Positions 1 to 64,000 of a stretch of DNA of 64,000 nucleotides are shown in pieces. Numbering within the stretch: position 1 is the first letter of the stretch; every line of letters begins with the position of its first letter. This stretch comes from a virus (taxonomy: Duplodnaviria > Heunggongvirae > Uroviricota > Caudoviricetes), in IMG/VR virus record IMGVR_UViG_645951848_000002, one strand, 5' to 3'. A program made the translations under genes and the position numbers. The notes under the pieces were generated by a model. It saw nothing but the letters and a program-made list of their open reading frames with translations. It was not told the DNA's origin and made no database searches.

Positions 1-87
1 AAATTTATTACTGCTATTCATCAATTCTTTAGCTAAAGTATCTTTTCCTACTCCAGATTTACCTATTATGCAAATTACCTTATACAT
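1..87 (-). CDS. P-loop nucleotide (dNMP/NMP) kinase-like protein, N-terminal fragment; the gene continues past the window start
   Basis: The reverse complement of 1..87 reads MYKVICIIGKSGVGKDTLAKELMNSSNKF. It has a Walker A motif GKSGVGKDT. The ATG at 85..87 is 2 nt after the stop of the upstream ORF. Confidence 0.45.
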   Translation of the reverse strand, partial: MYKVICIIGKSGVGKDTLAKELMNSSNKF

Positions 88-427
88 TTCTATTTTCACC
101 TTTTTCTTTAATAAAATTTATAAATTTATGGAATTGTTCCATATCAATATGTATATAATTTTCTTTAATTATATTTTTATTTTTTAAAATATTAAATACT
201 TCATTATATGTAGAAGGTTTTATTCTTAAATCACCTTCTATTTTTTCATTTTTTTTAGTTAATAAAGATAATTTTATATCATTATTTTTATATATTATTT
301 TAATTTTATTTATTTTATAATCTTTTGATAATATTTTTATTTTTTCTTCTTTAATTAAAGAACAAATACATATTAAATCACTATTGTTAGTAAATTTCAG
401 TTCTTCTATATCTTTAATTTTTGCCAT
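80..427 (-). CDS. hypothetical protein (115 aa), K/N-rich
   Basis: Long ORF in DNA that is very rich in stop codons, co-oriented with the rest of the array. No motif recognised. Confidence 0.5.
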   Translation of the reverse strand: MAKIKDIEELKFTNNSDLICICSLIKEEKIKILSKDYKINKIKIIYKNNDIKLSLLTKKNEKIEGDLRIKPSTYNEVFNILKNKNIIKENYIHIDMEQFHKFINFIKEKGENRNV

Positions 428-582
428 TAATTTTCTCCCTCAATGCTCTTAATAATGCCTCTTTATCAAAAAACTTTTTTTTATCTTTACAAATTCCTTT
501 TTTCCAATCTCCAGTAGTGAGATCAATTATTTCTTGTAGTGGTTTTTTTAATATTTTTTCAAATAATTCCCAGTCCAACATC

Positions 583-1128
583 TTAATCACCTAGTTCTAA
601 ATTTAAATTTAATTCAACATTTATTTCTGGAACTTCTGTTTCATCTAAACTTCTATAAATAAAATATAAAGAATTATTATCTATTAATCTATTCCAAGAA
701 TAAGTATTTATATCATCAAAACTATAAAATTGTTTAAATTTATATGCTTCAGTTGGAGAAAATGGTACTTTTTTATTTAAAGCATCTTTTATGTCATTAT
801 CAGTTTTTATTTCAAAACATATCAAGTTACATCTTTTTAATTTACCATTTATATTAGCTACACATTTTAATCCTTCTAGATATTTAGTTATCAAACCAGA
901 AAAATCAAATTCTTGTTTTAAAAAAGTAGAAATAATTGATTCAGCTTCATCTCTTTTAGCATTATCTTCTAATTCAGTTAACTGTATGTATTTACAAGGA
1001 AGACTATAATAATTAAAATAAGGATTTGAAGTTATTAGATATTTTCCTTCTGAATTTTTTATAATAAACATAACTATTAAATTTTCTCTATTTCTTAATA
1101 AAACATCTTTTATATTTCCTATTATCAT
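583..1128 (-). CDS. hypothetical protein (181 aa); weak, degenerate Nudix-box-like stretch (ELEDNAKRDEAESI)
   Basis: ORF length and position. The motif resemblance is weak. Confidence 0.5.
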   Translation of the reverse strand: MIIGNIKDVLLRNRENLIVMFIIKNSEGKYLITSNPYFNYYSLPCKYIQLTELEDNAKRDEAESIISTFLKQEFDFSGLITKYLEGLKCVANINGKLKRCNLICFEIKTDNDIKDALNKKVPFSPTEAYKFKQFYSFDDINTYSWNRLIDNNSLYFIYRSLDETEVPEINVELNLNLELGD

Positions 1129-1982
1129 TTATTTTCACCTTTTATTATTCTTGCTTGTTCTATTAAATTACTAGCAAAATCAGTTTCAAATATTTTTACT
1201 GCTAATTCATATAATGTTTGCATATCACAAATAACATTTTCTATATATTCTATTTTATTTACATTATCTTTCTTTTTCAGTTGTTTAGAATTATAATTTT
1301 CTACTCTTTCTGATAAATTCATATGTTTTTCTTTTTCATAATAATTATATAAAATATCCCATCTTTCTTTTATTTCATTAATACCTTTTCTTCTTATTAT
1401 TTCATTAATCATTTGTCTTTGAGATTTACCTTTAATATGGTTTGTCATTCCATCAATTAATTGTTGCTTTCTTGAATTTTCTAATTCTAAAGGCTTTACA
1501 TATTCTAATTGATATTCAGTCATATTAGATGCCAATTCTTCTTTTGAATTAGAATTGATTATTTTTAATAACATTTCATCTTGTTTTGATATTTGTTTTA
1601 TTTCTTGTCTTAATCTGAAATAATTATCTAACAATTGTTCATATAAATCATAAGATAATTCATCATCCATAAATTTTAATAATTTAGCATAACCTCTTTC
1701 AGATAATATATAAGCATATTTTTGACCGTTAGAAGTTTTTAATCCAAGGTTATTTAAAATCACCTCGAAATTTTTATCGCTTAATAAATCAATAACATCA
1801 ATAAAATCTTTAAATTTATCTCTATTCTTGTTTATTAATTTATTAACTTCTTTTAATTCTCTTTTGTGAATTTTTGCTATATCAGCAACTGAGATTGCTT
1901 TTTTATTTTTTCCAAATCCGCCTTCAATTCCTTCAAATTCATAATTGTTTATTTTTACCAATCCTGTTTTTTTTAACTCCAT
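1125..1982 (-). CDS. phage antirepressor-like protein (ORF6N/KilA-N-type N-terminal domain)
   Basis: The N-terminus (ISVADIAKIHKRELKEVNKLINKNRDKF ... GQKYAYILSERGYAKL) resembles ORF6N/antirepressor domains. There is a 4-nt overlap with the downstream gene. Confidence 0.55.
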   Translation of the reverse strand: MELKKTGLVKINNYEFEGIEGGFGKNKKAISVADIAKIHKRELKEVNKLINKNRDKFKDFIDVIDLLSDKNFEVILNNLGLKTSNGQKYAYILSERGYAKLLKFMDDELSYDLYEQLLDNYFRLRQEIKQISKQDEMLLKIINSNSKEELASNMTEYQLEYVKPLELENSRKQQLIDGMTNHIKGKSQRQMINEIIRRKGINEIKERWDILYNYYEKEKHMNLSERVENYNSKQLKKKDNVNKIEYIENVICDMQTLYELAVKIFETDFASNLIEQARIIKGENK

Positions 1983-1994
1983 TTTTTTCTCCTT

Positions 1995-2510
1995 TTAGCT
2001 TTTAGGTATAATCATTTTAATTGCTTGGTAATAAGCATAAGATAAATCTCTACTTCTAGTTGCATCATCAACGAACCATTTAGAAAATTCATAATCCATT
2101 TTTATTTGTTCATATTCAGATGTTTTTTTAAACATTCTTTCTTCTATTTCTCTTTTTATAATTAATTGTTTTTCCGTTTTTGTTGATAATTCTCCTATTA
2201 ATTCAAGATTTTCTACTTCTTTAGTTATCTTGAACTTATCTAATTCCATTTGTTTTTTAGATAATTCCATTTTCTTTCTAATTGTAATAGATAATTGTTG
2301 CACAAAAGATAAAATTATATCTTGATGTTCCATAATTATTATTGCTTCACTTAATGCTTTGTTAAAATTTGTATAATCAATTTTATCAATACTTGTCTTT
2401 TTATTAAAATTCTGTTCAAATTCTTTAATTTTATTAAAAATAGCATCTTGATTTTTTTCTCCATATTTAAAAAGTAATTCTTTGAAATTTGAAGTTTCAT
2501 TACTTATCAT
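1995..2510 (-). CDS. hypothetical protein (171 aa)
   Basis: ORF only. Confidence 0.5.
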   Translation of the reverse strand: MISNETSNFKELLFKYGEKNQDAIFNKIKEFEQNFNKKTSIDKIDYTNFNKALSEAIIIMEHQDIILSFVQQLSITIRKKMELSKKQMELDKFKITKEVENLELIGELSTKTEKQLIIKREIEERMFKKTSEYEQIKMDYEFSKWFVDDATRSRDLSYAYYQAIKMIIPKS

Positions 2511-2528
2511 TTATTTAAAACTCCTTCC

Positions 2529-2717
2529 TTATTTATTAGATAAAACATAAAAACAAAGTATTTTATTGATAATTTTTTGTTCAATATTATTTTTTTTTAA
2601 TTCTTTTTCTATGTTGATTATATCTATACATAGTTGTATTGCTTTTCCAGTAGGTTGTTCTATAATTCTTTGAGGAACAGGTGGCCTTTTATTTTCTTTA
2701 TTTTCTACTTTTATCAT
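2529..2717 (-). CDS. small hypothetical protein (62 aa)
   Basis: Short ORF overlapping the next gene by 20 nt; weak support. Confidence 0.3.
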   Translation of the reverse strand: MIKVENKENKRPPVPQRIIEQPTGKAIQLCIDIINIEKELKKNNIEQKIINKILCFYVLSNK

Positions 2718-3249
2718 TTTCTTTCCTTTCTTCAGTAAAATGATTTATTATTTCTTTGATATTTTCTTCTGTTAAACCATCTTTTGAATTTATTTTTAAT
2801 ATATTTTCTTTTGGTAAATAAGGCTCGATATCAACAATTTCATCATCTATAATTAAATATTTTTCAATTTTATCTTTAGAAGTTGTATTATATTCATCTA
2901 TCCAAGAACCTATTTGCAAACCTCTAATTCCATTAAATTTATTATTAGTTAATCCTATTACCAGATTATCAGTTATTTTTATTCTTAAAGAATTTCTAAA
3001 ATATTTATATAGAAATTTATTCCAACCATTAATTGTTGTTCCAATTCTCCAAGTTGATGAAATAACTATTTTTATTTCATTATTTTTGCAAAATTCTAAT
3101 AATTTTACAAAATTAAAAAGTATTCTTGTATCAAAATAGAAAAAATCTTTATTGTTTTCAAAGTCATAAGGTAATATTAAACTTAAAGAATATTTATCCT
3201 TTCCAGCAGTATTCACAACTCCATCCATGTCTAAAAAAATTACTTTCAT
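2698..3249 (-). CDS. HAD-superfamily phosphatase (possible polynucleotide 3'-phosphatase or nucleotidase)
   Basis: The N-terminus MKVIFLDMDGVVNT matches HAD motif I (hhhhDxDGT/V). Later IKIVISSTWR fits a motif II-like S/T, and YLIIDDE fits motif IV-like acidic residues. Confidence 0.7.
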   Translation of the reverse strand: MKVIFLDMDGVVNTAGKDKYSLSLILPYDFENNKDFFYFDTRILFNFVKLLEFCKNNEIKIVISSTWRIGTTINGWNKFLYKYFRNSLRIKITDNLVIGLTNNKFNGIRGLQIGSWIDEYNTTSKDKIEKYLIIDDEIVDIEPYLPKENILKINSKDGLTEENIKEIINHFTEERKENDKSRK

Positions 3250-3545
3250 ATTTGTATATTTTCCTCCAATAATATATTTTTAAACTCTTTTTTTATATTG
3301 TTTATTTTATTTTCATTTTTTTCTGATATTTCATAAATTAATTCTATATCTTTATTTTTTTTATCTAATCTGCAATCTTTTATATTAAAGATATATTTAT
3401 TTTTTGAATTAACTAATTCTTCAAAAAAATCAATATTATTAAAATGTTCTTTTATAACAGATATAAAAGAATCTGTTTTATCTATACTATAAGTAGATAT
3501 TTTTAACATATCTTTATAAGTATCTATTTTGTGAGTTATTGCCAT
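3246..3545 (-). CDS. hypothetical protein (99 aa)
   Basis: ORF with a 4-nt overlap with the HAD phosphatase gene. Confidence 0.45.
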   Translation of the reverse strand: MAITHKIDTYKDMLKISTYSIDKTDSFISVIKEHFNNIDFFEELVNSKNKYIFNIKDCRLDKKNKDIELIYEISEKNENKINNIKKEFKNILLEENIQI

Positions 3546-3559
3546 AAAAACTCCTTATA

Positions 3560-3805
3560 TTATTTCTCAAATAGTATATACACTGCATTCATACCATTAC
3601 CTACTACACTAACAGATACAACTTTAGCTTTATATCTATCGTATTCTTCTTTAATTGCATCATTAATTATCTTTTCATTTGTTTTAATTTTTTTTGAATA
3701 ACTTATAGCATATGACAGTTCATATACTTTAACATATGTTTCAGCAAAGCTAGCTACACTTAATAGAAGTATCAATATCAGCATTAATTTCTTCATACTA
3801 AACAC
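3560..3805 (-). CDS. small secreted or membrane-anchored protein (signal-peptide-like MKKLMLILILLLSVASFA)
   Basis: Hydrophobic N-terminus followed by a polar body. The listed start is GTG; an internal ATG at 3796 is more likely. Confidence 0.45.
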   Translation of the reverse strand: MFSMKKLMLILILLLSVASFAETYVKVYELSYAISYSKKIKTNEKIINDAIKEEYDRYKAKVVSVSVVGNGMNAVYILFEK

Positions 3806-3809
3806 CTCC

Positions 3810-5177
3810 TTATATTTCTAATGTTCCAAAAGAACGTGTAAGTGCAACAAACAATATATAAACTTCATCAAATACATCTTCTTCTTTTTCTTGCTTTTTT
3901 AATAATTCATCTATTGTATAAAAATCATTAGCTAAAACAACTGAATTGAATTCTAATCCTTTACATCTATGAGCTGTAATTAAATGTACATTGTAAGTAT
4001 CTTCACTTTCTTCTGGAATTAAATTTGTTTTTATTTTTTTAAATATATTTTTTAATTCATCTATTCCAAAATTTTTTAATAAAAAAAGAAATTTACTTAT
4101 TTTTCTATCTTTTGATAAATTTTCTAATTGTTCTAATTCTTTAAAAGAACCAATTTTTATTCCTCTATAATTTCTATAACTTTTTGTTAAATCTAATAAT
4201 TTTTCATATATTTCAAAATCTGAAATTATAGAATTAGATAATTTTACTATTTTATTTTCTTTTATTAAATTTAAAGCTTCTAACATTAAATTTTTATTTG
4301 AACGAAAAATTTTAGTATATTGATTTTTATTATCTATTTTTGAAACTATATATTGATTATCATTTACTCCGTTTAATTTTATTGGATTTTCAAAAAATGT
4401 TTCTAATAAATTATTACAATAATCAGAAACTTCTTTTCCTACTCTAAAAGATTTAGTTAATTTGAAATCACATTCTTCCATTCCTAATGCTCCATTATAT
4501 CTATATATTTTTTGATAAGTATCTCCAACTCTAACACTTCTTTTATTTTTAGAAATGTTTTCTATAATTGATAAATAACAAGCTGATACATCTTGAAATT
4601 CATCTATTAAAATAGAATCATAAGAAACAATAGGTTTCATCAATTGAAATAGTTTAATGTACACTTCATGAAACATAGGTGATTCTGAATTACTCAAAAT
4701 ATATTGAATAACTTTTTTTGTATTATTATAAGTTTCTTCATTTAAATTAAAATCTTCTAATCTTTTATCTGATTTTAAATAAGTATGAAGTGCAATTAAT
4801 ACATCTCTTAATCTAAAATCTATATAACTTTCTATAATATTTAATTTTGTCATTATATCGAATAAAGTAAAAAAATCTAAATTTTCATTAAAATTTCTTT
4901 TTTTAAAGTTAGGTATAATATTATTATTCAAAAAAAAATTAAATGCTAAGCTATGAAAAGTATAGACATCAGCATTCAATATTTTTTGTTTATTTAATTT
5001 TTCTTTTATTTCTTCTTTTATTGTAGAGTTAAAACATAGAATTAAATGTTTCTCATTAGTTCTATGTTTTGCAATATTAAGAAGTAAAGTAGTTTTACCA
5101 GTTCCTGGTCCTGCATTTACCACCAAATGTTGTTTATTTGATTGCAAAACAGCTAATTGTTCACTAGATAATTCCAT
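3810..5177 (-). CDS. UvrD/Rep/PcrA-family SF1 DNA helicase
   Basis: Walker A is VVNAGPGTGKTT. Motif II is ILIDEFQD. Motif VI-like is HRCKGLEFNSVVL. The sequence begins with SEQL, as in UvrD-like proteins. Confidence 0.85.
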   Translation of the reverse strand: MELSSEQLAVLQSNKQHLVVNAGPGTGKTTLLLNIAKHRTNEKHLILCFNSTIKEEIKEKLNKQKILNADVYTFHSLAFNFFLNNNIIPNFKKRNFNENLDFFTLFDIMTKLNIIESYIDFRLRDVLIALHTYLKSDKRLEDFNLNEETYNNTKKVIQYILSNSESPMFHEVYIKLFQLMKPIVSYDSILIDEFQDVSACYLSIIENISKNKRSVRVGDTYQKIYRYNGALGMEECDFKLTKSFRVGKEVSDYCNNLLETFFENPIKLNGVNDNQYIVSKIDNKNQYTKIFRSNKNLMLEALNLIKENKIVKLSNSIISDFEIYEKLLDLTKSYRNYRGIKIGSFKELEQLENLSKDRKISKFLFLLKNFGIDELKNIFKKIKTNLIPEESEDTYNVHLITAHRCKGLEFNSVVLANDFYTIDELLKKQEKEEDVFDEVYILFVALTRSFGTLEI

Positions 5178-5192
5178 GTTTTCATCTCCTTT

Positions 5193-5210
5193 AATTACGC
5201 CAGCGTAATT
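5193..5210. promoter_or_regulatory. GC-rich palindromic motif, copy 1 (AATTACGCCAGCGTAATT, perfect 8-bp arms)
   Basis: Lies in the 42-bp gap between genes, 16–33 nt upstream of the helicase start and immediately 5' of its RBS. Confidence 0.5.
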
Positions 5211-5219
5211 TATTTATTT

Positions 5220-5732
5220 TTAATCTTTATTTTCAATACTACCAAATAGTAAAGATAATATTTGGTCCATACTTTTCGGTAATTCTTTTGTAGAACTTCT
5301 AAATTTTCTTGAAGATTCTTTTTTAATTTCTTCTTTTTTATCTCCAATATTTAATTTTTTATAAAGTTCTTTTAAATCTTCATTTGTAGCTTCTTTTGAT
5401 TTTAGTTCATTGTTTTCATCTTTTTCAAATTTATAAACTTTTATATTATGTACCTTATCATTATAATCTTCATAATCATTTTTTTCCTTATCATTATAAA
5501 AAATTTTTATTTGTTCAAATTCTTTTTTGAATGTAGATAACATTAATTCTTTGAAAAATTCTTTAATCTCCTCTTCTTTAAATTTTGAAATTTCATCATT
5601 TAAAAATGATTCTATATTTTCATCATAATTTTCTTTATTAATTTCACCAACAATTACACCTTTTGCTAAATTTCCTTTTACACCATTAATAATTTTTCCT
5701 AATTTATTTTCTAATTCTTCTCTTTTTAGCAT
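5220..5732 (-). CDS. hypothetical protein (170 aa), acidic and K-rich
   Basis: ORF only. Confidence 0.5.
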   Translation of the reverse strand: MLKREELENKLGKIINGVKGNLAKGVIVGEINKENYDENIESFLNDEISKFKEEEIKEFFKELMLSTFKKEFEQIKIFYNDKEKNDYEDYNDKVHNIKVYKFEKDENNELKSKEATNEDLKELYKKLNIGDKKEEIKKESSRKFRSSTKELPKSMDQILSLLFGSIENKD

Positions 5733-5925
5733 TTTTTCCTCCTGTTATTTTTATTTATTTTTATTTTTTAATTCTATCTATTCTTAAATAAATTTTATCA
5801 ATTTTAAATTGTATAAAACTAAGTTCTTTATAAACATCTTCTAAATTTAACTAAGCTATATTATCCTCATCAATATAACCACGAACATTATTAACAGTTA
5901 TTAAATTATTCATCTCACACCTCTT

Positions 5926-6522
5926 TTATTTATGATGTCTAAACCATCTTTTTTTTGTTTGTATTCCTTTTAAACTATGTCTTAATTTAGCAATATTTTT
6001 AGGAAGATAAATATGGTCAACATCTTCATCTTCTATTATCTCATCATAGTTTTTTACTTTTGAAATTATTTCTTTATCTTTTGTATATAAATGAACTTTT
6101 CTATTTTTTAGTAAATCTTTGATATTAGACATTTTCCCTGAATGAGAATAAAAAGCATTTACATCAAATCTGATTTGAGATTTATTACCTATTACTTCAC
6201 AAGAAACAGAACCAGCTGATTCATCGTAATTATCTAGGTTAGTATAAGTACAATATGCTTCATGATAAGCTTCTTCTATTGTTCTCCAAGATTCTCTTTC
6301 ATTATTAGAGAATTTAACACCATATATATTAGGTATACCTATTTTTTCTTTTAAAAAAGTAATACTATATAAATCTATATTAAAACAACTAGTACATAAC
6401 ACAATATCCAAATCTGTTAATTTAAATCTTTTTATATGTTGTTCATTATTTTCATAATAAGCTATATGTAAGTATTTTTTATTAGCTAATTTACCATATT
6501 CTTTTTTTAACCAATTTTTCAT
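5926..6522 (-). CDS. hypothetical protein (198 aa) directly upstream of the RNA ligase
   Basis: ORF only. Its position next to the RNA ligase suggests a possible RNA-repair partner (inference). Confidence 0.5.
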   Translation of the reverse strand: MKNWLKKEYGKLANKKYLHIAYYENNEQHIKRFKLTDLDIVLCTSCFNIDLYSITFLKEKIGIPNIYGVKFSNNERESWRTIEEAYHEAYCTYTNLDNYDESAGSVSCEVIGNKSQIRFDVNAFYSHSGKMSNIKDLLKNRKVHLYTKDKEIISKVKNYDEIIEDEDVDHIYLPKNIAKLRHSLKGIQTKKRWFRHHK

Positions 6523-6534
6523 CTAATGCTCCTT

Positions 6535-7626
6535 TTATACAATAGCTCCTATGTGTTTTTGATACCATTCAGAAGCTGAATTGCCTACTACTTTTTTAAC
6601 ATTTTTTAAACTTAAATTGTTATTTTCTATAAAAATTTTATCTTCTCTTAGACAATCTTCTATTACCCAATTAATAAAAACTTTTATATTACTCATTGTT
6701 TCTCTTAGTGATAATTCTTTTAAGTATTCTAATCCTTGTTTCATTCTGGATTCTGTAATTAAATTATCTTTTATAAAATCTAACTCTTGTAATAATTTTA
6801 GATTTTTTTCTAAATTAGCTTTTTGTGCTTTTGATTGAAATTTCTCAATTTTAGATTTAAAGAAACAAATTTCATTATTTAATTCATAATGCCAAACAAT
6901 TCCTTCTCCACAATTATATTCTAAATTCAATTTATTAGATAAACCTAATTTTTCACAGAATAAACATTTATTTTTATATATTGAAGTATATTCTAAGACT
7001 TTTTCTTTTAACCAATTTAGATTTTCTTTTATATTTACTTCAATTTCAAAATCTTGTTTAAAATTCCCAAATATTCTATATTCCTCATTCCATAATTTTA
7101 AATTTTCTGGAATTACTATTTTATCAGTTCTTTCTTTTTTATTTATAATTCTTATACAAAATGGGGCAAAAAACATTTTAAAATAACTAGTAGCTATTTT
7201 TTCCCCTATTTTATCTCCAGCATATTCACCATAAATAATTACAGTATTATATTCACTTATATATTTTTTTAATTGCAATCTAAGCCAATTAATTTTTTCC
7301 TTTGTCATAAATTCAATAAAACCGTAACTATCATTTTCTTTTTCTAATAATAAATTTCTTCCTTGTAATCTAACTTCATCATCATCAAATACTACACTAA
7401 CATTAGTTCCATTTATTTTTGTTATACCTTTTAAAGTAATTTTATCTTGATTTATTTTATAAGCATCTCTTTGTAACTTGTAAATAAATTCATTAAAATA
7501 TTCTATATGTTGAAATTTAATAGCTTCAATACTCAACGAAATCCTCCTTTTCTTTTTCTTGTAAATTTTCACAAGTTGTTTTATACTTGCAATTATTACA
7601 TTGAAAACATTTATATTTTTGTCCAT
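6535..7626 (-). CDS. ATP-dependent RNA ligase (T4 Rnl2-like nucleotidyltransferase)
   Basis: KINGTNVSVVF matches nucleotidyltransferase motif I (KxxG, cf. T4 Rnl2 KIHGTN). IIYGEYAGDKIG fits a downstream motif. The size is right. The listed start overlaps the upstream ORF by 100 nt, so the true start may be further in. Confidence 0.6.
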   Translation of the reverse strand: MDKNINVFNVIIASIKQLVKIYKKKKRRISLSIEAIKFQHIEYFNEFIYKLQRDAYKINQDKITLKGITKINGTNVSVVFDDDEVRLQGRNLLLEKENDSYGFIEFMTKEKINWLRLQLKKYISEYNTVIIYGEYAGDKIGEKIATSYFKMFFAPFCIRIINKKERTDKIVIPENLKLWNEEYRIFGNFKQDFEIEVNIKENLNWLKEKVLEYTSIYKNKCLFCEKLGLSNKLNLEYNCGEGIVWHYELNNEICFFKSKIEKFQSKAQKANLEKNLKLLQELDFIKDNLITESRMKQGLEYLKELSLRETMSNIKVFINWVIEDCLREDKIFIENNNLSLKNVKKVVGNSASEWYQKHIGAIV

Positions 7627-8500
7627 TTAATAATTTTTCAACTTCAAAATCTTCTATTATTCCATAATTTTTCATATCAATCACTTGACTATTATTTAAA
7701 GTTTCGTTTGTAAAAATAGTATTTGGTAAAATATCTTCAGAAATACATTTAGAAAAATATTCTATTTGTTCAAGAAAATCTTTTACATTTATTTCATCAG
7801 AAATTTCGCCATTAATTGAAAGAAAACTATTTTTAAAACCAAAATTAAATTCTGAAATAAAATCTGGATTATTTTTCCCTATATATATAATTTTTGCTGG
7901 TTTTCTATATAAATACATACATAAAATTATTTCTGGAAGATGGTAATTTAATGGAATTTGTTTTTGATATTTTGAAAAAACTTTATTTTTTATTATTCCA
8001 ACAGAATCGTTTACTGGTTTTATAAATAAAAGATATTCTTTTTTTTTATCATAATCTATAATTATTGCATCTTCTGTTGTTTCTATTTTTATATCATATA
8101 AACTAAATATTTCTTTTTTTGGTTCTTCTATTAAATTTAATAATCTTAATTTTCTTAAAAATTGTTCTTTATATAAAATATTTTTTTCTATTTCTTCATA
8201 TACTTTTGAGCTAACTATATCTGAATATGAATTTTTAAATCTAAAATAATTTTCTCTCATACAATGTCCAATTTCTAATTCATCAGAATTATTTATTTTT
8301 AAAGAGAAATCGGAAGTTTTAAACAATTTTTCTTTAATTACTTTTTCATTTTCAGAATTCATATAATCTGTGTCTTCATTATTTAATGTATTTATATATA
8401 TATCATAAATTTCTTTTACATATTCTAACCAAGTTTTTTTCTCTTCTATTGTTTCATCATTTAATATTTGATTTACTATATTGTTTTCATTAAATTCCAT
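7526..8500 (-). CDS. hypothetical protein with a C-terminal Cys cluster (CFQCNNCKYKTTC); possible Cas4/RecB-like PD-(D/E)xK nuclease
   Basis: The C-terminal CxxCxxCx5C cluster plus an upstream Cys resembles the Fe-S cluster of Cas4-type phage exonucleases. IIIDYDKKKEYLLFIK is a possible D...ExK core. The assignment is tentative. Confidence 0.4.
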   Translation of the reverse strand: MEFNENNIVNQILNDETIEEKKTWLEYVKEIYDIYINTLNNEDTDYMNSENEKVIKEKLFKTSDFSLKINNSDELEIGHCMRENYFRFKNSYSDIVSSKVYEEIEKNILYKEQFLRKLRLLNLIEEPKKEIFSLYDIKIETTEDAIIIDYDKKKEYLLFIKPVNDSVGIIKNKVFSKYQKQIPLNYHLPEIILCMYLYRKPAKIIYIGKNNPDFISEFNFGFKNSFLSINGEISDEINVKDFLEQIEYFSKCISEDILPNTIFTNETLNNSQVIDMKNYGIIEDFEVEKLLNGQKYKCFQCNNCKYKTTCENLQEKEKEDFVEY

Positions 8501-8520
8501 TTTTCCCCCTTTTTTTATTT

Positions 8521-9012
8521 TTAAATTTCTTCTGTTTTTATTTTTTCCCAGAAATCTAATATTTTATTTCTTGCTATAATAGCTTCTTCTTCTGTTTGGA
8601 AGTAATTCCCTATATTATAATATGTTTCGTCGGAATATTCACTTTCTTCTAAAAGTTTAACTACTTTACCTTTACCAGACACAGCATAATAGCAATCAGT
8701 TCTTTCTCCTCTCCAACGTATTCCATATTTTTTATTTACTTCTGTTATTATTTTTTTAATATAATCTATATGTTTATTTTCTATAGTATATAAAGTTTCA
8801 ATTTTTTCTTTATAATTTATATTTAAAACAGGTCTATCTTTTACTAAATTATAATAAAATTCAGTTCTATCTTCGTTTATTGAAAATAAGATATCATCTT
8901 TTATTATTTTAATGTCTTTTTTTAATATAGAATCATTAAATTTAATAATTTTAAAAACACTATAATCATTATCAATTTTTTCTATTTTTATTTCTAATAC
9001 TGATTTTTTCAT
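8521..9012 (-). CDS. hypothetical protein, member of the 'KIxKIDxxYSxFKII' N-terminal family
   Basis: The N-terminus VLEIKIEKIDNDYSVFKIIKFN is shared with 9009..9350 and 30944..31474. Confidence 0.5.
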   Translation of the reverse strand: MKKSVLEIKIEKIDNDYSVFKIIKFNDSILKKDIKIIKDDILFSINEDRTEFYYNLVKDRPVLNINYKEKIETLYTIENKHIDYIKKIITEVNKKYGIRWRGERTDCYYAVSGKGKVVKLLEESEYSDETYYNIGNYFQTEEEAIIARNKILDFWEKIKTEEI

Positions 9013-9350
9013 GAGTGCTCCTTTGAAATATTATAAGAATATTTTTCATTTATTGTTTTTATTAAATAATTAAATCTTTCAATATATTCATTTTCTATTA
9101 CGAATGGTTTTAATTTATCATCTTCATGAAAATATAAATTAAACACATGATAAATTTCGTTATTTATTACTTCCATTCTAAAGTAACTGCTTTTTTGTGT
9201 TATTTTAAAATAAAATTTTTTATATAAATGTATATCTGTTTTTATTTCTGTTCCTAGTTTTAAAATATTTTTATTAAAATAAATTATTTTAAAATAACTA
9301 TATTTATCATTTATTTTGTTTATTTTAATTTTTAATACTTTATTTTCCAT
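9009..9350 (-). CDS. hypothetical protein, member of the 'KIxKIDxxYSxFKII' N-terminal family
   Basis: N-terminus VLKIKINKINDKYSYFKIIYFN. Overlaps the upstream paralogue by 4 nt. Confidence 0.5.
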   Translation of the reverse strand: MENKVLKIKINKINDKYSYFKIIYFNKNILKLGTEIKTDIHLYKKFYFKITQKSSYFRMEVINNEIYHVFNLYFHEDDKLKPFVIENEYIERFNYLIKTINEKYSYNISKEHS

Positions 9351-9362
9351 AATTCTCCTTAG

Positions 9363-9962
9363 TTAATTTATTTTTTTTAATTTTGGATTATTAAAATTCA
9401 AAGCTAAAATAACAGCATCTGATTTATCATTATCTTTTTTAAATGTTGTTAAGTCTAAAATTGGATATTTAGATTTAACAAATTTAAAAGCTTCTTCTTT
9501 AGTGTTTGGTTTTATTTTTAAATAACTTCTTGAAGAAGTTGGTGATATTTCATATATTTCTAAACCATTCTCAAATAAAAAATGATCTATTATGCCATGT
9601 AATTTCATTAATGGTCCTACTGATTTGATGGTAAAAGTAGATATAAAAGGAGATTCTATGATAGCTTTATAAGGTCTATATTTAGATATTATTTCTAATA
9701 TCCAATATAATATTTCTAAATTTCTTTCATGATTTGCTAATTTATTATTACCTTTAAAAGAATTCAAAAATAAGAAATAATTTTTTTCATGATCATATAC
9801 TGAAATTCCAGGGCAAGTTTTACTTAGGTCTATTGAAATTAGAAGATTTTTTTTTAAAGTTTTTCCAATATTCTTTGTTAATTCTTTTTCTTTCATTACT
9901 TTGTTCTTTATTTCTTTTATATCTTTGGTAATAGACATTATATTCATCATTCCCTTTTTCAA
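9363..9962 (-). CDS. RuvC-like Holliday-junction resolvase
   Basis: LLISIDLSKTCPGIS is the catalytic Asp region (cf. RuvC IILGIDPG). IIESPF is the middle acidic motif. C-terminal DKSDAVILALNF matches RuvC D-AADALAIA. The real start is probably internal (MKEKELT at about 9896) because of overlap with 9820..10314. Confidence 0.6.
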   Translation of the reverse strand: MKKGMMNIMSITKDIKEIKNKVMKEKELTKNIGKTLKKNLLISIDLSKTCPGISVYDHEKNYFLFLNSFKGNNKLANHERNLEILYWILEIISKYRPYKAIIESPFISTFTIKSVGPLMKLHGIIDHFLFENGLEIYEISPTSSRSYLKIKPNTKEEAFKFVKSKYPILDLTTFKKDNDKSDAVILALNFNNPKLKKIN

Positions 9963-10314
9963 TTATTTTATCCATTTCATTTTCTTTAAATAACAATTCC
10001 AAATCATTAACTGTTGGAAAATAATTAGTATTAAAATTTAAAAGACATATCTTTCCTAATTTATGAAAATTATGTCTTTCTTCATCATTTTTTTTATATT
10101 TAAGTAAATCTTTTGTTTTTTTAAAGAAAAAACCATCAATTTTTTCAGAATAATGTTGTTCGCCATTTACTTCTATGCAAATTGGTGGAGAAGTAGGGAA
10201 GTAAAAATCATATTTTTTACTCCCTTCTCTTACTTCTTCTAACAAAACAACATTATATATTTTAGAAATTATTTTTAATATTTTCTTCATATGTAAATGT
10301 GCTTTTGATAACAT
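9820..10314 (-). CDS. putative DUF559/Vsr-like restriction-endonuclease-fold protein
   Basis: ICIEVNGEQHY resembles the IEVDGxxH core of DUF559/very-short-patch-repair-like endonucleases. The low-complexity C-terminus overlaps the resolvase gene. Confidence 0.4.
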   Translation of the reverse strand: MLSKAHLHMKKILKIISKIYNVVLLEEVREGSKKYDFYFPTSPPICIEVNGEQHYSEKIDGFFFKKTKDLLKYKKNDEERHNFHKLGKICLLNFNTNYFPTVNDLELLFKENEMDKIIEKGNDEYNVYYQRYKRNKEQSNERKRINKEYWKNFKKKSSNFNRPK

Positions 10315-11441
10315 TAAACCACCCGTTTTGTATTCAATTTTTTATAATATTCTTCTGTTAATTCACTTAATCTATCTTCTATATTATTTATTAAGTCTAT
10401 ATGTTCTTTTGTTAATTCTTCTAATCTACCTTTAGTTTGCAACATAATCATAGACATTAATTGAGTAGATATATTTTCTAAGTAAGATTTAACACCTATT
10501 TTTTGAGAAGTTTTTGATTTTTCTTCAATTTCTTTTTCGATTTTTTTATTTACATTTTCCATTTTTTCTTCAAATGTTTCTTCTTCTTTCAATAAATCAT
10601 TTTTAACATTTAAAGTTCTTTCAATTTCTTTATTTTCTTCTTTTTCTATTAAGTTTTCTTCAGAAGAATTATCAGTTACTAAATTTTGAGATTCTGAAAT
10701 TGTTTTTTCTGTTAATTTTATTTCTTCTTTTTTTCTATTTTTTTCTTCTTCATTATAATCTTTTCCTTCTTTTAGCAATGAAATTGCTTCTCTTAATTGT
10801 ATTTTATTTAAATCAGAATATTTAAAATAGAAATTTTTAATTTTATGTTTTGTTTCACTAGAAATTTTTCCAGGGATTTCATTGTAAAACTTAATTAAAG
10901 AATAGATTTCTTCCATCATAGAAACTCTATCTACTTTATCAATTTCATCTTCTAGTATTTCTTTATGTATAACTGTCCAAGCAAATAAACTTCTTCCTCT
11001 TCTTTCATCAATTTTAAACATTCTAATAAAATCTACTATACTTAAATTAGATAATTTACCTTGATCTATAAAAGATTTATAAATTCCATAAATTGAAGTC
11101 GCTATATCATAATCACTTAATCTTTGTCCATGATTAATATTTTCATTAATAGCATCTTTTTGTAAACCTTCTATTTTTGAATATTCAGTTATATAAGCTC
11201 TAATTGTTTCTAAACCTAATCTTTTTGAAGCTTCTAATCTGTGATATCCATCTACAACAATTAATTCTCCATTAATTAAACCTAAATGTATTTCTGGAAA
11301 ATATTCAGATTCAATTAATGATTTTAAATTTTCTTCTAATAATCCATGTTTTCTTGGGTTAAAATTTTTTTCACTAATATCTTTTATTTTTACTTCTATT
11401 ACTTTTTTTATTCCATCTTTACTAATTTCTAAATTGGCCAT
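10314..11441 (-). CDS. ParB-like nuclease-domain (ParB/Srx N-terminal) protein with a long coiled-coil C-terminus
   Basis: LGLINGELIVVDGYHRLEASKRLGLETIRAYI is the ParB N-terminal box (GxxR / DG.HR). Confidence 0.7.
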   Translation of the reverse strand: MANLEISKDGIKKVIEVKIKDISEKNFNPRKHGLLEENLKSLIESEYFPEIHLGLINGELIVVDGYHRLEASKRLGLETIRAYITEYSKIEGLQKDAINENINHGQRLSDYDIATSIYGIYKSFIDQGKLSNLSIVDFIRMFKIDERRGRSLFAWTVIHKEILEDEIDKVDRVSMMEEIYSLIKFYNEIPGKISSETKHKIKNFYFKYSDLNKIQLREAISLLKEGKDYNEEEKNRKKEEIKLTEKTISESQNLVTDNSSEENLIEKEENKEIERTLNVKNDLLKEEETFEEKMENVNKKIEKEIEEKSKTSQKIGVKSYLENISTQLMSMIMLQTKGRLEELTKEHIDLINNIEDRLSELTEEYYKKLNTKRVV

Positions 11442-11893
11442 TATTTCAACTCCTTATTTTCTTTATAAAATAAAAACATTTTTTTTTGCAAATAATACAT
11501 ATTGTAATATTCATTAGGAATATATTTATTTCCTATTTTTTCTATTCTTTTTTCATTTACTGCTTTTTCTCTTATATAGCTAACCATTTTATTTAATTGT
11601 TCATTTAATTCAGAAGATAATTTAACTTTTTGTTTATAATTAAAGAAATTTTCATTTAATGTTTTTATTTCATCTTCATCTGGTTCATAATCATTTAATT
11701 CTATTGAATTTAAATATTGTTCTGGCGTAAGATTTAACACTACATAAAATAAATAATCCATTACACTATCATATTCATCATTATTAGAACGTGATAGTGT
11801 AATTAAATTATCTAATTTATTATGGCATTTATTTCCTACAAAATAAGTTTTTATTTTTTTTGTAAAACCTTTACAATTTACTTTATCTTTCAT
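11441..11893 (-). CDS. hypothetical protein (150 aa)
   Basis: ORF sharing a 1-nt ATGA-type junction with the downstream gene. Confidence 0.5.
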   Translation of the reverse strand: MKDKVNCKGFTKKIKTYFVGNKCHNKLDNLITLSRSNNDEYDSVMDYLFYVVLNLTPEQYLNSIELNDYEPDEDEIKTLNENFFNYKQKVKLSSELNEQLNKMVSYIREKAVNEKRIEKIGNKYIPNEYYNMYYLQKKMFLFYKENKELK

Positions 11894-12486
11894 ATAAATG
11901 TCATTTCCTCTATTATGTTTTTTAATTCATTTAATATTTCTATATTTTCAAAAGTAACATATTCTACATTAGGTTCTTTTATTTCTGGAATACTATAAAC
12001 TAATTTATATATTTTATATTGATTATTTTTTATTACATCGTTTAGTATTAAGCCATCAACTGTGCTTTTATTAAAAGAATCTTTATTTCTCAAAAATTGA
12101 TTTTTACTTATTAAAAAATCAATTATCTTATTATACTTAGAATAACTTTCTTGAAATTTTTCTTGAATAGAAATATTATTTGAATTACATGTAGTTAATT
12201 GAGATAAGTTTGGTCCAGCACAAACAATTTTATTGTTTTCTTTTAATATTAAATAAATTATATTATCATTTTTTAAAACTGTTCCTTTTTCTTTGTTTTT
12301 ATTAAATATTTTATTATCAAATGTACAATCAACAACGCTACAAAAATCTTTTATATTTTTGTTTTTTGATAGTTCATTAATTGTTGTGATTACACATTCT
12401 TTTCTTGATAGATTTACAAGTTCTGAAATTTGGTCTTTTTTAAACTGATTAGTTTCTTCAAAAACAACTAAAATTCTATCATTCAT
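11890..12486 (-). CDS. hypothetical protein (198 aa)
   Basis: ORF with a 4-nt overlap. Confidence 0.5.
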   Translation of the reverse strand: MNDRILVVFEETNQFKKDQISELVNLSRKECVITTINELSKNKNIKDFCSVVDCTFDNKIFNKNKEKGTVLKNDNIIYLILKENNKIVCAGPNLSQLTTCNSNNISIQEKFQESYSKYNKIIDFLISKNQFLRNKDSFNKSTVDGLILNDVIKNNQYKIYKLVYSIPEIKEPNVEYVTFENIEILNELKNIIEEMTFI

Positions 12487-12498
12487 AAAATCACCTAA

Positions 12499-12825
12499 TT
12501 AAAGATCGAAATAATCCATATCATCAGTCATATCGTAATTTTGTGGATTTTGAGCGTTTTGCTCATTTGTATTTTTTGGAGTATATCTATTATTTGATGA
12601 TGCTGAATTATTTTTTTCTTTATTGTATGGTGTTGATATTTTAACAGAATAGTCTGGAGACTTATCAGAAGTTCTGTTTTTATTTTCGAAAGCAACATAA
12701 TTAACACCATTTATACTTATTGACAAATATTGTACTCCGTTTGCACTTTCCCTTACCCAAATTCCACCTACAAATTCACTTTTATTTTCTTGAGTTTCTT
12801 GTACTTTTTTTTTTAATAATGCCAT
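12499..12825 (-). CDS. putative single-stranded DNA-binding protein (inferred from position and acidic C-terminal tail)
   Basis: Lies immediately downstream of the RecA-like gene. The tail ends NPQNYDMTDDMDYFDL, an acidic tail with terminal F, like the partner-recruiting tails of SSB, T7 gp2.5 and T4 gp32. The core is beta-rich (GGIWVRESANGVQYLSISI). Confidence 0.4.
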   Translation of the reverse strand: MALLKKKVQETQENKSEFVGGIWVRESANGVQYLSISINGVNYVAFENKNRTSDKSPDYSVKISTPYNKEKNNSASSNNRYTPKNTNEQNAQNPQNYDMTDDMDYFDL

Positions 12826-12839
12826 TTGATTTCCTCCTT

Positions 12840-14240
12840 TTATTCAAATAAACTTTCAGTTTCTTCTTTTTTTATTTCTGCTTCTTCATTTGTTTCTTTT
12901 TTATTTTTTTTAGTTTGTTTTTTTGTTTCTTTTATTTCTTCAGTTTCTTCTTTTTTTTCATCAGAAGAATTATTTTTTAAATTAAACATAGCTAATTTGT
13001 ATTCTTCTTCAGAAAAATAATAAGATGGTTCTAATTTTTCATCAAATTTAAATTCATTTTTATCCATATCTGTTATTAAATCTTCTTTATTTAATATTTT
13101 CGCTGTCTCTATTTTTATTTTTTTTATGCTTTTATTTTCTTCTTCTAGTAATTTTTTTATATTATTAAATTGAACTATAAATAATTCTGGTGGTAATCCT
13201 TTAGAATATAAAAGCATTTTTAATTCTGTATAGAAATCTGGATTTTCTGAAAGTAATTTATTTACTCCATTAGCTCCTTGCACTTTTTTGGTTTCTCCGT
13301 TACTATCTACTATTTCGTACCAAGAACCACCTTTTGTAATTAATCCATAAATAGTAGCATAATCAACTAATTCTTGTATTTTCTTGACAGCTATTTTTTT
13401 TCTTCTATCTAAATTTATCCAAGTAAAAGTTTCCTTAAATGGCTCTGAAATTTTAGATTTTTCATTAATTATTTTTACATATTGAGTGACAACTTTATTT
13501 TCACTTATTTGGTCTTTTTCAGTTTCATTTTGAGAATTTATTTTAGCTAATCTATAAACTGTTGATGGATAATATAACATTGCTTTTCCACCAGAACGTC
13601 CATGTTGCCTTACTGTATATCCAGACATATTTATTCTTTCTTGTTGAATTATAAAAATAGTAATTCCATATTTAGATATAAAATCTGTTAGATCTGATAA
13701 CGCTCTTGAAAGTATTCTAGATTTATCCATAACAATATTATCTTCAAGACTTTTACCTAATTGTGAATTAGTAGTCATTGAATCTACTGAATCTATTATA
13801 ATTACATCCACTAACCCTTCTTTAACGATTTCTTTAATAGTGTCAAAAATACTTTCCATTATTCCATCTTTTAAAAATATCATATTTTCTTTTTTTAAAT
13901 TAGGTATTCTGTTAATAAATGTTTCATCTAAGGTTCCTTCAGAATCTACATATAAAAATTGTTTATCCGGATCTGTTAATTGAAAACCTTCACATATTTG
14001 TAGTGCCAAAGTTGATTTACCGCCAGATTCAGCTCCATATATAACATTAAAGGTTCCTTTTTTAAATCCATTGGTATTTAAATCTATTCCTAAAATACCA
14101 GTTAACATATAGTTTTCTCTACCAGACATTTTGAAATCATTTAGATTACCTAATTTAATTTCTTTTCCTTCTTTTTCAGCTATTTTATTTTGATTTTTTA
14201 TAAATTCATCTAATTTTTTTCTTTTTTCATTAGATAACAT
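12840..14240 (-). CDS. RecA-family recombinase (RecA/UvsX-like)
   Basis: MLTGILGIDLNTNGF..GTFNVIYGAESGGKSTLALQ contains Walker A. The C-terminal GLITKGGSWYEIVD...GETKKVQGANGVNKLL is a RecA C-terminal-domain signature. There are extra N-terminal and K/E-rich C-terminal extensions. Confidence 0.85.
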   Translation of the reverse strand: MLSNEKRKKLDEFIKNQNKIAEKEGKEIKLGNLNDFKMSGRENYMLTGILGIDLNTNGFKKGTFNVIYGAESGGKSTLALQICEGFQLTDPDKQFLYVDSEGTLDETFINRIPNLKKENMIFLKDGIMESIFDTIKEIVKEGLVDVIIIDSVDSMTTNSQLGKSLEDNIVMDKSRILSRALSDLTDFISKYGITIFIIQQERINMSGYTVRQHGRSGGKAMLYYPSTVYRLAKINSQNETEKDQISENKVVTQYVKIINEKSKISEPFKETFTWINLDRRKKIAVKKIQELVDYATIYGLITKGGSWYEIVDSNGETKKVQGANGVNKLLSENPDFYTELKMLLYSKGLPPELFIVQFNNIKKLLEEENKSIKKIKIETAKILNKEDLITDMDKNEFKFDEKLEPSYYFSEEEYKLAMFNLKNNSSDEKKEETEEIKETKKQTKKNKKETNEEAEIKKEETESLFE

Positions 14241-14252
14241 AAAAACTCCTTT

Positions 14253-16676
14253 CTATTCGTAATATTGTTCAAATTCAGTTCCCCAAATTTTAAAATAATA
14301 ATTATATTCTTGACTTCCTGGTATAACTGGAATTAATTTACTTGTTATTTCATCTAATTTATAAAAATAAGGAACATTATTATTTTGATTGTTTCCAGCT
14401 TTTGATTTTTCTTGTAATGTAATTAATATAGGACTATTTTTTCCATTATTGTTCCATACCATTTGTGTATTATGTATATTTTGTAAATTTCTAGTAGGAT
14501 TATATATAAATCCAACAACATCACAATCATAATTCATTCTTCTTGAACCAGATAAATTATATTGAGAATGTTTTGCATTATTTTTAGATTTATTAAGTTC
14601 ATAGTTAACAAAACTTAAATATTTATATTTTTCAGATAATTTTTTTATATTTTCTGAAACAAAACCAATAGAATCTTGTATTTTAATATCTGTACTAATT
14701 TTATTAGCTGAATCAATAATCATAATTTTAAATTTTTCTTTTAGTTCATCTTTTGTTCCTATATCTCTTACACAACTTTCAAATTTTATCCAGTTATCTA
14801 TACCATGTTTTACATCTAAAATTAATAATCTTTTTGTTTCTATTAATCTTTTTATATAGTTTTTACCTTTTTCATATTTTTCATAAAACTTAATAGATTG
14901 TTCTGTATTTTTAGATCTTCCAAAAGAATAATGAAAGTTAGGATTTGAACAATAATCTCTAGGTAATCCAGTTAAATTAGCTATTAAATTAGAATATATT
15001 TTTTCAGCTGGGTCATCTGTTGAAATGTATAAAACAAAACCATTTGAAACTTTAGAAGCAACATTAATAGCTATTTGTTGTAACAAAGTAGTTTTACCAG
15101 AATTAGCATTACTTGCAATACCAAAAGTATTTCCTGGTATTAAATCTAAATCATCTAACCAAGGTATTTGAAAATCTATGTTAAATAAGTCATAAATTGA
15201 TTTATTTCTTTCAAATTCATCAAAGAATTCTAAACCACTTTCAAATATATCTGTTTTTTTCTTCTCAAATTTTTTGTTTATATCTTCATAATCTTCTTTT
15301 ATAGCTTCTATTATTGTTAATAAATTATCTGGATTTCTTTCAACATTTTTTGAAGCATAATCTATCAATTTTTTAACTTCTTGTTTGTATAGTTCATTTT
15401 TACTTTCAAGAGTATATTCTATTTGCTCTAATATTGTTTTATAAGAGTATTCATTTAAATATTTAGATAATATTCTAGCTTGTTCTTCTCTCAATTTAGG
15501 AGATTTACTTTGTGCTATTATAGAAACAAATTTATCAAATATAATAGATTCTTCAAAAGGCCCTTCTTTTAGTTTTTTCAATTCATATTCAAATAAATTG
15601 TAAATATCGTATATATCAATTAATGTTAAATCATCTTCTGAATTATTTAGAATTTCATCTAAATCTTTATATTGTGACATTTTATTTATGGCCACTACAT
15701 AATCTTTGTTTAACTTTTTATTTTTAAATCTTTCTATTAAAGAATCTGTTCTTTTATTTCCAGTTTTATCATTATCTAAAGCAATAGCTATTTTGTTTAT
15801 ATTTTTATTTTTTTCCAAAAATGCTATATGTTCATCTGTGAAACTTGCTGAACCTAAAGCTACTACATTTCTAAAACCTTTTTGATATGCTGTGACAAAA
15901 TCTATATAACCCTCAACTATTAAAATTATACCAAGGGGATTAAATTTCTTTTTAATATCACTCCAACCAAAAAATATTTCTGATTTATTATATATTTCAG
16001 TTTCTGCTCCATTAATATATTTTGGATTATTTACAACATCATTCATTTCTCTTGAAACAAAAGAACAAGGTCTACCGAATTTATCTTTAATTATAAATAT
16101 TAATTTATTTTCATTAACTTTAAATTTTGTTATTCCTACTTCTTTTAATATTTCTTCAATGTTATTTAATTTAAAATTATTCAATAAATATTTTTTACAA
16201 TCTTCAAAGTTTACAACACTTCCTATATTAAGTTCTTTTGCTGTTTCTTCTGTAATATTTCTTTTTTCTAAAAAATTTTTATTTGCATTTTTAGTTATAT
16301 AATCAGAAAAACTTTTCATTATTCTATACATAGTATGTTTTTTTATTTCTTCGGCTGTTAATTCTTTTTGTAAATGCTCATAAGGGAATCCGTATTTTCT
16401 AGCTAAATAAAAAACATTTTCTTCTATAAAATCTGGTCCACAAATTGGTTTATTTTCTAATAAATGTGCTAAATCAAATATATCACATGTGTAATTACAA
16501 CTAAAACAATAAAATATATTGTTTTCTTCCCAAAAGTGCATTGATGGATTATGATCTTCATGCTCTGGATTTAAGCAAGTAATAAAACCACTATTATTAG
16601 GAACTACCCCAAATTCTTCTGCATAGTTAAGTATATAAGGTTTTAATAGCTCCATTAATTCTTGTATACTATTCAT
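14253..16676 (-). CDS. bifunctional DNA primase-helicase (DnaG-type zinc finger + TOPRIM + DnaB-like helicase)
   Basis: CLNPEHEDHNPSMHFWEENNIFYCFSCNYTCD is a CHC2 zinc finger. IILIVEGYIDFVTAY is TOPRIM. The C-terminal GIASNANSGKTTLLQQIA is the Walker A of the DnaB/gp4-like helicase. Confidence 0.9.
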   Translation of the reverse strand: MNSIQELMELLKPYILNYAEEFGVVPNNSGFITCLNPEHEDHNPSMHFWEENNIFYCFSCNYTCDIFDLAHLLENKPICGPDFIEENVFYLARKYGFPYEHLQKELTAEEIKKHTMYRIMKSFSDYITKNANKNFLEKRNITEETAKELNIGSVVNFEDCKKYLLNNFKLNNIEEILKEVGITKFKVNENKLIFIIKDKFGRPCSFVSREMNDVVNNPKYINGAETEIYNKSEIFFGWSDIKKKFNPLGIILIVEGYIDFVTAYQKGFRNVVALGSASFTDEHIAFLEKNKNINKIAIALDNDKTGNKRTDSLIERFKNKKLNKDYVVAINKMSQYKDLDEILNNSEDDLTLIDIYDIYNLFEYELKKLKEGPFEESIIFDKFVSIIAQSKSPKLREEQARILSKYLNEYSYKTILEQIEYTLESKNELYKQEVKKLIDYASKNVERNPDNLLTIIEAIKEDYEDINKKFEKKKTDIFESGLEFFDEFERNKSIYDLFNIDFQIPWLDDLDLIPGNTFGIASNANSGKTTLLQQIAINVASKVSNGFVLYISTDDPAEKIYSNLIANLTGLPRDYCSNPNFHYSFGRSKNTEQSIKFYEKYEKGKNYIKRLIETKRLLILDVKHGIDNWIKFESCVRDIGTKDELKEKFKIMIIDSANKISTDIKIQDSIGFVSENIKKLSEKYKYLSFVNYELNKSKNNAKHSQYNLSGSRRMNYDCDVVGFIYNPTRNLQNIHNTQMVWNNNGKNSPILITLQEKSKAGNNQNNNVPYFYKLDEITSKLIPVIPGSQEYNYYFKIWGTEFEQYYE

Positions 16677-16744
16677 TATTTTTCCTCCTTTTATATTTTA
16701 TGGAACTCTATTTTAATATTTTATTTTTGTAAAATAAAATTTGA

Positions 16745-16783
16745 ATAAAAAAAAGAGAATAGATTTTTTTCTTCTATTCTCTT
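16745..16783 (-). terminator. rho-independent terminator after the HU gene
   Basis: Hairpin AGAGAATAG..CTATTCTCT with an 11-nt loop, followed on the minus strand by T8. Confidence 0.6.
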
Positions 16784-16809
16784 TATGTTATTTTATTCAT
16801 TTTTATCTT

Positions 16810-17082
16810 TTATTTTATTAAAGTACTTAAATTTTTTGAAGCCTTAAAAGTAACAGCTTTTCTTGCGGGAATTACAATTTTTTCTCCAGTTTTAGGATTA
16901 ACTCCATTTTTTTCAGCTCTGTCTTTTACTTTAAAAGTTCCTAATTTACCTAAATTAAAATCTTCACCTTTTTTTAATTCTTCTGTTATCACTTCTTCTA
17001 ATGTATCTAGAAATTTTTCTGTTTCTATTTTTTTAATTCCTAATTTTTCAGATAATACGTTTAATAATTCTTTTTTTAACAT
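16810..17082 (-). CDS. hup: HU/IHF-family histone-like DNA-binding protein
   Basis: At 90 aa, the N-terminus MLKKELLNVLSEKLGIKK and the arm GKLGTFKVKDRAEKNGVNPKTGEKIVIPARKAVTFKASK are the canonical HU beta-arm. Confidence 0.85.
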   Translation of the reverse strand: MLKKELLNVLSEKLGIKKIETEKFLDTLEEVITEELKKGEDFNLGKLGTFKVKDRAEKNGVNPKTGEKIVIPARKAVTFKASKNLSTLIK

Positions 17083-17555
17083 TATTTTTCTCCTTGTTTT
17101 TATTTTTAGTAATTTTTATTTTAAACAATTTTACGCCAGCGGAATTTAAATTGGATTTTTTATAATGGGAGATTTTTGTTTAAATTCCTTTGGCTGAATT
17201 TTTATAAATTAATTGAGATAATTTCAGCCAGATACAAAATATGAAGCTAAAGCAAAGCAAAAAACTTTTATTCTGGATTTTATATATTCTTTATTCTATA
17301 TATTTTAAATTTGAGATTTTATAACTTTAAAATTTAAATTAAAAACTTTTAACTAAAATCTAAAATCTTAATGAAACTTAGAAACCAGTTTCTAGGTTAT
17401 GGGTATTTAATTGTAATTTAAATAATTACATACCAAATCATATATTTTTTAGAATTTATTCAAAATTTTTCTTATTATTTATACTTTTAAGAAAAATCAA
17501 GAAAAAAGAAAAAGTACCTTATTTTTATATTTTTCAAAATTATCTCAATTTTTAA
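17083..17555. promoter_or_regulatory. 473-bp non-coding region, the longest in the window; candidate promoter cluster or replication origin
   Basis: It has no ORF. It contains GC-motif copy 2 (17131..17146). It has the inverted repeat GGCTGAATTT...AATTTCAGCC (17192..17235). It has the palindrome TAGAAAC-CA-GTTTCTA (about 17379..17394). It has AT tracts. It sits between the HU/primase-helicase genes and the next operon. Confidence 0.4.
17131..17146. promoter_or_regulatory. GC-rich palindromic motif, copy 2 (TTACGCCAGCGGAATT)
   Basis: Lies 49 nt upstream of the HU start, inside the 473-bp non-coding region. Confidence 0.5.
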
Positions 17556-18182
17556 TTAAATATCTATTTCTATTTCAGTTGTTGCATTTTTAATATTCAA
17601 TTGAATATTAATTTTTTCCATAAAACTAATTTTTTCTTCTTGAATTTTAGCAAATTTTTTATCTAATTGCAAATAATCATCTGTATATAATTCATAATTT
17701 TTTAATGCTTTTTCTAATGCTTTAGAATCACCTTCATGAGAACTATTAGATTTTCTAGAATAAGTTTCTAATAACATTTCTTTTTGATTTTCTTTTTGTT
17801 CTTTAATTTCTTCTTCTTTTTTATTTTTCTTATATAATTGATTTTTTAATAATTCTTCTATATTTACTATTTCTTTACCTTTATACAATTCTAAAGCTAA
17901 TGCTATTATATATTCTTTATTATCTATTTTAATTGTATTAGAAGCGTTAAAAGACATAATTTCAGATTTAATTTTATTTCTATTTTCTATCAATTTATTT
18001 AAAGATTGATAAGAAGATTCAATTTCTTTTTTTTCTTTTTCTAATTTTTCTTTATATAATTCACTATCTTGTAAATTTTCAACTATAAACATATTCTTTT
18101 TTGATAATTCGTCATATATTTTTTTTATTTTTTTTTCAGTTAATTTTAATTCGCCTAACCATTCAGCTATAACTTTTTTCAT
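17556..18182 (-). CDS. hypothetical coiled-coil protein (208 aa)
   Basis: ORF with a K/E-rich heptad-like sequence. Confidence 0.5.
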   Translation of the reverse strand: MKKVIAEWLGELKLTEKKIKKIYDELSKKNMFIVENLQDSELYKEKLEKEKKEIESSYQSLNKLIENRNKIKSEIMSFNASNTIKIDNKEYIIALALELYKGKEIVNIEELLKNQLYKKNKKEEEIKEQKENQKEMLLETYSRKSNSSHEGDSKALEKALKNYELYTDDYLQLDKKFAKIQEEKISFMEKINIQLNIKNATTEIEIDI

Positions 18183-18519
18183 TTTATCTACTCCTTTTTT
18201 TAATCATTTAATAAATCATTTATATTATTATTTTTATTTTTTATCAATTCGTAGTTAAATTTACCCATATTTTCATCATCAATAAAATTAAATAATATTT
18301 CATTTGTTATTTCTTCTATATTGAATTTTTTATACCCAAGTACTTTTATATGATTTTTTACAAAATCAAATTCATCTTTATATTTTTCTTCTTCATTATC
18401 ATTGTATCGTAAAGAACTTCTTTTTATATTGTAAAAAATAAATTTATTATTTTGTTTATAAACTGTAGCTATTAAAAAATCATAAGTTGTATTATCAATT
18501 TTTTCTAATTTATATAATA

Positions 18520-18762
18520 TTAATGGTTTTCTAAAAAAACTACATATCCAATAAAAAAACTTAATATTATATACCAGTATTTTAATTTTTTTTCTAATTG
18601 ATTTCTGTTTGTTATGTATATTGAGTTTTTATTTCCATTAATTTCACAACTTTTTAATTGTATATAACATCTAAAACTAAAATTTTTTTTAACTATATCA
18701 TGTATTTCAATAAACTTTAAATTATTTTTTTGAATTTCAAACTTTGTATATTTTTTCATCAT
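18520..18762 (-). CDS. hypothetical protein (80 aa); probably the N-terminal part of a frameshifted longer gene
   Basis: An open frame without an ATG continues in another frame down to about 18186 (see findings). Confidence 0.35.
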   Translation of the reverse strand: MMKKYTKFEIQKNNLKFIEIHDIVKKNFSFRCYIQLKSCEINGNKNSIYITNRNQLEKKLKYWYIILSFFIGYVVFLENH

Positions 18763-19292
18763 TTCTCCTCAAACTTAAATTCTGATAAATCTTTTACTTC
18801 TATTGGAATTAATTCATAATTTAAATCTTCAATGTTTTCTTCATTTTTAAAATGAAACATTATTTCATTAATTGTTTTATCTAAAAAATCATTTTCTATT
18901 TTTTTAAATTTTTCTTTTGTTATAGTTTCTTGTGCTATATCAAATAAGTAATCATTTTCTAAAATACCATTATATGTTTTTGAATTTGATCTTATAAATT
19001 TATATTTTTCATTTTTTAGATTTCTTATTGCAGCAAAATAAATTTCAAAACTTTCGTTATCTTTTTTATATTTATATAGATTTATTTCATTTTCTGTATT
19101 TATTAAAAAATTATTAATTTTATTTTTTAGAACATTTTTTAAATCATTTTTATTTGTTATTTTATCTTTTATATCATTATTATTGTAAAAAGACATATTA
19201 TCTAAGTATATTTTTACGTTGTATGGTTCTTCTCTTACTTTAAATTGATGAAATCCTTTATCTCTAGCTTCAAGCGAATTAAGTTGTTTCAT
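18759..19292 (-). CDS. hypothetical protein (177 aa)
   Basis: ORF with a 4-nt overlap. Confidence 0.5.
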   Translation of the reverse strand: MKQLNSLEARDKGFHQFKVREEPYNVKIYLDNMSFYNNNDIKDKITNKNDLKNVLKNKINNFLINTENEINLYKYKKDNESFEIYFAAIRNLKNEKYKFIRSNSKTYNGILENDYLFDIAQETITKEKFKKIENDFLDKTINEIMFHFKNEENIEDLNYELIPIEVKDLSEFKFEEK

Positions 19293-19300
19293 TTTTCCTC

Positions 19301-19654
19301 CTAATAAATTTCTGTTGAATTTTCTAATATAATTTCTTTAATATAATCATAGTATTCCATATAATTTTTAATAATAGTAAATATAACTTTTTTTGTATAA
19401 TTAGAAACATTTATTTTTTTATCTTTAGTTATATATTTATCTTCATTTTTTTCAGCTATCTTTACTTTAATCTCACTTTCTTTATAAAAATCAAATATTT
19501 TATAGAAAATAATTTTATTTTTATTTTCTACTCTTATAAATAAGTCAAAATTATTTTCAAAATCTAATTTGCCAAAAAATGTAGTTATATTTGCTCCATT
19601 CTCAAGTAATATCCCATCTGGATAATTTTCTTTGAAATATTTATATATACTCAT
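19301..19654 (-). CDS. hypothetical protein (117 aa)
   Basis: ORF only. Confidence 0.5.
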   Translation of the reverse strand: MSIYKYFKENYPDGILLENGANITTFFGKLDFENNFDLFIRVENKNKIIFYKIFDFYKESEIKVKIAEKNEDKYITKDKKINVSNYTKKVIFTIIKNYMEYYDYIKEIILENSTEIY

Positions 19655-19665
19655 ATTTATTCCTT

Positions 19666-20244
19666 TTATTCACAAAATTTAAAATCCATTCCTTTATCTA
19701 TATTTTCTATTTCATAATTCCATAGTGTCATATTACTATCATCTATTAAATCAAAAATTATTTCATTTGCTATTTTTTTTGCATCAAATTTTTTATATTT
19801 ATATTTTTGAATAATATCTTGCAATTCATCAAAATCATAATATTCAAAATTATCTTTATCTTCTTTTTCATATTCAAATTCATTAAAAAATGGCTTTGTT
19901 TGATAATAATTTTCTTTGAATTTAATTATTGGCATAATAATTAATTTTTTTACACTTGTAATGTAATATGTTGGAGAAAAGTTAAAATATCTATAACAAA
20001 AAATAATTTCTTCATTTTCACTTATATTACATTCCTTTAACAAGTTTTCTTTTGCTAAGTTTATATTTTCTATTAATATTTTTTTATTAGTTATAGTTTT
20101 TTTTAATGTTTCAATTCCCATAAAATATTCATTTAAATTTTTAAATTCTACTTGGAATATATGGTTTTGTCTTTTTTGTCTTTTAGAAAAAATATCTATA
20201 AATTTCATTTCTTTCTTTTTAGCTTCAAAATAACTATATTTCAT
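19666..20244 (-). CDS. hypothetical protein (192 aa)
   Basis: ORF only. Confidence 0.5.
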   Translation of the reverse strand: MKYSYFEAKKKEMKFIDIFSKRQKRQNHIFQVEFKNLNEYFMGIETLKKTITNKKILIENINLAKENLLKECNISENEEIIFCYRYFNFSPTYYITSVKKLIIMPIIKFKENYYQTKPFFNEFEYEKEDKDNFEYYDFDELQDIIQKYKYKKFDAKKIANEIIFDLIDDSNMTLWNYEIENIDKGMDFKFCE

Positions 20245-20289
20245 TTTTTTTCCTTTTTAATCAATAATTAATATAAAAAGTGCAGGTTT

Positions 20290-20832
20290 TTATTCCTGCA
20301 CTCCAAAATATCCATCTAAAAACTTTTTTCCAAAAGCTTTTACATTTTTACCATCTTTTTCAATTTTTAATTCTTCTAATTCTTCTCTTGTTTTATCAAA
20401 TAATACATCGCCATATTTTTTATATGCTAATTCTACTAATTTTGCAGTTTCAATTCCAACTCCAGCAATTGAAGATAAAGGCATTAGTATTTTGTTTTTG
20501 TCTTTTTTATCTGGTGAACAAGCAATTGAATTAGATGCAAAATTAGGTTTTACTATTTTAAATCCTCTTAATTTCATTTCCCATATTAAATTTGCTATAC
20601 GAATATTATTTTTTACTTTTACATCATTATCACTTTGGTGTTTTGCATGAGAATGATATTTATATAAATCTTCTAATGTATTTGTTTCATTATAAAATTT
20701 TATATAATCAAAAGTATTATTTGAAGTATTTGTTATACCATACCTATTTATTGCTGAAGCATAAAAAGCTTGTGGATAATAAATTTTATAATAAAATATT
20801 CTTAAAGCATTGATAATATAGGCTGTTGCGTG
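20290..20832 (-). CDS. polC: DNA polymerase III alpha subunit (PolC-type), exon 4 (C-terminal, about 180 aa)
   Basis: An ATG-less open frame upstream of the listed ORF reads HATAYIINALRIFYYKIYYPQAFYASA, which aligns with PolC ...[29 protein letters not shown]. The exon boundary is estimated to within about 6 nt. Confidence 0.65.
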   Translation of the reverse strand, partial: HATAYIINALRIFYYKIYYPQAFYASAINRYGITNTSNNTFDYIKFYNETNTLEDLYKYHSHAKHQSDNDVKVKNNIRIANLIWEMKLRGFKIVKPNFASNSIACSPDKKDKNKILMPLSSIAGVGIETAKLVELAYKKYGDVLFDKTREELEELKIEKDGKNVKAFGKKFLDGYFGVQE

Positions 20833-21950
20833 CTATTGACTATATTATTTTACCCATCTCTTTCGTAATTACGTCGTACCAATAGACTACCTTGTATTTC
20901 AACAAGGACCTACTCTACTTGCTTCGTGTAGTATTTCTACCTTATTTTCAAATAAACTTAATTATTTTTTAGCTTTCGATAGTCGATTCACATTTACAAA
21001 GGAATTTCACCTTTGATTTAGCACAGGATTCTGCACGTTCCCTGTTAGCAAGAATATTAATAAGTCATTTCCTACTTAAACGATTTTAAAATCTAATTCT
21101 CACACCCAATATTTATTGGTTAGGATGGTTTTACAAGAGCCACTTTGGTTATTAGTCATCTACATATTCCCAGTTATATCCAAATGCTTTTCTTTTCTTT
21201 TTGTCTTTATTTTTTAAATTATATTGTAAACAGTTAATTATAGAGTTATGTTTTTTATTAACTCCAAAATCTATATTTGCTTCTGTTATCGAATTATAAA
21301 TAATTCCTTTTTCAACACATAAGATTTTTCTTTTTTGTTTTTTTTTATTTTTGTTTTTTTCTAAAAGATAATTCCAATTTTTTAATGTGTTTATATAACT
21401 CCAAAGTTTATTTTTGTGAGAAAATCTACAATATCCATTTTCGTTAATATTATTAAGAATTGAAGAAACTTTAGAAAAATTACAATTCGTTTCTTTTAAT
21501 GAATTATATTCTTTTATTTCTTTTGTTATTAGATCATATGAATAAAATTTTACAGACATTCCTGAATTTAAATTTTCATTATATAGATTTTCTTTAAATT
21601 CTTCTTTATATTTTTTTATCCAATAATTTTCTCTTTCTTTTATTTTTATGTCATCACAGTCTTCAATTTTTTCTATACTCCAATTTATTTTTGGAATGTT
21701 CCTCATATCTTTCATTTTTTCTGTTTGTGAGTTATATTTTTTTGCATGAGCAAAATGTTCATTAAAACGTTCTTTTAAATTTTTTTTAACTGTTCCGCCA
21801 ATATAAATTTTTCCATTTAGATTATTCGTAATTTTATAAATCATATTATCACCTCTTATTTTTAATAATTGATAATAATACAAATTTATAAATTTTTCAT
21901 TTTTAAAAAGAAAATATATGTTTTTTTGGAAATTATATGACTTTTAGGAA
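20833..21950 (-). mobile_element. group I self-splicing intron 3 of polC, carrying a GIY-YIG homing endonuclease ORF
   Basis: It interrupts the polymerase between FPKS and HATAY. The structured, G+C-richer core at 20833..21150 contains AACAGGGAACGUGCAGAAUCCUGUGCUAAAU, closely matching the td-intron P7-P9 region GGGGAAC...AAUCCCGUGCUAAAU. The boundaries are approximate. Confidence 0.65.
21152..21883 (-). CDS. GIY-YIG family homing endonuclease (intron-encoded) with NUMOD-like DNA-binding repeats
   Basis: MIYKITNNLNGKIYIGGTVKKNLKERFNEHF contains the GIY...YIG...R...H(E) motifs. C-terminal YNSITEANIDFG and YNSLKETNCNFS are NUMOD-type helices. Confidence 0.8.
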   Translation of the reverse strand: MYYYQLLKIRGDNMIYKITNNLNGKIYIGGTVKKNLKERFNEHFAHAKKYNSQTEKMKDMRNIPKINWSIEKIEDCDDIKIKERENYWIKKYKEEFKENLYNENLNSGMSVKFYSYDLITKEIKEYNSLKETNCNFSKVSSILNNINENGYCRFSHKNKLWSYINTLKNWNYLLEKNKNKKKQKRKILCVEKGIIYNSITEANIDFGVNKKHNSIINCLQYNLKNKDKKKRKAFGYNWEYVDD

Positions 21951-22205
21951 ACTCTTTGGAAATAGATATTTAATAGTGTTAAGTGTTTCAACATACCATT
22001 CTGGACAATTACTTAATAATTTTTGTTTCCATTTTTCAATACCTTTTCCTTTTCTTACAGATTCTGAAATAGTAAATGCTTCTTTAGGTTCAAAACCATA
22101 TTTTTGAGTTAATTGTTTGAATATTATATCTCTATATGGTATTAAATCTTGTGTTTTAAAACCTTGTTTAATATATGGCATTTGACATTCTAGTACAGCG
22201 GTACC
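21951..22205 (-). CDS. polC: DNA polymerase III alpha subunit (PolC-type), exon 3 (about 85 aa)
   Basis: GTAVLECQMPYIKQGFK...YGFEPKEAFTISESVRKGKG...CPEWYVETLNTIKYLFPKS aligns with PolC GTDVWLGNAQELIK...GLEPKMAFTIMERVRKG...VPEWYIESCKKIKYMFPKA. Boundaries are within about 6 nt. Confidence 0.65.
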
Positions 22206-23254
22206 CATATTTTCGACTATATCATCATCTTAAACAACTGTTGTTGTATGAAGATGCGTTGCACTTCCAAATTACGAATTTCACGTAAAATGTACTCTAC
22301 TCACTTCCACATTTTGTGTGTTTTCGATAGTCTGTTAACTTTATATTTTAACAAAATGAAAGTATCTCTTTAGTTTTTTATTTCTAAAAACATGAAAAAA
22401 ACTTTTTTCTTTTTTAATTCCTTCTATTATAAAACAATTTTTTAAACCATAATATTCAGAAGCTTCTGTTATTGAATTAAATATTTTATTATCATTTAAT
22501 TCTTTTATTTTTATATTTCCATATTTTTGTTTTTTAAATATTGGTTTTTCGTTTTTAAGTCTAAGGTATATTCCATATTTATTTTTTTGACAAAAATATT
22601 CTTTATTTATAGAACCTTGAATAAATGATTTTGTTATTTTATATTTTTCCATTAAAGTTTTAAATCCTTTATGTTTATCAATCAATTCTAAATTGTTATT
22701 AAAAACATAAATTGTTCTAACTTCTTTTTTAGTTTTTAAATTTTTGGCATAATGAATTTGTTGTTCTTTATTAGTCATAAATTCTAAATTATTTAAATTG
22801 TTATTTGTTTTGTTCCCATCTTTATGATTAACTGTTGGCTTATTATCTTTATTTTTTAAATAAGTTAAAGCAACTAATCTATGAACTTTAAATTTTTTTC
22901 TTTCTTTACTATCGTTAGAAATTAGTTCTACATACAAATAACCATATCTATCTAAAGTTAATTTTCTTTTAAATAATTTATTATCTCTTTTATGAAAAGT
23001 ATAAATATTTCCAAATTCATCTACAAAGTTTTTTTCATTAAAATTTTCTATATTAACATTTTTCATTTTTGATACTCTCCTTAAATTAAAAAATCTTAGC
23101 ACAGGATTGCATTAATGTTTCCCCTGTTAGCACATTTTTAAACAATCATTTCCTATTGTTCCATATTTATTAAAATATGTAAAATGTACACCCTATTTTT
23201 ATAGGTTCACAACGTTTTTCAATTAGTATTTCTACTAAAAGGCACAGTATTTTT
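22206..23254 (-). mobile_element. group I self-splicing intron 2 of polC, carrying an HNH homing endonuclease ORF
   Basis: It interrupts the polymerase inside the conserved SGxSHG|T region. The structured flanks 22206..22340 and 23103..23254 contain TTAGCACAGGATT...CCCCTGTTAGCA, the same P7-like core as intron 3. The boundaries are approximate. Confidence 0.6.
22341..23102 (-). CDS. HNH family homing endonuclease (intron-encoded)
   Basis: VHRLVALTYL...VNHKDGNKTNNNLNNLEFMTNKEQ is the HNH_3 core, as in I-HmuI-like enzymes. C-terminal NSITEASEYYGLKN is a NUMOD-like helix. Confidence 0.8.
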   Translation of the reverse strand: MLRFFNLRRVSKMKNVNIENFNEKNFVDEFGNIYTFHKRDNKLFKRKLTLDRYGYLYVELISNDSKERKKFKVHRLVALTYLKNKDNKPTVNHKDGNKTNNNLNNLEFMTNKEQQIHYAKNLKTKKEVRTIYVFNNNLELIDKHKGFKTLMEKYKITKSFIQGSINKEYFCQKNKYGIYLRLKNEKPIFKKQKYGNIKIKELNDNKIFNSITEASEYYGLKNCFIIEGIKKEKSFFHVFRNKKLKRYFHFVKI

Positions 23255-23665
23255 ATGCGAATAACCACTAAAAGCAATTAAGTCAAACATATTTTTAGGT
23301 TTTAATTCACTTAATGTTTTCATAGTAAAATCTGAGTTCATTTCAGAAATGCCCATTGTATTAGATGGAAACGGATATAAATCTTCTTTTTCTTTTAACC
23401 CTATAACTTCTTTATTTAATATTCCATCATATAAAACTGTATTATTAAATCTTATATTTTTAAAATCAAATCCAGTAAAATCTTTCAATTCTTTTAGCAT
23501 TGTTGGATCTGAATGTCCTAACATATCAAGTTTTATTAATTGGTTTTCCAGAAAATGATATTCAGTAAAACTTGAAAGTTCTTTTTTCTTTCCATCATCT
23601 GATACATACACTAATGGAGTTACATATTCAAAAGGTATATCACTTGGTTTTACTAATATACCACC
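23255..23665 (-). CDS. polC: DNA polymerase III alpha subunit (PolC-type), exon 2 (about 137 aa)
   Basis: GGILVKPSDIPFEYVTPLVYVSDD...IKLDMLGHSDPTMLKELKDFTG...LIAFSGYSH aligns with PolC [20 protein letters not shown]...KFDILGHDDPT...ISGLSHG. The upstream part lacks an ATG; the listed ORF starts on GTG. Confidence 0.65.
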
Positions 23666-24722
23666 CGTTACTACCCCTACTTTCGTAGTATTTTTAATTT
23701 ATGACTTTTAAGTCAGGGACTAGAGTACACCATCACAAGTTCTTTGTGGAGATATGGTACTCGTTGGGAGTCTATCATATATTTTTAATACTTAGATAGT
23801 TTCTCTGCTGATTACCCATTGTTAATAACAGTTAGGACCTTTATAGGCTTTTATTTCACCTTATGTCATACAATTCATTTTTTCTTTCTTTCGATAACCA
23901 TTCAGCTTAAAGTTTCCAATTACTGTTTAGGTTGAATTGCCTTTAGGGATTCCCAGCATATAAATCTCTATTTTTTAGCTCAGTATTCCTACTAAACCCC
24001 CCAATTATTTTTCGATTTTATAAAATTTTATATTAAAACTATTTTTTCTTTTATTATTTATCCATCTATTTATGTTATTTTTAGAAGTTGAAAAAAATTC
24101 AGCAGCTTCTTTTGTATCTTTAAATATTTTTTCTATACCATTATCAAAAATTGCTTTTATTTTTGTTTTTTTATAATTATTTATTTTAGTAAAATTAATA
24201 TTATTTTTTATATAATTTTCAATATCATTAATTTTTTTATAAGAAAATATATATTCTTTTGTTGTTTTTTGTTTTTTATTAAGAACAGATGATATTAGTT
24301 TATCAGAAATATTTAAAAATTTTGAAGCTTTGGAAATTGTTTCAAAAAATAATTCTTTTTTTTCATATATATTATAACAATAAACATTTTTTCCTATAAA
24401 ATTTTTTGTTAAATCTTTTTTATTATTAATTTTTTCATACCAATGTTTTGTATTCTCTTTAATTGTTATTGCTTCTAAGTTTTCAAATTTGTTATTTAAT
24501 TTGTTCCCATCTTTATGATTTATAACTATGTTTTTAGGAATTTTCATAAATGTTTTTATTTCATAAACCAATCTGTGTTTTCTTATTTTTTTATTTTTTA
24601 AAATAACATAAATATAACCATTAATTATTTCTTCTTTAAGTATTTTTTTTATATAAAATTTTTTCTTCATTTTCATCAATTTGAAAATCACTTAACATAA
24701 AATCACTTCAAAAATTTTCTTT
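23666..24722 (-). mobile_element. group I self-splicing intron 1 of polC, carrying an HNH homing endonuclease ORF
   Basis: It interrupts the polymerase inside the conserved RTTGxHP|GG motif. The structured, G+C-richer region at 23666..24000 has a core that differs from introns 2 and 3. The boundaries are approximate. Confidence 0.6.
24005..24691 (-). CDS. HNH family homing endonuclease (intron-encoded)
   Basis: KHRLVYEIKTF...VINHKDGNKLNNKFENLEAITIKENTKH is the HNH core. FETISKASKFLNISDKLISSVL and IFKDTKEAAEFFSTSKNNINRWI are NUMOD-like helices. Confidence 0.8.
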   Translation of the reverse strand: MIFKLMKMKKKFYIKKILKEEIINGYIYVILKNKKIRKHRLVYEIKTFMKIPKNIVINHKDGNKLNNKFENLEAITIKENTKHWYEKINNKKDLTKNFIGKNVYCYNIYEKKELFFETISKASKFLNISDKLISSVLNKKQKTTKEYIFSYKKINDIENYIKNNINFTKINNYKKTKIKAIFDNGIEKIFKDTKEAAEFFSTSKNNINRWINNKRKNSFNIKFYKIEK

Positions 24723-27314
24723 AGGGTGTGAACCTGTAGTTCTCATTGTATGTATATTTTTAGCAAAGAAATCTATATCAAATTCTTCATTTTTTACTTT
24801 TTCTTGTATGTTAGGTATATTTCTAAATATATCATTTTTTAAAGCATCTTCTTGATATACTTGTTGTGTTCCAGATTTAATTGCATTTTCTTTTCCAAAT
24901 AAATCTATTACTCTTTGTTGAACGCTAGACTGTACATTTTCAGAGAAGTTCAAGTCTATATCTGGTATTTTTGTTTTCATTATTTTACCATTCTCATCTT
25001 TTTCAATCCAACCAACAAAGTTATGAGATTCTATTGATACTCCATCACCTTTCATTATGTTACCACAAACAGAGCATGTTTTATCTGGTAAATCTAAACC
25101 TGTTTTTCCTTCTTCTTCATACCATTCTATGTTATGACAATGTTCACAATAATAATGACTATCCAATGGATTCACTTCACTTATTTTAAGTAAATTGCTT
25201 ATAATCATACTACCTACAGAACCTCTTGAACCAACAATATAACCTAATTCTTCTGAATCTCTACAAGATTTATAAGCTAACATATAGAGAGTTTCAAAAC
25301 CAGATTCTCTTGTAAGTTCTAATTCATATTCAATTCTTTCTTTTATTTTTTTGTCTATTGTTTCTTTAGTTCCGTCTTTGCTGTATTTTTTTATTGCTTC
25401 TTCCCATACCATTTTAGGCATTTCTTCTTTAGAATTCATATTTGGAAATTCTGGAAGGAATAATTTATTTGGTAAAATAGTTATATCAAAACCATTTATA
25501 CATTGTTCAGCTAATTTATTTGTATTGTTGTGCATTTCTTCTATTTCTTCTAAAGTAAAACCTTGTTTAGTATAATCTCTTATTACATCATCATAAGACA
25601 TTACATAAGGTTGAGTTTCTATATTAAAATCTTCATCAGTAGAAGTTCTTTGTTCATCACCTTTTGAAAAATTATTTAATATTAAATGAATATATCCATT
25701 TTTAAAATTAGAACGCAAAACCCTATCTTCTTTAGAAGTAATATGAGCATCTGACACTATAATACAAGGAACATTTTCTTCTTTACATATTTTATAAATT
25801 TTTCTATGTAAAGCATAAACATCTTCTTCTGTTTTTATATTTTCAAAATCCTTATGTTCAACCATAAATATATTATTCCAAGAAGGGTGTATTTCTACTG
25901 CATCTAGATTTTTTATCCATTCTCTAAATTCTTTTTCTTTTCCTTCTGTTATTAACTTCATATGTTTACCAAAAGCACAAGCTGAAGTAATTATAAAATG
26001 TTTTCTTATTTCTGGCTGAAATAAATATTCATAAGGAATAACAGGTCTTTTACCATACATTTTTTTATCAGCTTCAGTTGGAGTAGAAAAGTAATCAGTA
26101 TATGATTTTGTAATTATTTTATATAATTCTACTAAACCTTTATTTATTTTTAATTTTTCTCCATGATAATCAATTTCTTCATCTGGAGTTTTTAATAATA
26201 AAATTAAATGATCTCTATCTATATTATTAGTAGAATTTATATTGTTCTCTAACTGTTCTTTTTCTTTTATTTTTAATAAAGATTGTGATTTTATATTTTT
26301 TATGTTTTCTTTTAATTCTTTTATATTTTCATTACAATTTTTTATTTCTAATACTTTTTCATTATATTTTTCTAAAGCTTCAAATTTTTCTTCTTCAGAA
26401 ATTGTTTTTCTTGAAGAATATCTTTTAAATTCATCTCTTTCTTTTCTAAGTTCTTTTAAATTATTTTCTTGTTCTTCTATATTGAAATTTATTTTATCTA
26501 TTTCATTTGAATTATCATTTTGATTTAATTTATTTATTTTTTGCTGAACTGTTTTATTATATTCATTTAAAGAAACAGTATACATTTCAGCTCCAAGGAT
26601 TAATTTTTTATCAGTTTTTCCTTTTAGTTGATTTACAAAAGGAATAAATCCAAATACTGATCCATGATCTGTTATTGCCATAGCGTGACATTTATTTGAA
26701 TTGAAAGCTTTTAAATAATCTTCTGGAGAACTTAAAGCATCATTTTTAGAATACATAGTATGACAATGAAGTTCTGCTCTTGAAGTATCATAATGTTCTT
26801 TTTCTTGTTCTACTTCTATTTCAGATATTTCATTAATTATTAGTTGATAATCAATTTCTTTTCCTAACTTTTTTTCACTTTTGCTAATATAAGCTGAATT
26901 TCCTAATTCTATTCTTCCATTAACTAAATAATATAATTCATTTTTAAAAAACATAGGAGTTTCTGTAAACATAATTCCTTTTAATGTTTTTTGTTTATCT
27001 GGAATTTCAAATAAAAATGAGTTTTTATATTTTCCATTTCTGGTTTTTTTAGATTCAAATTCTTTTAATTGAAAAACTGATTTTATATTTTGTTTTATAT
27101 GATTAGATAAATTTGTTAAATCTGTAGTTTCAACATTATTTATTTGAATTTTTGAATCTAAAGTTACATAAAATGAAAAATTAGGAAATCTTTTTTCTAA
27201 TTTATCTATTGTATTTTTTAGATATTCTTGTTTTTTTAAATCTTTGGTTCTTATTTCTACTAATTTTTTATCATTTTTTATAATTATTTTTATATCTTTA
27301 TGTAATACTAACAT
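24723..27314 (-). CDS. polC: DNA polymerase III alpha subunit (PolC-type), exon 1 (N-terminal, about 864 aa: N-domain, PHP domain with coiled-coil insertion, polymerase core start, Zn finger)
   Basis: RAELHCHTMYS...AITDHGSVFG is PHP motif I. CIIVSDAHI is the end of PHP. GSRGSVGS is the palm motif. HYYCEHCHN...CSVCG is the Zn finger. DIDLNF is the catalytic Asp region. It ends ...MRTTGSHP, matching PolC RTTGQHP. The last 4 codons before the stop are intronic. Confidence 0.8.
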
Positions 27315-27480
27315 ATATACAACACCAACTTTTGAATTTTAATATTTTAATTATTTATTATTTTTCTCCTTTTTATTTTCTTTTTTTAGATCTTTAATTA
27401 TTTTTTGGTTTTTAAAATAACAGATAACCAAGCATTTAGTTTAAATACATTCATATTAATCAACTCCTTATTTTTAATTA

Positions 27481-27783
27481 TTACATTCTATTATTTAATT
27501 CATCTAAAATAAAATCTGGGCCTACTTTTAATTCTTTTGAAAGTTTTTTAATTTCAGATTCTAGTTTATCTATCATTTCATTATTTCTTAATGAACTGTT
27601 TTTCAATTTATTTTCTGTTTGCAAAGTTAAAACAAGCTCATAACTATTAGTTTCTATTTTACACAGTCCAGCTGTTTCTAAACTTTCAATAAATTCTTTA
27701 AATTCACTAAAATTATCAAATGTTTTGTTTACATTTTCTTCCATGTATTCTTGTACTTTTATTTTATTTATTTTTATTTCCAT
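27481..27783 (-). CDS. hypothetical protein (100 aa)
   Basis: ORF only. Confidence 0.5.
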   Translation of the reverse strand: MEIKINKIKVQEYMEENVNKTFDNFSEFKEFIESLETAGLCKIETNSYELVLTLQTENKLKNSSLRNNEMIDKLESEIKKLSKELKVGPDFILDELNNRM

Positions 27784-27794
27784 ATTATTCTCCT

Positions 27795-28904
27795 TTAAAT
27801 ATTAAAAAAAAGAACATTTCTATTATGTTCTTTTAAAAGTTCTTTTTTATATTTGTTTATATTTTTTTCAATATCTTTAAAGTTTATATATTTTCCAAAT
27901 AAATTATGTTCTTCATTTACTAAATAAAAATCATTATCTTTAATTATCATTCTTATTTTTATATTTTCTATTTTTAATGTATTTAATATAAATATTCTAT
28001 TATTTATTATATGATTTGATCTTATATCTTCATATGGTATTGTTAAATTATATTTTGAATAAAAAATATAAAAATCATATTCATTTAATTTAAATAAATT
28101 ATATCCTTTTTTTATATCAATCCAATGTTGCGAAAAAGTTTCAATATAATTTATTTTATTTATTTCTTCTGTTTTTAAATCAATAAAAAATTCATCTGAA
28201 AGATTTAAATAATAATCATTCTTTGAGAAGTATCCACGATTTGTTAATGCAACTTCAGTTTTTTTCTTTTTATAATTATATATTAGAAATCTTGTTTTAT
28301 TTTTTATAATTAATAAATTTTTATTTTTAAATAATATTTGTGTATTAATTTCAAAATAATCTTTTATATAATCATATTTTTTTACTTCTTCTAATTTTTT
28401 GTTTATAAAAAATTTTTCATTTGTTTTTATATTATGTATAAAAAATATATTATTTTTATGAAATTTTGATACTTTAGTAATTTCTGTGTTTTTTCATAAA
28501 GTAATTTAAAAAAATAATTAGTATCTTTTTTGTTAAAAAAAATTATAATTAATAGCCTCTTTTGGTCTTAAAAAAAAATTTATTATTTATAGTATCTAAA
28601 TATATATATTTAAATTCATTTATATCATTAAAAGACATATATATGAATCTATTCAAAATATTATTTATTTTAATTTCTTTTTTTAAACTTAAAAAATATA
28701 TAAATAAATTAAAAATTTCATTATTAAAGTGATATATTTTAAAATTTTCTTTTTTTATATAGAAAAATCTTTTTTTATTTCTACCTAAAAAAATAAAATT
28801 TTCTATAATTTTTTCTTTTTTTCAATTAATATATTTTCTTTTTTCCATATTTTATATTCTTTTTTTAGATTTCTTATTTTTTCTATAATTTGATCATAAA
28901 CCAT
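27795..28904 (-). pseudogene. decayed full-length paralogue of the 57914..59065 gene family (multiple frameshifts and stops)
   Basis: No ORF of 60 aa or more exists in any frame across 1.1 kb. Minus-strand fragments read MVYDQIIEKIRNLKKEYKIWKKE... at the 5' end and ...NLFGKYINFKDIEKNINKYKKELLKEHNRNVLFFNI* at the 3' end. Gene 57914..59065 reads MFYDELIKKIKNLKKEYEKWKIK... and ...IDIWKNVNKYENKLLKEHKKSVLFFNI*. The same terminator hairpin is embedded in the last codons. Confidence 0.7.
27800..27834 (-). terminator. rho-independent terminator embedded in the 3' end of the pseudogene
   Basis: AAAAGAACAT (27808..27817) / ATGTTCTTTT (27825..27834) forms a 10-bp stem with a 7-nt loop, followed on the minus strand by T8. 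The same hairpin recurs at 57927..57953. Confidence 0.6.
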
Positions 28905-28932
28905 ACGCTTTCCTTTCAAATAAAAAATTTTA

Positions 28933-29739
28933 TTATGAATCTTCTATTTCTATTATTTCATTATTAAATCTATTAGAAAAATATATTTCAACTACATTAG
29001 GATTTATTTCTTTTATTTTTTTTTCTAATTCATTTAAATCACAATGTTTTTCTGAACTATGAAGTGTTATTAATTTTTTAAATTGTTTTTCATATTTTAT
29101 ATTTTTTAAAAATTTTAAAGCTTCATCTATATTTAAATGTCCAAATTTTCCAAGAGTTCTTAGTTTGTTTTTCCAATGTCTATCTGAATCTATTAATTTT
29201 TTTATATCATAATTGAATTCTAAAGCCAGATTATTACATTGTTTTATTTTATCTTTTATATATGTCGATAAGAATCCACAATCAGTTACCCAACATAATT
29301 GATTATCATTAAAAACAAATCCAAGAGTTTTTCTAGCATCATGATAAGAAGTAAAAGTTTCTATTTTTAAATCCTTAATATAAAACTCTGAATTTTCTTC
29401 TATATCTATTGTTTGAGCGCAGTATATTTTTCCTTCTTTTTTATTTTCATAAGAAAGATATTTTGTTTTTCTTGTTTCTTCAGTTTCATAATGTTTTTTA
29501 TGAAGATAAATAGGTATTCCATATTCAATAGATAATCTTCCTGTCCATGGAGTAAAATGATCATTATGTTCATGAGTGATTAATATACCATCTATTTTTA
29601 CTTTAGAAAGTAATTCATCTAATGTTTCTTTCATTAATTTTTGAGTTTTGAATCCACAATCTATTAATATGTTAGTATCTTTATAAGATAACCAAGTGCA
29701 GTTGCCATCAGAACCAGTCATAAAAATTTTTATTTTCAT
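28933..29739 (-). CDS. metallo-beta-lactamase-fold hydrolase
   Basis: ILIDCGF...GILITHEHNDHFTPW matches the HxHxDH motif. Later His/Asp residues fit the MBL fold. Confidence 0.7.
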   Translation of the reverse strand: MKIKIFMTGSDGNCTWLSYKDTNILIDCGFKTQKLMKETLDELLSKVKIDGILITHEHNDHFTPWTGRLSIEYGIPIYLHKKHYETEETRKTKYLSYENKKEGKIYCAQTIDIEENSEFYIKDLKIETFTSYHDARKTLGFVFNDNQLCWVTDCGFLSTYIKDKIKQCNNLALEFNYDIKKLIDSDRHWKNKLRTLGKFGHLNIDEALKFLKNIKYEKQFKKLITLHSSEKHCDLNELEKKIKEINPNVVEIYFSNRFNNEIIEIEDS

Positions 29740-29791
29740 TTCTCCTCCAATTCTGTTATTAAATATTTAACTATAAAATAATTATCTATTT

Positions 29792-30349
29792 TTATTGGTT
29801 CATTAACTTGAAAAAACATTTTTTTATTTTTTTATTTTCTTTTATTCTCCATTTAGTAAACTTTTCTGCAAAACTTCTTAAATAAAAACCTAAATTAAAT
29901 GATTTTTTATTAAGAGAATATCCTTCGTGACATAATTTAAAATTAAATTTATTCATTTCTTCTTTTGCTTCATTTATTTCATATTTTTCCAAATTTAATT
30001 CTTTTTTTATAAATTCTAATGCTTCTTCATTATTTAAAAAATTATATTCTTTTTCTATAAAATCAGTATTTTCTCTTAAGTTAGTTAATTTTAACAAATC
30101 TCTTATAAATACAAATGAAAAATTAGAAAATTGATATTTTTTTTTAAGCTCTTTTTCATAATTATTAAAATTAGTATATATATCTTCAAATTCTTTTTTT
30201 GAAAAATTTTTTATTTTATTTCTTATATTTTTAAAATAAACTTCAATTTGTTCTTCCTTATGTTTAGAAATTCCTTTTACTAATTCATTTTGTTTCATCT
30301 CGATAAATAAATCATTTAAAAATTTTACTATTTCGTATAATTTTTCCAT
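29792..30349 (-). CDS. hypothetical protein (185 aa)
   Basis: ORF only. Confidence 0.5.
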   Translation of the reverse strand: MEKLYEIVKFLNDLFIEMKQNELVKGISKHKEEQIEVYFKNIRNKIKNFSKKEFEDIYTNFNNYEKELKKKYQFSNFSFVFIRDLLKLTNLRENTDFIEKEYNFLNNEEALEFIKKELNLEKYEINEAKEEMNKFNFKLCHEGYSLNKKSFNLGFYLRSFAEKFTKWRIKENKKIKKCFFKLMNQ

Positions 30350-30359
30350 TTTTTTCTCC

Positions 30360-30944
30360 TTATATATTAAGCATTTTTTGAATAGATAATTTTATTTCTT
30401 CATCTATTATTTCCAGCTCTGTTTTTTTATCAGAAACACTGTTTAAAAGTTCTTTTTTTTCTTCTTCCAATTTATTAATTTCTTGTTTTAACTTTTTTAA
30501 TTTTAATTCTATTTCAGTTATTGAGTTATTATTTTTTATATTTTCCTGTTCTAGCATTGTTATTAAATTATTTTTTTTATTTTTATTAATAAATATATCT
30601 TTCATAAAAGCTTTAAATATTTGTTCATTACTTTCTTCACAATTAACAAAATTTAATTTATAACAAGTTACTAAATTTTTATCTTTTACTATATATATTA
30701 TTCTTTTTTCTTGATCCAAATGAACATTTGATTTTTCATTATTTCTAATTTTATATTCTCCAAGAAATTCTAATTTTAATTGATCTATTTCTTCAAACAT
30801 CATTTTTTTTATTTCTTCAAATTTTTCTGGATTTAATTTAACAAAATTGTTAAATTGAGCTTCAGTTAAAATTTCATTATTTTTTTTTACTCTTTGCATG
30901 TATCTAAACGCTGCATGTTTTGTTATATTATTAATATCGTTCAT
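30360..30944 (-). CDS. hypothetical coiled-coil protein (194 aa)
   Basis: ORF with a coiled-coil C-terminus; ATGA overlap with the downstream gene. Confidence 0.5.
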   Translation of the reverse strand: MNDINNITKHAAFRYMQRVKKNNEILTEAQFNNFVKLNPEKFEEIKKMMFEEIDQLKLEFLGEYKIRNNEKSNVHLDQEKRIIYIVKDKNLVTCYKLNFVNCEESNEQIFKAFMKDIFINKNKKNNLITMLEQENIKNNNSITEIELKLKKLKQEINKLEEEKKELLNSVSDKKTELEIIDEEIKLSIQKMLNI

Positions 30945-31474
30945 TATTCCTCCATATTAAAATATTTTCCTCTTTTTACATTATTCCATAATTCTTGATA
31001 TTCATAACTATTTATAAAATTTTTAATTTCTTTTTTTGACATAAAATAATTTCCATATTCAAAACGCTTTTTTGTTTCAAGAGTATCGTCTTCTAAACCT
31101 TCTTCTATTTTTCCATATAGATTTATGAAATAATATTTTTCAAATTTTTGTTTTTTTTCTCTTTTATTTTCTTTTTCACTATTTATAAATTCAATTATTT
31201 TTTTTAAATTTTCTATTATGTTATTTATAATTATTGTTGGTCTATTTTGATTTTCTTTTATTTCACTAATTGAAAAATAATAAATTTCTGAATTTTCAGA
31301 TAAGTAAAAAATATTGTAAATATTTCTAGAAATGTTATATTCTTCATTATTTATCCAAATTCTATTATTTTTATATATTAAATTATTAAATTTTTCTTCA
31401 TTTATATGATTAATTTTAAAATAACTATAATTTTTATCTATTTTTTTTATTTCAATATCTATTATTTTATTCAT
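30944..31474 (-). CDS. hypothetical protein, third member of the 'KIxKIDxxYSxFKII' N-terminal family
   Basis: N-terminus MNKIIDIEIKKIDKNYSYFKINHIN, compared with 8521..9012 and 9009..9350. Confidence 0.5.
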   Translation of the reverse strand: MNKIIDIEIKKIDKNYSYFKINHINEEKFNNLIYKNNRIWINNEEYNISRNIYNIFYLSENSEIYYFSISEIKENQNRPTIIINNIIENLKKIIEFINSEKENKREKKQKFEKYYFINLYGKIEEGLEDDTLETKKRFEYGNYFMSKKEIKNFINSYEYQELWNNVKRGKYFNMEE

Positions 31475-31507
31475 ATTTATTCCTTATATTTAAAAAGAAG
31501 GAGAAGT

Positions 31508-32353
31508 TTATTCTCCTTCTAATAGTAATTTTTCATATCTTTTTAATAAGTTTATAATTTTAGTATTATTACTTTTAAAAGTCTTTAAATCTTTTTTAAC
31601 TTCTTCTATTTTATCGCTATTTGCTTCTGTTATATATTCATTTAAATCAAAATTTAAACCAAGTAATCTTGATTTAACAGCTATATAAAAAGCATAATCT
31701 TCTTTTATAGGTTCAAGATTATAATTTTTATTTTCTTCAACTATTTTTTGTCCATTATCAATTACTGTACTTTTTAATTCTTTAAATAATTGATTATCAT
31801 TTACAAAATCAAATAAATATATTAAGTGTTTTTTCAATGAACTTTTCAGTAAAGAAATTATTTTATTAAAATCTTCTATAATTTCTTCTGGAAGTATAAC
31901 TTCATTTATATCTATTAAATGTTGTATTTTTACATTATTTAATTCAGATAATGAATTTATACTTTTTAATAATATTTGATTTTCTGTTAAATCTTTTCTA
32001 AATTCATCTTTTTCTACGCCAGCGTAATTTCTTATTAAATTATATACGTTCAAAATCATCAAGAAATTATTTAAACTTTTTTTATTTTTAACAACTGTAT
32101 TTCCTATATATGTAATAAAAGATACTATATCTAATTTAAGAGCTTTTATTCTTTTATTTTTTTCTATATAATTATCTTTTATTTTTACTATTTTATAAGC
32201 TCTACCTATACAACTATCACAGAAATCTTTTATTTTAACACTATTTTTAACGTTACATAATGAACTAAATGTTAAAAAATATTCACCTAAGATTTCTTTT
32301 AATAATTCAAATGCTAATTTATTGTAATCATATTTCTTTTTTAATTTTTTCAT
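31508..32353 (-). CDS. hypothetical protein (281 aa); contains GC-motif copy 3 in-frame (codes IRNYAGVEK)
   Basis: ORF only; the motif lies at 32024..32039 inside the coding sequence. Confidence 0.5.
   Translation of the reverse strand: MKKLKKKYDYNKLAFELLKEILGEYFLTFSSLCNVKNSVKIKDFCDSCIGRAYKIVKIKDNYIEKNKRIKALKLDIVSFITYIGNTVVKNKKSLNNFLMILNVYNLIRNYAGVEKDEFRKDLTENQILLKSINSLSELNNVKIQHLIDINEVILPEEIIEDFNKIISLLKSSLKKHLIYLFDFVNDNQLFKELKSTVIDNGQKIVEENKNYNLEPIKEDYAFYIAVKSRLLGLNFDLNEYITEANSDKIEEVKKDLKTFKSNNTKIINLLKRYEKLLLEGE
32024..32039. promoter_or_regulatory. GC-rich palindromic motif, copy 3 (CTACGCCAGCGTAATT), intragenic
   Basis: Lies inside ORF 31508..32353, in frame. Confidence 0.4.
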
Positions 32354-32688
32354 CTTAGATCTTTTAATTTATAAATCCAATATATTATTTGAAACAAAAA
32401 TCCAGAAAGTAAAAATATACCTAATATATCAAAAAATCTATTTTTTATATGTATAAATATAAGAATAAACAAAGAAAAAGTTACTATATGAATATTTTCT
32501 TTATTTATTTCTCCAATTTTAAATCTACTCTGTACATACAATATAAAAATAAATAATAAATAATGAATTGTAATTATTTTTGTTTTTGACAAAAATTTAA
32601 CTTTAAAAAATATTTTATAAAAACTATCTAAAAGTAATAAAGTAAAAAGAATAATCAATATAGTAAAAATTATTTTAAATTTAATCAT
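32350..32688 (-). CDS. small integral membrane protein (3–4 predicted TM helices)
   Basis: Strongly hydrophobic 112-aa ORF with 4-nt overlaps on both sides. Confidence 0.5.
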   Translation of the reverse strand: MIKFKIIFTILIILFTLLLLDSFYKIFFKVKFLSKTKIITIHYLLFIFILYVQSRFKIGEINKENIHIVTFSLFILIFIHIKNRFFDILGIFLLSGFLFQIIYWIYKLKDLR

Positions 32689-34406
32689 TTGTTTACATCT
32701 ATTTCATATAAATGTTTTATTTTTTCATACTCTTCATCTACTATATTATTATCTTTTTCCATAAATCTTTTTAGTAAATAGTTTATAAATATTTTTATGT
32801 TAGATGGAATTTTAACAGATTCATTATGTGCAACTATTCTACAAGTTCCTTTAGTGTTGTAAAATTGAAAAAAACTCATATAGTGATCATAAATATAATC
32901 AAATACAATAGCTTTTGTTTTATCTTTATATGCTCTACTTATGCGGCCCTCTCTTTGAATTGTATTTACACGTTCTCTAGTTGAGAATAATAAATGCAAA
33001 ATATCAAGTCTGTTTATACTAATAGCTTTATCCATTAAACTTGTAGTTATAATTACTTTTATTTTTCCATCATTTGTATCTGATATTATTTTGTCTCTTT
33101 CTTCTTTTTTTAATTCACCTGTTAAAACTTTTATATATTCTGTTTCTGGTATTTCTTTTAATATTTTAGATTTTGCAAATTCCTCCTTTTCAATTTTTTC
33201 AAGTTCTTTTTTCAAAACTCTTTTTTTATCTTCATTTGTTTCTGATTTTATTTTTACTTGTAAATTTTTTATTTTATCTTTTTTTAATTTTTCATATTTT
33301 GTTATAGCTTTTGGAAATAAAATAGAAATTATTTCTTTGAAATATTTATAAACAATCTCTTTTTCTTTACATATTACCAATTGAGAATGTTCATTAAATA
33401 ATTTACATACAAGTTTAGATACTTTATTAATAACTAATGGATTGTTATAATAATAGTTTACAACATCTCTGAATTCTATTTCTGTATTTTTATTAATGTA
33501 TTTATTAAACATTATATCATCTTTTAAAAACACTGGTCTTAGAATAGGTTTAATTAAACTTCCTTTTTTAATCATTTCTTCCTTGTTAGTTGTATAAACT
33601 ATTGGTCCTATTATTTCTCTTATTAAGAAATCCATTTTATCATCTCTAAATGGTGTTCCAGATAACCCTAATTGATATTTAGGTCTAAACTCTTTAAATA
33701 TACTTCTAATAGTATCACAAGAAGCTATTTGACACTCATCTTGAATTAGAAAACCTATATTGTTATTTAATTTTTTCATAATTTCTTTTTTCTTTATAAG
33801 AGTTTGCATTGTTGCTATGATAACTTTTTTATCCAGATCATATTCTAAATCTTTTTCTCTAATTAATCCTATTTCTTCAATTTTAATATCTGTAAATTGC
33901 AATAAAGAATCTATAAATTGTCCAATTAATAAATTCATATCTACAAGTATTAAAGTTCTTTCTTTGAATATAGTAATTAGTTGAGAAGCTATATATGTTT
34001 TACCAGAAGCTGGTGGTGAATTTAATATTCCGTATTCGAATTTATTTTCGGATAACGCTTTTATTGCTTTTTTTTGTTCATCATCTCTTGGTCCTATTAA
34101 AGAATTACATTGTATTTTATAAGAAGCTCTTTTATCTTCAAATTCAATATTTGGAATATTTTGTTTTAATTCTTCTATTATTTCATAATTTCCTCTACTT
34201 ATTTTATATCCAAATTTATCTTTTATTCTTGTTTCAGCAAATGTTTGAATTTGTTTTGGCTCTTTAGAATAATATCTTTTATTGGATTTCATTTTAAATT
34301 TTGGATTTTCATGTATTAATCTTTTACTTAACAAAGAATAAACAAAACTTTTTTCAAAATCATTCTGAGGAATTATGTATATGTATTCACTTCTAATTAT
34401 TTTCAT
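32685..34406 (-). CDS. superfamily-2 DEXH-box DNA/RNA helicase
   Basis: Motif I is ILNSPPASGKTYIAS. Motif II is LIQDECQIAS. Motif III is LSGTPFRDD. Motif VI is IQREGRISRAYKDK. Confidence 0.75.
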   Translation of the reverse strand: MKIIRSEYIYIIPQNDFEKSFVYSLLSKRLIHENPKFKMKSNKRYYSKEPKQIQTFAETRIKDKFGYKISRGNYEIIEELKQNIPNIEFEDKRASYKIQCNSLIGPRDDEQKKAIKALSENKFEYGILNSPPASGKTYIASQLITIFKERTLILVDMNLLIGQFIDSLLQFTDIKIEEIGLIREKDLEYDLDKKVIIATMQTLIKKKEIMKKLNNNIGFLIQDECQIASCDTIRSIFKEFRPKYQLGLSGTPFRDDKMDFLIREIIGPIVYTTNKEEMIKKGSLIKPILRPVFLKDDIMFNKYINKNTEIEFRDVVNYYYNNPLVINKVSKLVCKLFNEHSQLVICKEKEIVYKYFKEIISILFPKAITKYEKLKKDKIKNLQVKIKSETNEDKKRVLKKELEKIEKEEFAKSKILKEIPETEYIKVLTGELKKEERDKIISDTNDGKIKVIITTSLMDKAISINRLDILHLLFSTRERVNTIQREGRISRAYKDKTKAIVFDYIYDHYMSFFQFYNTKGTCRIVAHNESVKIPSNIKIFINYLLKRFMEKDNNIVDEEYEKIKHLYEIDVNK

Positions 34407-35022
34407 TTTTTACCTTTTCATATAGTTCTGGCATTTTATAGTTATCTAAACAATATGCAATTTCTTTTAAATACAAATCTATATTTTCATTTATTTTTAA
34501 TCTTTCAAAATCTTCTTTTTTCATTTTCATTATTTCATTTACTACTTCAAATGCTTTTGAAAAATTTAATTTTAATGTTGGAATTAAAGTTTCTTTAAAA
34601 TTATCCTTTCCATTTTCTAAGAAATCTTTAAAAATATTTATTTGTGCTTCTATAATGAATAATAAATGTTTATCTATTTTATTTATAGGCTCTATTTTTA
34701 AAATTACTTCTATATTTTCTTCATCTATTTTTTTGTAATCAAATATAGTTTCAAATATTTGTTTATTATTATATGGATTTACAGAATATAATGCAGAGTT
34801 AATAGGCAAATTTATTAAATTATTTTTTTCTTTAAATGCAATATCATAAGAATTAATCATTACTAATATATTTCTGATGCAGGATACAGATATAGTTAAG
34901 TCATTATTAAATTTACTTAATATTCCTTTTAAAGTTTTATAATTTTTAAATTCTTCCTCTATAAATTTATTCATTTCTTCTCTTATTTCTTTTATGTTTA
35001 TTTTTTTAATTGTTATTTCCAT
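34393..35022 (-). CDS. hypothetical protein (209 aa)
   Basis: ORF only. Confidence 0.5.
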   Translation of the reverse strand: MEITIKKINIKEIREEMNKFIEEEFKNYKTLKGILSKFNNDLTISVSCIRNILVMINSYDIAFKEKNNLINLPINSALYSVNPYNNKQIFETIFDYKKIDEENIEVILKIEPINKIDKHLLFIIEAQINIFKDFLENGKDNFKETLIPTLKLNFSKAFEVVNEIMKMKKEDFERLKINENIDLYLKEIAYCLDNYKMPELYEKVKNENN

Positions 35023-35031
35023 TAAATCACC

Positions 35032-35523
35032 TTATTCTATATTATTTAAAGCTAATACAGCATTCATTTTATTATAAATACTAATAGAATCTTCTAAATT
35101 TTTTAATAAAACTCTAGCTTCTACTGGATTAAAGAAAAATCCAACTCCATTTTCTCCTTGTTTTACATATAATTGAAATTGTAGTTTTTCATTATAAAAT
35201 GAATTTTTAAATACAATTGTTTTTGGATTTTTACCGTTTAAATGTGGAAATGAAATTTCTCCTTCTTTTCCAGTTTTAAAAAGTGCCATTGTTCTTATTA
35301 TTTCTTCTTCAGTTAGATTGAAAATCATTTTTTTTTCATAATCGAAAATAGGTAAATTTCCATTCATTCCTTTTTGTGGTGCTATGGTAATTAACATATC
35401 ACCTGTTTTTCTACTAACGCTTAATTGAACAATACTACCTTTATTACTTGTATTTCCTCTAACAAATTGTTTAATAAAATAAATTCCTTCTTTTTTTTCT
35501 TGATTTTCATTAGTATTTGACAT
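35032..35523 (-). CDS. hypothetical protein (163 aa)
   Basis: ORF only. Confidence 0.5.
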   Translation of the reverse strand: MSNTNENQEKKEGIYFIKQFVRGNTSNKGSIVQLSVSRKTGDMLITIAPQKGMNGNLPIFDYEKKMIFNLTEEEIIRTMALFKTGKEGEISFPHLNGKNPKTIVFKNSFYNEKLQFQLYVKQGENGVGFFFNPVEARVLLKNLEDSISIYNKMNAVLALNNIE

Positions 35524-35596
35524 ACCTTATCACTCCTTTTACAATTTTTATATTATTTAAAATAAAATTACTAATAACATATAAGGGGGTTATCTT

Positions 35597-36937
35597 ATGA
35601 TAAATAAAATAGATAACAATTATCCTTTGGATATTACTCCTATTAAGAATTTTCCAGAATCTATAAGAGAAAAAGGTAAACAAATAGAACAATATATAAA
35701 AGATATAGAAACATATAGAAGTAATAATACTTTTGGAGCTTCTGTTGATCTGTTTCCAGAATATAAATTCTTATTTATTCATTCTAATAGTAGTATTCCA
35801 GCAGGTTTATATTTTAAAGCTAATGATAGTTGGATTGGTTATTCTAATTATAGTTTTATTCCATATTCAACAAATGTTCCAGAAGGAACAAGAGTTAGTT
35901 ATGGCCATCAAACTTATGAATTGCAATTAGATTCTAATCAAAAAGTTTGGACTAATAAAATAGATTTTACTCCATCTTTATTTTTTGATTTTTTTGAAAC
36001 TGATGGGACTAATATTGAACTTCAAAATAAAGGGTTTAAAGAATCCGATATAGAAATGGTTTTATTAAATTTTAAAAGAAATGAAGAAGAAATTATCCCA
36101 TTTATAAAAACAGAAAAATTCACTTCTATTAAAACTAATAAAACATATCACTCTTTAAAATTTTTAACATATACAGCATTATTTAAAAATATCGAGAGAT
36201 TATATTCTAACGATGAACCAATAAATATGCAATCTAAAGCAGTTTTATTGTCTATAAATGATGAATTTCAAAATATAAGAATAGGTTTATGTTATGATAA
36301 AGATAATACTTTATATTATTATGATAAAGAAACTTTACATAATTTAAATATACAGTTATCAACTCATTTACCTTATCAAATATCAATGAAATTTTTTAAT
36401 AATGAACTCACTATAATTTTAAATAATGAAGAATTAGAACAAAAGTTTAACATAGATATATCTGATAAAAATCTTTATTTTGGATTGGCATCAGATATGG
36501 GATATGGTAGATATTCTAATGGTTCATTTTTAGTTTCTGAACCAGAAATATTTGATATAGCTATCAGTAAAAAAGAAAATTTATGGTTAATGGATTATCC
36601 TAGAACTTGGAGTTTTTTGAATACTAAGTCTTATATTAATCTAACACTTGACGAACAACTTAAATTAAAGAAAAATATAAATTCTTTAAATTTAGTTGAA
36701 ACTCAACAAAAAAGATTTAAAGAATTAATAGAAGATAAATTTAATGATAATAATAAAAAATTAAATGAATTTATTCAGAACACAAACAATTCAATTGAAA
36801 CTCAAATAAATTCTAAATTAGCAGTCTTAAATCAAGTAGAAACATTTATCAATGAAAAAGAAAGAATAATAGAAAATCTAAATTTACAAATAACTGAATT
36901 AGCTAAAAAAATAGTAGCTTTAGAAAACAAAAAATAA
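35597..36937 (+). CDS. hypothetical protein (446 aa), the only plus-strand gene; globular N-terminal region and coiled-coil C-terminus
   Basis: Strong RBS AAGGGGG 8 nt upstream. The long ORF ends in a bidirectional terminator. Confidence 0.6.
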   Translation: MINKIDNNYPLDITPIKNFPESIREKGKQIEQYIKDIETYRSNNTFGASVDLFPEYKFLFIHSNSSIPAGLYFKANDSWIGYSNYSFIPYSTNVPEGTRVSYGHQTYELQLDSNQKVWTNKIDFTPSLFFDFFETDGTNIELQNKGFKESDIEMVLLNFKRNEEEIIPFIKTEKFTSIKTNKTYHSLKFLTYTALFKNIERLYSNDEPINMQSKAVLLSINDEFQNIRIGLCYDKDNTLYYYDKETLHNLNIQLSTHLPYQISMKFFNNELTIILNNEELEQKFNIDISDKNLYFGLASDMGYGRYSNGSFLVSEPEIFDIAISKKENLWLMDYPRTWSFLNTKSYINLTLDEQLKLKKNINSLNLVETQQKRFKELIEDKFNDNNKKLNEFIQNTNNSIETQINSKLAVLNQVETFINEKERIIENLNLQITELAKKIVALENKK

Positions 36938-36962
36938 AGGCAGAATTAACTGCCTTTTTTTA
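36937..36962. terminator. bidirectional rho-independent terminator between convergent genes
   Basis: AAGGCAG-AATTAA-CTGCCTT hairpin, flanked by A7 on the left and T7 on the right. Confidence 0.7.
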
Positions 36963-37424
36963 ATTGTAAAAATATTCTATTTTATTTTTTCTATAATAAT
37001 TTTTTATTTTTTTTGTTTCTATAAAATTATATTTTTCTAATAATGGTTTAAAGTTTAGATATTCTTCTTCTGGAATTGTAACAAAAGGTTTGTTTGTTCC
37101 TAAATATTCAAATGATTTTTTTATCATCTGACTACCTATTTTTTTATTTCTAAAATTCCTTTCAATATATAAAGTACATATCTTTTTTTCTTCTTTATAT
37201 TTTTTTAAAATCATCACTCCACAAATATTTATTAATAGTTTTTCTTTATTAATACAAATAAATATTTCTCTTTTATTTGGGAAATTATAATTTTCTATAA
37301 GAATCTTATTAAACCATTTTTTAAAATTAGGATATAAAAGTTCTTTTTCTTTTATAAAATTAGAAAAAATATTTTTTAATTCTAATGGATAAATTTCTGA
37401 AAGCTTTATTATTTCAAAATTCAT
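36960..37424 (-). CDS. GNAT-family N-acetyltransferase (putative)
   Basis: RNFRNKKIGSQMIKKSFEY resembles GNAT motif A (R/Q-x-x-G-x-G/A). The size fits. Moderate confidence. Confidence 0.5.
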   Translation of the reverse strand: MNFEIIKLSEIYPLELKNIFSNFIKEKELLYPNFKKWFNKILIENYNFPNKREIFICINKEKLLINICGVMILKKYKEEKKICTLYIERNFRNKKIGSQMIKKSFEYLGTNKPFVTIPEEEYLNFKPLLEKYNFIETKKIKNYYRKNKIEYFYN

Positions 37425-37442
37425 TTAGTTTCAAACAATCAC

Positions 37443-37862
37443 CTATCCTTTAAATTTTTCTATTTTGATTTTTTCACTAAAATTTCCAGAACTAAATTTA
37501 GAATCATTATGACATTCTATTTCTGCATTTAAAAGATTTAACCGAGATTCGGTTTTATTTTTACAATAATTTAAATAAGCTTCAAATACTTTTCTTCTAA
37601 GTCCAGTTCCTGTTGAATCTAATAAATCTTCATCTATTATGTTATATCCAATTCCACACTTAAAAGAAAAAGTTAATTCTTGTTGTTTAAAACCTCTTAT
37701 ATTTTTCTTTGGATCGAATTCTATCTTTAAAACTTTTTTATAAAAATCTCTGATTTTTTCTAATAATTCATTACTGCATCTAATTGTTCTCATAGCTGTA
37801 TTTGGATTTTCATAAGTTTGTATTCCAGTATAACCACAAATATTCCATTCATTCTTTCTCAT
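37443..37862 (-). CDS. hypothetical protein (139 aa)
   Basis: ORF only. Confidence 0.5.
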   Translation of the reverse strand: MRKNEWNICGYTGIQTYENPNTAMRTIRCSNELLEKIRDFYKKVLKIEFDPKKNIRGFKQQELTFSFKCGIGYNIIDEDLLDSTGTGLRRKVFEAYLNYCKNKTESRLNLLNAEIECHNDSKFSSGNFSEKIKIEKFKG

Positions 37863-37873
37863 ATATTTCCTCC

Positions 37874-38701
37874 TTATATTGCTATTTCATAGTTAATTTT
37901 TTCTCCATATTTATAATTAATTACCTCTATATCATCTGGTTTAAAATCAAATATTGACTTAAAATTATTTATTTTTATTTTTGCTGGCTCAAATGTTTCT
38001 CCATCAACTTGCTTTATTAATTTATCATAATGTCTATCATAGATATGTACATTATGTATATTCCAAATAATTTCTGCTGGCTCAAGTCCACACTCAAGTG
38101 CTACCAATTTATGTAAAACTGAATATTGGAACACATTAGCAACTAAACCTAATGCCACATCACAACTTCTTTGTCTAACTTCTAAATACAATTTATTACC
38201 AATCACTGACCATTGTGTTAGATGAACACAAGGTGTAAGCGCCATTTCATGAAGTTCTTCAGGTATCCAAATTTCTGTCATAATTCTTCTGCTATTAGGA
38301 TTTTCTTTTAATTCATTTATTACATAATGAAGTTGAGATTTATATCCAAAAGTTTCTTTTGCTAATTGGTGACCATACGATTTGCCAATTGTTCCATCTT
38401 TTAATTTAAATTCATTCCAAAATTTACAACCTAATTTTTCTAATTCATTTACGTTGTTAGATTGAAGTAACCATATCCAATAAATTTCTTTAATTGCAGA
38501 TTTCCAAGGGCATTGTCTTGTTGTTAACAAGAATGCTTCATCATCCGAATTATCAAGTCTAAATTGATAACCTATATAGCTTTTATAATGTGCAGCTGTA
38601 CCATCTGCATATTTTGTTCTAACATTTCCTTCACTCCAAATTCCTTTTTCTGCTATTGTATCAACTATATTTTTATATATTTCATCAAAACTTTTTTTCA
38701 T
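37874..38701 (-). CDS. thymidylate synthase family enzyme (ThyA-like; uracil-specific, so dTMP synthase or dUMP hydroxymethylase)
   Basis: RRIMTEIWIPEELHEMALTPCVHLTQWSV matches ThyA RRIIVSAWNP.DL..MALPPCH.LFQFYV including the catalytic Cys. QRSCDVALGLVANVFQYSVL matches [20 protein letters not shown], with the specificity Asn conserved. Confidence 0.75.
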   Translation of the reverse strand: MKKSFDEIYKNIVDTIAEKGIWSEGNVRTKYADGTAAHYKSYIGYQFRLDNSDDEAFLLTTRQCPWKSAIKEIYWIWLLQSNNVNELEKLGCKFWNEFKLKDGTIGKSYGHQLAKETFGYKSQLHYVINELKENPNSRRIMTEIWIPEELHEMALTPCVHLTQWSVIGNKLYLEVRQRSCDVALGLVANVFQYSVLHKLVALECGLEPAEIIWNIHNVHIYDRHYDKLIKQVDGETFEPAKIKINNFKSIFDFKPDDIEVINYKYGEKINYEIAI

Positions 38702-38710
38702 TTATTCTCC

Positions 38711-39028
38711 TTAAATATTTAAATATAATTTTAATTTATTTTTAATTTCTTTTTTTATTAAAGTATTATTTAAAATTTCATACGTTAGATTTTTTTGATA
38801 TTTTGAATTTTTTTTATATTTTGTTATAAATTGCAATATATTTTTATAATTAGAATCAGATATAAATCCAATTAATTTATATGTTATTTTTTTATTTATT
38901 TCTGATATAAATTGATCTTGAGGAATAACTTCTTTTTCTTCTAATATTACAAAATTATATGCATCAATCATATTATTTAAACAAACATTTTTAATAAATA
39001 TTTTCTTTTCTATAATTTGGAATATCAT
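38711..39028 (-). CDS. small protein of the 'KLYxNL-tail' family (105 aa)
   Basis: C-terminus NNTLIKKEIKNKLKLYLNI. Confidence 0.55.
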   Translation of the reverse strand: MIFQIIEKKIFIKNVCLNNMIDAYNFVILEEKEVIPQDQFISEINKKITYKLIGFISDSNYKNILQFITKYKKNSKYQKNLTYEILNNTLIKKEIKNKLKLYLNI

Positions 39029-39040
39029 TTTTTGTCCTTT

Positions 39041-39394
39041 TTATAAATTTAAATATAACTTAATTTTATTTTTTGTGGTTTCTGGAATTTCATTATTATT
39101 TAAAATTTCATTAATATATTGTATTTTGTATGATTTAATAAAATTAGAATTATCTATTCCATCTAATATATTTTTAAAATCATTTTCATTAAAAATCCAT
39201 TTAACTTTATATTTGATTCTTAAGTTAGCATAAGAAATATTTTTTTCAATATCTTTAGGTTTTCTTTTTTTAATTATTAGTTCTGTTTTATCAAAAATTT
39301 TATCGTATTTTTCAATACCATTAAGAACTAATGTTGTAAAAAATTCATAATTTACATTTTCATGCTTAGTATATTTTTCTATTACTTTCATCAT
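39041..39394 (-). CDS. small protein of the 'KLYxNL-tail' family (117 aa)
   Basis: C-terminus NNNEIPETTKNKIKLYLNL. Confidence 0.55.
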   Translation of the reverse strand: MMKVIEKYTKHENVNYEFFTTLVLNGIEKYDKIFDKTELIIKKRKPKDIEKNISYANLRIKYKVKWIFNENDFKNILDGIDNSNFIKSYKIQYINEILNNNEIPETTKNKIKLYLNL

Positions 39395-39588
39395 ATAAAT
39401 TACCTATAATTTTACAATATTTAAAATGATAATATTTTTATAATTTGTTTCTTTTTCAATTTCTTTTTTTACTTTTTTTAATATTTCTGAATTTATTTTT
39501 TTTACATTAATATTCATTTCATAATTCATATAACTATTTTCTGATAAACATACAAATAACCATCTATTTTCTTTTCTCATAAAAACTC

Positions 39589-39936
39589 CTAATTTATTTC
39601 TATATTTCTAATTTCTTCAATATATAAAATTTCCATATTTAACATTGGTGTTTTTTCATTATAAATATCATAATTTTCTATTTTAAATTTTTCACATATT
39701 TCTCTTATTTCTTCTTCATTTAATATTACTTTTATATTTGATTTTTTTGTATTCATAAAACTTATTTTTTTTATATAACTAAAATCATTAGCATATTTTT
39801 TATTTTCCATTATTCCAACACAAGTATAATGTTTATAAAAACCAATAAAAAATGTATCTTTATTTATTTTTTCCTTATAAATTTCTAATTTTTTTTTATT
39901 TAATTTGAAGTTATCTTTTAGTTTTTTCATTTTCAT
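39589..39936 (-). CDS. hypothetical protein (115 aa)
   Basis: ORF only. Confidence 0.45.
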   Translation of the reverse strand: MKMKKLKDNFKLNKKKLEIYKEKINKDTFFIGFYKHYTCVGIMENKKYANDFSYIKKISFMNTKKSNIKVILNEEEIREICEKFKIENYDIYNEKTPMLNMEILYIEEIRNIEIN

Positions 39937-40162
39937 AATCCTTTTCTATTAATATATATGATAAAGTTCTTAAATATAGAGTAAAAAAATATATAATACT
40001 TAAATTAAAAGTTAAATTTTCTGGTTTAAATTTTACAAAATCAGTATAAAAAACTTTTATTCCTTCTATTTTTAACAATAAACCTGTTGTTAAAAGAATA
40101 AAAGGAAATATTTCTATATATATAATTAAAATTCCAAAAATAACTAAAATTTTATATTTCAT
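39911..40162 (-). CDS. small membrane protein (83 aa, 2 TM helices)
   Basis: Hydrophobic ORF. GC-motif copy 4 lies 13 nt upstream of its start. Confidence 0.45.
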   Translation of the reverse strand: MKYKILVIFGILIIYIEIFPFILLTTGLLLKIEGIKVFYTDFVKFKPENLTFNLSIIYFFTLYLRTLSYILIEKDYENEKTKR

Positions 40163-40174
40163 AATTAATCACTT

Positions 40175-40190
40175 CTCCGCTGGCGTAATT
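40175..40190. promoter_or_regulatory. GC-rich palindromic motif, copy 4 (CTCCGCTGGCGTAATT, inverted orientation)
   Basis: Lies in the 28-bp gap between genes, 13 nt upstream of the 40162 start and overlapping its SD-like GGAG. Confidence 0.5.
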
Positions 40191-40727
40191 TTAATTATCC
40201 ATCTTAAAATTTATTTTTTCTTGAATAAATTTATCATATTGGCATCTAATTTCATAATATCTTTTATTTTCAGCAAATGTAGAATTTAAATAATTAATTA
40301 ATTTATTTATAGTTGCATTTAATTCTGATAAAAACACTAATAAGTTTGAATATTTTTCATTATTATTCAAATCATTTCCAATAATTTTATTTCTTATTTC
40401 TGAATTAGATTTTTGAAATTCTTGAATTGTATTTATTGAATCCTGTAGATAATTAGATAAATTCTCAAATGATTCAATTTTAGTTTCTTTGTTATTTAAA
40501 TTTTCTTGAAAAACATTTTCGATATAGATGCAAATAATTGAAAATAAATTTGTTAAATAATCTTTTTCTAAATCTTGAATAAATGATGAATAATCTTTTA
40601 AATCTGATTTAGAAGTATTTACATTTAAATTATTTATTGCATTAGGTATATCATATACAACTGTTTTTGTTACTTTAAAAAATGCTTTTCCAACATCAAA
40701 TAAATCTTTAAAACTCATTAATTTCAC
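40191..40727 (-). CDS. hypothetical protein (178 aa)
   Basis: ORF only. Confidence 0.5.
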   Translation of the reverse strand: MKLMSFKDLFDVGKAFFKVTKTVVYDIPNAINNLNVNTSKSDLKDYSSFIQDLEKDYLTNLFSIICIYIENVFQENLNNKETKIESFENLSNYLQDSINTIQEFQKSNSEIRNKIIGNDLNNNEKYSNLLVFLSELNATINKLINYLNSTFAENKRYYEIRCQYDKFIQEKINFKMDN

Positions 40728-41298
40728 CTCTAGCTTTTAATATTTTGGAATAATATTTTCCATATTTTCCTTTTTTTACATTTGATAGACCTACATTATA
40801 AGCACTAATCATTTCTTTTTCATTTTTAGTATTATCTTTTAAATGTTTTATAAAAAGAACTGTATATTCTACTTGAGCATCTATATTATCTATTAACTCT
40901 TCAGCTAAATTTATTTTATTTAAATTATAAATTCTATTAACTTCATTAATTGCAGTTTGTCTTAATTGAAAAAATCCATAAGCATGATTTTTAAGATGTT
41001 TATCTCCAATTACATTTGTTTTATTACTTTCAACTTTAGCTATTGCTTTTATTAAACATTGATCTATTTCATATTTTTCGCAATAAAATTTTATCAATAT
41101 ATCTAATTCATTTTTTTTATAATATTTTTCCATTTCTTCTATTCCTATATTTACTATAATACTTTCTATTTTTAATATTGTTTTTTCTTGAGCTACAGAA
41201 GAAGATTCTTTAACTATTTTTTCTTCTTTAAAAAAAAATATGAAATAAAAAAATGCCACAAAAGTGGCAATTAATATATATATAAATTTATTTTTCAA
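40708..41298 (-). CDS. lytic transglycosylase (SLT domain) with N-terminal membrane anchor
   Basis: N-terminal TM helix (ILIATFVAFFYFIFFF). CLIKAIAKVESN...YGFFQL is the SLT catalytic Glu-Ser and GLMQ-like motif. ISAYNVG fits the AYN motif. Confidence 0.7.
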   Translation of the reverse strand: MKNKFIYILIATFVAFFYFIFFFKEEKIVKESSSVAQEKTILKIESIIVNIGIEEMEKYYKKNELDILIKFYCEKYEIDQCLIKAIAKVESNKTNVIGDKHLKNHAYGFFQLRQTAINEVNRIYNLNKINLAEELIDNIDAQVEYTVLFIKHLKDNTKNEKEMISAYNVGLSNVKKGKYGKYYSKILKARGEINEF

Positions 41299-41300
41299 TT

Positions 41301-41600
41301 TTATTCTCCTATTAACTCAAAATTATGTGTTTTTAGATAATATCCATAATCATTCTTTAATATTATTCCTTTAACTTTTATAGTATTATCTAATTTAAAA
41401 GAATCTACTATTTTTTGATATTCATCTATCATTTTTTCAAAAATAATCATTCTTTGGAAACCTTCATTTTCTAAAACAACTAATTTTTTTGACGAATCTT
41501 TATCTAAAGTTTCTATTTTTATTATTTTTCCAGTTATCCATTCTGTTTTACAAAACAAGTTTTTTTTATTAATATCTTTTAAATAATCTTCCAACTTCAT
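41301..41600 (-). CDS. hypothetical protein (99 aa)
   Basis: ORF only. Confidence 0.45.
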   Translation of the reverse strand: MKLEDYLKDINKKNLFCKTEWITGKIIKIETLDKDSSKKLVVLENEGFQRMIIFEKMIDEYQKIVDSFKLDNTIKVKGIILKNDYGYYLKTHNFELIGE

Positions 41601-41833
41601 TCCTCCTTTAATATTAATTTTACTTTAACTAACCTATTAAAAATATCTGAATAGAATTCTACTTGAACTTTATTTATAAAATCTTTAAGATTTTTTATTT
41701 CATTTTTATCATTTACATTAAAATAATCTTTTAATTCCTTTTCAGTATACTCTATTCTCCTTTTTCTTTTATTTTCGTTTTTGTTTTTATAGTAAATATA
41801 TTCAATAAATTCTTCTATACTTATATTATTCAT
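41597..41833 (-). CDS. hypothetical protein (78 aa)
   Basis: ORF with a 4-nt overlap. Confidence 0.4.
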   Translation of the reverse strand: MNNISIEEFIEYIYYKNKNENKRKRRIEYTEKELKDYFNVNDKNEIKNLKDFINKVQVEFYSDIFNRLVKVKLILKEE

Positions 41834-41842
41834 ATTATTCCT

Positions 41843-43093
41843 TTAAACATTTAATAAAAACTCATTTTTTCTACTTTCTTTTTTTAATTCATCAAGATTA
41901 TTTTCTATAATGTTTTCAACTTCATTTCCAGATATTATATAATTAAATTTAGAATCTGTTTTAATTATATAAATTTCTTGTTTATATCTAATACAAATAA
42001 AATTTTCTTTTTCTTCTTCCTTTTTTACAATTCCATAAATATAAGAATAATTTTCTAATTTTGTTTTCACTTCTCTTATATAATCATTATTTATTTTATA
42101 AGCATATTTATTATAAAATTCATAATGAATAAATTCTAAATGATTTGTTTTTATAAAATTATCAATTATTTTTTTATAATCAATAAAATTATAATTAGAA
42201 CCTCTTTTTATATCTTCAGAAGAAAATTCTTTATTTTTTATTAATCCATTTTCTGTATATATTTTTATTTTATATTTATCTATAGAATATTTTATAAATA
42301 TATAATAATCTTTATATACTCCTAAGAATTTTTCTTGAACTTCATCAATTTTTATAATAGGTAATAAGTATAAATCATTATTAGTTATAACTTCTTTTTT
42401 CTGAAAATCAAAGAATAAAAAATTATTTTTTTCATAAAGGTTAAATCCTTTATATTCTTTTTTTTCAATCCATTTATTAGTGTTATGAAAAGAAATTCTA
42501 TTATTTAATTCTATCAATGCTTTTTGTCTTTCCGATAAAAAGAAAATAGGATTTCCATCTAAATATAAATATTCAAATGTTTTTTGTGTTTGAAGCATAA
42601 AAACATTTTTAAAAATTTCTTTTATATATTTTTTAGAAATTTGTCTTTTTAACATTTCAACTAATTGTTGATAATTAATATTAGAATTATAATAACATTC
42701 TTCTAATATTAGTTTTATATCAAAATCTCTAGCAAATCTTGAAGTGTTGCTTTTAATATCTCTAATCATAATTGTTTTATCTAATAGATAAAAAAACGAA
42801 GTGTTATTATTTATAAAACAATTAAAAAGAAAACTTCTTTTTATTTTTAAATCTTTTAAAAAGTCTAAAAAATTAGTTACCTCATTTAAACTAAAGTTTT
42901 TTAAAGCCTCTATTAAATTTAATACATTTACTTTTTCTTTTATTATTAATTTCTTTTTTTCTTCTAAAAACAAAAATGTATTTGATTTTGTAAATGCAAG
43001 AACATTTTTTAAATCTTTCATATATTCATTATTTATAAATTTAGAAATTTTTTTATAATCTTCTTTTATAAAATCTAAAATTTCATATTCCAT
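41843..43093 (-). CDS. hypothetical protein (416 aa)
   Basis: Long ORF, no motif recognised. Confidence 0.55.
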   Translation of the reverse strand: MEYEILDFIKEDYKKISKFINNEYMKDLKNVLAFTKSNTFLFLEEKKKLIIKEKVNVLNLIEALKNFSLNEVTNFLDFLKDLKIKRSFLFNCFINNNTSFFYLLDKTIMIRDIKSNTSRFARDFDIKLILEECYYNSNINYQQLVEMLKRQISKKYIKEIFKNVFMLQTQKTFEYLYLDGNPIFFLSERQKALIELNNRISFHNTNKWIEKKEYKGFNLYEKNNFLFFDFQKKEVITNNDLYLLPIIKIDEVQEKFLGVYKDYYIFIKYSIDKYKIKIYTENGLIKNKEFSSEDIKRGSNYNFIDYKKIIDNFIKTNHLEFIHYEFYNKYAYKINNDYIREVKTKLENYSYIYGIVKKEEEKENFICIRYKQEIYIIKTDSKFNYIISGNEVENIIENNLDELKKESRKNEFLLNV

Positions 43094-43103
43094 TTATCCC
43101 CCT

Positions 43104-43301
43104 TTAAAATACAACAGTTATAAAATGAAAAACAATTATTAAACTTATTATCAGATTGATTCCTTGCAAAATTATATTTTCTAAATTCATACTAAAAACA
43201 TAATATTCAATAATGCTTATTAATAAATATAAAACACTAATAAAAAATCCATAAACTGCTAAATATCTAATTATTCTTATTATTAAATTTAATATAAACA
43301 T
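43104..43301 (-). CDS. small 2-TM membrane protein (65 aa); holin-like topology
   Basis: Two hydrophobic helices with a short loop. The holin role is speculative. Confidence 0.35.
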   Translation of the reverse strand: MFILNLIIRIIRYLAVYGFFISVLYLLISIIEYYVFSMNLENIILQGINLIISLIIVFHFITVVF

Positions 43302-43312
43302 TTTATCAACTC

Positions 43313-43726
43313 CTAAAATAAGTCTTCTAATGCAGTAAATGAAATAAAAACTCTCAAGACATATCTATTTGCAATACCTAAAGTATTCTTATTTTTGAGT
43401 TCAATAGATAGTTTTATTTCTTCTTTTTCTTCCGTTGTAAAAGTAAAGGTAGTAGTAGTTTTTATTTTTGAATCATTCTCTTCTTCTGATAAATCTCCTT
43501 TTACATTATTTATTTTTTTACCAATTAGCTTTTTAAAAGTTTCTTCTTTATTTAAAATATTTATTTCATTTAAATTATTTTCTAATTCGATATAAGCTAA
43601 TAAAAAAAAACCTTTATTGGTTTTTATTTTCAAAAATTCAATTGAATTTAATCCATCACTTTCTTGTTCTTCATTTCTAATTTCATTTATTTCTAAGATT
43701 TTTGTATTCTTAAATTTACTAAGCAT
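43313..43726 (-). CDS. hypothetical protein (137 aa)
   Basis: ORF only. Confidence 0.45.
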   Translation of the reverse strand: MLSKFKNTKILEINEIRNEEQESDGLNSIEFLKIKTNKGFFLLAYIELENNLNEINILNKEETFKKLIGKKINNVKGDLSEEENDSKIKTTTTFTFTTEEKEEIKLSIELKNKNTLGIANRYVLRVFISFTALEDLF

Positions 43727-43738
43727 TTTGATTCTCCT

Positions 43739-44251
43739 TTATATTTTTACTTTATAATGATTTTTATAAGAAATAGGTAAGTTTATTTTAAAATCATTAT
43801 CTTTTGCTTTTAAAAAATTATCAATATTCTTTTTTAATGTTTTTAAAAATATTTCTTTTGGAATTTTTATATCACTATAGAAACTATTTTCTGAACTATT
43901 TGAATATTTATGATAATTGACAATTTCAAAATCAATTCTAAATCCAAGTTTATTTAATTTTTCATCATCTGTTACTATTTTATATAGTTCATCTTTATCT
44001 ACAAATATTTTTATATAATCAGATAAATAAAATTTTTTCAAGATTGATGAGTTTTCTTGTTCTTCTTTTAAAATACCTATTATTTCATCATTATAATATT
44101 CATTAAATAATATTTCTTTACCTGTATTTAAATCATAAAGTTTAAATAATATTTCTATTGAAATAAAAATTACTTTTTCTTTTTCAATTTTAAATGGTTT
44201 TTCACTGATAAAATTATAAACACAAGTTTCTCTATAAAGTTCTTTTTTCAT
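43739..44251 (-). CDS. hypothetical protein (170 aa)
   Basis: ORF only. Confidence 0.5.
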   Translation of the reverse strand: MKKELYRETCVYNFISEKPFKIEKEKVIFISIEILFKLYDLNTGKEILFNEYYNDEIIGILKEEQENSSILKKFYLSDYIKIFVDKDELYKIVTDDEKLNKLGFRIDFEIVNYHKYSNSSENSFYSDIKIPKEIFLKTLKKNIDNFLKAKDNDFKINLPISYKNHYKVKI

Positions 44252-44263
44252 AAAATCTCCTAT

Positions 44264-44509
44264 TTATTTTAAAAAATTTATTAAATATTTTTCCATTTTA
44301 TCCAGAATATTTTCTAAAAAAGAAGATAAAGGAAAAGCTATTAATTTTATAATTAAAATAAACGCAATTACTTCAGCTCCTATTAATATTAATATGATGT
44401 TTGCAAAGTATATTTCCATTGTATTTTCTTTATCTTTGTATTTACCTCTAAAATTATTTAAAGTAAATAATAAAATTATTATGATTCTTAAACTAATTAT
44501 TGTAAACAA
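44264..44509 (-). CDS. small membrane protein (81 aa)
   Basis: Hydrophobic ORF. Confidence 0.4.
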   Translation of the reverse strand: MFTIISLRIIIILLFTLNNFRGKYKDKENTMEIYFANIILILIGAEVIAFILIIKLIAFPLSSFLENILDKMEKYLINFLK

Positions 44510-44521
44510 TCTTCTTCCTTT

Positions 44522-44860
44522 CTATTTTTCTAAATAATCTCTATTTTTTATTTTTTCATTTAAATCTCTAATTTTCCAATCATCTCCGTTATATTCAAAT
44601 TTAATTTCATTAAAACTATTAGCTTTATCTATACTGTTATAAAAATCAGAAGTTAATATATCATGAGAAAATGTTTCATATTTTTGTTCCATAGTTTCTA
44701 TTGTTAAATATAAATCTTGAATAAAATCTTCTTTATAACATTCTCCAAATTTCGCTTCTATTTCTTCTAATATATATTTAACAGAATAATATATAATTTC
44801 ATCTGTAAATATAACATCATTAATCTTAGCTTTAAATCCTTGTATTATTTCTGTTTTCAT
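44522..44860 (-). CDS. hypothetical protein (112 aa)
   Basis: ORF only. Confidence 0.45.
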   Translation of the reverse strand: MKTEIIQGFKAKINDVIFTDEIIYYSVKYILEEIEAKFGECYKEDFIQDLYLTIETMEQKYETFSHDILTSDFYNSIDKANSFNEIKFEYNGDDWKIRDLNEKIKNRDYLEK

Positions 44861-44880
44861 TTTTCTCCTTTTAATAATTA

Positions 44881-45153
44881 TTAGACATTATAATGAAATT
44901 TGAATTTTTCTCTTAATTTATCATTAATAAATTTAGAAGTAATTATTAAATTAATTTTTTCTTTTTTATTGTTTACATAGTAATTATTTTCTTCAACAAA
45001 ATTTATTAATTCCTCTAAATTTTCTCCAATATAATCTACATAAGCATAATAATCATAATTGTTATCCTCATATCCTTCTTTTACTATTTCAAAATTCATA
45101 TTATGATATGATCCAATTTTGTAATTATGACATTTCATTACTAATACTAACAT
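44881..45153 (-). CDS. small protein, divergent member of the 'KLYxNL-tail' family (90 aa)
   Basis: C-terminus ITSKFINDKLREKFKFHYNV, compared with LNSDLIDEKIKNKIKFCYNV. Confidence 0.45.
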   Translation of the reverse strand: MLVLVMKCHNYKIGSYHNMNFEIVKEGYEDNNYDYYAYVDYIGENLEELINFVEENNYYVNNKKEKINLIITSKFINDKLREKFKFHYNV

Positions 45154-45161
45154 TTTAGCTC

Positions 45162-45428
45162 CTAAATATTAAAATATAATTTTATTTTTTTCTTTATATT
45201 TTCATTTATTAGATTACTTTTTAAAATTGTATTTATTTTTTCTTCTTTAGAAAAACGAAGTATTCTTATATTTCTAAATTTTTTATTTTTTAATTTAAAT
45301 GGATTTTCTATAAATAAAATAATATCTTCAAATGTTTCATCAAAACATATTAGATAACTATTTTGTGTTTCTTTTGTTAAAAAAATTTCTCCATCAAAAT
45401 CACCATCACAATTTAAACAATAAATCAT
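45162..45428 (-). CDS. small protein of the 'KLYxNL-tail' family (88 aa)
   Basis: C-terminus LKSNLINENIKKKIKLYFNI. Confidence 0.55.
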   Translation of the reverse strand: MIYCLNCDGDFDGEIFLTKETQNSYLICFDETFEDIILFIENPFKLKNKKFRNIRILRFSKEEKINTILKSNLINENIKKKIKLYFNI

Positions 45429-45437
45429 TTTACACCC

Positions 45438-45692
45438 CTAAGTGTTTACATATAATAAAACTTTATTTTTTATATTTTCTGGAATTTCATCAGTGTACTT
45501 TATAACTTCACCAAAATCTTTTATACAAAGATGGCTAATTTTTTGATAAAACGAATAAGCTAGTAAAATGCTTTTAAAATCGTTTTCATCAAAATATTTA
45601 GTAACTGAAGATTTTTCAACATTTCTTAAACTATTAGTTGTATGAAATTCTACTCCAGCTTTTTCTTCATTGAAATTAAATACTAAATACAT
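45438..45692 (-). CDS. small protein of the 'KLYxNL-tail' family (84 aa)
   Basis: C-terminus TDEIPENIKNKVLLYVNT. Confidence 0.5.
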   Translation of the reverse strand: MYLVFNFNEEKAGVEFHTTNSLRNVEKSSVTKYFDENDFKSILLAYSFYQKISHLCIKDFGEVIKYTDEIPENIKNKVLLYVNT

Positions 45693-45694
45693 AA

Positions 45695-45970
45695 CTAATC
45701 ATCTCCAACATTAAAATAAAGTTTAATTTTATTTTTCATTTTTTCATCTATATTTTCACTGAATAAAAATACATTTATAATATCTTTTTGAAATATATTA
45801 TATGGTTTATACATTAATTCAGAACAAGTATTTTTACAAGAATTTATTGCTTTTGTAACATCTTCAATATTTTTTTCATCAAAGTTGTAATACCAAATTC
45901 CTCTTGCTCTTATATCTTCCTTAATTTCAATAATATACTTACTTATTCCATGCTTCAATATTAAAAACAC
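45695..45970 (-). CDS. small protein of the 'KLYxNL-tail' family (91 aa)
   Basis: C-terminus FSENIDEKMKNKIKLYFNVGDD. Confidence 0.55.
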   Translation of the reverse strand: MFLILKHGISKYIIEIKEDIRARGIWYYNFDEKNIEDVTKAINSCKNTCSELMYKPYNIFQKDIINVFLFSENIDEKMKNKIKLYFNVGDD

Positions 45971-45987
45971 TTTTTCCTCTTTTTAAA

Positions 45988-46248
45988 TTAAACATTATAA
46001 CAAAATTTAATTTTATTTTTTATTTTTTCATCAATTAAATCTGAATTTAAAACTAAATTTATTTTTTCTTCTTTTTTTATTGATAATATTCTTTCTTTAT
46101 AAAATCTTTGTTTTTCTAAATTGTTTATATTTTCAATAAATTTTATAACTCCATCAAATGTATTTTCGAACTTAACTAACCAATCAAATCCAGCTTCTTT
46201 AAAATCTACTAATCTATATGTATAATATTTACTTATAAGATAAATCAT
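45988..46248 (-). CDS. small protein of the 'KLYxNL-tail' family (86 aa)
   Basis: C-terminus LNSDLIDEKIKNKIKFCYNV. Confidence 0.55.
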   Translation of the reverse strand: MIYLISKYYTYRLVDFKEAGFDWLVKFENTFDGVIKFIENINNLEKQRFYKERILSIKKEEKINLVLNSDLIDEKIKNKIKFCYNV

Positions 46249-46257
46249 TTTATTCTC

Positions 46258-46518
46258 CTACAAATTATAATATAGTCTTATTTTATTTTTTATTTTTTCT
46301 TCTACAAATTTTGAATTTAAAAACAAATCTATTTTTTGTTCCTTTGTAAGTAAATTTCCTCTTATATTTATAAAAAGAAAAATTTCATTTAAATTTTTAA
46401 AAATTTTGTTTGGTATTAATTGAAAAGATTTATTATTTATCATTTTATATTCTTGATTTACAACTTCATATTCATAATACATTTTTTCTTTATTATGTAC
46501 CATAACTAATTTATACAT
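46258..46518 (-). CDS. small protein of the 'KLYxNL-tail' family (86 aa)
   Basis: C-terminus LNSKFVEEKIKNKIRLYYNL. Confidence 0.55.
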   Translation of the reverse strand: MYKLVMVHNKEKMYYEYEVVNQEYKMINNKSFQLIPNKIFKNLNEIFLFINIRGNLLTKEQKIDLFLNSKFVEEKIKNKIRLYYNL

Positions 46519-46794
46519 TTTTTTCTCCTTTCAAATTAAGATAAAGTTCTATTTTTATTTTTAATTTTTCATTAATAGATTCGCAATTTAATATTTGTTT
46601 TATTTTAAATTCTTTTCTAAAGCATCGATTATTTTCAATAAAATTAATAATAGATTCTAGATTATTTTCAAATATATCTTTTATATATTCAACCTACATC
46701 TTTTATCTTTCTCGGCTTCTAAATTTGATAAGAATACACTTTTAAAAATTTCACTTCCAATTTCTGTTTCTATATAATAATAACTATATTTCAT
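46514..46794 (-). pseudogene. frameshifted or decayed member of the 'KLYxNL-tail' family
   Basis: The minus strand reads MKYSYYYIETEIGSEIFKSVFLSNLEAEKDKRCRLNI*. In another frame it then reads ...ILNCESINEKLKIKIELYLNL, which is the family tail. No intact ORF of 60 aa or more exists. Confidence 0.55.
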
Positions 46795-46802
46795 TAATTC
46801 TC

Positions 46803-47147
46803 CTATAAATTAAAATATAACTTTAGTTTATTTTTAGTACTTTCTTTAATTTTTTCTGTTTTTAAAAAAGCTTCTAACATTAAATTAAAAAATTGTTTTT
46901 TATATTTATGTATTTTAAAATTTTTAATTATGTCTTCCAAATTATCATCAAAATAAAAAACTTCATTAAATTCTTGAATATATTTAAATTTTTCTCCTAT
47001 TTCAAGAATTATATTTTCCTTTTTTTCTGGAGTTTTAGATAATGAATCTAAAATTATATATTCTCTTCCTTTAACTTTTGAACTAAATATAATATTATTA
47101 TCATTAACTAGTTGTTCTGATTTTATTACTTCTATTAATTTAAACAT
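46803..47147 (-). CDS. small protein of the 'KLYxNL-tail' family (114 aa)
   Basis: C-terminus LKTEKIKESTKNKLKLYFNL. Confidence 0.55.
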   Translation of the reverse strand: MFKLIEVIKSEQLVNDNNIIFSSKVKGREYIILDSLSKTPEKKENIILEIGEKFKYIQEFNEVFYFDDNLEDIIKNFKIHKYKKQFFNLMLEAFLKTEKIKESTKNKLKLYFNL

Positions 47148-47593
47148 TTTATATCTCCATTAATCACATTACATTTTCCAGATATTTTATTTGCATTTAT
47201 ATCGCCATTTGTTATAGTTACATCATTTCTAACATCATTACAAGTAACAGTACCATTTATTAATTTTATGTTATATACATTTCCATTTACACTTACAGTT
47301 TCACAACTATCAATACTTATAAAATTTTTATCTCCATATATTTCTATTTTTATATTTTTTTCTTCTATATTCTTTAAGTTTTCTATAAAAGAACCATTTA
47401 TATAAATTTTATTATTTGAAATTGTTAAATTTCCAGAAGAAATATTATTATATTTTTTTCCATTTATAATTATTTGATTTTTTACGCTAGCGGAATTTTT
47501 ATCATTTTTATTTTTTATATTATTCTCATTTTTAATTTCTTTTTTATTTTCAAAAATATTTATATTTAAGATTCTTTTTAAAAATTCAAACAT
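47135..47593 (-). CDS. putative bactofilin-like (DUF583) beta-helical repeat protein; contains GC-motif copy 5 in-frame
   Basis: The C-terminal half has repeated short beta-strand units: VSVNGNVYNIKLINGTVTCNDVRNDVTITNGDINANKISGKCNVINGDIKC. These are reminiscent of bactofilin repeats. The assignment is tentative. Confidence 0.35.
   Translation of the reverse strand: MFEFLKRILNINIFENKKEIKNENNIKNKNDKNSASVKNQIIINGKKYNNISSGNLTISNNKIYINGSFIENLKNIEEKNIKIEIYGDKNFISIDSCETVSVNGNVYNIKLINGTVTCNDVRNDVTITNGDINANKISGKCNVINGDIKCLN
47482..47497. promoter_or_regulatory. GC-rich palindromic motif, copy 5 (TTACGCTAGCGGAATT), intragenic
   Basis: Lies about 100 nt inside ORF 47135..47593 and codes KNSASVK. Confidence 0.4.
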
Positions 47594-47596
47594 AAA

Positions 47597-47854
47597 TTAC
47601 CTCCAAAACAAAAATAATGTAAAAGATGTTATAAAAATAATTACTAAGAAAACTATTATTTTTTTATATTTTTTTATTTTTTTAAATAACAATTTATTTT
47701 TAAATGTTGTTTTTTCATCTTCCCCATAATATTCTATATTTTCTTTTAATTCATCTTTTAGATCTTGATAATCTACTAATATAATTCCTAATATAGTTGA
47801 ACTAATTAAAGATAAAAGCATAAGTATTTCTTTTATTAATAAATATCGAATCAT
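47597..47854 (-). CDS. small 2-TM membrane protein (85 aa)
   Basis: Hydrophobic ORF. Confidence 0.45.
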   Translation of the reverse strand: MIRYLLIKEILMLLSLISSTILGIILVDYQDLKDELKENIEYYGEDEKTTFKNKLLFKKIKKYKKIIVFLVIIFITSFTLFLFWR

Positions 47855-47868
47855 TTGATTTTCCTTTC

Positions 47869-47902
47869 AATTAAAAAATAGAGTGAAAAAATTCACTCTA
47901 TT
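47869..47902 (-). terminator. rho-independent terminator after the SPFH gene
   Basis: Perfect 11-bp stem AATAGAGTGAA/TTCACTCTATT with loop AAAA, followed on the minus strand by a T-run. Confidence 0.7.
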
Positions 47903-48710
47903 CATCTAATTTAATCAATGTACTTCCATTATTTCCCTGAACCTGTGGAAGTTTTCCATCCCATTTTTCAATAGCCATCTTTCTTAAAAGTTGAGGAGTT
48001 AACGAATTACTTTCAATAGAATTAGCTTTTGCTTGTAATTCTTTTTGCTTTAATTCATATTCAGCCAATTTAACTTTATTTTCTTGTTCTACAAGTAATT
48101 TAGCTTGTTCTGCCTTTGCTTTTTCAACTGATTGTTCAGCAACTTTTTTACCTTCTATTGCTTTCTCATATTCATCTGAAAAATCATGATTAACAATAGA
48201 TACGTTACTTACTGATATTCCATATTGTGCAAAATCATCTTTTAAATCTTCAAATATCAATTTTGAAATTTCAGCTCTTTTACTTACGAACTCTTCTATA
48301 GTATATTTAGCTATTGTAGCTTGGACAATTTCTTTAACTCTTGGTCTAATGAATCTATTTTCATATTTTGTTCCAAAAGCTCGGTATAATTTTTCTGGAT
48401 CAGAAATATTAGCCTGAACCGAAAATTCTAATTTAATTGATTGCATATCCTTAGTTGAAACTTCTAAAGTAGTATCTTGCTCTTCTGTTTTTCCAAATAT
48501 GTACGATCTTTCTCTAGTTTCTAAGAATACCTTAGATTGTATTAAAGGAAATTTAAAGTGTAATCCTTCACCTTCAACTTTATCCAATTTACCATTTGTG
48601 CTAATAATAGCTACTTCTCCAGTATTAACAGTATAACAGTTTGTTAATCCTGTTCCTAAAATTAATGCAAATAATACTCCTAATAATATATGTTTTAGTT
48701 TAATGTTCAT
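47898..48710 (-). CDS. SPFH/Band-7 (stomatin/flotillin/HflK-like) membrane protein
   Basis: N-terminal TM helix followed by YTVNTGEVAIISTNGKLDKVEGEGLHFKFPLIQSKVFLETRERSY, the SPFH domain start. The C-terminus is a coiled coil (EKAKAEQAKLLVEQENKVKLAEYELKQ). Confidence 0.75.
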   Translation of the reverse strand: MNIKLKHILLGVLFALILGTGLTNCYTVNTGEVAIISTNGKLDKVEGEGLHFKFPLIQSKVFLETRERSYIFGKTEEQDTTLEVSTKDMQSIKLEFSVQANISDPEKLYRAFGTKYENRFIRPRVKEIVQATIAKYTIEEFVSKRAEISKLIFEDLKDDFAQYGISVSNVSIVNHDFSDEYEKAIEGKKVAEQSVEKAKAEQAKLLVEQENKVKLAEYELKQKELQAKANSIESNSLTPQLLRKMAIEKWDGKLPQVQGNNGSTLIKLDE

Positions 48711-48720
48711 TTCTTCTCCT

Positions 48721-49119
48721 TTAAAAAAATATTTTTATTTTAATAATTTTAAATCTAATTCTATGATAATCAATTTCTTCTAATTTTTTAATTTTTAACA
48801 AAATTTCAATTTCTTTTTTAAAATTTTTAAATATTTTTCCGTATATATATTTTAACTTATTTTTTTTTACTTTTTTTCTTTTTGAAATTTTATACAAAAG
48901 AATTATTTCTTCTAAATGAAAAATATCCTTAATACTTGTAAAATAATCTAAATATTTTTTATTTATAATTTCTCCATTTTCTTTTTCTATTATAACTATA
49001 ATACTAACTAATAAATTTAATTTTGTTTTTATCTTAATAAAATCAAAAAATAAATAAAAAAAAGAAATTATTGAAAAAATAATAATTAAAAAAATAATTA
49101 TAAATAATTTAAAAATCAT
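48721..49119 (-). CDS. small membrane protein (132 aa)
   Basis: Hydrophobic N-terminus with a basic C-terminus. Confidence 0.45.
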   Translation of the reverse strand: MIFKLFIIIFLIIIFSIISFFYLFFDFIKIKTKLNLLVSIIVIIEKENGEIINKKYLDYFTSIKDIFHLEEIILLYKISKRKKVKKNKLKYIYGKIFKNFKKEIEILLKIKKLEEIDYHRIRFKIIKIKIFF

Positions 49120-49456
49120 AAAATCTATCTACCTTTTTAATACTTGTTATTTCTATATTATTATCTTGAATTAAGATATATTTGAATTTATATATATTTC
49201 TTAATTCTTTATCAATTTCAATTCTTATAATTGAATTTAGTAATTCTCCTTTATAATTTTTTGTATTAAAAATAGAATATCTTGAAGATCTCTTATAAAC
49301 GCAAAAAAAATATTCACGATATCTATCTTTATATTTAAAATAACATGAACCTGTAATTTGAAAAGTTATATTTTTAAAAGAATAAAATAAATCAACTATA
49401 ATAACAGCTAATAATAATAAAATCATAAAATTCATATTTTCACCTATACATGACAA
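49109..49456 (-). CDS. membrane protein, possible NfeD-like partner of the SPFH protein
   Basis: N-terminal TM helix plus a C-terminal beta-rich domain (FQITGSCYFKY...IIRIEID...YILIQDNNIEITSIKKV), directly upstream of the SPFH gene as in SPFH-NfeD operons. Inference. Confidence 0.35.
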   Translation of the reverse strand: MSCIGENMNFMILLLLAVIIVDLFYSFKNITFQITGSCYFKYKDRYREYFFCVYKRSSRYSIFNTKNYKGELLNSIIRIEIDKELRNIYKFKYILIQDNNIEITSIKKVDRFYDF

Positions 49457-50163
49457 TCCAAAACAGTTATATAATATTCTGGATATTCTTTTTGTAATTC
49501 TTTTAATTTTTCTATTAAAGGTTCTTTTTTTGGAGTATCAAATATTTTATAATCTTCTGGCCAGACTATGTACTGTATCCCAGATAAATTATAATCTTTA
49601 TATTTATCAATAAAATCTTCTTTAGTTAATTGTTCTGATTCTATTATTCTTTTATAATATTCAAAATCATTTTTTTCTTCTTTTTTTTTACAAATATAAT
49701 TTTCATCATATAATTTATCCCATATTTCAGAAAAATATTTAATGAATCCAGTTTCTTCAAAATTTAAATCTTTTAATTTAAAACTTGTAATAACTTCATT
49801 ATTTTTGTTACTTAACGTAATCTTCCAACGTCCTCCAATTTCATACCAATCATAAAAACTATTAGGATTACTTAAATATCCATATTTTTCACCATTTTCT
49901 ATTTCATAAGTTTCATAACCAAATTCTTTATAGGCATAATCAGAAAGGCTAGGATATTTTTTTAAAAAATCTTTTATTTCAAAACTAAATTTACCATTAT
50001 TTTTTTCAATTTCATTTATTTTTTCAATGTATTCTTCAATTACTTCATCTGTATAATCTTCTAATTTAAGATATTTTTCGCTATATTCAGAATATTTGTC
50101 CATCTCTTCATAAATAGCATCTTCAGAATTATCTTCTGAAATTAATAAACAACCAAAATGCAT
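49444..50163 (-). CDS. hypothetical protein (239 aa)
   Basis: ORF only. Confidence 0.5.
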   Translation of the reverse strand: MHFGCLLISEDNSEDAIYEEMDKYSEYSEKYLKLEDYTDEVIEEYIEKINEIEKNNGKFSFEIKDFLKKYPSLSDYAYKEFGYETYEIENGEKYGYLSNPNSFYDWYEIGGRWKITLSNKNNEVITSFKLKDLNFEETGFIKYFSEIWDKLYDENYICKKKEEKNDFEYYKRIIESEQLTKEDFIDKYKDYNLSGIQYIVWPEDYKIFDTPKKEPLIEKLKELQKEYPEYYITVLDCHV

Positions 50164-50176
50164 TATTTCCTCCTTT

Positions 50177-50962
50177 TTATAATATAAATTTTATTGTTAT
50201 AAATTCTTTTAAAATAGCAAAATGATATTTAGATTCAACATATTCAATATTAGGCTTGATAAAACTTTTTAGATATAATTTAGTGTTTTTGTTAAAACAA
50301 ATACAACAACCTCTAAACATATCTTTTAATTCTTTATATGAAATATTATTTATTTCTATTTTAAATCCTTGAAAATGTCTATTAATATAATTAAAATCAT
50401 TCATTTCTTTAATTTTATTAAATTCATCAATAAAGTTTTGTTTTTCTATATTTTCATTAGATAATAAAATATTATTAGATAGAATTTCTAATGATTCTTC
50501 TAATGTTTTATTTTTATTTTTTTCAAGATTAAAATTAATTTCAAATAATATTTTTTTAAATTTAGTATTATTAAGTTTTTCCAAAGTCTTGTCTTCAACT
50601 TTATAATTTATTAATTTAAAAATTTCATGAACAGAAACGAATACAAATTCTTTTTTTAATAATTTTTGTAATAAAATATTAGCTAATTCATGTAATAGTA
50701 ATATTCCAGATAAAAACTCATTTGATTTAACATCTCTTTCAATTTCTTCAAAATTTACACTTAACGATTTTATTTTAATTTCTTTATTAGAAGTATCATA
50801 ATGTTTAGCAAATTCTGATATTAAGTATGTTTCATTAAAAGAATCTTGTTTTGGTAAATTACCATTTAAATCTTTTGCAACTTCCCCTTTATCATTTAAA
50901 TATTTTTTAATTTCTTTATTAATAAATTCTTTTAAATATTTTTTATTTATCATTATCAACAC
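50177..50962 (-). CDS. hypothetical protein (261 aa)
   Basis: ORF only. Confidence 0.5.
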   Translation of the reverse strand: MLIMINKKYLKEFINKEIKKYLNDKGEVAKDLNGNLPKQDSFNETYLISEFAKHYDTSNKEIKIKSLSVNFEEIERDVKSNEFLSGILLLHELANILLQKLLKKEFVFVSVHEIFKLINYKVEDKTLEKLNNTKFKKILFEINFNLEKNKNKTLEESLEILSNNILLSNENIEKQNFIDEFNKIKEMNDFNYINRHFQGFKIEINNISYKELKDMFRGCCICFNKNTKLYLKSFIKPNIEYVESKYHFAILKEFITIKFIL

Positions 50963-51651
50963 TCTTCTTGGAATAATTGTATTAATTTTTTAAATAATTG
51001 TTTATCATAATTGTAGTAAAACTCTTCTTTTTTATTTTTATCATTTTCAATTGTTTTATTTATATTTATTAATATATCTTCTAATTCTGCTATTAATTCT
51101 GGATATTTTTTGCATGATTCTTTAAAAAGTTTTTCATTGTTTTCTTTTTCTTTTCTTAAATTTAAAATTAATTCTTTTTCTTCTTCCGAAAGATGAATTT
51201 CATTTTTGTCATAATTTTCTAATCCAAGAATATAAGATGGATTTACTTTATATATTTCTGCTAGTTTGTTTATATTATCAATTGGTATATTTGTAATATC
51301 TGTATTTTCATATTTTAATATTGTAGAAGAGGTTATATTTAAAAAATCAGCTACTTTCTTTAATGATAAATTATTTTCAATCCTTAGTGTTTTTAATTTA
51401 TTTGCTATTTCAATTTCTTTTAATGTTGCTTTTTTCTTTTTTCTTGAAAAGTTAATATCATTTAAAAGTTCTTTTATATCAACTTGTAAAATTTCAGATA
51501 AAAGAATTAATTTGTCAATTCTCATATTTTTTATCTCTTCATTTTCATATCTTGAAATTGAACTTTCTGAAACATTAAGTTTTTTAGCAATATCTTTTAA
51601 AGAAAGATTTAATTTTTTTCTTCTTTTTTTTATTATTTCTCCTATACTCAT
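50956..51651 (-). CDS. transcriptional regulator with two tandem XRE-type helix-turn-helix domains
   Basis: The first HTH is IKKRRKKLNLSLKDIAKKLNVSESSISRYENEE. The second is LKTLRIENNLSLKKVADFLNITSSTILKYENTD. Both follow the Cro/CI pattern. Confidence 0.75.
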   Translation of the reverse strand: MSIGEIIKKRRKKLNLSLKDIAKKLNVSESSISRYENEEIKNMRIDKLILLSEILQVDIKELLNDINFSRKKKKATLKEIEIANKLKTLRIENNLSLKKVADFLNITSSTILKYENTDITNIPIDNINKLAEIYKVNPSYILGLENYDKNEIHLSEEEKELILNLRKEKENNEKLFKESCKKYPELIAELEDILININKTIENDKNKKEEFYYNYDKQLFKKLIQLFQEEC

Positions 51652-51653
51652 AA

Positions 51654-51974
51654 TTATTCATCTCTAAATCTTAATAAATTTTCAGTTGATTTTATCGCTA
51701 ATTCTTCTTCACTATTAGCACCATCATCATACCAATCAATATAAGCAAATAATTTTTTTAATTCATCTGAAAAGTTAGTATTTATTTCAATTTCATCTTG
51801 CATTGATTCACTTTGTTTAATTTCATCAAGATAACAATCATATAATTCTTCTAATTTTTTAGTATATATTCCAGTAATTTTAGCTTCGTTTAAAAAATGA
51901 ATTCTTTTATTTTTTAAAGCTATGTCTATTAAAATTTCTTCTTTTGTTTTTTGTTTGGTTTCTAATTTTTTCAT
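51654..51974 (-). CDS. hypothetical protein (106 aa)
   Basis: ORF only. Confidence 0.45.
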   Translation of the reverse strand: MKKLETKQKTKEEILIDIALKNKRIHFLNEAKITGIYTKKLEELYDCYLDEIKQSESMQDEIEINTNFSDELKKLFAYIDWYDDGANSEEELAIKSTENLLRFRDE

Positions 51975-52156
51975 TTTTTTCTCCTTTTATCTATTTTTAA
52001 TAAATTTAATTTGCTCTAATAATTCTGGATATTTTAATTTGAATTCTTTTATTCTTTTAAATTCTTCTATTGAATATTCTTCTCCTTTCATTAATCTTTC
52101 AATTATTTCTGGTACATCATAATAAAATTTAGATATTTTTTTTAGTTCAAACATTT

Positions 52157-52651
52157 TCAAATCTCCTTATTAAATCTTTTAATGTCTATGAAATCAGAGA
52201 TTGATAATCCTCTAGCTTCATATGGATATTTTTCCTCATAAAGCCATTCATTGCAATTTTCTCTAAAATTTTCTATTATATCTGACATATTTAAAAGTTT
52301 ATATTCTAGATCTTTTAAATTATTTATTTTACTATTTTCTGAAAATGTTCTATTTTCTTTTTCATAAAAAATATCTATTGAATAAAAATTAAATTCATTA
52401 TCATCTAAACAATTAGAATAAAATAATTGAAGAAATGGATTTAAATTATAAAATTCCTTTTCCCATTTATAAACTATTTTTTCTTTAAAAAATAAGAATA
52501 ATAAATCTGCTAAATAATCATTTTCTAATTCCTCAACAATTTCTAGTTTTTCATTAAATATAATTAGATTCCATTTTGAAGTATTAATTCTATATTCTAA
52601 TGAAAATTTTAATTTATCTAATTCTTTTAAACATTTTTTTATAGTTTTCAC
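52157..52651 (-). CDS. hypothetical protein (164 aa)
   Basis: ORF only. Confidence 0.5.
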   Translation of the reverse strand: MKTIKKCLKELDKLKFSLEYRINTSKWNLIIFNEKLEIVEELENDYLADLLFLFFKEKIVYKWEKEFYNLNPFLQLFYSNCLDDNEFNFYSIDIFYEKENRTFSENSKINNLKDLEYKLLNMSDIIENFRENCNEWLYEEKYPYEARGLSISDFIDIKRFNKEI

Positions 52652-52953
52652 AACACCACCTCATAAAAACTTTCTGTAAAAATATCTTTTAAATTTTTAT
52701 TTATAAGAATAAATATTTTGGGATTTTTAATAAAATATGAATCTGTATACAAATATTGAATTTCATTTTTTAAATAAGATTTATGTTTAGCAAATAAAAT
52801 TGTGCAACATTCTTTTAATTGCATATATTTTTTTATACTTAACTCTGGATATTTAAAAATAATACAATCAATAAAAAAACCATTTTTTAAAAAAAATCTT
52901 CTTTTTTGATATTTAAATTGTTTTCCTATTATTCTTATAAAATCATTTTCCAT
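52648..52953 (-). CDS. hypothetical protein (101 aa)
   Basis: ORF with a 4-nt overlap. Confidence 0.45.
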   Translation of the reverse strand: MENDFIRIIGKQFKYQKRRFFLKNGFFIDCIIFKYPELSIKKYMQLKECCTILFAKHKSYLKNEIQYLYTDSYFIKNPKIFILINKNLKDIFTESFYEVVL

Positions 52954-52970
52954 CTTCCATAAAACTCCTT

Positions 52971-53001
52971 TATAAAAAAAGGAACTTTTTTAAGTTCCTT
53001 T
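52971..53001 (-). terminator. rho-independent terminator after dut
   Basis: AAGGAACTT-TTTT-AAGTTCCTT hairpin, followed on the minus strand by T7. Confidence 0.65.
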
Positions 53002-53040
53002 TACGAATTATTAAATTACGAATTATATTAAAACGAAGTA

Positions 53041-53484
53041 TTATTTTGTTCCAGTGCTTCCGAACCCGTTTGTTCCTCTATTTGATTCTCCAATATTATC
53101 TGTTATTTCCCAAGTTATTTGTTCTACTCTATTTAAAACCATTTGTGCAATTCTCATTCCAGGTTCAACTGTAAAAGTTTCTTTTCCTAAATTAGTAAGT
53201 ATAACACCTATTTCTCCTTTATAATCCGCATCTATTGTAGCGGGAGTATTCAACATAGTTAATTGATTTTTCAATGCTAAACCACTTCTTGGTCTTAATT
53301 GAATTTCATATCCATCTGGAATATCCAATTGTAATCCAGTAGGTATTAATTTTGTTTCTCCTACTTTTAATTCTATTGGTTCTTTATTATAAGAATAAAT
53401 ATCAGCTCCAGCTGATAATTCTGTTCCGTATTTTGGTAAATTTAAACCATCTTTCTTTAATACTCTTATTTTTACTTTGTTCAT
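53041..53484 (-). CDS. dut: dUTP diphosphatase (dUTPase)
   Basis: AGADIYS is motif 1. RPRSGL is motif 2. TIDADYKGEIGVIL is motif 3. RIAQMV is motif 4. C-terminal NRGTNGFGSTG is motif 5. Confidence 0.9.
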   Translation of the reverse strand: MNKVKIRVLKKDGLNLPKYGTELSAGADIYSYNKEPIELKVGETKLIPTGLQLDIPDGYEIQLRPRSGLALKNQLTMLNTPATIDADYKGEIGVILTNLGKETFTVEPGMRIAQMVLNRVEQITWEITDNIGESNRGTNGFGSTGTK

Positions 53485-53488
53485 TTTT

Positions 53489-53731
53489 TTATTTCTCCTT
53501 TATATTGTCTATTATATTGTCTATTAAATTTTCCATTTTTTTATTTATATTTTCTTCTTGATTTTTAATAAAATCTTGAAGTTTTTTTATTTCTTTTTCT
53601 GCAAATTCGTAAAAATCTTTATATGAATTAAGATTGCATATTTCAATTAATAATTTTTTATAATCTTCAGTTGTTATTTTTTTATTAAAAAAATTTTCTT
53701 TTATTTTTTTGAATTTTTCATTATCTATCAT
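53489..53731 (-). CDS. hypothetical protein (80 aa)
   Basis: ORF only. Confidence 0.4.
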   Translation of the reverse strand: MIDNEKFKKIKENFFNKKITTEDYKKLLIEICNLNSYKDFYEFAEKEIKKLQDFIKNQEENINKKMENLIDNIIDNIKEK

Positions 53732-53740
53732 TATTCACCT

Positions 53741-54760
53741 CTACAATTTTATTTCTATTCTGTCGTAGTCTTTTTGTTCTTTTATTCTATTTAAAGAATT
53801 TTTACTACTAGTATAATATTCGCAACAGGTCCTTCTTGCTTCACAATAATCACAATTATTTTCATAGAAGTTTTTTATTTGAATTTTATTTTGAATAATA
53901 GAAATAATTTTCATTAACTCTATATCCGGAAAAGAATGATCAAAATCTTTAAAATAATAAACAAGTCTTTTCATAGTAAGAGGATTATAAACTATGACAG
54001 AATTAATTGCAAACCAATTATCTAAAAAATATTTATTATATTCTGATTTATTTAATTGTTTGTTAAAATAATGAAATAAATTAGAGATCCAAAAATATTT
54101 TTGTTTCATTTCTTCCATAATGGTAAATGGTGACATCATAATAATATCAGCTAAATTATCTCCTATTTTATTTAAACTAAGTATATGATAATCCATATTA
54201 AAATTAGTTTCTGATAATTCTTTAAAATCTATTTTTGGAAGATTATTTATTATGTATGGATTCTTCATTTCACTTATTCTTTTTTCTAAATAATTACTTA
54301 TTTTTATTTTTATTTTAAAACAATTGTCAAATGAATTTTCCAAGTCTTTATCTAAAAATAAATTAATTAAATTTTCTAAATTATTAAATATATGTTGTTT
54401 TACTTCATCATAATCTTCTTGTTTCACACTAAGATTAGAAGCTAACTTTTTATTATTAATAATTGTTTTTTCTGTTATCAAAATAGCTATTTTTTTTAAT
54501 TGAGAATAATTTACTTTTTTTTCTTTGAACAAAGTTTGAAACATTTTAAAAAAAATAGATTTATAAATTTTATATTTAAGTAAATTATATTCAACAAAGT
54601 TATTAGGTATCCTAAACATTTCACTTTTACCGCTAACTTCGTTTCTTAAATCAAAAACAGAAGTTCTTTTCATAGATAACATACCTCTTTGTTGACATTT
54701 ATAAAATTTCATTAAATTAATATCATTTATTGTAATATCAGATTTCATTATTCTTCCCAC
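53741..54760 (-). CDS. hypothetical protein with a Cys cluster (N-terminal YKCQQ and C-terminal CDYCEARRTCC); possible Cas4-like PD-(D/E)xK nuclease
   Basis: A 1 + 3/4 Cys arrangement, typical of Cas4-family Fe-S nucleases. The assignment is tentative. Confidence 0.4.
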   Translation of the reverse strand: MGRIMKSDITINDINLMKFYKCQQRGMLSMKRTSVFDLRNEVSGKSEMFRIPNNFVEYNLLKYKIYKSIFFKMFQTLFKEKKVNYSQLKKIAILITEKTIINNKKLASNLSVKQEDYDEVKQHIFNNLENLINLFLDKDLENSFDNCFKIKIKISNYLEKRISEMKNPYIINNLPKIDFKELSETNFNMDYHILSLNKIGDNLADIIMMSPFTIMEEMKQKYFWISNLFHYFNKQLNKSEYNKYFLDNWFAINSVIVYNPLTMKRLVYYFKDFDHSFPDIELMKIISIIQNKIQIKNFYENNCDYCEARRTCCEYYTSSKNSLNRIKEQKDYDRIEIKL

Positions 54761-55056
54761 TTTTCATAAGAATTACAATCTTTACATTTATCATTTTCTT
54801 CAGTTTTTTCTTTTTTAAAAAATATTTTTTTTGTTATAAAATTTATAATTTCTTTTAAAAATACACTAATTATCAATAATAAAACTATTTGAAAAATCAC
54901 TTTAATATTTATCAAATAATATACTCCTAATCCTAAAATTAATATTTGGATTATATCTCCAATAGTTTCACTTTTTTCATTTTTTTCACATACATTTTTT
55001 AATCTAACAATTAGCATAAAAACTATAATTACAAAATATAAAATTTTTAAAAACAT
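54748..55056 (-). CDS. membrane protein (102 aa, 2–3 TM helices) with a C-terminal CxxC
   Basis: Hydrophobic ORF. GC-motif copy 6 lies 55 nt upstream of its start. Confidence 0.45.
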   Translation of the reverse strand: MFLKILYFVIIVFMLIVRLKNVCEKNEKSETIGDIIQILILGLGVYYLINIKVIFQIVLLLIISVFLKEIINFITKKIFFKKEKTEENDKCKDCNSYEKWEE

Positions 55057-55110
55057 AATATTCTCCTTTTATTTTTTTCTAATTATAATTTTTATTTTAT
55101 TAACTTTCAA

Positions 55111-55126
55111 TTCCGCCAGCGTAATT
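55111..55126. promoter_or_regulatory. GC-rich palindromic motif, copy 6 (TTCCGCCAGCGTAATT)
   Basis: Lies 55 nt upstream of the 55056 start, immediately after a terminator-like hairpin (GAGGAAGA-ATTAA-TCTTCCTC, 55138..55157) that ends the VWA gene. Confidence 0.5.
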
Positions 55127-55155
55127 AAATATAAAAGAGGAAGAATTAATCTTCC

Positions 55156-56589
55156 TCAATTTTTTTCTTGTTTTATATTTATAATATCAAATGTATTTCC
55201 AGAGTAAAAATTTTTAAAACTTTCACTAAGTTGCTCAGTTAATACAAAATGATATTTTTGTATATTGCTATTTAAATTTTTATCATAATAAAAATACCCA
55301 TCAGTAATATTTATTACTTCTATTGGTTCTTTATATCTTTCATTAAGATATTTATGAAATTCTGTTACATCTGTTCCACCAGTAGAATAAACTTTTTTCT
55401 TTGCAAATTCCTTTATATCATTTACATCTTCAAAATAAGTTTTATTTTGTTTAATATCATTATTACTCCAATAAATAATATCAAATAAATAATCTTTCTT
55501 TTTCTTATTTAATCCATATAACATATTTATAAATAGATTTAAATCTTGTTCAGATATTGATCCAGATACATCTATTCCTATTATTAATTTATATCCATTA
55601 GTTTTTAAATTTCCTTTAAAAACAATTTCAGAACCTTGTTTTTTTCTATGAAGTTTCTTATACGATTTTTCTGTATTTTTTCCTAAAGCTTTTGTTATGA
55701 TTCTTTTTAATTTTAAAATATTTAAAAAATAATCTGGTTTAATCGAATTTGCTTTTCTTTCAAATAATTCAGATTCTGCTGTAGAATAATTTTGACTTTT
55801 TAATTCATTTTCCAGTACTTCTATTTTATTTTTAAATATTTCTTTAATTGAATTTTCTGAAAGATTTTTATTTTTTTCATTTTTTGGTTCACTGACTTTA
55901 CATAAACTATGTTCATCTATTTTTAAATTTTCTTCATTTTCAGTATTGTTATTTTTATTATTACCATTTTTATCTTTACAATTATCGTTTGATGGACTAT
56001 TTTTTTTAGTTCCATTATTTATCAAAAATTTTATTAATTTAATATCAGTCCATTGTTGTCTTAATTCTTCTTCTTTTGGTAATCCAGAAATATTGTTAAA
56101 ATTACAAAGTTCAGATATAGAATCATAGTTTATACCATCTATTTTTTTATTTTTAAGTTTTTCATATACATGTTTTCCTATTAATTCATTACAATAAGCG
56201 TTTACATAATAATCTTGAACTATATTTGAAAGTTCATGATAACCATCTTTATCAAATTCTTCAAATCTTTGAAAATGATAAAAATAATTATGTAGAAGTT
56301 CATGAAAAATCAAGTATAAAAATTCTTCAGCTGTGAATTTTTTCTTTTCCATTTTTTCAAAATTTAAAAAAATATCTATTCTTTCAGAATCTATATTTAA
56401 TTTAGTATAAGCTAAAGCAAATTTATGTTCTTGTTCTACATTTTTAATTTCACAAATTGAAATTAATAAATTAATAAAAAAAGGAAATTTATTTCTATAA
56501 GCTAAGAACAGTTTATCAAGTAACTCTCTTTGTCCTATACCTTTACTTAAATCAAATTCAAAATTTTGTTCTGCTATTTTTACAATCAT
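55156..56589 (-). CDS. VWA-domain protein with an N-terminal HExxH metallopeptidase-like domain (partner of MoxR-type ATPase)
   Basis: FHELLHNYFYHF contains HExxH. The C-terminal IGIDVSGSISEQDL is the VWA MIDAS motif DxSGS. It lies immediately downstream of the AAA+ gene. Confidence 0.65.
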   Translation of the reverse strand: MIVKIAEQNFEFDLSKGIGQRELLDKLFLAYRNKFPFFINLLISICEIKNVEQEHKFALAYTKLNIDSERIDIFLNFEKMEKKKFTAEEFLYLIFHELLHNYFYHFQRFEEFDKDGYHELSNIVQDYYVNAYCNELIGKHVYEKLKNKKIDGINYDSISELCNFNNISGLPKEEELRQQWTDIKLIKFLINNGTKKNSPSNDNCKDKNGNNKNNNTENEENLKIDEHSLCKVSEPKNEKNKNLSENSIKEIFKNKIEVLENELKSQNYSTAESELFERKANSIKPDYFLNILKLKRIITKALGKNTEKSYKKLHRKKQGSEIVFKGNLKTNGYKLIIGIDVSGSISEQDLNLFINMLYGLNKKKKDYLFDIIYWSNNDIKQNKTYFEDVNDIKEFAKKKVYSTGGTDVTEFHKYLNERYKEPIEVINITDGYFYYDKNLNSNIQKYHFVLTEQLSESFKNFYSGNTFDIINIKQEKN

Positions 56590-56602
56590 TTTTTACTCCT
56601 TT

Positions 56603-56632
56603 AAAAAAAAGGTAGAATAATTCTACCTTTTT
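56603..56632 (-). terminator. hairpin with T-run between the AAA+ and VWA genes (terminator or attenuator)
   Basis: GGTAGAA-TAAT-TCTACC hairpin, followed on the minus strand by T8. Confidence 0.5.
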
Positions 56633-57887
56633 AATTTGCTTTTAAATTTGCTGAATCCATTATTTGTTGACATAGCTTTGAATAACTTTCATCTTTAGAA
56701 TCAACCATATCTCCTATTTTATCAATTATATCTAAAAATTTAGACATTAATTTATTTGAAATAGAACTATCTTTTTCTAACATTAATTTTATTTTTGATT
56801 TTAAATCAGAAATTAAAGAAACAGCTAATATTTGATCATTTCTAAAAACGAAAAGAATATCTTTTAAATTATCAAGTAAATAATTTTTTTCTTTTGTTAA
56901 AGTTTCATTTAAAATAAAAGTTTTAGTTCTTATTTTTAATTCAGTTAATATTTCTTCTTTATCTATAACTTTTCCTTTTTTATTTTTTATTTCATTTCCC
57001 TCTTCTAAACCTTTTCCTTGAATTATTTCTTTATGTATATCTATTTCTTGTAATTGTTTTAAAAGAACTAATTTATTCAATAAAGCTGATTTAGTTTTTG
57101 AGTTAAAGAAATATTCTCCATAGGATGAAATATCATTTCTTCCTTCATCATAAGAATTTATTCCTAGCTTATTCCATCTATTATTTAATAAATTCCAAGA
57201 ACCCAATTGAGTATCTTGTTCAAGTTCTTTAGAAGCTTTATCATGATTAACTATATCTGACATAGGTAATAGTTCCATACATTCAGTTAATATGCTATTA
57301 TAATTTTTTTCTTTTATAAAATCTATAATATCTTCTTTACATGGAATATATTCAATGAAAATTTGTCTTCTTCTTAATGCTGAATCTGAAAAATCAAAAT
57401 TTGTAATATATTGTTCTCCATAATTTGAACAAGCTAATACTCTCATGTTGTTTACTTTTATTCCATTTATTCTTCCTTCTAATAATCCAAATAGTAATGG
57501 AGCAACAGAAGCATCAGCACGAAGAATTTCATCAAATAAAATTAAATAAGTTTTTTGTGGATTATCTATTATTTCTTGAAATACTCCCATATTAATTAGT
57601 TCAACAGTTTTTTCTTCTTTATCTTCATTTCCAAATAACTCATCTTTCTTTTTTATTGTTTTTACTATTGGTAATCTGAAATCTTCAGAAGAAACCCCTT
57701 GTAGTCTTAATATTTTTAATTCATCAATTCCTAATTCTTTTATATTAACTAATTCTTCAGCAATAGTTGTTTTACCAGAACCAGATGGACCTATTAAATG
57801 AATACTAGTAAAAGGCAACATAGTTGCTATTTCTTTTAATAATTCTTTCTTTTCCTTTATTATTATTTGTCCGTAATCTCCTACCAT
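56631..57887 (-). CDS. MoxR-like AAA+ ATPase (AAA_5 family)
   Basis: Walker A is IHLIGPSGSGKTTIAEEL. Walker B is LILFDEILRAD. Sensor and arginine-finger region is SNYGEQYI...SALRRRQIFIEY. Confidence 0.75.
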   Translation of the reverse strand: MVGDYGQIIIKEKKELLKEIATMLPFTSIHLIGPSGSGKTTIAEELVNIKELGIDELKILRLQGVSSEDFRLPIVKTIKKKDELFGNEDKEEKTVELINMGVFQEIIDNPQKTYLILFDEILRADASVAPLLFGLLEGRINGIKVNNMRVLACSNYGEQYITNFDFSDSALRRRQIFIEYIPCKEDIIDFIKEKNYNSILTECMELLPMSDIVNHDKASKELEQDTQLGSWNLLNNRWNKLGINSYDEGRNDISSYGEYFFNSKTKSALLNKLVLLKQLQEIDIHKEIIQGKGLEEGNEIKNKKGKVIDKEEILTELKIRTKTFILNETLTKEKNYLLDNLKDILFVFRNDQILAVSLISDLKSKIKLMLEKDSSISNKLMSKFLDIIDKIGDMVDSKDESYSKLCQQIMDSANLKAN

Positions 57888-57913
57888 TTTTTACTCTCCT
57901 TTATAATTTAAAA

Positions 57914-59065
57914 TTAAATATTAAAAAAAAGAACACTTTTTTTATGTTCTTTTAACAATTTATTTTCATATTTATTTACATTTTTCCAAATATCTATTAC
58001 TACACTTTTATCTCCAAACAACTCGTTATCATTTCTAATTAAATATAATTTATTCTTAAAAAATATTAAATTATATTCAATAGAGTTTTTTGTTTCATTT
58101 ATTTCAATTGAAATTTTTTTAATTATTGTTAAATTTTTATAATTTATTTCTTCCATATTATAAAAATTACCTAATTTTATTTCAATATCAGAAAAAAATA
58201 AATATTTTTCTTTTGTTAAATTAAAACCTTTTTTTACATTAGATTGATTTGAAAATTTATAATTTAATAGATTATATTGATGAAATTCATTGTTATTTAT
58301 ATCATAAAAAAGTCCATCAAATATTATTTTATTTTTATCTATTTTTAATATTTTATTTTCAAATATCGTTTCTGTTTTTACAATTAATTCTTTGTTTTTA
58401 TTATATATTTTTATAAAATATTTATTATATATTAATGAAATAAAAATTGAAAATCTTTTTGTATGTTTAAAAGAAAGGATATGTTCTAACAATATATTTT
58501 CAAAATAAAAATTATTGAAATCATTTATTTTTTTAAAATTTTTATTAAAAAAATAAACATCAGAATAATCTTTTTTATGTAAAGCATAAATATTTAAAGA
58601 TTTTTTGAAAGTTATTTTATAATCTGGTTCAAACATTAATTTAAATAAATTTTTATTTATATTTTTTGTTTTTTTTGAAAAAACTTTTTCAAAGTTTGAC
58701 TTAATATACATTTTATTAGTAAAAATATCAAAATAAACATCTGTTTTTAATCCTTCTATAAAAACTGTATATTTATTTTTTTCTTTAAAATTTATTTTAT
58801 ATTCATTTAAAAGTAAAAAAATTAAAAATAAATTTTTACTTTCTTTCAACCAATCTAATTCTATCAATGTTTCAAATTCAAGATCTTCATTTAAATTTTT
58901 TTTTATATAAAAATATCTTTTTTTTATATTAAATAAAAAATTAAAATTTTCTATGTTTCTTTTATCTTTAAAAACAAGAATATTTTTAATTTTCCATTTT
59001 TCATATTCTTTTTTTAAATTTTTTATTTTTTTTATTAATTCATCATAAAACATTTTACTCTCCAT
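57914..59065 (-). CDS. member 1 of a tandem paralogous family (383 aa), function unknown
   Basis: It shares the N-terminus (YDELIKKIKNLKKEYEKWKIK) and the C-terminus (...YKNL.N..E.IKEN.K...FFN[IL]) with four downstream paralogues and with the pseudogene at 27795..28904. A terminator hairpin (57927..57953) lies in the last codons. Confidence 0.6.
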   Translation of the reverse strand: MESKMFYDELIKKIKNLKKEYEKWKIKNILVFKDKRNIENFNFLFNIKKRYFYIKKNLNEDLEFETLIELDWLKESKNLFLIFLLLNEYKINFKEKNKYTVFIEGLKTDVYFDIFTNKMYIKSNFEKVFSKKTKNINKNLFKLMFEPDYKITFKKSLNIYALHKKDYSDVYFFNKNFKKINDFNNFYFENILLEHILSFKHTKRFSIFISLIYNKYFIKIYNKNKELIVKTETIFENKILKIDKNKIIFDGLFYDINNNEFHQYNLLNYKFSNQSNVKKGFNLTKEKYLFFSDIEIKLGNFYNMEEINYKNLTIIKKISIEINETKNSIEYNLIFFKNKLYLIRNDNELFGDKSVVIDIWKNVNKYENKLLKEHKKSVLFFNI

Positions 59066-60336
59066 TATAAGTTTATTAATAAATTATTTTTTCTATTTTC
59101 CTTAATCAATTCATTATAATTATTCATAAGATTTTTATATATTTTTTTATTATTTTTTCCTTGAATCAATTTAGAATCTTTTTTAATAACAAAAAATTCA
59201 CAATTTAAGAATAAACCAATTAAATTATAGTTATTATTAAAATTAACAAAACATATTTTTTTATTAAAATTATAAAATTGATAAAATATTTCACCTTTTA
59301 ATTCTTCATATCTTTTCAAGCTTAAACCTGTATTGTTTTGTATTTTTAAAATTTTATTTCCATTAGTTAATATTAAATTTGATGAATTTTTTTCAAGTAT
59401 ATCAGATATATCTATTTTAATTTCATTTACATTTTCATCATACAAAATAACTCCATCTTTAATAAAGTAACCATAATATTCTTTATTATTGTATACAATT
59501 TTAGAATTACTTAAAAAATTGATTTTTTTATTTTTTAAATAAATAACCTCATTAACATAATATTTCAACCTCTCAATGTTTTTGTTTTTTGAATAATAAA
59601 TTGCCCTTATGTTTCCAGGTTCTATATTTAATTCTTTTATATTATTTTTAATAAAAGTTAAATCTCCATGAAAAGATTCAAAATCATCATCAAAATTAGA
59701 AAAGCTATTGCTTTTTATGTTATAAAAAATAGTTTTGTTTTTAAAATTTAATTTGATGATATTTTCTACTTTTTCATTTATAAAAAAATCAATTATATTT
59801 TTTATATTTTTTTTTAATTTATAGAAAGTTTTTGTTTTGTTTGTAACATATAGTATTTTTTCAAAATTACTTGTTACGTAGAAGAAATTAATCAAATTAC
59901 TATTATTTAAAAAATGTCCAGATTTTTTATCATAAAAATAATAAAAATGAAACAATTTATTTTCTATACAAAATATACTATTATGATTTTTTGTTTCTTT
60001 AATTCTTAAATGACTGAAGTCTTCATTTCTTTTATAATAAATATTTAAAAATAATAGAAAAAGACAACGTTTTATATTTGATTCAAAATTTTCATTTTCG
60101 TTATACATTCCTTCAATTTCATATTTTGAAATATAACTAAGATCTTTAAAAATAATTTTCATATTTTTTGTATAAAGTTCTATTTTATATTCTTTTCTTG
60201 AACTTTTAATTTTATAATTTTCTATATTTTTATTTTCTTTTTTTATTATTTCTATATTGTTTTTCATAAAAAAATTAAAATCTTCTATTATTTTACCAAA
60301 AGCTTCATTGTAGCCATCTGGAACGTTTTTAAACAT
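59065..60336 (-). CDS. member 2 of the tandem paralogous family (423 aa)
   Basis: C-terminus ILKIQNNTGLSLKRYEEL...LIGLFLNCEFFVIKKDSKLIQGKNNKKIYKNLMNNYNELIKENRKNNLLINL. Confidence 0.6.
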   Translation of the reverse strand: MFKNVPDGYNEAFGKIIEDFNFFMKNNIEIIKKENKNIENYKIKSSRKEYKIELYTKNMKIIFKDLSYISKYEIEGMYNENENFESNIKRCLFLLFLNIYYKRNEDFSHLRIKETKNHNSIFCIENKLFHFYYFYDKKSGHFLNNSNLINFFYVTSNFEKILYVTNKTKTFYKLKKNIKNIIDFFINEKVENIIKLNFKNKTIFYNIKSNSFSNFDDDFESFHGDLTFIKNNIKELNIEPGNIRAIYYSKNKNIERLKYYVNEVIYLKNKKINFLSNSKIVYNNKEYYGYFIKDGVILYDENVNEIKIDISDILEKNSSNLILTNGNKILKIQNNTGLSLKRYEELKGEIFYQFYNFNKKICFVNFNNNYNLIGLFLNCEFFVIKKDSKLIQGKNNKKIYKNLMNNYNELIKENRKNNLLINL

Positions 60337-60349
60337 TTTCTCCCCTTTC

Positions 60350-61648
60350 TTAAAAGTTAAATATCATATTACATTTACTATTTTCTTTTTCCAATAAATA
60401 TCTATTATTTATTAACTTTTTATAAATTACATTTATGTTTTTTCCTTTTAACAATTCAGAATTTCTTTTTAAAATAAAAAATTCAGAATCTAATATTATT
60501 CCAATTAAATTAAGATCATAGTTTTCATAAATAATATCAAATTGTTTATTAATACCATCATAAATAATTACTTCATTGTCTTTTTTTTTAAAATTGTAAG
60601 GATTATCATTTTTTTTTATATTTATATTTGTATTATTTTTAATTTCCACTATATCTTTATAGTTGATAAAATTAAATATATTATTTCTGTTTTCTTCTTG
60701 ATTAATTTCTATTGTTTTGATTTTTTCTTTTTCATCATATAAAACCAAAATATTATTGCCTTCAAGACAATAATATTTTTTTCCTTTGTATGTATAAATA
60801 TAAAATTTTTTATTTATTTTTTCTACATTAAAAAAAAGATTTTCTTCAGCATAATGATAAATAACATCAAATGGTCCATTTCTATAATAATCTATTTCAT
60901 AATTAATATTAATATCTGTTATTTGTTTTAACATTAATTCAAGATTATCTTTATCTATTTTTAATTCATTAAAATTAATATCAAAATCTAAGATTCTTTT
61001 TTTGATAGAATCATAAAATAAGGTATTATTTTTATTTTTAATTAAGTATAATTCATTTTTTTTAGATATTAATAAATTTAATTTTTCATCCAATTTATTT
61101 TTATTTAATTTTTTGTATTTTTTTATTATATTTTCTGTAGTTATATTGTTTTTTTCTATTTTATTAAATAGATTTTTATAAAGAAAAATTAATTTAGATA
61201 ATGTTTTGTTAATTATAAATTTTCCACTTTTTAAATCATATAAAAAATAAAATGAATCGTTTATATTTATAACTTCAATAGGATTTAAACTAATTTGTCC
61301 AGTTGTAAACATTTGTATATTATTATTTTGACTTTCATAAACTTTAAGAAACATATAGAATAAATATTTTTTTATCTCTTTTTTTACTTTAAATTTATAA
61401 ATGTTTTTATAGTTATTAAATTTTTCAAAAAAAGATTTAATATCAAAATAATAGTAATAATTTTCAAATGTTATTTCTAAATTTTCTAAATATAAAGTTT
61501 TTTTATTGCACTTATTTGAATTAACAACTTTAAAACCTTCTATTGATTTTCTTTTTTCTTTTATAATTATATTTTTTTTAAAATTTTTAAATTCATTTAT
61601 TAATTTTTTAAATTCTGATTTATATTCATCATCATAAAGATAACACAT
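60350..61648 (-). CDS. member 3 of the tandem paralogous family (432 aa)
   Basis: C-terminus LIGIILDSEFFILKRNSELLKGKNINVIYKKLINNRYLLEKENSKCNMIFNF. Confidence 0.6.
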   Translation of the reverse strand: MCYLYDDEYKSEFKKLINEFKNFKKNIIIKEKRKSIEGFKVVNSNKCNKKTLYLENLEITFENYYYYFDIKSFFEKFNNYKNIYKFKVKKEIKKYLFYMFLKVYESQNNNIQMFTTGQISLNPIEVININDSFYFLYDLKSGKFIINKTLSKLIFLYKNLFNKIEKNNITTENIIKKYKKLNKNKLDEKLNLLISKKNELYLIKNKNNTLFYDSIKKRILDFDINFNELKIDKDNLELMLKQITDININYEIDYYRNGPFDVIYHYAEENLFFNVEKINKKFYIYTYKGKKYYCLEGNNILVLYDEKEKIKTIEINQEENRNNIFNFINYKDIVEIKNNTNINIKKNDNPYNFKKKDNEVIIYDGINKQFDIIYENYDLNLIGIILDSEFFILKRNSELLKGKNINVIYKKLINNRYLLEKENSKCNMIFNF

Positions 61649-61657
61649 AGCAACTCC

Positions 61658-62932
61658 TTAAAAATTATTTTCAAAAACACATTTATTATTTTCTTTTATT
61701 ACTTCTTTTATATTATTTACTAAATTTTTATAAGTTTGTTTCATATTTTTTTCATCAAAAAGATAAAAATCTTTTCTAACCATATAAATTTCATTATTTA
61801 AGAAGAAAACTTTATTGTTCTCATTTTTACTAGGTATAATTGAAAATTTCATTTGTTTTTCATTTATATTGCCATAATATACAAAATTTAATCCAGTATG
61901 ATTTGTTATTTTTATTAGTTGATTACCAAATAAAAGAAATGAAGTACCTTTAGATATTTGCACTTCAGGGATTTCTTTTATGAATTTAGATTTTGAATGT
62001 AATATTATTGGTTCTTCATTTTCTTTTAACAATATTAAATTATTATTATTTATGTCTTTTATTAATGAATATTTAACATTATTATATTTTATTGAATTTT
62101 CAATAAGTTTAAATTTATTGGAATTAATAATTTTATTTATAATCATATTATTAAATAAAACATATCTTAAATTATTATAAACAAATATACAAAATTTTCC
62201 ATATGTACTAATCATAATTTCATCTTTTTTTATATTATATGAGTTTAAATCAATTTCTTTTAAAAAGATTTTTATTTTTGAAATTATATGTTCTGGAATA
62301 TTATGATTCTTATTTAGCTGTCTTAAATTAATTGAATATTTATTTGTTCTTATATTATAAAAGAATCTTTTTTCTTTATATTTGAAACAGAATAAATCTT
62401 TTTCTTTTGAATTCAAATAAAAATCCATTTTTTCAATTAAAAGTTTTTTATTCCTTTTATTCAAAAAAACTTCTTCAAGAATATAAGAAAAGTTAAAATC
62501 TAGCTTTAAAAATTCAATAAATTTTTCTGTTAATTCAGAATCTATAAATTTTCCATCTGAAGTGATATATAAATACAAATCACTTTCATTATCTTTTATT
62601 TTTAGAAAATTATCATATGTTTTGCTTATATAACCATTACAAAATAAGAAATAAAAAAATAAAAAAACTTTATATTTATTTTTATTGTTTAAGCAACTTT
62701 CTGCACTATAAAAATAACTATTTCTAATTAAATATTTATTGTCTACTTCATCTTTATTTGCTTTAATAGAATAGTTATTATAATGTATAGAAATATATTT
62801 TTTACCTACATTTATTTGATTTATTTTATTTTCTTCTCTTTTTTTTATTGTTAATTTACTTTTAAATTCTTTAAATTCTTTAATTAATCTATTCATAAAA
62901 GTATTGTGCTCTTCAGAAAGATTCTTTAACAT
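61658..62932 (-). CDS. member 4 of the tandem paralogous family (424 aa)
   Basis: C-terminus IKITNHTGLNFVYYGN...VFFLNNEIYMVRKDFYLFDEKNMKQTYKNLVNNIKEVIKENNKCVFENNF. Confidence 0.6.
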   Translation of the reverse strand: MLKNLSEEHNTFMNRLIKEFKEFKSKLTIKKREENKINQINVGKKYISIHYNNYSIKANKDEVDNKYLIRNSYFYSAESCLNNKNKYKVFLFFYFLFCNGYISKTYDNFLKIKDNESDLYLYITSDGKFIDSELTEKFIEFLKLDFNFSYILEEVFLNKRNKKLLIEKMDFYLNSKEKDLFCFKYKEKRFFYNIRTNKYSINLRQLNKNHNIPEHIISKIKIFLKEIDLNSYNIKKDEIMISTYGKFCIFVYNNLRYVLFNNMIINKIINSNKFKLIENSIKYNNVKYSLIKDINNNNLILLKENEEPIILHSKSKFIKEIPEVQISKGTSFLLFGNQLIKITNHTGLNFVYYGNINEKQMKFSIIPSKNENNKVFFLNNEIYMVRKDFYLFDEKNMKQTYKNLVNNIKEVIKENNKCVFENNF

Positions 62933-62941
62933 ATACGCTCC

Positions 62942-63889
62942 TTATAAATTAAACATAAATTTACATTTTTCATTTTCCTTTACTAATTTGTTAAAATTAT
63001 TAGATAAGTTCTTATATGTTTGTTTTTCATCTAATAAATCAAGAAACTTAAAATTATTTTTAACCATATATATTTCATTATTAAACATAATTAAAAAAGT
63101 TTTTTCTCCATATTCTCTCAAAATAGTAAATTTTAAGTCTTGTTTATTTAAACATCTGTAATATTTAAAATTAATTTTTGTATTATTTTTTATTTCTAGA
63201 ATTTCATTGTTTATTTTTATTATACTTATATTTTTATCAAAATTATAAATATAATTATTACTTCTCGAAAAATCTCCATTTATATGGAAATGCAATGTTT
63301 TTTCATTTTCCTCATCAATTAAAACTAAATCATTATAAACATTTTGATTTTCATCATATAAGAAATAATATGTTTTATTTTTATAAATTATTTTTTCATT
63401 ATGTTTTTCTAAAAAATAATCTTGTTCTGGAGTTAGTTGTTCATGAATAAAAAAATTTTTAAAAAATGAATAATTGTTTCCTAGATAAATAAATGTGCTA
63501 AAATTATTTTTTTCATCTATTTTAATACTACTTCTATATTCTCTTTTTTCTAATTTTATTTTTTGTAAGAAAATTTCAATTTTTTCTTTTAATTTTATTT
63601 GAAGATTATTATTTATTCCAAAAAAAGTTTTATTTTTTATATTATAAATAAAAGAAATTCTTCTTTTTCCTAAAAATTCAAATTCTATAATATCTTCACT
63701 TTTAGTTTCTTTTGTAAAATCATATAACTTATTAATTGCTTTAAGTTTTTTTATAATATCTTCTGAATTTCTAAAATTCATTAATTGTTTTGAGTACAAA
63801 TCTTTTATTTTTTCCATATCTATATTAAATATTTTACCATTTGATTTTATATAAAAACTTTCTTGACTTTTAACATCTTTTATTTTCAT
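62942..63889 (-). CDS. member 5 of the tandem paralogous family (315 aa)
   Basis: C-terminus ILEIKNNTKINFKYYRCL...TFLIMFNNEIYMVKNNFKFLDLLDEKQTYKNLSNNFNKLVKENEKCKFMFNL. Confidence 0.6.
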   Translation of the reverse strand: MKIKDVKSQESFYIKSNGKIFNIDMEKIKDLYSKQLMNFRNSEDIIKKLKAINKLYDFTKETKSEDIIEFEFLGKRRISFIYNIKNKTFFGINNNLQIKLKEKIEIFLQKIKLEKREYRSSIKIDEKNNFSTFIYLGNNYSFFKNFFIHEQLTPEQDYFLEKHNEKIIYKNKTYYFLYDENQNVYNDLVLIDEENEKTLHFHINGDFSRSNNYIYNFDKNISIIKINNEILEIKNNTKINFKYYRCLNKQDLKFTILREYGEKTFLIMFNNEIYMVKNNFKFLDLLDEKQTYKNLSNNFNKLVKENEKCKFMFNL

Positions 63890-64000
63890 AAAATCTTCAT
63901 TTATTTCAACTGCATAATCTCTATAAATTAAAAAAAATAAAAAAAGAAACAGTTTATGCTTCTTTTTGTTTTTTTCAAGAATTTTGTATGTTAATGAATT

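Follow-up and report, generated by a model that had tools for sequence, protein, structure and literature searches.

The window analysed here, a 64,000-nucleotide stretch of phage DNA, carries six dispersed copies of a dyad-symmetric motif of about 18 bp. Purifying selection acts on both its core and its positions, and does so on the DNA itself. The motif is restricted to one phage lineage, in which it changes together with the phage clade, and its function is independent of orientation. Every test run is in line with a dyad-symmetric site to which a dimeric DNA-binding protein attaches. We infer, tentatively, that the copies are parS/OB/NBS-like sites bound by the phage's own orphan ParB/Noc/KorB-fold protein.

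The core CGCYRGCG (CGCNNGCG) occurs six times in this DNA of 20% GC, against about 0.01 expected, and all six cores (starting at 5198, 17134, 32017, 40178, 47485 and 55114) sit within the one shared dyad of ~18 bp. Allowing at most two mismatches, the pattern gave nine strand-hits corresponding to six loci, while dinucleotide-preserving shuffles expect 0.01 and none of 100 equalled the observed count. The recurrence is thus extremely unlikely by chance, as the first-pass annotation had proposed. In parallel, CGCCAGCG was the most over-represented 8-mer of the window (~1,500-fold). All six copies reported earlier exist, the third being at 32014 rather than 32024. Copy 1, previously described as a perfect palindrome, does have two perfect 8-bp arms and is the only copy to do so, but its CA/TG centre is not self-complementary. 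On the sense (minus) strand the consensus can be improved to AATT-M-CGC-YR-GCG-K-A-R.

Table 1. Motif copies (sense readings) and associated features of the window
Feature	Coordinates	Strand	Sequence or size	Context
S1	5193..5210		AATTACGCTGGCGTAATT, two perfect 8-bp arms	Intergenic; 10 nt past stop of 5220-5732; 15 nt before ATG of 3810-5177 (UvrD-like helicase)
S2	17129..17146		AATTCCGCTGGCGTAAAA	In 473-bp ORF-free gap; 46 nt upstream of HU-like gene 16810-17082
S3	32012..32029		AATTACGCTGGCGTAGAA	Within CDS 31508-32353
S4	40173..40190		AATTACGCCAGCGGAGAA, centre CA	Occupies 28-nt intergenic gap between stop of 40191-40727 and ATG of 39911-40162; 10 nt upstream of ATG
S5	47480..47497		AATTCCGCTAGCGTAAAA, centre TA	Within CDS 47135-47593
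S6	55109..55126		AATTACGCTGGCGGAATT	Between terminator hairpin and strong sigma-70-like promoter; 52 nt upstream of ATG of 54748-55056
Intrinsic terminator hairpin	55137..55157	-	GAGGAAGATTAATTCTTCCTC then T-run	Ends VWA-like gene 55156-56589
Sigma-70-like promoter	55082..55110	-	TTGAAA-17-TATAAT, 11/12 matches	Begins at base adjoining S6
Orphan ParB/Noc/KorB-like protein	10314..11441	-	375 aa	Favoured candidate binder
Tandem HTH_3 (XRE-family) protein	50956..51651	-	231 aa	Rival candidate binder

Intergenic positions are enriched, both in the window (4/6 sites vs 7.6% intergenic DNA, P = 4e-4) and among independent sites of the window and its relatives (22/38, P = 1e-15). The remaining 16 of the 38 are intragenic, some of them in structural genes and in an RNA polymerase gene. 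Spacing in the window is more even than random (P = 0.006 for a minimum gap of at least 7.3 kb), and the sites are single copies and not iteron clusters, which does not support the origin element that had been suggested. The surroundings were correctly described beforehand: S1, S2, S4 and S6 each precede a minus-strand start codon at a short distance, S1 and S4 adjoin or overlap a Shine-Dalgarno sequence (the GGAG of S4 is that of 39911-40162), S3 and S5 are inside coding sequence, and the hairpin immediately upstream of S6 gives the order terminator, motif, gene. The emphasis placed on start codons holds less well, since this proximity is probably a by-product of intergenic gaps of ~10 nt and since so many sites are intragenic. 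At S6 this promoter puts the dyad centre near -43/-44, but promoter-like matches as a class were not above shuffles there (178 vs 190), and the adjacency is therefore a single, suggestive case.

The window is part of a Fusobacterium jumbo phage or prophage of roughly 170-212 kb. Over part of its length it matches a segment of F. polymorphum CP077136.1 at 87-90% identity, and the element lies within a complete F. polymorphum chromosome. The relatives are collinear in gene order, and the motif was found in those of all four clades (ParB-like protein identity 39-97%) at about one per 8-10 kb, that is about 20 copies per genome as estimated from the parts of the relatives' genomes that are covered. 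In low-GC related loci, all 133 occurrences of CGCNNGCG fell into 42 flank families, and T at -6 and A at +6 were found in 36/36 families, a smaller count than the 42-family set. The core T-N-CGC-YR-GCG-N-A is invariant in three clades while the flanks are clade-specific, with AATTMCGC-YR-GCGKAATT in clade A, AAATGCGC-CG-GCGCATTT or GCGGAGAA in clade B and AATACGC-CG-GCGTATT in clade D; clade C has GTCGC-CG-GCGAC.

Conservation at orthologous positions, a check proposed at the outset, is borne out between clades A and B despite ~54% identity of their ParB-like proteins. For instance, a copy immediately precedes the HU gene in clade B too (L193:881); in the window this gene leads a string encoding primase-helicase, RecA and the ParB-like protein. 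In the same way, the order VWA-like gene, terminator, motif, next gene is kept in clade B (L170:10182) and in CP077136.1. S1 is kept in L011, L021, L103-L105 and L228, and the orthologues of S5 in L048, L054, L226 and L227 have the centre TG. The counterpart of S4 (L054:10230) was retained despite a different downstream gene, and one site is shared by L011:6903 and L032:16465 although their flanks differ. Finally, clades A and B share a copy in the low-complexity linker of a structural-region gene; the reading frame across it differs between them (NSAGGE vs NAPAEK), which indicates that the constraint acts on DNA.

The two half-sites are degenerate symmetrically and independently of each other: positions 5 (A or C) and 14 (T or G) are seen in all four combinations and flip within orthologous sites. 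Clade B has an asymmetric form, AAATGCGCCGGCGGAGAA, in eight forward and six backward copies relative to the sense strand. Together with the lack of hairpin covariation across motif sites, this symmetry and the use of either orientation favour the dimeric-protein site that was first suggested.

The 375-aa protein contains an N-terminal ParB/Srx domain with NPR, DGYHR and NxNHG, then a predicted helix-turn-helix whose recognition helix is DERRGRSLFAW (about residues 145-160), a disordered acidic linker and, at the C-terminus, a helical domain. It is ParB-like by PHROG. The Pfam ParB_N match (E = 0.0024) is under the curated gathering cut-off, and profile matches were obtained to Spo0J (E = 0.011) and Noc (E = 0.0027, family profile). 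It is predicted to have the Noc/KorB/ParB fold: the best Foldseek matches of its AF2 model (pLDDT 81.6) were Noc, KorB and ParB over ~200-227 columns with prob 1.0, spanning both the N-terminal and the DNA-binding domains, the latter being placed by the predicted fold. The putative recognition helix reads ERRGRSLF in clades A, B and D, all with T-N-CGC..GCG-N-A, and ERVAKRYL in clade C, the sole clade with altered site flanks, although overall divergence of the protein is near-equal for clades C and D (39% and 41%). This match of helix and motif is a single evolutionary event. One clade C site falls within the ParB-like gene (L238:10797), while no site adjoins that gene in clades A, B and D. 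In clade B, one asymmetric 18-mer dominates, which a simple homodimer does not predict.

The tandem-HTH protein, the other candidate named by the first-pass annotation and, like the ParB-like protein, of the described type, belongs to PHROG transcriptional regulator/repressor families and has two HTH stretches. If the jumbo phage is temperate and this protein its master repressor, it would silence many lytic operons at once from dispersed operators, as the C1 repressor of phage P1 does, each half-site being read by one of the two HTH domains of one chain. This main rival is unlikely, yet a number of observations speak for it. Its two HTH_3 domains, whose recognition helices are almost the same (SESSISRYEN and TSSTILKYEN), fit a pseudo-palindrome and could account for asymmetric sites. 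The element inside the F. polymorphum chromosome leads one to expect a lysogenic repressor, and homologues are encoded in the same phage genomes as the ParB-like protein (130-212 kb contigs) and in F. polymorphum at 72% identity. Moreover, S1, S2, S4 and S6 stand at the head of gene strings, and S6 adjoins the -35 of a strong promoter-like site. Against it, no site lies within 3.4 kb of its gene, which gives no sign of autoregulation, and 16/38 sites are deep in genes. Promoter geometry also differs between the orthologous sites S6 and L170:10182. The recognition helices are Arg-poor while the motif core is all G/C, and conservation is highest in the central 8 bp, whereas Cro/CI-type HTH dimers usually do not contact the operator centre.

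A role as promoter or specificity element, read by a two-barrel RNA polymerase that the phage itself encodes, is rather improbable. In its favour, relatives encode a 3,282-aa protein with the beta-prime-type motifs LARNPTIYQTSI and MNGDYDGDKIY. Phage RNA polymerases directed by a motif provide a supporting precedent (10.1101/2022.12.01.518664), but for the crAss-like virion polymerase no common upstream motif was found (10.1101/2020.03.07.982082). Several sites are directly 3' of terminators, and site orientation flips where gene direction flips (L042:1545, clade A), while the asymmetric clade B 18-mer faces both ways relative to genes, which does not suit a one-way promoter. The sense-strand centre is TG in ~13/14 independent clade A sites, a bias for which deamination of CG to TG on a sense strand poor in C (7%) offers a neutral explanation; the centre CG is retained in clade B. 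The distance from site to start codon varies from -1 to >400 nt, many sites are mid-gene, and symmetric degeneracy of the half-sites is atypical for a one-way promoter. The phage promoter proposed earlier is disfavoured.

Still less probable is a target of site-specific nicking, cleavage or recombination, comparable to the strand interruptions of T5 type, to homing endonuclease sites or to the crossover sites of serine recombinases, which have a central dinucleotide. Two HNH endonucleases, one of them I-HmuI-like, and a GIY-YIG endonuclease are encoded in the window, a small Resolvase-domain ORF adjoins the ParB-like gene in clade B, the inverted arms flank a 2-bp centre, and the fairly even spacing also counts for it. 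The endonuclease ORFs nevertheless lie within the split DNA polymerase gene, in the fashion of homing endonucleases, and are absent in relatives that retain the motif; ~20 direct or inverted recombination sites would scramble the genome, while relatives are collinear. The protected homing or restriction target initially put forward is disfavoured.

A host-factor site, whether a host regulator operator, a Chi-like sequence or an uptake sequence, is very improbable. E. coli Chi is GCTGGTGG, from which GCTGGCGG differs by one base, and the strand bias of the motif centre in clade A also speaks for this reading, but the motif is palindromic and orientation-free in clade B, unlike Chi, and its flanks vary between phage clades. 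Moreover, the strict 18-mer, whose density in unrelated genomes had been named as a check, is at chance level, with 105 scattered single matches in 596 Gb from 185,579 species genomes (chance estimate ~70). No Fusobacterium-named record was among the 80 listed, where only one low-GC contig, unrelated, was seen; the other 25 of the 105 records, screened by GC content only, include none <33%.

Least credible, and largely refuted already, is an action at the RNA level or through hairpin extrusion (stabilising 5' ends, offering a site to an RNase or a translational repressor beside the Shine-Dalgarno sequence, or serving as a hairpin promoter such as those of phage N4): a 7-bp stem closed by a 4-nt loop is possible in copy 1, and a Shine-Dalgarno sequence lies 0-5 nt away in seven independent intergenic copies, as expected from the ~10-nt gaps, but pairing is 67.6% vs 67.4% in shuffles, positions 5 and 14 are unpaired in 17/30 site types, the commonest clade B form is without a stable stem, and both the two orientations, which yield different RNAs, and the intragenic copies disagree with it.

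Read as putative sites of an orphan ParB-like protein, the copies have several parallels. We take parS, NBS and OB to share the architecture of the motif, namely AT-rich arms and a G/C-rich, most conserved centre, in dispersed and often intragenic copies. Noc of Bacillus subtilis, the best structural and profile match (7ol9, 7nfu), is likewise an orphan ParB paralogue without a ParA partner, and has ~70 dispersed, mostly intragenic NBS palindromes (ATTTCCCGGGAAAT) with the same layout of AT arms and G/C centre. Noc uses an amphipathic helix at its N-terminus to tether the host chromosome to the membrane, whereas the phage N-terminus (MANLEISKDG...) is without an obvious one, and a nucleoid occlusion role would be senseless for a phage. 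Chromosomal ParB (Spo0J) has the same N-terminal domain with NPR and GxxRxxA-like motifs, and parS is palindromic, in several dispersed copies and often intragenic; one B. subtilis parS lies within spo0J, which the clade C site inside the ParB-like gene parallels. Unlike parS, the phage sites are genome-wide and not clustered by the origin. Two phages able to persist in the cell also carry one short protein-binding sequence at many separated places, some in promoter regions of lytic or replication genes. Prophage N15 has dispersed SopB centromere sites, four only, with a SopA partner, and in phage P1 the C1 repressor, monomeric and non-ParB, acts via many scattered operators, asymmetric 17-mers all at promoters. 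The sites described here differ in being ~20, dyad-symmetric and ~40% intragenic.

The global repressor KorB of plasmid RK2, a ParB-CTPase family member among the top Foldseek matches, shares the ParB fold and the helix-turn-helix. RK2 carries 12 OB sites in three distance classes, those of class I adjoining the -35 element, to which S6 is comparable. Like the motif, OB is a short palindrome in which AT arms enclose a G/C centre (core TTTAGCGGCTAAA; PMC11790492). It is likewise present in many copies across one replicon, promoter-adjacent or far from any promoter. Here, on the other hand, the replicon is a phage or prophage instead of a conjugative plasmid, the site measures 18 bp and differs in sequence, and no KorA, IncC or ParA partner was found in the partial related loci. 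Sequence identity to KorB is ~17%, and the CTP motifs are partly conserved, DGYHR standing for GERR; with the catalytic Glu of ENxxR also not conserved, it is uncertain whether the protein behaves as a clamp or CTPase.

No deviant Walker A ORF that could be a ParA partner was found in ~1 Mb of redundant, partial related loci, and the ParB-like protein thus does not appear to act as a classical partition centromere system. In the mechanism that we propose, the motif would be bound as double-stranded DNA by a dimeric protein that the phage lineage encodes, with a ParB-like dimer docking on each palindrome and its Arg-rich recognition helix reading the G/C core. The docked dimer may repress locally, or may spread or slide along DNA. 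The sites would then be loading points from which the ParB-like protein may organise or regulate the phage genome in the manner of KorB or Noc.

A GC-rich near-palindrome of about 18 bp, with the core T-N-CGC-YR-GCG-N-A, is dispersed over the window in six copies (S1 to S6). The motif is real, under selection and specific to one phage lineage. The first-pass annotation had claimed a recurrence beyond chance, and this is borne out by a count against dinucleotide-preserving shuffles, with six loci at two mismatches or fewer versus 0.01 expected. Its coordinates stand for five of the six copies, the third being at 32014 and not at 32024, and four copies are indeed intergenic while two lie within genes, as it had placed them. 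In the 64-kb window, CGCNNGCG is found exactly six times, always as the motif, and CGCCAGCG is the most over-represented 8-mer by a wide margin. Intergenic DNA makes up 7.6% of the window, so that four intergenic sites of six correspond to P = 4e-4, and the spacing is evener than random (P = 0.006 for a minimum gap of at least 7.3 kb). G+C content is about 20% along the entire length, and almost all genes are on the minus strand with gaps of about 10 nt. Because these gaps are so small, any 18-bp intergenic insert must adjoin a ribosome-binding site, which accounts for the closeness of the motif to Shine-Dalgarno sequences.

Copies of the motif in the window, with the clade C-type form and the two main candidate binders
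Feature	Position	Sense-strand sequence or site form
S1	5193..5210	AATTACGCTGGCGTAATT
S2	17129..17146	AATTCCGCTGGCGTAAAA
S3	32012..32029	AATTACGCTGGCGTAGAA
S4	40173..40190	AATTACGCCAGCGGAGAA
S5	47480..47497	AATTCCGCTAGCGTAAAA
S6	55109..55126	AATTACGCTGGCGGAATT
Clade C-type site		GTCGCCGGCGAC
ParB-like protein, 375 aa	10314..11441 (-)	
Tandem-HTH (HTH_3) protein, 231 aa	50956..51651 (-)	

Another 12-mer, ATGATAATCAAT / AATTGATTATCA, occurs five times in the window, about 45 times its expectation from composition, and may be a second recurring site. The tightly packed window also contains ORF-free stretches of 340-980 bp (27951-28932, 20578-21151, 17083-17555 and 18183-18519), S2 being located within the third. 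A tRNA scan and an Rfam search at gathering threshold returned nothing in the window, these gaps and that of S2 included.

The motif is widespread among relatives of the phage, which were grouped into clades A to D by their ParB-like protein, the window belonging to clade A. Pattern scans of IMG/VR recovered numerous contigs of low GC content from this phage group, among them one of 131 kb with at least 10 sites along its full length. Clustering by flanks gave approximately 14-18 independent site positions in clade A. In clade B, in which the ParB-like protein is about 54% identical, the site has the variant form AAATGCGCCGGCGGAGAA or AAATGCGCCGGCGCATTT. Clades C and D were added by profile search; the sites are TAATACGCCGGCGTATTT and TTTTACGCCAGCGGATTT in clade D (41% identity), and ATGGTCGCCGGCGACGAC and TTCGTCGCCGGCGACGGA in clade C (39% identity). 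The 12-bp core T-N-CGC-YR-GCG-N-A is present in all 36 site families of clades A, B and D with arms that are clade-specific, and every CGCNNGCG in the related loci is the motif (133 sites). Conservation at orthologous positions, a check that the first-pass annotation had proposed, was observed at three positions common to clades A and B, one upstream of the HU gene, one following the terminator of a VWA-like gene and one in the low-complexity linker of a structural-region gene. In this linker the site is read in different frames (NSAGGE vs NAPAEK). Sites are kept despite changed flanks or even a different downstream gene. The only broken core seen is at the S2-orthologous site of one metagenomic contig (AATTCCGATGGCG, CGC to CGA; L105 at about 4300, Logan ERR9968972), and reflects either genuine loss or faulty assembly.

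A scan of 596 Gb of species-representative genomes, restricted to the strict 18-mer and with looser copies in host chromosomes outside its reach, gave 105 single scattered matches versus about 70 by chance according to our estimate. No Fusobacterium-named record is among the 80 matches listed, and the other 25, screened for G+C only, contain none below 33%. The only low-GC match, a 3-kb contig of 21% GC, is probably mis-binned phage DNA. Since the flanks differ by clade and the matches in the genome collection are at chance level, the motif belongs to the phage lineage.

The window encodes replication and nucleotide-metabolism proteins including a Pol III alpha/PolC-like polymerase, a DnaG-DnaB-type primase-helicase, RecA, HU, UvrD-like and SNF2-like helicases, an RNA ligase, ThyA and a dUTPase, along with the ParB-like and tandem HTH_3 proteins. 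Among 50,697 phage records, megablast with window positions 1-25000 and tblastn with the clade B ParB-like protein both gave zero matches, so that no annotated relative is present there, and a search with the helicase protein alone recovered close relatives only. Metagenomic contigs as long as 212 kb carry homologues of the ParB-like protein. The complete genome of F. polymorphum CP077136.1 encodes a tandem-HTH homologue with 72% identity, and its region 1,610,353-1,631,051 (L226) is collinear with window positions 41472-60450 at 87-90% identity and has copies of the motif where S5 and S6 lie. This collinear region and those long contigs place the window in a Fusobacterium jumbo phage of about 170-212 kb, which may be temperate. 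As CP077136.1 is deposited as a 'complete' 2.79-Mb chromosome, its phage stretch represents a jumbo prophage (about 200 kb) or else the erroneous joining of a phage genome.

Genes flanking the sites mostly gave no Pfam or PHROG matches. Elsewhere in the window, the Pol III alpha/PolC-like gene is split over 21152-27314 into pieces at 24708-27314, 23219-23611 (finger domain) and 21933-22208, between which free-standing homing-endonuclease ORFs are found (HNH/I-HmuI-like at 24005-24691, HNH at 22341-23102 and GIY-YIG at 21152-21883). The polymerase of relatives is uninterrupted (1108-1266 aa), and an Rfam search for an intron at the split gene found none. Six successive ORFs of 315-432 aa at 56631-63889 may form a paralogous array; the first two are kept in clade B, and weak AAA-ATPase matches were obtained in the first only. 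The sole sizeable plus-strand ORF (35597-36937, 446 aa), opposite to the other genes and without family match, is 64% identical to clade B L224:578-1903. A metallo-beta-lactamase-fold ORF at 28933-29739 has a weak match to anti-Pycsar Apyc1 (E = 3e-5, below cut-off), and its product is possibly a counter-defence nuclease for cyclic nucleotides. Finally, clade B has a 118-aa ORF, containing a serine recombinase catalytic domain (Resolvase), that overlaps the ParB-like gene at its end (L100:11139-11495 and L102:5668-6024); the same place in the window is occupied by a 164-aa ORF without family match (9820-10314).

Intragenic copies of the motif occur in at least two reading frames per orientation. 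In addition, position 5 (A/C) and position 14 (T/G) vary independently and flip within orthologous sites. Such persistence across frames and orientations, together with independent half-site variation, fits recognition of two similar half-sites by a dimeric protein. Pfam annotation of the 71 remaining ORFs of the window gave no further DNA-binding families but one ORF6N domain, which leaves as candidates the ParB-like protein, the tandem-HTH protein, the ORF6N protein and HU.

The best explanation, which we advance tentatively, is that the motif forms a parS/OB/NBS-like site set of an orphan ParB-fold protein of this Fusobacterium jumbo phage, the ParB-like protein being the putative binder. 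This protein has an N-terminal ParB/Srx-type domain, matched by the PHROG ParB-like family (E = 2e-5) and by Pfam ParB_N below cut-off (E = 0.0024), and PF02195 is precomputed on most of its homologues. Spo0J was matched at E = 0.011, and a family profile gave Noc at E = 0.0027; its helix-turn-helix region had no significant sequence match, the sequence support coming from the N-terminal domain only. The protein was modelled with confidence by AF2 (pLDDT 81.6), and Foldseek matches of the model at prob 1.0 include Noc, KorB, ParB and sulfiredoxin. The best structural matches, Noc, KorB and ParB, span the N-terminal and DNA-binding domains, and alignment with their C-terminally truncated chains (about 190-220 residues) extends over 198-227 columns. 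According to this model, a central helix-turn-helix DNA-binding domain is predicted directly after the N-terminal domain. With regard to the CTP motifs (GERRxRA, ENxxR), G65-x-x-R68-x-x-A71 and N101 vary little or not at all across about 20 full-length representatives with 23-72% identity; as departures, DGYHR stands in place of GERR and conservation is lacking for the Glu that precedes N101.

Clades A, B and D share the putative recognition helix ERRGRSLF, whereas that of clade C reads ERVAKRYL. Clade C is the only clade without the T-N-CGC site pattern, even though C and D have diverged to about the same overall extent. A changed helix in the sole clade with changed site flanks is thus a hint, from sequence comparison, that the ParB-like protein may read the motif, and an Arg-rich helix would suit an all-G/C core. 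Known ParB-family sites have AT arms around a conserved G/C centre, and are dispersed with often intragenic copies. The motif shares this layout and distribution, as a short palindrome with a conserved G/C centre that is multicopy on one replicon (six in 64 kb). The OB sequence of KorB (PMC11790492) is one such site. No ParA domain was detected in the genes neighbouring the ParB-like gene, and a KGGxGK[ST] scan of ORFs from 85 related loci, which amount to about 1 Mb of redundant sequence from parts of genomes, returned only a guanylate-kinase-like ORF. A classical parABS partition system is hence not supported, as no ParA (deviant Walker A ATPase) was found with the ParB-like gene or in these loci. 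Since no ParA was found, the ParB-like protein would be an orphan like Noc, which likewise lacks a ParA partner, or a regulator like KorB.

The main alternative is that the sites are operators of the tandem-HTH protein acting as an XRE-family repressor. A temperate phage would be in line with such a repressor, and a double HTH on a single chain could account for the asymmetric form of the clade B site. However, no site is close to its gene, the nearest being S5 (3.4 kb) and S6 (3.5 kb), and the clustering of operators at the repressor's own gene or promoter that is typical of Cro/CI-type proteins was not observed. Moreover, many sites are far inside genes and the site centre is the most conserved part. 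This reading is a genuine rival, though the less probable of the two.

A one-way promoter for a phage RNA polymerase of T7, N4 or P23-45 type was also considered. The phage group does seem to possess its own enzyme. Indeed, clade A relatives contain, outside the window, a 3,282-aa ORF (L019:78-9926 (-)) with beta-prime-type DPBB motifs LARNPTIYQTSI and MNGDYDGDKIY, and a clade B counterpart (L210:143-4297 (+)) has one copy of the clade B motif inside the gene. This giant ORF had zero Pfam or PHROG matches; judging from its motifs it probably encodes a single-chain two-barrel RNA polymerase of the kind present in P23-45 and the crAss-like phages. Nevertheless, the asymmetric clade B 18-mer is forward in 8 cases and reverse in 6 relative to the sense strand, and the promoter reading was rejected. 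The sense-strand TG centre of clade A was in the same way dropped as a sign of polarity, promoter or Chi-like function, since clade B has a palindromic CG centre and sites in both orientations. This bias is more simply explained if CG became TG on a sense strand that is poor in C (7% C), clade B keeping CG. A fixed promoter geometry was discarded as well, the dyad centre being at about -43/-44 at S6 and about -21/-22 at three other sites, with no usable -10 at S1 and S4. S6 is positioned between a terminator and a sigma-70-like promoter (11/12 match) whose -35 begins at the adjoining base, and three sites at other loci are directly followed by TATAT[AT]. Yet shuffled versions of this DNA contain promoter-like matches just as often, neither orthologous sites nor clades keep one geometry, and genes contain 16 of the 38 sites. 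A tie of the motif to transcription, such as the placement of sites at several operon promoters expected of a KorB-type global repressor, is suggestive only. As for an RNA element or functional hairpin, it is excluded by the different frames, both orientations and the absence of covariation (67.6% of cells paired vs 67.4% when shuffled, 249 of 500 shuffles being as high or higher, and pair 5-14 unpaired in 17 of 30 site types).

If the ParB-like protein is the binder, the sites would be its loading or anchoring points and it would presumably act as a genome-wide organiser or regulator. A far more speculative and rather improbable extension is that an orphan ParB-like clamp loads at about 20 G/C-rich 'islands' every 8-10 kb, spreads and coats the 20% GC jumbo phage genome. 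Such a coat might shield the DNA against host silencing or nucleases, condense it into a compact, protected state or help to co-ordinate the activity of the giant phage RNA polymerase in transcription. Shielding of this kind would resemble VirB, which counteracts H-NS. If true, the coating clamp would represent a ParB-type system co-opted to organise a phage genome instead of partitioning it.

ParB-family proteins with dispersed palindromes have been described both for chromosomes (ParB, Noc) and for plasmids (KorB). In the literature, no ParB/dispersed-palindrome system was found reported for jumbo phage or Fusobacterium phages. The motif is in itself a ready marker for spotting a widespread oral phage group in metagenomes. 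Should the link with the ParB-like protein hold, it would provide a defined and testable protein-DNA pair in a clinically relevant host genus, a site set whose positions are conserved through deep phage divergence, and, across the four clades, a natural site-variant series for the co-evolution of ParB-type specificity and its site.
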